A DNA stretch of 63,010 bases, filler included, from Octopus bimaculoides (taxonomy: Eukaryota): assembly GCF_001194135.2 (NCBI RefSeq). It is 6 parts of 5 records of this genome, joined end to end, with 100 filler letters (N's around TTAATTAATTAA, not from the genome) between each part and the next. Parts side by side here need not be neighbours in the genome. Positions count along the whole stretch, not along the records: positions 12,947 to 26,817 come from NW_026315823.1; positions 26,918 to 40,907 come from NC_069008.1; positions 41,008 to 50,476 come from NC_068982.1; positions 50,577 to 60,758 come from NW_026332636.1; 2 more parts are not named here. One strand, given 5' to 3'. The notes under the pieces are model-generated. The model ran no database searches and was not told the DNA's origin. It saw only the letters and a list, made by a program, of their open reading frames with translations. Shown piece after piece: positions 1-63,010 of the stretch. Every line of letters starts with the position of its first letter. Within the stretch, counting starts at the first letter, position 1. The translations under genes and the position numbers were made by a program.

Positions 1-12946: not shown

Positions 12947-14886
12947 AAAGACGCGAACTTTTAAATGCATGTAGACATGCGTCCAAATTTAAAATGTTGG
13001 CAAGTAATATACCGTATGGATAGTATATATATATTTTTTTGATAATGTTTGACTCCTTGTTTGACTCCATACTATTGGATTGGTACCGCATTATAAATGA
13101 TTTATTTAGCGTTGTAAGAATTTTGTATAGACCCCTACGTCATTTTAAGAAAACCTTCGACTGTTTTATACATAGTTTTTTTTTCTTCTTCCTTGTTTTT
13201 ACTTTTTACTTCATTCTATTCTATTTATTTTAAAACACTTTGTATGCAAATTTTACCATTTTTATGGACGATTCGATATATAGAATTCTATTATGCATGT
13301 ACTTTCGCCCGATTTTAACTTTTATACACCCAGCAGTTTCTTAAAAAGTTGTCTGCATATATACGCTGAGATCTAAAAGGGTTTTTTTATGTAGATGTCT
13401 GTATTGTAACAACACTTACGTATTCATATGTGTGCATCTACGCTTACATATAGGGCCTAGGTTTACACTTGTGCATATGCAGTTATGATTTCATGTGTGT
13501 GCGTTTTTGTGTATACATGGGTAAGAGTATATGCTTTTATTTATTTACACATACATGCATCTATTCGCGTGTGTGAATCTATGTTATATATGGGAATGTG
13601 CGCTTAGGTTCACACTCACACATACTTGAATGTGTGCATACGCATGTATATGGTTATGTTTGTGAGTATTTACGTACATATCCCAATATATATCTATATA
13701 CGTGATGCTATATACATTTTTGTATACGCATATATACGCAGTCTAAATTTTATGTATGTTTACTATATACATATGTTCTTGCTCATTTTCTCTCTCTACT
13801 TCTTTCTTCCCATTCCTGCCTTTCTCTCTTTTCTTCCTTTTCTGTTTTTCTTTCTTTTTCTCTTTCTATCTTCCTTTCCTTCATCACGATAGCCACACTT
13901 TCTCCCTTTCTATATTGGTAACGTTATTATAGATACGTTACTCTTTACCCCTCTACTCCACAGCTTAAGATACAATTTTTGTTACGAGCGCATATGTTTT
14001 TTCGTGCGCGAACTTAAATGCGTGTGTATGTATATGTGTATAAATTTGTATTCATGTATATATTTGTGCCTTGCAAATATATCCCTATATACATAGATTG
14101 TCTGTGCGTATGCATCTGTGTATTTTGATGTATATATATATATATATATATATNNNNNNNNNNNNNNNNNNNNNNNNNNNNNNNNNNNNNNNNNNNNNNN
14201 NNNNNNNNNNNNNNNNNNNNNNNNNNNNNNNNNNNNNNNNNNNNNNNNNNNNNNNNNNNNNNNNNNNNNNNNNNNNNNNNNNNNNNNNNNNNNNNNNNNN
14301 NNNNNNNNNNNNNNNNNNNNNNNNNNNNNNNNNNNNNNNNNNNNNNNNNNNNNNNNNNNNNNNNNNNNNNNNNNNNNNNNNNNNNNNNNNNNNNNNNNNN
14401 NNNNNNNNNNNNNNNNNNNNNNNNNNNNNNNNNNNNNNNNNNNNNNNNNNNNNNNNNNGTATGTATATATATATATATGTTGTGGATAGTCTAGTATGCA
14501 TATATGCTATTGTAATTTTATTTTATTTTGAATGCAGCGTATATTTTATTTTATTCGATTTGATTTTAACGTGTTAATTCGAATATAATTAATTATTTAC
14601 AATATGTATTTTGAACCCATTTTTTATTTAAGGTTTTCTTCGATATTGTTTTAAAAATAGGATGAATCTATATTAAATTCATTTGTTTTGTTCATTACGT
14701 ATCCATGACCGTTATTTGAAACGACCAATCAAACAGATCTATGTGTTTCAAATTTTATATTCCTTTTGATTGCATTGTTATTCCTTTCTCATTTCTAACA
14801 AAACTGTCCGATGAACGGGAACATGANNNNNNNNNNTTTTATATTCCTTTTGATTGCATTGTTATTCCTTTCTCATTTCTAACAAA

Positions 14887-14926
14887 ACTGTCCGATGAAC
14901 GGGAACATGAAACTCAGAGTAACAGT
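14887..14926 (+). ncRNA. Degenerate type I hammerhead ribozyme (family 1)
   Basis: ACTGT-CCGATGA-ACG GGAA CAT-GAAA-CTC A GAG-TA|ACAGT. Helix I 5 bp, palindromic helix III, U4C in the core and one helix II mismatch. Confidence 0.6.
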
Positions 14927-15233
14927 CTTTTGTTATATTTCTGCTGCTTTTAAATAAAGCATATTACTCTACCTCTGGTATTTGAGTACTCTTTTTTCCA
15001 CCTTGTTGCACAGTTTATGTGCTTACTCCGGTATATATATATATATACACAATAGAAAATAGAAACTACACGTGGAAAATATATGAGGAAAGTAAGAAGA
15101 AAAAAACGAAAATGAACATTGAATATCAAAAATATAAAGGCTTTTTATGAAAAGTAGCGATAAACATATACAATTAGAGGAACTGAGGTAGAATTAAAAT
15201 GAATAAAAGTCATTATTTTGAATTGTGAGAGAG

Positions 15234-15280
15234 ATTCAAAGTCATACCGGTATCGTCATTGCTGTTCACTGGCTTTGAAT
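15234..15280 (-). ncRNA. Atypical hammerhead-like motif in the inverted pseudo-LTR (G3/C8 core, GAUA)
   Basis: Minus strand: ATTCAAAGCCA-GTGAACA-GCAATGAC-GATA-CCGG-TA|TGACTTTGAAT. 11-bp helix I with one mismatch and ACCGGT palindrome. Confidence 0.4.
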
Positions 15281-16433
15281 GCGCACCGATTACCAAACGG
15301 TGTCGGGTCTACTAGTCCCTAAGTAAAAAGATTGTGTGTACGGGAGGTAAGAAGTTCTGGACGTGGTGTAATTAGGGTCGATATAATACTGTAATATGAA
15401 TAGATATGGAATGTATGGGGGTTAGTGGGATTATTGGAAAGGTTAGTAGTATTCTGTATTATGTTGTGTTCATGTTAAGTTGTAGATGATATTTATTGAT
15501 GAAAGTTTCTTCTTTATTCATTCTTTGTTGTGCTGATTTGTTCTGTAAACATTGATAGATGGGGGAAATTAGGAAATTAGGATTAAGGTTCCTAGCACAC
15601 CTTTCTCTGTGTTCACTGACCTGTATCTGTCTATATTGTGGGAGACGGATTTGTTCTTTGTGGAGAGTGGTTCTTCGACGGAGTGATGTTCCTGTTTGGC
15701 CAATATATTGATTACTGCACCCTCAGTAGGTAATGGCATGCATTAGGTTTTCTGACAAAAAATTATCAAGAGCACAATGCAACCGAAATCATTGAAAAAA
15801 ATATTAGCCAACGAAAACTACATCGATTAACAACGGAACCAAAGTGAAAAAATGCGGTCGGCCTAACTGTGGCACATGCCCCCACCTCTTTGAGGGTACA
15901 GAGTGACACTTTAAACAATGTGAAATATTTTTAGATTAAATTAAATTTCACCTGTGCCTCGGAAAACCTAATCTATGCCATTACCTACTTAGGGTGCAGT
16001 AATCAATATATTGGCCAAACAGGAATATCACTCCATCGAAGAACCACTCTCCACAATGGACAAATCCGCCACCCACAATTCAGACAGATACAGGTCAGTG
16101 AATACATAGCAAGGTGTTCTAGGAACCTTAATCCTAATTTCCTAATTTTCCCCTTCTATCAATGTTCACAGAACACCTCAGTACAGCAAAGAATAAATAA
16201 CGAAGCAACCTTCATCAATAAATATCACCCACAACTTAACATGAACACAACATAATACAGAACACTACTAACCTTACCAATAATACCGCTAGCCCCCATA
16301 CATTCCATACACTTTTCATATTACAGTATTATATCGACCCTTAATTGCACCACGTCCAGAGCTACTTACCTCCCTTACACAATCTTTTTACTCAGGGACT
16401 CGTAGACCCGACACCGTTTGGTAATCGGTGCGC

Positions 16434-16480
16434 ATTTAAAGCCAGTGAAGAGCAACGACGATACCAGTATGACTTTGAAT
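16434..16480 (+). ncRNA. Atypical hammerhead-like motif in the direct pseudo-LTR
   Basis: ATTTAAAGCCA-GTGAAGA-GCAACGAC-GATA-CCAG-TA|TGACTTTGAAT. The core deviates at positions 3 and 14. Confidence 0.35.
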
Positions 16481-19400
16481 CTCTTTAACAATTCAAAATA
16501 ATGACTTTTATTCATTTTAATTCGACTTCAGTTTATCTAATTGTATATATTTATCGCTACTTTTCATAAAAAGCCTTTATTTTTGTGATATTCTATGTGC
16601 ATTTTCGCTTTCTTCTTACTTTCCTCATGTCTTTTCCACGTGTTGTTTCTATTTTTATTTTGAAACATATTTCTATTGTGAGATCGAAAATGCCACAGAT
16701 ACTAAACTCTGCAGTTAAAACTCTCAATGAAGATACTCTAAAGGAAGTAAAAGAGATTAACTCGAATTTGAGACTCTTAATTAACAAGATTGATGAACTT
16801 ACTCGATTTACACAAGAAGCAAAGGAAAAAGAAGAGAAAGGGCAATCTCTGGAACAACTTAATCAAGATTTGACCGAATTAAGCACCACCCTTCAATGTT
16901 TGCCTCACAATAATTTTGTAAATGAAAATCCCCCTACAGACTATACACACGACGGAACCTCCTCCACGTTTACATAATCAATTAAAAACCGGATTATCCA
17001 GATCTGGAATGAGAAACTTAAAGCCAGAAAATTTTCTTTCTGGAATATGATTAAAAACAACAAGGCAGAAATTTATGAACGCTGGTTAAATTCAACACCA
17101 AAACTTTTACCTCGTAAATTTCAAATTGAACCTATACCAAACGAGCAGGACCAACAAAGACAATGAAGGGAGAAACTAACAATGGAAAAAAAACGAAGAC
17201 AGAAATCGAACTCCTTAAGCTTAGAGCGTTAAGCAATGAACAAAAATATAAAAACATAGATGAGGAAATATATACTGAATCAAAGAAACATTCAGATGGT
17301 CAACGCTTGGAGAGTGTTTTTAAACTGTGGAAAACAACTTGTGAAGCTGAAGAAACCAATTCCCTACAACGCTGGGAAAGACAAGCTAATTTTTTCCTAA
17401 ACTACGAAACACAATTCAACAAAGAAAACATATTGTATAACCCCTTCCCGAAGAAAAAGAAACCAAAAACCCACGCAGAAATGACCCCACATTTATCTAA
17501 CTCAAACCACAGACAATCTAGGGGACACAACTCCACCGACCTAATCTCCCTTATACCCAAAAATAACATTCAAACAAGAAATAGGAATTCAGCTCGTAAT
17601 AAAAAATCCTGACGTAATTTTCAAGGACCCCTACATACAAATCAAAAGATCCATCCAAGCCTCCAGACTAACCTAAACTTTCGGGAACCACTTACCTACC
17701 AGTCTACCTCCAGCATCTCAGAGTCAATGGAAACATTTGCCTCCCACACTTAACCCTCAATATGGATACTTTAAGCATTCAACTAGACACACCTAACTAG
17801 ACAACATAACTTCGCCCTCCACACAAATACAAAATTAAAAATAAATTTTACCCATATCACATCAACCATAGACAATATAACAACCCTCAGTCCAACCATA
17901 ATCTAGTCCGCTACACAGTTACCCCACCACAAACATACTACCACAGACACACTACATCCCATTTTCTCCTCACCAAACCAAGCACAATGCAGATTTTCCA
18001 CAACAATCCACCTACTACAACCATTTTTTATACCTAAATCAGAGAAACATGTGAAATGGAACAAAATGTACAAGAACAACCGAAAATAATTAACTTATCA
18101 AAGAAAATCCTAAGTATTACACAAACTAAAATTCTACTAAGAGGTTTAAAGTTTACACCAATCCCTCACAGATCGAACCCAAAGGAAATTAAGGATAACA
18201 CTATGGATTTTTGTCGCAAATTGCGCCTCACAGAAGCACTTCACAACTACACCAGCGAAGATGACTCAATAGTAAGAGAACAAAAGCTAATACTGTCCTA
18301 CAAAAGGGAGAAATAAAGCACTTGATTTTTGTGAACACATTACCAATTTTCCTTTCACTGCCCTACAAAAACAAGGAATTAAATCCAACCTTAGCAGAAA
18401 TGAACGGAAAAGTCTAATCGAATAAAAAATTATATAAACCTGACCATTAAAAAAGCTGATAAAGGAAGTGCGGTAGTAGTGATGGACAGAATACTATAAA
18501 CATTTAATACACTCCATGTTGGAAAACAATATTTACTATGAGATGATAGTACAATACAACTCACAGAAGACACTTAAAAACTTATCCTCCTTACTTCAAA
18601 TACATGGAAAGGGCCTCACTAAAAAAGAAATTGACTATTTATCCAATATCAAATACAGACCAAGTCTATTCTACGGATTACCTAAAATACACAAAAATCT
18701 ACATATTTCTAAAGCTTGCAAAAATTCTTCAAGCCTATGCATTAATGTTCCTCCCCCTACTGACCTCAAACTAAGAACCACCATTGCTGGCCCCGTTTGT
18801 GAAACTCACAGTTTGAGAAATTTCCTCGACATCTTACTGAAACCGTTTCTAAAATAAGTGAAAAGCTTCATCAGGGATGACTTAGACATGCTTAACCAAC
18901 TCCCGAAGACAATAAATGAAGGAACGCTGTTAGTATCGTTCGATGTGGTGAAACTGTACACCAATATCCCACGCGATTCACCTTCTGGCTAGAAAAATAC
19001 CCAGAAGAGATCCCAGGACGCATCAACCACAAATTCATAATCGCAGAACTTAAATTAATCCTACTGAACAACTATTTCATGTTCGATACATTCTTCTATT
19101 GACATTAATGTAGAATTGCAATGGGAACCCGAGCTGCCCCAGTGATTGCGAACCTTGTAATAGGTTACCTAGAACTTAAAATATACCAATCGTCACTACA
19201 AAAATATGGCACCTCATTTCATTGCTATTTAAAGGAGAACTGGAAGAGGTATTTAGATGATTGTTTTATACTTTGGAAAGATAGCATGGACAAACTCTTC
19301 GATTTCAAAATAATGCTCAACAATATCAATAGCAACATACAATTTACCATGGAACACAGCAGCAAACAACTCCCTTTTCTTGGCATCCTAATTATAATAG

Positions 19401-19720
19401 TCGATAAACACATTGAAACAGACATCTATAAACCCACAGATTCAGAACAATACCTATTATTCAACTTATAATCTAGCGAAAAGAATCTGTACTATAGTTT
19501 CGGACAATAATACTCGTGAACGAAGACTCCCTGAACTCAGATCAATACTAATTAAACGAGCATAGGAAATAGATATACGGACATTAAGGGAAGTCAACCC
19601 ACGGAAGACACTTTAAAACTTATCCTCCTTACTTCAAATACATGGAAAGGGCCTCACTAAAAAAGAAATTGACTATTTATCCAATATTAAATACAGAGCA
19701 AGTAAGAAGAAAAAAAGCGA

Positions 19721-20036
19721 AATACATTCACTGGTTTTCAAAAATAGAAATATTAATATTTATAAGTCTCTCTAAAGGAGACTACGGCAGCGGTACTGGA
19801 TATTAATAGTTATCGCCAAGCCAACATGGCAGTCCAATGGACACAGATTCGTGTGTCACATAGCTAGCTAGAGGCGATGGCCGCTTGGAACTAATCAACG
19901 GCAGCATTCGTCCCATTTTTGAGACTGCCATGTTGGCTTGGCGATAACTATTAATATCCAGTACCGCTGCCGTAGTCTCCTTTAGAGAGACTTATAAATA
20001 TTAATATTTCTATTTTTGAAAACCAGTGAATGTATT
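19721..20036. repeat. 114-bp perfect inverted repeat with 88-bp spacer, a truncated member of the hammerhead family 2 repeat
   Basis: Arms 19721-19834 and 19923-20036 are identical by eye. 19836-20008 matches 25774-25946. Confidence 0.92.
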
Positions 20037-20082
20037 CCACTGAATTTAGGTAAATAATCCTTCGTACAGACGGTCGTACAGA

Positions 20083-23000
20083 CAGTCATTGTTGCTACCG
20101 TTGTTAAGTGAGTTCGTTCGTGTTTATTTGTTAATAATTTTGACTGTTATTTGTGAACTGTTTCTAAGTTATTTTCGCCCTACGGGGCAGAAAATTTCTG
20201 ATTTTTTTTTTTTTTTTTGTAAACTGTTAACCTTTTTAGGTTATTTTGAAAAATTCTTTTTCTTTGTCATTTGTGACAAGTTTCTCGTCCTGTCATTTTC
20301 CCGAGATGGGAGACGGCAAAAATTTCGATACACCAAGGGACACCCAGGCTAAACAAAGTTTCTCAGACGCCGTAGGCGGTAACATCATTGAACTGGAAGT
20401 AGCAATGGACAAACTCTTCCAGTTCAGAAAATTAATACAAAAATCTGGTGAGGAGACAAAACTGGTACCGCCCCCTGAAACCATACAAGCCATACGAGAA
20501 AAGACCGTAATTTATAAAGTTTATAATATAAAAGAAAATAGAATAGCGGATGTAAAAAATGAAATAGTAGAACGGTGCTTGGCACCAATATGGAACAAGA
20601 TTCGCTACGTTAGCCGAGGAGTGAGAAGCGCTACAATAGAAGCTCACTTCGAGTCGGCGAGCGTAGCGAAAGAAATTTCAACTCAAACTTTAAAAAACGA
20701 ACAGATCATGCTGCTGCCTACATACTTAGGCCGCAGAACGGCTAAAATCACTGTGGAGGATATACCCGTGGTTTTCGAAGTAATGTGGGTAGCAACTGCA
20801 ATAATTTTTGATGTAGAGGAGAAGTTATCAATATTGAGCATGAGAAAAAAAGAGGCGACGAACTGGAAAGGCCAGAGCCTTGAAATGGTGATTCAGGCAG
20901 ACAGTTCGACCCTGGAAAATCTACCAGATAGAGTCTTCGTGGTNNNNNNNNNNNNNNNNNNNNNNNNNNNNNNNNNNNNNNNNNNNNNNNNNNNNNNNNN
21001 NNNNNNNNNNNNNNNNNNNNNNNNNNNNNNNNNNNNNNNNNNNNNNNNNNNNNNNNNNNNNNNNNNNNNNNNNNNNNNNNNNNNNNNNNNNNNNNNNNNN
21101 NNNNNNNNNNNNNNNNNNNNNNNNNNNNNNNNNNNNNNNNNNNNNNNNNNNNNNNNNNNNNNNNNNNNNNNNNNNNNNNNNNNNNNNNNNNNNNNNNNNN
21201 NNNNNNNNNNNNNNNNNNNNNNNNNNNNNNNNNNNNNNNNNNNNNNNNNNNNNNNNNNNNNNNNNNNNNNNNNNNNNNNNNNNNNNNNNNNNNNNNNNNN
21301 NNNNNNNNNNNNNNNNNNNNNNNNNNNNNNNNNNNNNNNNNNNNNNNNNNNNNNNNNNNNNNNNNNNNNNNNNNNNNNNNNNNNNNNNNNNNNNNNNNNN
21401 NNNNNNNNNNNNNNNNNNNNNNNNNNNNNNNNNNNNNNNNNNNNNNNNNNNNNNNNNNNNNNNNNNNNNNNNNNNNNNNNNNNNNNNNNNNNNNNNNNNN
21501 NNNNGAGATATGCGAAAATTGGCGAGGAGGAATGGAAAGAAAAACTCCAAGAAATCGTTAAAGAACAATTAATCAAAGATGTCACCCAGGAGGTGATATC
21601 CCGAAAGCTTATCATCAGCCCAGCAACCACACCAACCCAGAGCCCGGTGGCAACGCCGGTGAAGAGCCCAGCAGCTAAGGGCAGTGCTGAGGAAGCAGGC
21701 AGACACAAACTGTCATGCTCCCTCTCACAACCGTAAGTAAATATTTTTCTTTTCTCGATGATTAAGTTAGGCTGTTTAAATGTACGTGGAATGGGGTCGA
21801 GATGGAAACAGGTTCGTTCCCTGAATGACCTCACAACACATAGAATAGATGTGGCTATTGTAACCGAGTCCAAGATGAAGGTACCTCAAGCGTTCTCGCC
21901 TCTTCTGAATGGTTACGAAAAATTTATTTCTCCTAGCCGAGGAGGTGCAGGCGTGGCAGTCCTTATCAAGAAGAACTTGGACTTACAGGTTAGTACTGTC
22001 TTTCTGGACCCAAAAGGTAGACTGGTTGTCCTGGATGTGACTCATGTGAGTAAGCAGTCCTTCAGGTTGGTAGCTGTCTACGCTCCTACAGAGTGTTGGC
22101 AGTCGGCTTTTTACCGGGACCTGGAGCACTTTCTGGTGACGTCAAAAACGGTAGTAATGGTAGAGAACTTCAACACTATTCTCGATGCACGGGTCGATAG
22201 TGTGGGCTCGACTGATATGAAGGGGAATCCTTGCCTCAAGAGGCTACTAGAAAGCTATAACCTAGTAGACCGTTACCGACTGAGTGAGCCAATCGTTCCA
22301 CAGTGGACTTGGAGTAATAACGATGGCTCACGCAGATCGTACTTAGATAGAGTATTCGTTAAGGACCTAGATAAGGATACTGTTAACTGTCCACAATTCT
22401 GTATTGTACCTAACACTGATCACAATCTTATGACGTGTGAGGTGCATGTAGATAAGTGTCATAGACAGGGACCCGGATACTGGAAAATAAACAAGTCTAT
22501 TTTGACTTGTGAATCTTTCCGTGCCCGGATTAAGGAGTTAGTTCAGAGGGCATTATGTGGCACCATCATTAATAATAGATGGTGGCACGCCCTCAAAAGA
22601 GCCATCCGTTTAGAGTCCACTAGATTTAGCAAACAGCTAAGTTTAGATGGGACTAAAAGAGAGGGTGAATTAGTTAAGAACTTAGACGAGGCATTAGAAT
22701 CTGGCTCCGCATCTAGAGTGTTAGCGGCGAGAACGGTCTTGTATCGTCACCTCAATGCCAAGCACGAAGGTTGCAGAGTCAGAGCTAAATTACGTGCAGG
22801 GAAACGAGAAGGAATTAACGTAGCCAGATGGGCACGTCGTGAGGAGTGTCAGAAGGGCAAGAAGTCCTATATTAAGTCTTTAACTGACGAACGAGGACGC
22901 AAGATCTATGGACAGGAGGAGATGCAAAAGGTTTTTCACNNNNNNNNNNNNNNNNNNNNNNNNNNNNNNNNNNNNNNNNNNNNNNNNNNNNNNNNNNNNN

Positions 23001-25652
23001 NNNNNNNNNNNNNNNNNNNNNNNNNNNNNNNNNNNNNNNNNNNNNNNNNNNNNNNNNNNNNNNNNNNNNNNNNNNNNNNNNNNNNNNNNNNNNNNNNNNN
23101 NNNNNNNNNNNNNNNNNNNNNNNNNNNNNNNNNNNNNNNNNNNNNNNNNNNNNNNNNNNNNNNNNNNNNNNNNNNNNNNNNNNNNNNNNNNNNNNNNNNN
23201 NNNNNNNNNNNNNNNNNNNNNNNNNNNNNNNNNNNNNNNNNNNNNNNNNNNNNNNNNNNNNNNNNNNNNNNNNNNNNNNNNNNNNNNNNNNNNNNNNNNN
23301 NNNNNNNNNNNNNNNNNNNNNNNNNNNNNNNNNNNNNNNNNNNNNNNNNNNNNNNNNNNNNNNNNNNNNNNNNNNNNNNNNNNNNNNNNNNNNNNNNNNN
23401 NNNNNNNNNNNNNNNNNNNNNNNNNNNNNNNNNNNNNNNNNNNNNNNNNNNNNNNNNNNNNNNNNNNNNNNNNNNNNNNNNNNNNNNNNNNNNNNNNNNN
23501 NNNNNNNNNNNNNNNNNNNNNNNNNNNNNNNNNNNNNNNNNNNNNNNNNNNNNNNNNNNNNNNNNNNNNNNNNNNNNNNNNNNNNNNNNNNNNNNNNNNN
23601 NNNNNNNNNNNNNNNNNNNNNNNNNNNNNNNNNNNNNNNNNNNNNNNNNNNNNNNNNNNNNNNNNNNNNNNNNNNNNNNNNNNNNNNNNNNNNNNNNNNN
23701 NNNNNNNNNNNNNNNNNNNNNNNNNNNNNNNNNNNNNNNNNNNNNNNNNNNNNNNNNNNNNNNNNNNNNNNNNNNNNNNNNNNNNNNNNNNNNNNNNNNN
23801 NNNNNNNNNNNNNNNNNNNNNNNNNNNNNNNNNNNNNNNNNNNNNNNNNNNNNNNNNNNNNNNNNNNNNNNNNAGTCCACCGTTCAGATAAACGGTTACC
23901 TAACGGAGCCGTTTTCGATCGAGCGTTCAGTTCGTCAAGAGTGTCCCTTGTCTCCCATTCTGTATGTTTTGGCCCTGGAACCATTACTGCGGAGGCTGGA
24001 GAAGTTCGGTGGCAACCCAGATGAGATTGGATGCGGTTGGTTCTCTTCTGCTTACGCGGACGACGTCACCCCAATCGTGTCTAACGAAGCACAACTACCT
24101 CGTGTAGAAGTTGCTCTCCGACGATACGAAGCGGTGGCAAGAGCAAAAGTTAACAAGGATAAGTCGCTCGGTTTGCGCCTCGGCACCTGGAGGAACAAGC
24201 CGATATCGTCCAGTGTCGTCGGACATTGGACGGATGGTCCTGTTAAGTTGCTTGGAGTTTGGCTTGGTCCGAACTCCCAGACGGAGAAGAATTGGAACGA
24301 GGTAGTGGAAAAGGTGGAGGTCATAGTACGGAGGTGGTNNNNNNNNNNNNNNNNNNNNNNNNNNNNNNNNNNNNNNNNNNNNNNNNNNNNNNNNNNNNNN
24401 NNNNNNNNNNNNNNNNNNNNNNNNNNNNNNNNNNNNNNNNNNNNNNNNNNNNNNNNNNNNNNNNNNNNNNNNNNNNNNNNNNNNNNNNNNNNNNNNNNNN
24501 NNNNNNNNNNNNNNNNNNNNNNNNNNNNNNNNNNNNNNNNNNNNNNNNNNNNNNNNNNNNNNNNNNNNNNNNNNNNNNNNNNNNNNNNNNNNNNNNNNNN
24601 NNNNNNNNNNNNNNNNNNNNNNNNNNNNNNNNNNNNNNNNNNNNNNNNNNNNNNNNNNNNNNNNNNNNNNNNNNNNNNNNNNNNNNNNNNNNNNNNNNNN
24701 NNNNNNNNNNNNNNNNNNNNNNNNNNNNNNNNNNNNNNNNNNNNNNNNNNNNNNNNNNNNNNNNNNNNNNNNNNNNNNNNNCTGACAAGCACTCTGGCTA
24801 ATCCACAAGTCGGGCAAAGCTGGCTGCGGAAATACCACCTCGGTATTCTATAGAGGGCTGGAAGAGGCAAAAATGACGACGTCCTAGGAGGGTTCGATGA
24901 GAACCAATTTACCAACCTGTTCCAGAAAACCTTCAGGCCGGGGTATTTGGATAATTACCAAAAATCCCTGACTTGGCAGTGTTACAGGAACGCTTTACCT
25001 GTTCGCTATAAGTTATCTCGGCACGAAATGGCAGTGCCACCGACATGTCCAAGATGTGAGTTGGACAGTGAAACTGTCCAGCACGCTTTTGTACATTGTC
25101 GGGAACTTTCGAGTTTGATAATTTAAGTAGAACACGTGTTGTCACATCTGGGACGAGTACAGCTATCGGCTGGATCCATAATAACGATGATACCGCCAAC
25201 TGGACTCTCAAAGGAAGGTGAGGCATGTTTTTACTGTACGGTTGCAGTACTGAAAGAGTGTGTTTGCAGGACTAGAATGGAAGGATTAGTGACAGGGTCC
25301 TTCGTCTCTAGCCCCGGTTTGCTATCATACTTCAGAATATGAAAAACGATGGAAGGATGTGATGAGAAAGGTGGGTGTCAGGAACCCAGCTTAATCATCG
25401 AGAAAAGGAAAGGTTAGCTGCTGGGCCTTATTGGCTACCAAGTTCGATCTTTTAAACTTTGCATTCTCTTTTCTTTCTTTGTGTCTTTTTCTTTATTTAA
25501 TTCTTAGTTTAAAGTTCTAGTTTAAAGTTATCCAAATTTAATTATATATGTTAATTTTTATCCCAACGCTCATTCGAACTCATATTAACATTTTTGTATT
25601 ATTTGTCCTGTATTGTCTTTTCTGTATATAGATCATTATGATCGTAATAAAG
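20083..25652 (+). mobile_element. Tx1/L1-clade LINE, apparently full length (ORF1 20306-21736; ORF2 from 21758 to about 25390), with large N gaps
   Basis: APE motifs LGCLNVRG, VTES, VAVYAPT, NFN, SYLDRVFV, TDH, GPGYWKIN. RT motifs RQECPLSPILY, SAYADDVT. C-terminal CPRCELDSETVQHAFVHC. T-rich 3' UTR ending AATAAA. Termini approximate. Confidence 0.9.
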
Positions 25653-25676
25653 ATTTAAGCGACGCCTGCTGGGTTC

Positions 25677-25728
25677 GGCTGCTCTACATTGATAAGAGGC
25701 AATACCTCGAAACTAGTCTGTAGATGCC
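25677..25728 (+). ncRNA. Type I hammerhead ribozyme with U3-A8 core (family 2)
   Basis: GGC-TGC-TCTACA-TTGATAA-GAGG CAATA CCTC-GAAA-C TA G-TC|TGTAGA-T-GCC. Predicted cleavage after C25718; helix III is the palindrome ACTAGT. Confidence 0.75.
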
Positions 25729-37367: not shown

Positions 37368-38024
37368 GGCATGTATATATAAAAATATATAGATAGACAG
37401 ATAGATATAGGAGTGTGTCTATGCATATATATGTGTATGTATGTATATATGTGTGTGCATATGCATGTATATGTGTATGTATATATGTGTGTGTGTGTAT
37501 GTATGTATATATGTGTGTGCATATGCATGTATATGTGTATGTATATATGTGTGTGTGTGTATGTATATACATACATACCATTTTGCATACATATACAGAT
37601 TTACATTTTCACACACACACACACACACACATTTTATTTGTTGCTTCCATATACACACTCAAGTGACTGAATGTGCATGTATACNNNNNNNNNNNNNNNN
37701 NNNNNNNNNNNNNNNNNNNNNNNNNNNNNNNNNNNNNNNNNNNNNNNNNNNNNNNNNNNNNNNNNNNNNNNNNNNNNNNNNNNNNNNNNNNNNNNNNNNN
37801 NNNNNNNNNNNNNNNNNNNNNNNNNNNNNNNNNNNNNNNNNNNNNNNNNNNNNNNNNNNNNNNNNNNNNNNNNNNNNNNNNNNNNNNNNNNNNNNNNNNN
37901 NNNNNNNNNNNNNNNNNNNNNNNNNNNNNNNNNNNNNNNNNNNNATATATATACATATATATTTGTTTTGTATGACGATGATGATGAATATTTTTTCAAA
38001 TATATATATACATATATATATATG

Positions 38025-38066
<42 letters not shown>

Positions 38067-38711
38067 GAAACCTCCTCTCTATCTTTCTCACTCTCTAAAT
38101 ACATATATGAATGTATATGTATATATGTATATGCATATGAAACTACACAGGTAAGTCCTCATCTTATTTTTTGTTCAAATGTGAAGCAGTCAACCAATGC
38201 ATACATTTCCTCTCTTTCTACAGCTTCCCATTCCCACCAGCCATTACATAGAATCCATCGTCTTTGCTTCACTTATGTTCTTATATTAAACATGCTGTTT
38301 AGTATATATGCATCTTATAATAATTTTGCTTGTCATTATGTTACTTAGCCCGTTGGTAATGCATTCACATGATAAGAGAAAAAGAGGGAGAAAGAAAAAA
38401 GGACAAGGCAAAGAGAGAGAAAGAAAAGGTGAGAGAGAGAAAAGACAGAGAGAGAAGTGTCCATGATATGTGTTAGGGGGAACAGTATTTATTACATGGT
38501 TAAAAAAGTTAGTTGAAGGTAGTGATATAGAGGAGGGTTAAGATTATAATTTTAGTAGCCGGGTGAGGTTCTGATAGTGGGATTAAAGAAAAGAAGAGAG
38601 AGAGAGAGGTGGTGGTGGTAGTGGAGGGGATGGCAATGGTGAGTGCATAGTGAAAAGTAATTTTTTTAAAATTGAACTAAGTTTTTTTATATCACCTGTC
38701 ACTTAATACAT

Positions 38712-38988
38712 GCACATCCCAAACTTGCCATTCACTTTAGAAAGAAACCAGTTTCCCATTCGCCTGTCATATGCAATGACTATCAATAAATCACAATGGT
38801 AGACATTTGATAAAGTGGGGCTGTTCTTGCATGAACCTGTATTCTGCCATGGTCAGCTATATATTGCATTCTCAAGGACTTGCAAATTATCTGATGTGAG
38901 AGTTAACGTTATCAACACTGACAAACAAGGGAAAAGAAGAGGGAGAACTTACACAAAGAACATAATCTGCAAAGAAGTATTGGATTGA
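38712..38988 (+). pseudogene. Helitron PIF1-like helicase C-terminal fragment
   Basis: [50 protein letters not shown]...TKNIICKEVLD* (helicase motifs V and VI, one in-frame stop). Confidence 0.88.
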
Positions 38989-39789
38989 AATGTGTATTGG
39001 CTCTGACCCATCGCCTTGGTTTATAAGTTACCACCGATGTGACTTTCAGAGTATGCCACGTTGCATTAAAATTTTTACCCCCATGAAATTGTGACCCCTA
39101 TAGTTTACATATAAAATAATTTTTTTTACTATAAAATTTTCGTTTTCTAGATGTGAAATTGTGACCATGCAAATTTTAAAATGTAATTTTTTCTGCTTAT
39201 GGGAAAAATGGAAAAATAAGCGTGAATATTTATCTTATGGCTGCTGTGTATAAAGTCTGTAAAATTGTGAATAAAGTATATNNNNNNNNNNNNNNNNNNN
39301 NNNNNNNNNNNNNNNNNNNNNNNNNNNNNNNNNNNNNNNNNNNNNNNNATATATATATATATATATATATATAATGCATTAAATAATCATTGTATTCCAA
39401 TTTCCTTCACTTTTCAACAAATAGCAGATGAGCAACTATCTTTTGATACAGGCACAACACAGGATACGCTTTCAGATTTTTTGGATAAAGTTTTCAGGAA
39501 TAACCCAATAGGTTTACAATTAATTTCGTGAAATATTCACAAGTCCTACTAGTGGGTATAAATATTTTATTAATGCTGCTGCTGATGATGCTGATGCTGC
39601 TGCTGATGATGATGATGATGGTGAGGAGGAGGATTAAAACTTATTGTAAGTAGTGTTAGCAGATAATAATTAAAATCGTAAGCAACATGGTGGGGCCTAT
39701 CTTAATTCTCTGCATAGACTTCTTTGAATAGAGTCCAATTTTAAAACCCATTATTCTTGTTAATTCTCACTCTCTTTCTCTCTGTACAG

Positions 39790-40170
39790 CATAGCATCTG
39801 TTTCTGCCTCTGTGAAACTTTGATCTTTCATCATCTGATCACCTCCTCCAATACCCCCTCCCCTCTCAGAGACTCTTTGTCTTGCAAATTAGTTGGTGAC
39901 CCTGCCAGTGCAGGTGCTACTTAAAAAGCACCCAGTCCACACTGTAAAGTGGTTGGTATGTGGAAGGGCATCGAGCTGTAAAAATCATGCCAAAACTGCC
40001 CTCACCTGTGCAAGTTCCACATGAAAAGCAGTCAGTCCACTCTACAGAGTAGCTGGTGTTAGGAAGGGCATCCAGCCATAAAAAAAAACATGTCAAAACA
40101 GACACAAGCTCCTGCCTGACCAGCTCCTGTCAAACCATCCAAGGAGAAATTTAAAAGATGAAGATGGTGA
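39790..40170 (+). mobile_element. Degenerate SINE family D / RTE 3' UTR-related repeat
   Basis: AAAAGCACCCAGTCCACACTGTAAAGTGGTTGG...GAAGGGCATC modules and a (GAT)-like tail. Confidence 0.6.
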
Positions 40171-40192
40171 TCATATATATATGTATGTATGC

Positions 40193-40243
<51 letters not shown>

Positions 40244-40633
40244 GTCTGTCTCTTTGAGATGCAAAGAGACAGACTTACGCTGACGATCCTGCAGATATTT
40301 ACTTATGTAAAATTTAACAGGTGAAACCATGGTACGTAGGTTAATCGTATTTTAATTTAGTATTTTTTCATTTGTCTTGCTTGTTTACAGTCTGTTGTGT
40401 CGCTAAATTTTCTACTGAGAACATATTTTTTCGTGGTTAGATGATTCGGCATCTATTTCTAGCATTTAGGAATCCACATTTGCTGGTCATTCCTCTTATT
40501 TTGTATGTAATATAATTTTAATCTTCAGATTTTTTTAATATGGTAGACCACTGGTTTTAATTGATTAATATCAATTTTTACCCTCATTAATAAATTTTAA
40601 ATTATATATATATATGTATGTATTACGAACCAG

Positions 40634-40907
40634 GTGATACGCGAAGGAGTCATACCCAATGACTGGTGTAGCAGCATCATAGTCAACTGCTACAAAGGTA
40701 AAGGTGACGCTTTAGATACAAATAATTACAGAGGCATCAAGCTGTTAGATCAGGTTATGAAAGTTACAGAGAGGGTCATAGCCCAACTAATTAGGGAGCG
40801 AATCAATTTAGATGAGATGCAGTTTGGGTTCGTGCCAGGTAAAAGCACTACTGATGCTTTATTTCTAGTGAGACAGTTGCAGGAGAAATACCTAGCTAAG
40901 GATAAAC
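40634..40907 (+). mobile_element. RTE LINE RT fragment, 5'-truncated, open frame up to a scaffold join
   Basis: IPNDWCSSIIVNCYKGKGD...NYRGIKLL...QFGFVPGKSTTDALFLVRQLQEKY, with no stops. Confidence 0.92.
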
Positions 40908-41007
40908 NNNNNNNNNNNNNNNNNNNNNNNNNNNNNNNNNNNNNNNNNNNNTTAATTAATTAANNNNNNNNNNNNNNNNNNNNNNNNNNNNNNNNNNNNN
41001 NNNNNNN

Positions 41008-41042
<35 letters not shown>

Positions 41043-41100
41043 GAATGGTTTTTTTATACGGTGCCGTTTTTACAATCCTGTAAATAATAATAATGGTATT

Positions 41101-41277
41101 TTTATATAAGCTTAAAGCTTATGGCGATCACTGTGCAATGACTAAGGAAAATAGTCTAATAAAGGGACACATAAGCCCTCAACAGAAAAAAGAAGGCTTT
41201 TCTATTCGCGTGTAAAGGTAACACAGTCGTCCTAAATCATTGCACGGTGATCACCATAAGCTTTAAGCTTATATAAA
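41101..41277. repeat. Foldback/MITE-like element with about 41-bp imperfect terminal inverted repeats
   Basis: TTTATATAAGCTTAAAGCTTATGGCGATCACTGTGCAATGA vs TCATTGCACGGTGATCACCATAAGCTTTAAGCTTATATAAA. Confidence 0.7.
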
Positions 41278-41376
41278 TATATGTATATATATCGTGCATA
41301 TATACACGCATGCATACATACATACATAGATACATACATATATACATGCACATACATACATACATACATACATACA

Positions 41377-41410
<34 letters not shown>

Positions 41411-41461
41411 CATACAGAGACAGACATATACACAGCATACATACATCTTGTATATAAAAAG

Positions 41462-41796
41462 GTAAAAAACCCCTTCAGTCATGAATGACCGTGGGATTAC
41501 ACCTAGAAAGTTCCCCTCCGAGGCACAAATCCGGGCAAGGTTGTTTTATGGTATGCAGTCGCCCATGCATACCAGCCTCCCCACTCCACGCCACCGATGT
41601 TATCCAAGGGAAAGACAAAGGTTGATACAGTTGGTACCAGTGACGTCACAACTCATTTCTATAGCTGAGTGAACTGGAGCAATGTGAAATAAAGTGTCTT
41701 GCTCAAGAATACAACGCATAGCTCGATCCGGGAATCGAACTTACTACTTCATGATTGTGAGCCCGGCGCTCTAACCACTGAACCGTGCGCCTTCAC
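41462..41796 (-). mobile_element. tRNA-headed SINE, family C
   Basis: Minus head GTGAAGGCGCACGGTTCAGTGGTTAGAGCG (A box)...GTTCGATTCCC (B box), then TTCTTGAGCAAGACACTTT core. Confidence 0.85.
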
Positions 41797-41806
41797 AATA
41801 TCTTAT

Positions 41807-42186
41807 AGGCGCAGAAGTGCTTGTGTGGTAAGAAGCTTACCTCCCAACCACATGGTTCCAGGTTCAGTCCCACTGCGTGGAACCTTGGGCAAGTGTTTTC
41901 TACTGTAACCTCGAGCCGACCAAAACCTTGTGAGTGAATTTAGTAGACGCAAACTGAAAGAAACCTGTCGTGTATATGTGGGTGTGTGTGTGTTTGTTTG
42001 TTTCCCCACCATCGCTTGACAACCGATGTTGGAGTGTTTACGTCCCCGTAACATTAGCGGTTCGGCATAAGTGACTGATAGAATAAGTACTAGGCTTACA
42101 AAGAATAAGTTCTGGGGTCGATTAGTTCGACTAAAGGTGGTGCTCCAGCATAGCCACAGTCAAAATGACTGAAACAAGTAAAAGAA
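41807..42186 (+). mobile_element. tRNA-headed SINE, family A
   Basis: AGGCGCAG..GTGTGGTAAG (A-like box), GGTTCAGTCCC (B-like box) and body shared with several other copies. Confidence 0.88.
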
Positions 42187-43200
42187 TATGTGAACATCTA
42201 TGCATCTCTGCCATCGATCGATGAGATTATTTATGTCTCGTTGATAAAAACTTATTGGCTTTGATGCTAAAAAATCTTTGAAAGCTGATTCCACCTCTGG
42301 TTTGGACCTGAAAGTTTTATAGCTTAAAAACGTGTTTAAAATGCTTTTAAAAACGGTAGTCAGTGGATGAAAAATCAGGAGAATATGGAGGATGTGGTAA
42401 AGTCTTGTATCACGAATCTGTGAGTTTCTTCAGCATCATTCTTGCAACATGTGGCTTTGCATTATCGTGGAGCAGAAGTGAGCCACGCCGATTCACCGAG
42501 TCTCATTTTTAGCAAGTGAGCATGCATTTCAGCGAGTTGATTGCAGTAAACCTCAACTGTAATGTTCTGATTGGCTTCCAGAAAGCTGTAATGGACAACA
42601 CCAACTGCAGACCACCAGACAGTCACCATAATCTTTTGCTGATTAGGAGACGCATCACGATCAAGTCATTGACCTGATCGTTTACGGTTATCATAAAGGA
42701 TTCACTTTTCGTCACAAGTGACTATTAGGTCAAGAAAAGGTTCATTGGTGTTTCGCAGAAAGGGCATCGAGCACACTTCAAAACACCGAACCTTTTGATT
42801 TTCATTGAGCTCATGCGGTACCAATTTATGGAGCTTTTTCACCATACCAATCTTCTTCAGACTGCGTGAGACCGTTGCAATACCGACACCAAGTGTCTGA
42901 GACATTTCTCTGACACTTCGACGTGGGTTTTGTTCAAAAATTGCTTTCAATTGTTCATTGTCAAGACTGCATGACCGTCCTCTACCTTCTTCACCTTCAA
43001 GGCTCTCATCACCACTACGGAATTTCTGAAACCACCTTCGTACAGTGCAATCACTTGTGGACCCCTCTCCCCATGCTCTGTTGATATTGGCAGCAGTTTG
43101 GGAAGCATTGTGCCCAATATTGAACTCATGCAAAAAAGTAAGCGAAGGATTTTTTTATCATGTTCATAAATAAGGGCATCTATGCTTCATTAATGTTTTC
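42187..43200 (-). mobile_element. Mariner (Hsmar1/cecropia-like) transposase pseudogene
   Basis: TVRRWFQKFRSGDESLE, LVPHELNENQK, IVTCDEK, TVWWS, LPHPPYSPDFSSTDY. Confidence 0.9.
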
Positions 43201-44174
43201 TGTGTGAAATAAGTAGAAAATTATTAAAGAGAATGCATCAATTATTAAGTATGTCGAAATTCACCAGAAATATTAAAATACTATGGTTGCGAAACCAGCT
43301 TCTTAACCACACAAACATGTCTGCTTCTTTCTTAAGTTTTGACAGACCCTGGTAACATTAGAACGAACATTTAATATATATGAGAAAATATACACAATAT
43401 AACATTTCGTTCACTATTTTCATTCTTTTGCGTATTAGCGTTGTTTCATATTAGATTTGTTTCATCATGGAAATTATTGTCGTTGAATGCGTCGTTGTAA
43501 TAATGAGCAGCGCGGTTAAAGGTTAATTAGTTGTAAACCACGCCGAGTCAATAGAGGTGTCAGATTAGATGACGCGCCTTGTTAGATTCGTGTGTGTCGC
43601 TTTACAACATTTNNNNNNNNNNNNNNNNNNNNNNNNNNNNNNNNNNNNNNNNNNNNNNNNNNNNNNNNNNNNNNNNNNNNNNNNNNNNNNNNNNNNNNNN
43701 NNNNNNNNNNNNNNNNNNNNNNNNNNNNNNNNNNNNNNNNNNNNNNNNNNNNNNNNNNNNNNNNNNNNNNNNNNNNNNNNNNNNNNNNNNNNNNNNNNNN
43801 NNNNNNNNNNNNNNNNNNNNNNNNNNNNNNNNNNNNNNNNNNNNNNNNNNNNNNNNNNNNNNNNNNNNNNNNNNNNNNNNNNNNNNNNNNNNNNNNNNNN
43901 NNNNNNNNNNNNNNNNNNNNNNNNNNNNNNNNNNNNNNNNNNNNNNNNNNNNNNNNNNNNNNNNNNNNNNNNNNNNNNNNNNNNNNNNNNNNNNNNNNNN
44001 NNNNNNNNNNNNNNNNNNNNNNNNNNNNNNNNNNNNNNNNNNNNNNNNNNNNNNNNNNNNNNNNNNNNNNNNNNNNNNNNNNNNNNNNNNNNNNNNNNNN
44101 NNNNNNNNNNNNNNNNNNNNNNNNNNNNNNNNNNNNNNNNNNNNNNNNNNNNNNNNNNNNNNNNNNNNNNNNNN

Positions 44175-44209
<35 letters not shown>

Positions 44210-44558
44210 TATATATATAAATATACATACGCACATGCATATATATGCGTACACATGTGTGTTTACATGCATATGCATGTGTGTATACCAAAATATTTAT
44301 ACAATACATACGTGTCTGCGTCCGAATGTATCAATTATATGTGTGTGTGTGTATGCGTATAGACAGACAGACAGACAGACAGAGACACACACTGACACAC
44401 ACTGACACACATACACAACACACATATGCACACACACACATCTTATGGAGTTGAAGACAACGGATGATAATGAATATGGTTGGCTGAAAGATGGTGGATG
44501 TGTGAATTTGCTTGGAGCAGGACGTGACAACTTTAATGTAGCACCTCGCTCACTCTCA

Positions 44559-44630
<72 letters not shown>

Positions 44631-45020
44631 TCTCTGTCTGTCTCTCTCTCTGTATATCTATCTATCTATCTATCGATGCCTATGCACCTCTTCGCTGTTT
44701 CGGGAAGCTGTGATGTAAAAGAAAATAATGAACAAAACCAACGTTAATGAACGAGCAGACACACCAATTGAAAGACAAAGTAACAAAGCGAGTCAGACTG
44801 GCAGACAATATTGACAAATAAAGAAATCTGGTAAACAAAGGATAAGTCCAAGAACAGGCACAAAGACAAATACGATATCTTTGTGATTATAGTTCTGAGT
44901 TCAAATCCCGCCGAGATGAACTTTACTTTTAATCTTTTCATGGGTCGATAAGATATATTACAAAATGTGTAGAATTGTATTAGTTAACCTAGACACAAAA
45001 GTATTAACGGAGACCCAGAA

Positions 45021-46976
45021 TGTGTTAATGAAAGATTTATTTAATTAAACACATGAAGGCGACAATCGCCAGTCAACTTCTGCTTCGTAGAAGTCCGCTT
45101 GACTGTAAATCAACTTCATTGCAAATCAGCTCCCTAGCTAACCCACAGTGAAGTTCCTAACTATAGTTCGCCCGTCATAAATCCTTGGGCAGTGCCCTAC
45201 ATATAGCTCCCTCCACCCCAGAAATGTTGACTGTCATTTGAACCGGGAAGGCGTTTTAACTGCCCTGCCCGTGCGTGTGGTTGCTCGGCTCTTTGGTGAC
45301 TTTCTGACTTTCTGTTCGGAAAGAACTCTCCTGGCACTGTAAGAGGGGCACCATACATCATTTCCGCGGAAGAAGTGTTGAGATTTTCTTTTGGGCTGGT
45401 GCAAATTCCCAGCATCACCCATGGAAGTTGATCAATCCAATTGGGCCCGATAAGTCCAGTTGTCGAGGATTCCTTCAGGCAGCGGTGAAATCTCTCCACT
45501 AACCCGTCGGCCTGTGGATGGTAGGTTGTTGTGCGCTTCATTGTGATTCCAAAAAGGTCACACATGTCATTCCACAGCTTTGAGGTGAATTTGGGCCCCG
45601 ATCGGATGAGATGCTGTTTGGGACACCGAAACGGACAACTCAGTTTATGATGAAGGCTCAGTGGGCTTCTTGTGTTCTCGTGCTGCGAAGAGTGATCGCC
45701 TCAGGCCAACGAGAGTAGCGGTCTACCAAGGTAAATAGGTACGAGCAACCCTGTGAAAGTGGTAGCGACCCGACAAGATCAATGTTAATGTGACTGAAAC
45801 GGGCCTGTAGTGGTTCATAGCTGCCTTGGTTTGTTGATAGAGGATGCAGGTTTTGGTCCACTTCCCAATTTGCTTGGCTATACTGTGCCAGATAAATTTG
45901 CTTCACAGCAGGCGCCGTATGGCTCAAGTACCCGGGTGAGACAGTCCGTGAATGAAGTCGAATCCTTCATGCGCTAGGCTAATTGGACGATCGGTCGTGG
46001 CTTTCTAGTGGATACATCACACAGTAGGGTTGTGCCGTTGGAGCTAAAATTCACATCCCGCAAGGAAAGTGATGTGATGGTGATGCGATAGGCCCTGATC
46101 TCGTCAGCTATCTGTTGGGCTGCAGCCATAGCCTCGCACTCCAGGCCTTCCGTTATTGGGGTTAGGTAGGTGTAAGAGCAGGTAGAGGCATGAGAGAGTG
46201 CATCAGCGACCGGTTTGCCTTTTCCAGCTATGTGTTGGATGTTTATGGTGTACTCAGAAATTGCTGATAGCTGTCATTGCTGGCGTGCAGACAAAGGCTC
46301 TGAGAGCTTGCTCATAGCAAAGGTGAATGGTTTGTAGTCTGTGAACACTGTAAACGTGTGGCTCTCAAGAACATAGCGAAAGTGGTGGACACCTAGATGG
46401 ATAGCCAGCAGTTCCCTGTCAAAAGCACTGTATTTCTGTTCAGGAGGTCGTAGTTGTCTACTGAAGAAGGCAAGTGGTCGCCACTGACCATTGATGCGCT
46501 GTTCCAAAACGTCCCCAATGGCTGTGTCGGAGGCATCGACTTTGAGTGCAGTCCAAGCTGACATATGAGGACGGGGCAGCATGGTTGCTTTAGCCAGTAC
46601 TTGTTTTATGGATTTGAAGGCTGAGGTCATTTCCCCATCCCACTCCACCTGTCTTTTTGAACCATCTTTTGACAGTGCCTTGTATAGAGGTCTCATTACT
46701 CTTGCTGCAGAAGGGATGAAGCGATGGTAAAAGTTTGCCATGCCCAGAAATTAATGCAGAGCCTTGCTTGTGGTAGGACGTGGAAAGGATAAGATAGCTT
46801 TCACTTTTTCTGGCAGGGGTATAGCACCAGCACTTGTGATTCGATGTCCCAGGAAATCGATTTCTGTAACACGAAAAGTGCACATGTCGGGGTTGATTAC
46901 TAGACCATACTGTTCGCCCGCAGCGAAGTTCTTGTCTACAGTTCGTCCGTCATAAATCCTTGGGCAGTGCCCTACA
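45021..46976 (-). mobile_element. Ty3/Gypsy LTR retrotransposon with 181-bp 3' LTR and a large 5' deletion
   Basis: RT end (IDFLGH, FLGMANFYHRFIP), RNase H (VDASD, WRPLAFFSR, YSAFDRELLA), integrase (FSHINIDLVG, VDRYSRWPEA, YHPQADGLVER). Polypurine tract before LTR 45021-45201 (TG...CA); 5' LTR stub at about 46916-46976. Confidence 0.93.
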
Positions 46977-47305
46977 AGGCCTTCTATGGTCAGTGGAATA
47001 GCAGAATTTTTAATGTCCGAGAGTAGAAATTCGGAGTATTCCTAATGCAACTCCTGGATGTCTACATTCTCATTCCGGAACTTTGAAATTTGAAAAAAAT
47101 TGCAAGTCCGCTGGTGTCAAGAACTCCAGGTACCCCGCTTGTAAAACCGGCGTGTGGGTATTTCGAAGGGTAACGTATACGAGAAAGAGAACGAAGAATG
47201 AATTTAACACTTAATCAAAGTTGTGCTTAATTCATTCTTCTTTTTCTTACACACACATACACACATACACCCACAAGTGCGTGTGTGCGTGCGCATAATA
47301 ATAAT

Positions 47306-47522
47306 CCTTTCTATTATAGGCACAAGGCCTGAAATTTGGGGTGGAGAGGTGGCTAGTCAATTACATCGACTCCAGTGCTCAGCTGGTACCTATTTCATCG
47401 ACCCCGACAGGATGTAAAGCAAAGTCGACCTCGGCGGAATTCGAACTCAGAACGTAAAGACAGACGAAATGCTGCTTAAGCATTTTATCCGGCGTGCTAA
47501 CGATTTTACCAGCTTGCTGCCA
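47306..47522 (-). mobile_element. SINE family B
   Basis: Shared core GTCGACCTCGGCGGAATT(C/T)GAACTCAGAACGTAA. Confidence 0.85.
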
Positions 47523-48329
47523 TTGGTACTAAATAATAAATAGTCACTGTTACTGTTTACAATATTTAATGCCTCAACAGAAAATAATAAATGGCAAGAA
47601 ATGAAAGGAAAGGAATCATTGTCGAAAGATATTGTGGTTAAGACGCTCCATTTGTTTCACTAAACCCTCCAAGGCGGTGCTCCAGCATGACCGTAATCCA
47701 AAGGATGAAACAAGTAAAATATCCTAGACATAAAACTTGGGTTGATCTGAAGCTTCAGTAAAGACACTCACCCAAGATGCCGCGTGGTAAGATCGAACCA
47801 GGAAACTCGTGATCACCAAGCGAACATTTTATCCATTCGGCTAGAACAGCTTCTACAGTCAATTCATCAGAATGTAACAGGAAACTACTACTTCAGATTT
47901 TAGTACAGTAGTCCATGATCGTCGACGCCTGTAGGCACGGCACATGAAGACGAAGAGACCGTCGATTAGATCAACTCCAGTACTCGAACAGCCACGATAA
48001 TATATATCAATCAGCAAAATATCGAGACAATAGACAAATTCACCAATTTGGATAGTAATCATCAGTAACAATGGTGATACTGGGAATTATGTCAACCATA
48101 GAACTGGCAAAGGTGAAATAAAGAGGAAGACTTCAAACTACATGGTGCAGAACATTCATAACCAACACCATTGCTCAATGTTGCTCGAGAGCACAGGAGA
48201 AACTGGGACTATAATGTACTTGAATAATTCTTAATATATCGATGCTCGGAAGGATGAAAAGCCAGGATTTGAAGTTGGCGCCACTTAAATACTTAACGAA
48301 ATACTACCGATTCAGCTGTTTCACTGGCA

Positions 48330-48770
48330 TAAGGCCAGCATTAGGAGGACAAAGAGCAGTCGATCACATCGACCCCAGTACTTGACTGGGTCTTTATTTC
48401 TTCGAATCCCCAAAGAATCCTGTCAAAACTGACTTTGACAGGATTTGAACTCAGAACTTAAAGAGTCAGAAAAATTTCGGAAGGTATTTGATCCGACATT
48501 TTAACGATTCCGCCATTCCAGCGTTCTTGAGTCCCAAAAATGATTTTACTTTTGTTCCTGATGTAGGCACAAGGCCAGCAGTCAGGAGTAAGGGTGGGTA
48601 AGTCGATATCATCAACACCAGTACTTGATAGATTCTTTCTTTTATCGACCCCAGAGGGAAGAACGGCAAAATTGATCCGGCGGGATTTGAACTCAGAACG
48701 TAAAGAGTCAGAAGAAATATCCCCAATGCATTTTATCGGATGCTCTATCGATTCTAACACCCATCGCCTT
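48330..48770 (-). mobile_element. Two tandem diverged SINE family B copies
   Basis: GGATTTGAACTCAGAAC core at about 48442 and about 48683. Confidence 0.7.
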
Positions 48771-49321
48771 TGAGTTAAAAAAAAATAGCGTGAGCCTTGC
48801 GACACACTGATATCCAGCAGCTAACTAGCAGATAATGTACAGATTCTGATTTCAAATATGAAATTACGGATATTCTGTATGGAGGAATTGTTTCAATTTT
48901 CCAATATATTGAATAGTTAACTGGAACCTGGGAAATGTTATAGTCTTCCGTATGGTCTTGAGGCATTTCATGAAACAACGAAGATGAAAAGAAGACGCGA
49001 AGTTGTGTTATTATAGTGTTGAGAGAGGGTGGTGGGAGAGAGAGTTTGTGTAACACAAACAGAAGTATTTCATGGCACAATGTGCCTCGGCAATCAAGAC
49101 AGTGTTCCTTCTAATCTGTGTTTGTTTTACAACTAAGAAACGGAAAAATATGCGCTCAAAGTTTTGAAAAATGAATTTATATTTTTATAATTGAAGAAAT
49201 TTGATCGATGGTTACTCGCCTGGATGCACACATACTTTGTAAAGAAAAGCAATACAATACAAAATTTCTCCGTGCGCGCGCACACATAAACATACACATA
49301 TAAAAACCTTAGAAGGAATAT

Positions 49322-49722
49322 TGCGGACACAGCTCTATAGTTAAAGAGTTCGCTTTGCAACCACCTGGTTTCGGGTTGAGTCCCACAACACGGTACTTTG
49401 GACAAGCGTTTTCTATTTTCTTCTGTAGCTCCGGGCTGACTAGCACCTTATGAATGGATTTGGTAGACAGAAACTGTGTGGAAGCCCGTCGTATATACAA
49501 GCACAGACATACATATAAGTGTGTGTATTTGTGTTTGTCCCTCACACCAACTAGTGTTGGTTTGTGTACGTCCCCATAACTTAACGGTTCGGCAAAAGAG
49601 AACGGTAGAACAAGTACCAAACTTTAAAAGAATCAGTACTGGAATCGATTTGTTCGACTAAATCCCTACAATACGGTGCCCCAGTATGGCCACAGTCCGA
49701 TGACTGAAGCAAGTAAGAAAGA
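49322..49722 (+). mobile_element. SINE family A
   Basis: Homologous to 41807-42186. Confidence 0.82.
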
Positions 49723-49819
49723 ATACAATTTTCTGTGCGCGCGCACGCACACGCACCCACGCACGCATGGAATATCGTGAGACCTCCTTGTCGACGCAGT
49801 CGTGAAATACGCTTAATAT

Positions 49820-50035
49820 TCTTTTCTACTCAAGGCACAAGGCCCGAAATTTTGGGGGAGGGGGCCAGTCGATTAGATCGACCCCCAGTGCTCAACTGGT
49901 ACTTAATTTATCGACCCCAAAAGGATGAAAGGTAAAGTCAACCTCGACAGAATTTGAACTCAGAACGTAAGGTCAGACGAAATACCGCTATGCATTTCGC
50001 CCGGCGTGCTAACGTTTCTGGCAGCTCGCCGTCTT
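49820..50035 (-). mobile_element. SINE family B
   Basis: Well-preserved copy homologous to 47306-47522. Confidence 0.85.
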
Positions 50036-50368
50036 AATAAGCTTAATATTAAAGCAAAAAGACTTTGTCTCAAGGTGAATGGTTAATCCAGTTTTATGAG
50101 AAACTCAATATGCTTTATTGTATGCAAGCTCTCATTTGACTGATGGTTAATTTAAATAAAGGATGCTTCCTAGAAACAAGAATATTTCATGACTTTTTTC
50201 AATTATGGCCGCCTCTATGTATATATTTCGTTTGCCACGTCGCTGATACAACTGGGTCTATATTTTTCATAAATTATGAAGGTGCCGGTAAACTCCGAGC
50301 CCAGAATGTATGTATGTATGTATGTATGTATGTATGTATGTATCTATCTATCTATCTATCTATCTATA

Positions 50369-50412
50369 TCCACTCGTGACCGAGGCAATGGTCTTCCTCG
50401 GTCACGAGTGGA
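50369..50412. repeat. Perfect 17-bp-stem hairpin embedded in tetranucleotide microsatellites
   Basis: TCCACTCGTGACCGAGG-CAATGGTCTT-CCTCGGTCACGAGTGGA. Confidence 0.9.
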
Positions 50413-50576
50413 CGGCCATCATCATCATGTATGTATGTATGTATGTATGTATGTATGTATGTATGTATGTATGTATNNNNNNNNNNNNNNNNNNNNNNNN
50501 NNNNNNNNNNNNNNNNNNNNTTAATTAATTAANNNNNNNNNNNNNNNNNNNNNNNNNNNNNNNNNNNNNNNNNNNN

Positions 50577-50788
50577 ATCGCAGCCATTATCATACCGTTT
50601 TCAGACCGTGTGTTATAAGACCCACATTATCCAAATGTTTTTATAAATGCTGAAGCGTCTCGTATCATAAATATTTAGAGAAAATTATATTTTGAGCAAC
50701 TGTTCGGACATTAGGCTCCCTCCTTTGTGTAACTATTCGGACATTAGGCTCCCTCGTTTGTATGTAATATAATAATGTATGGCGAATG
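50577..50788 (+). repeat. Arm of a long-range inverted repeat (partner 57473-57684) containing a 33-bp tandem duplication
   Basis: Aligned by eye to the reverse complement of 57473-57684. Confidence 0.88.
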
Positions 50789-51066
50789 CATCAGTCTTTT
50801 ACCGAGGAAAAATATGATGAAGCGCGTAAAATATCTATACCTCAACAGCTCATAACAAATCACTCATTTTTTTCCAACTGGATTTCAGTTTGTTTTTCCT
50901 GCGACTAAAACTACGAAACGTATTGTTTTCCATTTTTTCCCCCCATTAAATTTAGTGCCAAATAGGTGTCTGTAATAGATTTGTGACTATTCGGTGGTAC
51001 AGAAGTAGTTTTTTGACTTCTAATTTTTAGCGATATAGGTACTCATGAAGTACCTTTGTATGTATG

Positions 51067-51103
<37 letters not shown>

Positions 51104-51855
51104 TTAGGGAAAATAACCAGGTTTCAAGAACTCATCGATGAAAATCCACTGTCACATATAGAAAAAGTAATAATTAAAAGCACAATAAATTAGTGTAATA
51201 TAAAACAAAGTAAATATCATAAGATAAAGATAATATTTTCCCTAAAACTATGTATTTTATATATATTTTAATCTATAAAGCTCAATTTNNNNNNNNNNNN
51301 NNNNNNNNNNNNNNNNNNNNNNNNNNNNNNNNNNNNNNNNNNNNNNNNNNNNNNNNNNNNNNNNNNNNNNNNNNNNNNNNNNNNNNNNNNNNNNNNNNNN
51401 NNNNNNNNNNNNNNNNNNNNNNNNNNNNNNNNNNNNNNNNNNNNNNNNNNNNNNNNNNNNNNNNNNNNNNNNNNNNNNNNNNNNNNNNNNNNNNNNNNNN
51501 NNNNNNNNNNNNNNNNNNNNNNNNNNNNNNNNNNNNNNNNNNNNNNNNNNNNNNNNNNNNNNNNNNNNNNNNNNNNNNNNNNNNNNNNNNNNNNNNNNNN
51601 NNNNNNNNNNNNNNNNNNNNNNNNNNNNNNNNNNNNNNNNNNNNNNNNNNNNNNNNNNNNNNNNNNNNNNNNNNNNNNNNNNNNNNNNNNNNNNNNNNNN
51701 NNNNNNNNNNNNNNNNNNNNNNNNNNNNNNNNNNNNNNNNNNNNNNNNNNNNNNNNNNNNNNNNNNNNNNNNNNNNNNNNNNNNNNNNNNNNNNNNNNNN
51801 NNNNNNNNNNNNNNNNNNNNNNNNNNNNNNNNNNNNNNNNNNNNNNNNNNNNNNA

Positions 51856-52260
51856 AAAAAATGTCTCCCCCAGCGTTCAGTATTCCCCTTTCGTTCCGGT
51901 CTTACGACCCTCCATGTTTGTTTTCGTTCAGTTTCCTCGTATGTCTCGTCTCCACTGTCATAATTTTTTTTTTGTTCCCAACTTTGAGCCTCCATAAATC
52001 CTAAAGTTTATTTTAGAATTGATAGCAGCAACTGTCTTTGATGACTCATTGTCGTCTGAATGCTCGAAATGGGGAATAGATAAACAGACGACAACTGATG
52101 AAGGATCCATTTTTTGTGTCAACCTGTCCTCTTTCCATTTTTTTTCTCGTTTGATTACATATTTCACTCGTTTTTGTCCCGTAATTACTGTCCTCGTCTT
52201 GTATCTATCTCTCGTGTGTATGTTATTTGCATTGTTGGTGATGTCTTGTACCCATATATG
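51856..52260 (-). mobile_element. Possible decayed PLE N-terminal coding fragment
   Basis: Frameshifted ...IPHFEHSDDNESSK...EAQSWEQKK...ETRHTRKL; the resemblance is weak. Confidence 0.3.
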
Positions 52261-52776
52261 CATACATATGTATATTATTCATTACATATGTAAATATATA
52301 TTTATTTATATATTTATTTATTTAGGTAATATTTATTACAAAAAAACGAATGCTGTGTACGCACAATAAATCAATGGTTGGTTACTTATTTCATTGATTG
52401 GTTATGCGTACATGTCTCGCGATGTTGCATATGCGTGGTGTATAGAGCATGATCATCGTGTTGTGACTTGACTGGCTACTTTAAAAATAAATGAAGCAAA
52501 GTCACAAACAAAAAATATTCTAACATATTCATAGCTGGACATGATCTATTGTATTGATTGCTTACAAAAGAAAAATGCTGAAAATATAATTGCCGACCGA
52601 GAAGAAAGAATCTTGCTGCGTCTTGTAGAAGGCTAGTTGTGGTACATCGTGAGTGTCCGAAACCGTTTCTTGCTCGAAGCAGTCTGTCCGGGTAACCGAG
52701 GTGGTCTGGTCTTAGTGGTCTTCCTAGTGTGACTGCTCAAAGTAGTGTACACGAATATTCGAGGCCGTCTGACTTA

Positions 52777-52866
52777 GTGTGTCTGTCCCCCCACCATCAC
52801 TTGACAACCGATGTTGGTGTGTTTACGTCCCCATAACTTAGTGGTTCGGCAGAAGTATTCGATAGA

Positions 52867-52868
<2 letters not shown>
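52777..52868 (+). mobile_element. Partial SINE family A
   Basis: CCACCATCACTTGACAACCGATGTTGGTGTGTTTACGTCCCC block. Confidence 0.75.
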
Positions 52869-52926
<58 letters not shown>

Positions 52927-53367
52927 NNNNNNNNNNNNNNNNNNNNNNNNNNNNNNNNNNNNNNNNNNNNNNNNNNNNNNNNNNNNNNNNNNNNNNNNNN
53001 NNNNNNNNNNNNNNNNNNNNNNNNNNNNNNNNNNNNNNNNNNNNNNNNNNNNNNNNNNNNNNNNNNNNNNNNNNNNNNNNNNNNNNNNNNNNNNNNNNNN
53101 NNNNNNNNNNNNNNNNNNNNNNNNNNNNNNNNNNNNNNNNNNNNNNNNNNNNNNNNNNNNNNNNNNNNNNNNNNNNNNNNNNNNNNNNNNNNNNNNNNNN
53201 NNNNNNNNNNNNNNNNNNNNNNNNNNNNNNNNNNNNNNNNNNNNNNNNNNNNNNNNNNNNNNNNNNNNNNNNNNNNNNNNNNNNNNNNNNNNNNNNNNNN
53301 NNNNNNNNNNNNNNNNNNNNNNNNNNNNNNNNNNNNNNNNNNNNNNNNNNNNNNNNNNNNNNNNNNN

Positions 53368-53416
<49 letters not shown>

Positions 53417-53869
53417 GGTGAGTTCATTTTGATGTATGATACATGTTTCTGTGTTGGCAATTATACCTATCCTAAACAAAATGGCATTACTTTTTGACTC
53501 ATCCTCGTATATATATAAAGAGAGGGAGGGAGAGAGAGAGAGAAAGATATATGTTAGATAACTAGCTTGTTAGCTAGATAGATAGATTAGAGAGTGGGGG
53601 GAATATATAGGCAACAAAATCCGGGAAGCCGAACTTAGGAACTCACGACCTTTGGTACATACACAGGCACACACAATTGGATATGTACATCGGGATACAT
53701 AATCAGCACGGTTTATCCATCAAAAAGGATATAGCTAAGATGCTCTGTTAACAGTGGGTAATAAAAGAAGGTAATTGATTTAACAGATGTAACAAGTTCA
53801 AACAAGAAATATCCGGTTATTCGTTGAAACGTTGGGATATAAACTGATTAAATAATTTTATTAAAATTT

Positions 53870-54072
53870 TTGCACAAGGCTAGCAATTTCAGTGGATGTT
53901 TTAAGTCGATTACATCGACCCCAGCGTTCAAGTGGTACTTTATTTTATCGACTCCCAATTGGATAAAAAATAAAATTGACCGTGGTGTAATTCGTACTCA
54001 GAACGTGTAGGCAGATGTAGTGCCACTCAGCATTTTGTACGTGCGCGACAACGATTCAGACAGCACGTCGCT
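53870..54072 (-). mobile_element. Diverged SINE family B
   Basis: GATTACATCGACCCCAG...CTCAGAACGT core. Confidence 0.75.
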
Positions 54073-54278
54073 TCATAAAATTGAAGTATTGATCACTCCT
54101 TGCTGCTGTTTGTGAAAATCAAACTAGAGATTAATCAATAGATAAATATTGATTGATTTGTTATAAGTATATATTTTTTTTAATTTTCTCAATAGGTAAC
54201 TTGGTATGAATATTTTACGCGTTTAAGTAGCCATATTTTACGAGTAAAAAGAAGACAGACGTATACTTATTCATTTAT

Positions 54279-54372
<94 letters not shown>

Positions 54373-54451
54373 ACACATATGTATATAATGTACTGATCTG
54401 TGATAGAAAATTCAACAAAAAAGTACTCCATCTGGTGAGAGATATACATAT

Positions 54452-54795
54452 ATTCTTTTACTTGTTTCCATCATTTGACAGCGGCCATGCTGGAGCACTG
54501 CTTTTAGTCGAATTAATCTACACCACAATTTATTCTTTGTAAGCCTAGTACTTATTTTATCAGTCTTTTTGTCGAACCGCTACGTTACGGGGACGTAAAC
54601 GCAGCAACATTGGTTGTCAAGCAATGGTGGGAAGAGGAATACAGACACACAGACTCATACATTTATGTATATATTATACGACGAGCTTCTTTCAGTTTCC
54701 ATCTACCAAATCCACTCAGAAAGCTTTGGTCGGCTCGATGCTATAGTAGAAGACACTCACCCAAGGTGCCACACAATGGGACTGAACCCGAAAAA
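54452..54795 (-). mobile_element. SINE family A, 5'-truncated
   Basis: Reverse complement of the 41807 copy. Confidence 0.85.
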
Positions 54796-54876
54796 GAATA
54801 TATATATATATATATATAGTTATATATATATACATACATATATCAAACATAAATTGAAAACAGAACACAAAGGATA

Positions 54877-54977
54877 TCGCGGTACACGTGTTTCAAGCTT
54901 TATAAACAATCTGTTATTACATCACCATAGGTATATTATTGATATAAAAGATGGTGTAAAGCTCTCCTCAGCCGCAA
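54877..54977 (-). ncRNA. Type I hammerhead ribozyme with long helix II (family 6)
   Basis: Minus strand: TTGCGG-CTGAGGA-GAGCTTTA...TAAAGCTT-GAAA-C ACGT G-TA|CCGCGA. Canonical core, 8-bp helix II base and helix III ACACGTGT a perfect palindrome; predicted cut between 54883 and 54882. Confidence 0.8.
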
Positions 54978-55246
54978 ACATTGTTAGTCCAAAGATTACA
55001 TCACAAAAGAAAAAGTACACGTAGTATTATCCATTATAATAAGTTTATCACATCCCTTTAAAACGGTATATTTGTATAAAAGGTTTGTTGGATTTCAAAA
55101 ATATATTGTTTTAAAGGGATGTGATAAACCTATTATAATGGATAATACTACGTGTACTTTTTCTTTTGTGATGTAATCTTTGGACTAACAAAGTTTGCAG
55201 CTGAGGAGAGCTTTACACCATCTTTTATATCAATAGTATACCTATG
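54926..55246. repeat. About 138-bp inverted repeat with 45-bp spacer overlapping the hammerhead
   Basis: Arms 54926-55063 / 55109-55246 with only a few mismatches. Confidence 0.92.
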
Positions 55247-55433
55247 CAAATCTGACAAACCATTGATAAACTCACTAGTAAAATGAATATCAAGCGTGGG
55301 AAAATAAGTTGATTGATTTTAGAGAAGTAAGAAATTCATGCGAGAAATATCTGATTGTTCTTTTAAACGTTGAGAGATAAACTGATTAAATAATTTTAAG
55401 GGAACGAAACGGAAAATATTGGTTTCAAACTTT

Positions 55434-55634
55434 GATACAAGTCCAGCAATTTCGATGGAGGGATTAAGGTGATTACATCGATCCCCAGTGTTCAATTGCT
55501 ATTTATGTTATGGACACTGAAAGGATGAAAGGCAAAGTCGACCTCGGTAACATTTCAACTCAGAACGTAAGACGGACGAAACGCCGCTAAGCATTCTGTC
55601 CGGCACGCTAACGATCCTGCCATCTCGCCGCTTT
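55434..55634 (-). mobile_element. SINE family B
   Basis: GGATGAAAGGCAAAGTCGACCTCGG...CTCAGAACGTAA core. Confidence 0.82.
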
Positions 55635-55829
55635 ATACCGTGGAAATATTGATAACTCCCAGCTGCTGCTGATGAAAACAAACTAGAGGCTGACCAACAG
55701 CTGGTCAATAATGAGTGATTTGTTATGAGTATATTTTCTATCTTCTCAAAAGCTGTTGAGGTGTAAATATTTCATACGATTAAATAATATTTTTCATCAG
55801 TAAAAATAAGACCGACGCATGTATGTATG

Positions 55830-55860
<31 letters not shown>

Positions 55861-57472
55861 NNNNNNNNNNNNNNNNNNNNNNNNNNNNNNNNNNNNNNNN
55901 NNNNNNNNNNNNNNNNNNNNNNNNNNNNNNNNNNNNNNNNNNNNNNNNNNNNNNNNNNNNNNNNNNNNNNNNNNNNNNNNNNNNNNNNNNNNNNNNNNNN
56001 NNNNNNNNNNNNNNNNNNNNNNNNNNNNNNNNNNNNNNNNNNNNNNNNNNNNNNNNNNNNNNNNNNNNNNNNNNNNNNNNNNNNNNNNNNNNNNNNNNNN
56101 NNNNNNNNNNNNNNNNNNNNNNNNNNNNNNNNNNNNNNNNNNNNNNNNNNNNNNNNNNNNNNNNNNNNNNNNNNNNNNNNNNNNNNNNNNNNNNNNNNNN
56201 NNNNNNNNNNNNNNNNNNNNNNNNNNNNNNNNNNNNNNNNNNNNNNNNNNNNNNNNNNNNNNNNNNNNNNNNNNNNNNNNNNNNNNNNNNNNNNNNNNNN
56301 NNNNNNNNNNNNNNNNNNNNNNNNNNNNNNNNNNNNNNNNNNNNNNNNNNNNNNNNNNNNNNNNNNNNNNNNNNNNNNNNNNNNNNNNNNNNNNNNNNNN
56401 NNNNNNNNNNNNNNNNNNNNNNNNNNNNNNNNNNNNNNNNNNNNNNNNNNNNNNNNNNNNNNNNNNNNNNNNNNNNNNNNNNNNNNNNNNNNNNNNNNNN
56501 NNNNNNNNNNNNNNNNNNNNNNNNNNNNNNNNNNNNNNNNNNNNNNNNNNNNNNNNNNNNNNNNNNNNNNNNNNNNNNNNNNNNNNNNNNNNNNNNNNNN
56601 NNNNNNNNNNNNNNNNNNNNNNNNNNNNNNNNNNNNNNNNNNNNNNNNNNNNNNNNNNNNNNNNNNNNNNNNNNNNNNNNNNNNNNNNNNNNNNNNNNNN
56701 NNNNNNNNNNNNNNNNNNNNNNNNNNNNNNNNNNCACGCACGTACGCACAAATGTATGTTGACTAATGCTTGTATTCATGTTACGTTATAATAAAAAACA
56801 ATTTTATATTAAACTGAAAAATTACTCAATACTTTTTGTAGAGTAACAATATATTACTCCTTAACGAGAATAATATCGACAAGGATTTCGAATTGTCGGG
56901 GAGCTAAGCCACCATAGCAGCGAAAAGTACTTTACAGTGAAATCCGGATGGATATAGAAAGAAGGGTGGGCCTAAGAACTCGTGACGTAGATCAACACAA
57001 AAGGAAGTAGAGAAAGGGGGACATTCATGGCAGAGTATAAGTACAGAAGCGAAAAATCATGCGACATGGAATTTAATTATAAGTGGTCTATACTCCGCGT
57101 TGGAGGGTTAAAGGCAAGAAAGAAAAAGAAGCCACCATAGGATCGTAACACATTTGAATTCATCTTGGTTTTATATAAACTCAGTAAAGTTAAAATTTTC
57201 TAGAGTAAGCTGAGCCATTTTAAATGATAATTAGCTTGTAGATATGTATTGAGAAATCCTGCAGATTAATATAAAATGTCAGGACTTTCAATAAGTTGTG
57301 TGACTTTCCCATTTGAAATAAAACATCTACACAGATACATTTGATAAGTAGAACGTGTAGATGTGGACCACGATGAACAGTTTGGCTCTTAATTATGAGT
57401 GTAGTTTCAAGTGAAGAAAAGTCTGCATCTAACTGTTTTGAAAAGTAACTATCTACTTGGTTTAGGTGTCTT

Positions 57473-57684
57473 CATTTGCCATACATTATTATATTACACA
57501 CAAACGAGGGAGCCGAACGTCCGAATAGTGACACAAAGGAGGGAGCCTAATGCCCGAACAGTTGCTCAAAAAATTATTTTCTCTAAATATTTATGATACG
57601 AGACGCTTCAGCATTTATAAAAACATTTGGATAATGTGGGTCTTATAAGACACGGTCTGAAAACGGTATGATAATGGCTGCGAT
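57473..57684 (-). repeat. Second arm of the long-range inverted repeat
   Basis: Reverse complement of 50577-50788. Confidence 0.88.
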
Positions 57685-58756
57685 TCTTTGACTAAAAAAG
57701 GACTACTCAATCGAGGCTCAATGAAACCTGTGCCTAAACAACAGCAACCTTGAATGTCAAATTTCCAAGCTGTCTTCCGTTAAAAGGACATACACTTCAC
57801 TGAAACTGCTGACCGTACCCCAAATCATCGCTCATTTGTCCGTCATTTCAAAAACATTTTAGACTTTTAATTCTACATTATTTGTTCTTCGAGATGCGGG
57901 GTTTTTTTCTAACTAGTAACATGTTTGAAGTTTGTAGGATACATCAATGTGAATCGAACCAACAACAATACATTATTAGCAGCTTTATCGATCGAAGGTC
58001 AATTTAGTATTAACAGTGAAGTTTGTTAGTTAACATCCATACTTTTCTGGGTTGACATTATGAATATCCACTTGATACGAAAATACAAACATAGATAAGC
58101 CTTCATTCCTTCAAGGTCTTAAACACTCTACTTGTTATTGTCATTCAACATTAAATGTGATATGTCCAGTGTAAAATACAAAGCATAAGTCAATGGGATG
58201 CTATCGATTTATTGCTAAATTAAAATAGGCTCGTTTTTGCTCACCAAACGTATAAATACTGGCAACTTGTTTCAAGATGTATTTTTGCGGAGACCGGTGA
58301 ACAGAAGCGGCCAATGATTGGAAAAGTAACGAAGCTGTGAGTGAAACTGATAATTTACTAATAATCGTGAAAGCAAAATACTTTGGAAAGAAAGGAACGA
58401 CAATATAAGACCCCTAAGTTTACGAACGTGTCTGAGAAAAGCGAAATAACCTGCGGACAAATTCTAGAGTCAGAGGGAAAGAAAGTTGCACATCTGTCTA
58501 AATAAGAGAGTAAAAAAATCTGGAGTTATTGTTTTAAGAACATATCTTCTTGAAGCCAAAGTAAAACTAAATCAACTGTGAAATATCCTAAGTTTTTTCT
58601 TGAATTGTCAGAAGGAAGAGACTAAAAGAAATAATGTTTATCGAAAGTAAATATAAGAAACTTTAAAATGCAGAAGATATTGTTTCCAGTGAGACTCGTC
58701 TGGTTGGTTGATTTTTAACTAAAAGGGAAGTTTCCTCAATAAATCCTGTAACAGTC

Positions 58757-58769
58757 ATGAATCTTAAAG
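58757..58769 (+). CDS. Candidate first coding segment (MNLK-G) of the PAN-domain gene, within putative exon 58690-58769
   Basis: Acceptor TGTTTCCAG| at 58689 and consensus donor AAG|GTAAGT at 58770. The phase-1 join is in frame with 60320. Confidence 0.4.
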
Positions 58770-58969
58770 GTAAGTGAATTAATGTTATTAGGAATGAAAA
58801 GAGAGATAATTACTAAACTTGTTCTTATAATTCTATAATATAAATACTGTTACTTGTGCTTTCATCGCATTAGGTTTATCATTATCATTTCCCCATTTCC
58901 AAGGAGAATGGAAAGAAGAGAGGTAGATTTGTTTAAATCGTGGGTCGACTGATTAAATATCTTTAGAGT

Positions 58970-60105
58970 TCAGTCACATATTTTGTCCACAAATTCTGCA
59001 CTTATCACTTTCTGATGTGTTGTCTATTCTGTATTTGATGTAACTGGTTCTAATTACATGCTCTGGGCAGCACAGATTACAGGCTCCGTCTCCGGTTTTA
59101 AATCGCTTTTAATCAACCATAGCCAGCTTTTTTCTTTGTCTATCTTATCTTCAACATCTCTATGAAATTGTCCATACATTCTTTCCTTTTTCCACCTATT
59201 TTCAGTTTCATTCATTCTCAAGTGCTTGTACAGTGCTTTATCTTTGCAATCTTTTATCCTATACACACTAACCTTCTTACTTCCAATAATAGCAGTTCTG
59301 TGTCATTTTTTACATGCCATGTTATGGTGTTTTCATCTGCTCTAATGCTGTGTTCGCATCCAATCAGTCCTCTTCCCCCCCTTTTTCTTGGTACATACAG
59401 TCTGTCTGTATCACTTTTTGGGTGGAGTACCCCTTATTTAGTCAGCAACTTACTTGTCTTTCTGTCTAAGCTGTTTAGTTCGTCTACAGTCCATGCGATT
59501 ACCCCTGTTTCATATCTAAGGAGTGAAACCGACCAGGTGTTGATAGATTCAATCTTATTTCGTCCGTTTAATTTCGACTTAGGTATCAGTCTCAGCCTGC
59601 GCAAGTACTCCACCTTAAATTTTTCTGTCACTTCTTCCCCCATCAATTTATCCATTTCCAATATCCCGAAGTACTTATAGCTGTCTCTTCTATCTGCTTC
59701 ATAACCTCCCGCAATGGTATCGCTAACTCGTCCATACATTTGATTTTGCCTCTCTTCAAGACTAACACACCACACTTTTTCAGTCCGAACTCCATTCTGA
59801 TATCAGCACTGAAAATATATATACCGTATCAACGAGGGAACTGACTCGGGCTTCATCTTTACCATAAAGTTTGAGGTCATTGATGAATAACAAATGGTTG
59901 ACTTTTTGTTTGCGGCTTTTGAATACATACCCAGCCTTCGCTTTTCTCAGAATCAGTGTCAGTGGTATCAAGCACAGTACGAAGACCAATGGGGACAGGC
60001 AGTCCCCTTGGAAGATGCCTCTCCTGATTTCTATTGTCCATAAGCTTTTTCCATATGCTGTCAGTTTCGTCCTCCACTCCGATATACTTTTTCCAAGCAT
60101 TCGGT
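58970..60105 (-). mobile_element. R4/Dong-like RT fragment, intronic and antisense to the PAN gene
   Basis: RRGIFQGDCLSPL, NHLLFINDLKLY, YKYFGILE, KSKLNGRNKI, RLYVPRKRGGRGL, SWLWLIKSDLKPETE. Confidence 0.9.
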
Positions 60106-60319
60106 AGTTGTGGTAGTGGTGTGGTGGTGATGGTGATGTTCGTCATGGTGATAGTGACGATGGTAGTGATGGTGGTGGTGGGCGACGGGTTGATAATATA
60201 TATATATATGTTACAGAGAGAGAAACAGAGAGACTGACAGACAGATAGAGAAAGAGACACAGAGAGAGAGGTAAACAGACAAACTCGTATGCATGCATGT
60301 AATCTTGTATATTTTTCAG

Positions 60320-60649
60320 GAATGGAAATATCAATTCAATATCAGTTGATTCTCCCGTTGCTACCAGCTTTGATGCTTGTATTTTCCGGAACTCCTGTAA
60401 TTGGAATATCAACGTATAGAGAAAACCTATTCAAAAAAATTACAACATCAAAATGCTTAGCTGACCAGAATAAAACAACTAAATACGCGTCATCTCCTAT
60501 AGAATGTTCAGTCCGGTGTATTTCACGCGATGAGTGTGAATATCTCAGCTATTGTAATGGCGCATGTTATATGCATCGATTGTTCTACGAAAAAGAAATC
60601 GAAGATTATGATTGCAACTGTTCATCGTATATTTTGGTCCAGGGGAACG
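60320..60649 (+). CDS. Host exon: signal peptide plus PAN/apple-like cysteine domain; partial gene
   Basis: Acceptor TTGTATATTTTTCAG|G, ATG at 60322, hydrophobic QYQLILPLLPALMLVFSG, SPIECSVRCISRDECEYLSYCNGACYMH pattern and donor AACG|GTATGT (phase 1). The domain call is by motif memory. Confidence 0.75.
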
Positions 60650-60858
60650 GTATGTAAATCAGCATTTTTCTGTATGCTTTTCTAATTTTTACATATTTCA
60701 ACCAATAATCCTATATGTTATATATATACAAATGATTATATATATATATATATATATANNNNNNNNNNNNNNNNNNNNNNNNNNNNNNNNNNNNNNNNNN
60801 NNTTAATTAATTAANNNNNNNNNNNNNNNNNNNNNNNNNNNNNNNNNNNNNNNNNNNN

Positions 60859-60950
60859 CCTCGGCAGAATTTGAACTCAGAACGTAAAGACAGACGAAAT
60901 GCCGCTAAGCATTTTGTCGAGCATGCTAACGATTCAGCCAGCTCGCCACG
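60859..60950 (-). mobile_element. Partial SINE family B
   Basis: CCTCGGCAGAATTTGAACTCAGAACGTAAAGACAGACGAAAT. Confidence 0.8.
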
Positions 60951-61739
60951 TTCGATAAGGCTATAAATAATACCGTGTAGAATATTGGGTTAAAACCCCT
61001 TGAATCGGACGCTGCCAGGAAGGAAGCCAGCACCCATGATCTTTTTCAGGGCATTCGAGACTGGCGTGGGGCCTGGGGAAGGGGGAGGAAGAAGGAATGG
61101 AGACATCTTCAAACCGAAAGCTGGGCTCGAACGCTTGCAACGGTGGACTTCGTTGAAGGTACTCAAGATGCCTTGTAGTGTTGGTGTCAAACGGATTAAT
61201 CTACCACCCATTAATGTCATGGCGGGATTTGAACGCAGAAAACAAAACGCTAGAACAATTTCTGCTAAATATCTAGTCCATGCGTCTTACGGTTTCGCCA
61301 TTCCATCAACCGGAATTAGTGTTTTTTTTTATCGATCTGGAAAGAACAAAAGGAAAAGCTGACCTCGTTGGGAACACAGAGAGTGTAAACAAATACTGCA
61401 AAATATACCAATGAGCACAACAATTTCGTGTATAGCATTCAAATTACGGAATTTCGCTTTATCTGCACATATTCATGAAAAACTTTTGGAATCTCATTCG
61501 GTAGAAAGCCTACAAAATAATGTCTACTATACATATTTATAGTTACAGTGATAAATCTGAAATTGATTATGTAAGCTGAATGAATAAAAAATAAACGAAA
61601 GCATACAAACGAAAATTAAATACATATATTTTCCCATGTGCATAATTATGTTTATGCAATATAAACGGATGTAGAAGGAAAAAAAACCAAGAAAATTGCA
61701 GCATAGCTGCATGATAGTGGTGTCAGACGTGTTATGCAG

Positions 61740-61870
61740 ACATGTGCATTACGTTTTTTATTCTTCTCTTCCGCTTTACTTTGACATGCGCATTGCGTTT
61801 TTATTCTTCTCCTCCGTTTTTCGAATTCACTGTGCACATGCGCATTGTGTGTTCATACTTCTCTTTCCAG
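61740..61870. repeat. Three degenerate 44-52 bp tandem units (ACATGYGCATT...TTCTTCTC)
   Basis: Units start at 61740, 61784 and 61836. Confidence 0.65.
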
Positions 61871-62505
61871 TTCCTACACAAAACTGTTTACTGATCATAA
61901 GCATCTCACGAACCTGCGTTCGTGAGGAGTACTTCGCGCTCCGGTCGTTGTGAAAAAAGTGCAGACACGCGTATATTCACATCCTGAGCAGGATCGCAAG
62001 GGAGATATACTTGTTTGGAATAAGCTCGTTTACACAATACTGCAGCGTGGTTTTTAGCAACTCAGTGCGGTAGCCAAATCCTTAAACGTAGCATACCTTC
62101 GACAACATCAACACACGTCTCTAATGTTTTATTCCTCCTGTGTAGTCACGGACCCCACATGCACCATATTACGTCACCACGTTTATATGTTCCCTGGTGG
62201 TTGACGTAAAGCCAAGTACGACGTATTGTGAATTTTATATGTACACGATTTTATATACATTGTAAAAAAATCAATAATTTTTATTAATCATATATTTTGA
62301 TTGAGTTTTAGTTCATTTAGTGTATACATTATGCATTTTATATATTATCGCTGCTGCCGTTGATATGTTGAAGTTTTTCCTTAGACTTCCACAGACATAG
62401 ATTCCCGATACTTTTGACAAATGTTTACAGTTATGGCCCCATTAGCATGATCAAAATTTTATATCAGAAATTGTAAAGCATCAGTAATGAAGAGAATTGC
62501 TATGG

Positions 62506-62542
<37 letters not shown>

Positions 62543-62552
62543 NNNNNNNNNN

Positions 62553-62590
<38 letters not shown>

Positions 62591-62743
62591 TAATATCTAT
62601 AGGATTGAGGTAGCTCCTCCAGTAGGTATACAGAAGCAAAAAAAGAAGAGTGCGAATGTTATTAAGTGAACGATATTTCGGCTCTAGTGTGCCTTTCACA
62701 AGTTCAAAAAAAAGAACTTGTCAATCTACTTCATTTTTGGTAA

Positions 62744-62769
62744 TCTATATATATAAAAATGAGAATGTG

Positions 62770-62824
<55 letters not shown>

Positions 62825-63010
62825 GTGAATCCCTAAAACTCGAGAACTACGCAACCAATTTCATTCAAATTTTACACATGCCTTACTTAGGGTTCCAGTT
62901 GTGTTTTAGTCAAAAAAAATTTTAACTTCTTGCAGAGTTCGAGCCCACGGCAACATAATATCTCCTCCACTATTTAAGTATTACGTGTCAAAAGTGAAAC
63001 AAAAACACTC
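62744..63010 (+). mobile_element. Non-autonomous Helitron 5' portion (copy 2), running off the right edge
   Basis: A|TC start; near-identical to 12584-12846. Confidence 0.75.

Follow-up and report, generated by a model that had tools for sequence, protein, structure and literature searches.

Likely Penelope-like element hammerheads and a repeat with a putative type-SGC hammerhead in the genome of Octopus bimaculoides

Hammerhead motifs and mobile elements of the window

The window, as the whole analysed stretch of 63,010 nucleotides from Octopus bimaculoides is called here, contains a decayed element of probable Neptune type among the Penelope-like elements (PLEs), a LINE, repeats of high copy number and a series of short hammerhead motifs (Table 1). 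A first-pass annotation had listed nine type I hammerhead-like folds, and the stem III palindromes that it named are present at or near these sites. In a block audit five of the nine were found intact (25689, 32443, 33345, 35530 and 54971 on the minus strand), three degraded (14892, 15269 on the minus strand, and 16445) and one doubtful (35072); an additional intact motif, missed in that list, lies at 40280. The conserved core of CUGAnGA, GAAA and NUH (or U3-A8) is present at five of the nine sites and at 40280, and is broken at 14892, 15269, 16445 and 35072. Each of the five intact listed motifs combines an intact core with a stem I of 5-6 bp, a stem II of at least 4 bp and a self-complementary stem III, and in all six intact motifs stems I and II form, with a stem III that is short and palindromic. 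The estimate of about seven families stands if 40280 takes the place of 35072, a site that has no stem I in a first reading, has A6U and a 3-bp A-U stem I in a second, and is followed after 18 nt by a gap of N's.

Table 1. Features located in the window, in order of position
Feature	Position	Strand	Basis or detail
Degraded minimal type I hammerhead	14881..14934	+	U4C; stem II of 2 pairs; element end is (TA)n at ~15030
Inverted 5'-truncated pLTR copy, probable Neptune-type PLE	15033..15755	-	self-BLAST, tblastn
Relic hammerhead in inverted pLTR (site 15269)	15279-15235	-	G3-C8 swap, A14U, broken stem I/II
Upstream partial PLE copy	15756..16676	+	CxxxxCxxC linker, GIY-YIG 15935-16255, 3' UTR
Relic hammerhead in 3' UTR (site 16445)	16435-16479	+	C3G, A14U, palindrome 4/6
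Decayed PLE ORF (RT)	16690..19601	+	3' end lost
Tail-out inverted pair of 25689 family	19721..20036	.	truncated arms without hammerhead
Presumed L1/Tx1-like LINE (ORF1, AP endonuclease, RT, zf-RVT)	20307..25657	+	Pfam; ends approximate
High-copy PLE-type tail element	25658..25946	+	contains intact type I hammerhead 25683-25724
Fragment of separate, very abundant repeat family	25945..26465	+	depth, loose ends; (TA)n end at ~26470
Putative type-SGC hammerhead fold	26267..26326	+	S 26267-26278, 3-nt linker, G 26282-26293, C 26307-26326
Inverted truncated arm, 32443 family	32023..32129	-	3' half of hammerhead only; self-BLAST
Intact type I hammerhead, long stem II	32438..32525	+	strict descriptor and block audit
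Intact type I hammerhead, GUU site	33340..33400	+	family shared with 35530
Doubtful relic	35072..35108	+	GAAAC and 4-nt palindrome; without proper stem I
Tail-out inverted pair	35399..35625	.	direct arm contains intact hammerhead 35524-35586
Intact type I hammerhead	40272..40342	+	stem I 8 bp; 8-nt perfect palindrome
Intact type I hammerhead, long stem II	54877..54977	-	left arm of inverted pair 54926-55246

Paired changes were seen in both stems. In stem I, 33345 and 35530 differ by G-C versus A-U; in stem II of the 25689 motif, which has a U3-A8 core and a predicted cut after C25718, the pair 25697/25707 is A-U in the window versus G and C in 70-87% of the family depth, in two organisms. Five tail-out inverted pairs were found in the window by self-BLAST, and the right arm of the pair at 54926-55246 retains only the 5' half of the hammerhead, with its core at 55201. 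Matches to CTGAGGA/GAAAC at 34864 and 37312, both on the minus strand, were dismissed by eye as lacking stems, and an exact 74-bp duplicate at 14753-14826 was read as an assembly overlap instead of a tandem repeat, a 10-N gap lying alongside.

The element at 15033-19601 is likely a Neptune-type PLE as judged by its motifs, with Nematis also possible. It has pLTRs and a single ORF in which the RT is followed by a CX2-5CxxC linker and then by GIY-YIG at the C terminus, as recognized by Pfam and by tblastn with P0001 and P0003, and the best named match of its RT, at 75% over 59% of the query, is from Octopus sinensis. The inverted pLTR copy aligns with 15959-16676 (90% over 725 bp, self-BLAST). 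Degraded hammerheads 15269 and 16445 lie in the inverted and direct pLTRs about 190 nt past the GIY-YIG stop, and both align without gaps to the intact hammerheads of the related PLE loci L142 and L148, with an identical stem III palindrome. Three to four damaging changes are common to both arms, so that the parent may have already lost its ribozyme. The domain order, the inverted and direct pLTRs and a hammerhead placed after the stop are all shared with Neptune PLEs, from which the window copy differs in its decay, in its degenerate hammerhead and in a clade assignment drawn from motifs.

Origin of the type I hammerheads

A strict descriptor found five sites in the window versus none in 30 of 30 local dinucleotide shuffles, and a second descriptor found six palindromic type I sites, 40280 being added, where 400 shuffles gave on average 0.0025 per window. 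Loosened descriptors that admit 35072, 14892 or the 15269/16445 pair fired in 1, 1 and 2 of 100 shuffles, values that overstate significance since these descriptors were tuned to the sites after the fact. A search of Rfam at E<=10 returned no hammerhead among the best 150 of 171 matches, the listed ones being driven by repeats. Single-strand folding energies were not distinctive at most sites (z of -2.0 to +1.3), as is expected of dimeric or pseudoknotted folds. Furthermore, 8 of 12 sites have a (TA)n tract no more than 200 nt downstream; of 4377 random positions, 822 have one within 230 nt. Among 80 PLE loci, a compact type I hammerhead was found on the sense strand in 32 and on the antisense strand in 1, with 0.4 in shuffles; PLE relatives were absent from the viral contigs searched.

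With high confidence, the motifs are read as hammerheads that likely derive from PLE pLTRs, mostly as single, likely inert truncated copies, together with one more repeat of S-G-C order and likely of Naiad-PLE type. The proposal of minimal hammerheads, of predicted dimer type and from several PLE-related families, is upheld. Location in pLTRs was read directly from the Neptune-type element; for the remaining type I sites it is likely, as their inverted arms, their ends in (TA)n and the profile of truncation suggest. Most sites had been described as having no RT nearby, which holds for the solo copies but not for the two of nine that lie within a PLE with GIY-YIG and RT; for six type I families no coding partner is visible. 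In an active PLE in partial tandem, the transcript would hold two hammerheads, whose palindromic stems III would pair with each other, and the RNA would be cut. The RT/GIY-YIG protein would then copy the cut RNA into (TA)n tracts, and copying that usually ends early and often flips would leave fragments such as those in the window. A lone type I copy would cut poorly, as it has no partner.

Known PLE minimal hammerheads share with the window motifs the type I form, a short stem I, a palindromic stem III that cannot close, a predominance of solo copies, opposite-strand pairs 100-700 bp apart and U3-A8, a published PLE hammerhead variant. Unlike them, the window motifs carry stem II inserts of up to 59-70 nt, and the Neptune pair has the extra core changes C3G and A14U. 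Hydra-clade PLE hammerheads (PMC8557442 File S2) have in common with the window motifs a U preceding GAAA, an unpaired base following the core, an 8-9-nt palindromic stem III and (TA)n targets, and the U/U-flanked stem II also fits that table. By eye, the hammerhead at 14881..14934 agrees with that of Hydra-2_aMil (PMC8557442 File S2) in having a stem I of 4 bp and a stem III of the 9-nt type. The window copies differ from that clade in that no Hydra ORF is visible, and their sequences differ from Hydra-1_oBim. The type I hammerhead of this Octopus element has been tabulated (Craig et al. 2021, PMC8557442 File S2), which makes "uncatalogued" too strong a word; the nine listed motifs alone add little, as PLE minimal hammerheads have been described and one Octopus case is in print.

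The first-pass annotation had also suggested a repertoire of retrozymes and circular RNAs. Non-LTR retrozymes are tandem non-coding repeats of 170-400 nt that give rise to abundant circular RNAs; they derive from PLE pLTRs (bioRxiv 2026.07.22.740005), occur in a mussel (PMC7229834) and resemble the window copies in being non-coding, of type I and of PLE origin. If the LINE is removed, two copies of the 25689 family would stand about 320 bp apart and in register, and RNA reads of this family exist. Retrozymes are nevertheless defined by tandem hammerhead units and circular RNA (PMC7229834; bioRxiv 2026.07.22.740005), and within the window no head-to-tail repeat of 170-400 nt with a hammerhead in each unit, and no tandem unit with two same-strand hammerheads, was found. 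The copies stand alone or in tail-out inverted pairs, and most end in (TA)n, the manner in which truncated PLE insertions are described. Family depth, consensus and copy structure were obtained for 25450-26465, where the depth of the 25689 family is about 20 times higher at the 3' end than at the hammerhead, as predicted by 5' truncation, with the hammerhead bin at about 5% of the summed depth at the 3' end. Standard RNA-seq (one run, about 6% read, one 1-kb stretch) gave no pile-up of RNA ends and no circle joint among the 15 of 39 joints listed, and RNA reads cover both families of this stretch equally on both strands; no RNA run was among the listed sequencing runs containing the stretch. 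A retrozyme origin is accordingly considered improbable, and truncated PLE copies are favoured. The idea that the LINE and the 25689 hammerhead belong to a single element whose terminal repeats are PLE-like is less probable still and was rejected in view of the depth and of where contigs end. One could cite for it the 173-bp direct repeat and the inverted arm that frame the LINE, the hammerhead directly after the LINE 3' end and the failure to find a short target-site duplication. Over the LINE 3' UTR, however, the summed depth is about 0.5-1.5 thousand, and in the hammerhead family it is between 24 thousand and 1 million; contigs of the family begin at about 25658 with different upstream letters, and the LINE contigs of a second organism stop matching at 25658-25662. 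The depth step and the contig ends mark the boundary of the two at about 25658, and the LINE, which has a copy of the 25689 family on either side, is unrelated to the hammerhead. Its L1/Tx1-like label is presumed from domain order, and a homologue search with its endonuclease region gave no match among longer proteins.

A non-circularly permuted motif and the Naiad elements

The motif at 26267-26326, inside the range of the first-pass annotation and its most unusual one, had been overlooked, and was itself noticed after the fact. All core nucleotides are present and letter-perfect in the order S-G-C; the S block holds GUC, with a predicted cut after C26271, and pairing gives a stem I of 7 bp, a stem II with four of five positions paired (one U-U mismatch) and a stem III of 4 bp. 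The surrounding fragment is non-coding and ends in (TA)n, and other copies of the family continue with further sequence. This repeat likely carries a type-SGC hammerhead of Naiad-PLE type, as its sequence suggests. With its own closed 4-bp stem III, such a form would be cut in the monomer state.

That the blocks came together by chance, in an abundant repeat of unknown type, is judged unlikely, if less so than a retrozyme origin of the type I sites. The motif is a post hoc find, and in 400 shuffled windows there were 3 SGC matches and 8 non-circular matches, 2 of them as good as the motif, so that any non-circular match occurs in about 2% of shuffled windows. The imperfect stem II also favours chance, as does a 9-bp extension of stem III; it competes with a helix of 4 contiguous pairs, seen by eye, that would connect stems I and II on their other sides, and in a pseudoknot-free folding model the predicted fold, with this competing 9-bp hairpin, is inactive. 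A subfamily (47 reads at a depth of about 750, also contigs of X14 and X15) replaces 26205-26280, including the S block. Pattern scans for the SGC and CSG layouts gave 0 matches in metagenome contigs and, in viral sequences, 13 and 8 loci, none folding as a hammerhead. Against chance, the block lengths fit assayed SGC ribozymes (PMC10085705), with a 3-nt linker and one extra base after the core, and among the 40 of 172 variants listed, the only variation within the motif is in its linker, in the terminal pair and in one flanking base. Furthermore, by eye, the block order and the stem I strand are common to the 3' ends of the Octopus Naiad consensus sequences Naiad_Obim/Ovul; stem III differs on both of its sides, which may be a paired change if the two are homologous. 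A type-SGC motif is considered more likely.

Type-SGC and type-CSG hammerheads (Eckert et al. 2023, PMC10085705) share with the window motif the block order, a short linker joining stem I and stem II strands, the extra base after CUGAnGA and a possible I/II interaction helix; the window motif differs in its setting in an animal repeat and its stem II mismatch, and is known from sequence. Similarly, Naiad PLEs (Craig et al. 2021) share with the repeat a (TA)n end and, by eye, the S-G-C order and stem I strand, and differ in that the repeat has no linked ORF with an N-terminal EN and no visibly homologous flanks. Outside the motif no similarity to Naiad_Obim was seen by eye. No Naiad-type ORF motif (N-terminal GIY-YIG, CxC, DKA RT) was found within the window, and among the 150 proteins listed by HMMER for the window GIY-YIG there was no long one that matched at its N terminus, and no Naiad protein.

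Naiads are a PLE clade said to lack hammerheads, and were cited in 2021 as evidence that PLEs multiply without any hammerhead, a motif that might be just a parasite (PMC8557442). Among 54 published consensus records of Naiad PLEs, permuted hammerheads were recognized by eye in 18, with CSG order in 7 of 8 nematode records and SGC order in 11 others, Octopus included. It is reasonably probable that Naiads kept the hammerhead, in many cases non-circularly permuted (CSG in nematodes; SGC in cnidarians, arthropods and octopods), and that the 25945-26465 repeat is a Naiad or a non-autonomous derivative. Non-circular permutation would enable one copy to close its stem III and to cut without pairing with a second, and the scrambled layout would explain the apparent absence of hammerheads in Naiads. 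The first report of non-circular RNA permutations, in 2023, came without known host or evolutionary route; the published SGC hammerheads were from metatranscriptomes and the CSG ones from DNA of soil metagenomes, and none was from the genome of a known organism (PMC10085705). If the assignment is true, Naiads would be the first animal-genome homes of such ribozymes found in our literature search, circular and non-circular forms would occur within one element family, and with rewired hammerheads at the usual position, self-cleaving RNA would look retained in the PLE cycle. The permuted motif matters in this respect more than the nine listed motifs. A suspected identity between the tested CSG-1 ribozyme and a Naiad motif of Pristionchus was not upheld, as their common letters sit in different helices.

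Type I hammerheads and their genomic setting

The nine minimal, dimer-type hammerheads listed by the first-pass annotation were audited block by block; five cores were found intact, three degraded and one doubtful, and a sixth intact core was absent from that list. By and large the listing describes real motifs, of a type already known. The window has 33% G+C and 7,260 N, and consists mostly of microsatellites and transposon debris. A strict descriptor matched 5 sites in it versus none in any of 30 local dinucleotide shuffles, and a second matched 6 versus a shuffle mean of 0.0025 (400 shuffles), while loosened descriptors, tuned to the weak sites that they admit, matched in 1-2 of 100 shuffles. 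The core at 25689 has a U3-A8 swap already known from Penelope-like elements (PLEs) of Schistosoma (PMC4209133), and G8C at 15269(-) re-forms the 3-8 pair. By eye, several solo motifs look like entries of the Hydra-clade hammerhead table, which already lists an Octopus hammerhead (PMC8557442).

Five of the hammerhead families occur as tail-out inverted pairs. A (TA)n tract lies at most 200 nt downstream at 8 of the 12 sites examined, versus 822 of 4377 positions drawn at random, for which 230 nt was allowed; among the four other sites, two enter N gaps and one enters an ORF. The anatomy described for PLEs includes inverted copies truncated at the 5' end as well as (TA)n targets (PMC8557442). 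The motifs at 33345 and 35530 belong to a single family and differ by a G-C versus A-U change in stem I. These two lie on the same strand 2.2 kb apart, and their stem III palindromes are centred on G and U, so that a heterodimer could pair all nine stem III positions.

Reads from four runs were mapped to 25450-26465; what is described draws on the 40 variant rows, 12 indel rows and 15 joints listed, out of totals of 172, 20 and 39. The window copy has an A-U pair in stem II at 25697/25707, where G and C predominate in the family: 87% and 81% of depth among the X1 reads, 71% and 70% in a second organism (X14), and 39/46 and 49/63 RNA reads, the positions being counted separately and not per molecule. 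The 25689 family has a summed depth, which is not a copy number, of ~53 thousand over the hammerhead, climbing to ~1 million by the 3' end, a shape that fits 5' truncation. Raw RNA reads on this region are split roughly evenly between the strands and are mostly 90-99% alike; there is no position where many molecules start or stop.

Retrozymes are defined by tandem units with a hammerhead in each (PMC7229834); none was found within the 63-kb window, and the retrozyme repertoire once suggested for it was not borne out there. A near full-length L1/Tx1-like LINE is flanked by two copies of one hammerhead family, and a short target-site duplication was looked for around it and not found. A fused LINE-hammerhead element was rejected because summed depth over the LINE 3' UTR is only ~0.5-1.5 thousand, versus that at the adjoining 25689-family hammerhead.

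Coordinates and names of the features described
Feature	Position or name	Detail
Intact type I cores	25689, 32443, 33345, 35530, 54971(-)	block-by-block audit
Intact type I core, unlisted before	40280	
Degraded hammerhead	14892	U4C; stem II only two pairs
Degraded hammerhead	15269(-)	C3G, A14U, G8C
Degraded hammerhead	16445	C3G, A14U
Doubtful hammerhead	35072	no proper stem I
Tail-out inverted pairs	15033-16676, 19721-20036, 32023-32565, 35399-35625, 54926-55246	
LINE	20307-25657	L1/Tx1-like
Metagenomic hammerheads, long closed stem III (locus:position)	L170:4735, L179:6217, L190:2517, L192:27, L192:6920, L195:5427, L202:86, L206:6252, L212:3423, L213:4827	
Naiad type-CSG records	Nbra-1, Nbra-2, Nbra-3, Hcon, Hpol, Asuum, one Pristionchus record	by eye
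Naiad S-G-C records	Amil, Aacu, Anas (near-identical); Obim, Ovul (near-identical); Chem-3, Movir-2, Ptep, Smim, EuTe, one record without assigned name	by eye
Mariner/Tc1-type, ISXO2-like and LTR-retrotransposon fragments	6549-7133, 9965-10447, 29714-30076, 42702-43154, 45197-47041	9965-10447 Mariner/Tc1-type by eye only

A decayed PLE and its metagenomic relatives

The decayed PLE that holds the 15269/16445 pair in its terminal repeats (pLTRs) has an RT, a zinc-finger linker and a GIY-YIG domain at the C terminus. The best named protein match of its RT fragment comes from Octopus sinensis (59% of the query covered at 75% identity), which makes an octopod source likely. For comparison, the best 80 of 369 confirmed PLE loci from metagenome contigs were taken, unfiltered for presence of the 3' end. 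Compact type I hammerheads were found in 32 of these 80 on the sense strand and in one on the antisense strand (shuffles, 0.4-0.6), and compact non-circular ones in none of the 80. Two close relatives align gap-free to the pair; their stem III palindrome is the same and their core is canonical, so that the pair is a degenerate orthologue. The relic motifs in both Neptune-type pLTR arms, 15279-15235(-) and 16435-16479, have C3G, A14U and stem mismatches, and the G3-C8 pair is present in one of them; the common damage is therefore older than the insertion in the window, and either the family transposed without a working ribozyme or this is a core variant.

Beside the inverted arm, the RT stretch 18557-18665 is duplicated at 19595-19703 (95%), possibly through a template switch. 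In a set of metagenomic PLE loci that resemble one another in their flanks, the type I hammerheads have a stem III that is long and closed, and they are probably monomer-active.

A candidate permuted hammerhead and the Naiad elements

The window was scanned for the three core blocks, S (holding the cut site), G and C, in all six orders, and one additional match was found, 26267-26326, in the non-circularly permuted order S-G-C. It has a GUC site, a perfect core, stem I of 7 bp, stem III of 4 bp, a 3-nt linker and a stem II paired at 4 of 5 positions after one extra base; the linker length and extra base are common to tested SGC ribozymes (PMC10085705). In 400 shuffled windows, 3 SGC and 8 non-circular matches occurred, two of which equal the motif in quality. 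The motif belongs to a separate repeat family beginning at 25945, whose summed depth is 0.9-2.6 million and whose RNA coverage is the highest in 25450-26465. Among the rows listed, the motif varies only in its linker and its terminal stem I pair, apart from a single deletion at 26326. Several features speak against this reading: stem II contains a mismatch, the I/II interaction helix is weak, a competing hairpin is predicted and, in a minority subfamily, the S block is replaced. The motif is a candidate permuted hammerhead that had been overlooked.

Craig et al. (PMC8557442) describe Naiad PLEs as having no canonical hammerhead and flag eight 'half cores'. Of the 54 Naiad consensus records in File S5, 53 were read by eye, uncomputed, over roughly their final 280 nt, together with passages around core words. 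A complete type-CSG fold was seen in 7 of 8 nematode records, with stem I of 5-6 bp, stem II of 4-5 bp, stem III of 6-12 bp, an interaction helix of 8-13 bp and a linker of 2-5 nt, the letters differing in every helix. Eleven other records have S-G-C order (stem I 4-8 bp, III 4-13 bp; stem II often weak, offset or absent), and in the remaining 36 no permuted hammerhead was seen in the portion viewed. The Octopus records share the stem I strand CTGCCCA with the window motif and differ in stem III on both sides. Since their flanks do not visibly match the repeat in the window, and the supplement lacks a word of 10 letters taken from the motif, the window family is a different, unlisted one, for which we infer a Naiad origin. 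The motif and the Naiad pattern would be a previously undescribed form of a familiar ribozyme type, with cleavage predicted; no published link between permuted hammerheads and PLEs was found among titles and abstract openings, a coverage with most subscription journals outside it. At cnidarian and Octopus Naiad ends (File S5), the pre-GAAA strand can pair with the strand just upstream of stem I instead of the one following the core, possibly as an off-state or further rewiring.

Proposed mechanism and other elements

The motifs, statistics, anatomy and paired changes are observed; the steps of cutting and insertion are proposed. In them, two type I hammerheads in a partial-tandem transcript would be joined by the stem III palindrome and then cut, and RT with endonuclease would place copies, mostly truncated, in (TA)n. 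Lone type I copies are probably inert; in published work, a single minimal motif gave no cutting in vitro. In permuted forms stem III would be closed inside one copy and a partner unneeded. Only 1 of 9 Xenopus dimers cut in a test (bioRxiv 2026.07.22.740005), so that activity is not to be presumed.

A 74-bp exact duplicate at 14753-14826, adjoining a 10-N gap, is probably an assembly overlap. Fragments of Mariner/Tc1-type, ISXO2-like and LTR-retrotransposon (RNase H, integrase) elements are scattered in the window. A self-inverted hairpin of 120 bp (27873-27992), possibly a MITE, has a weak sub-threshold Rfam mir-15/16 match and a partial copy at 31644-31698.
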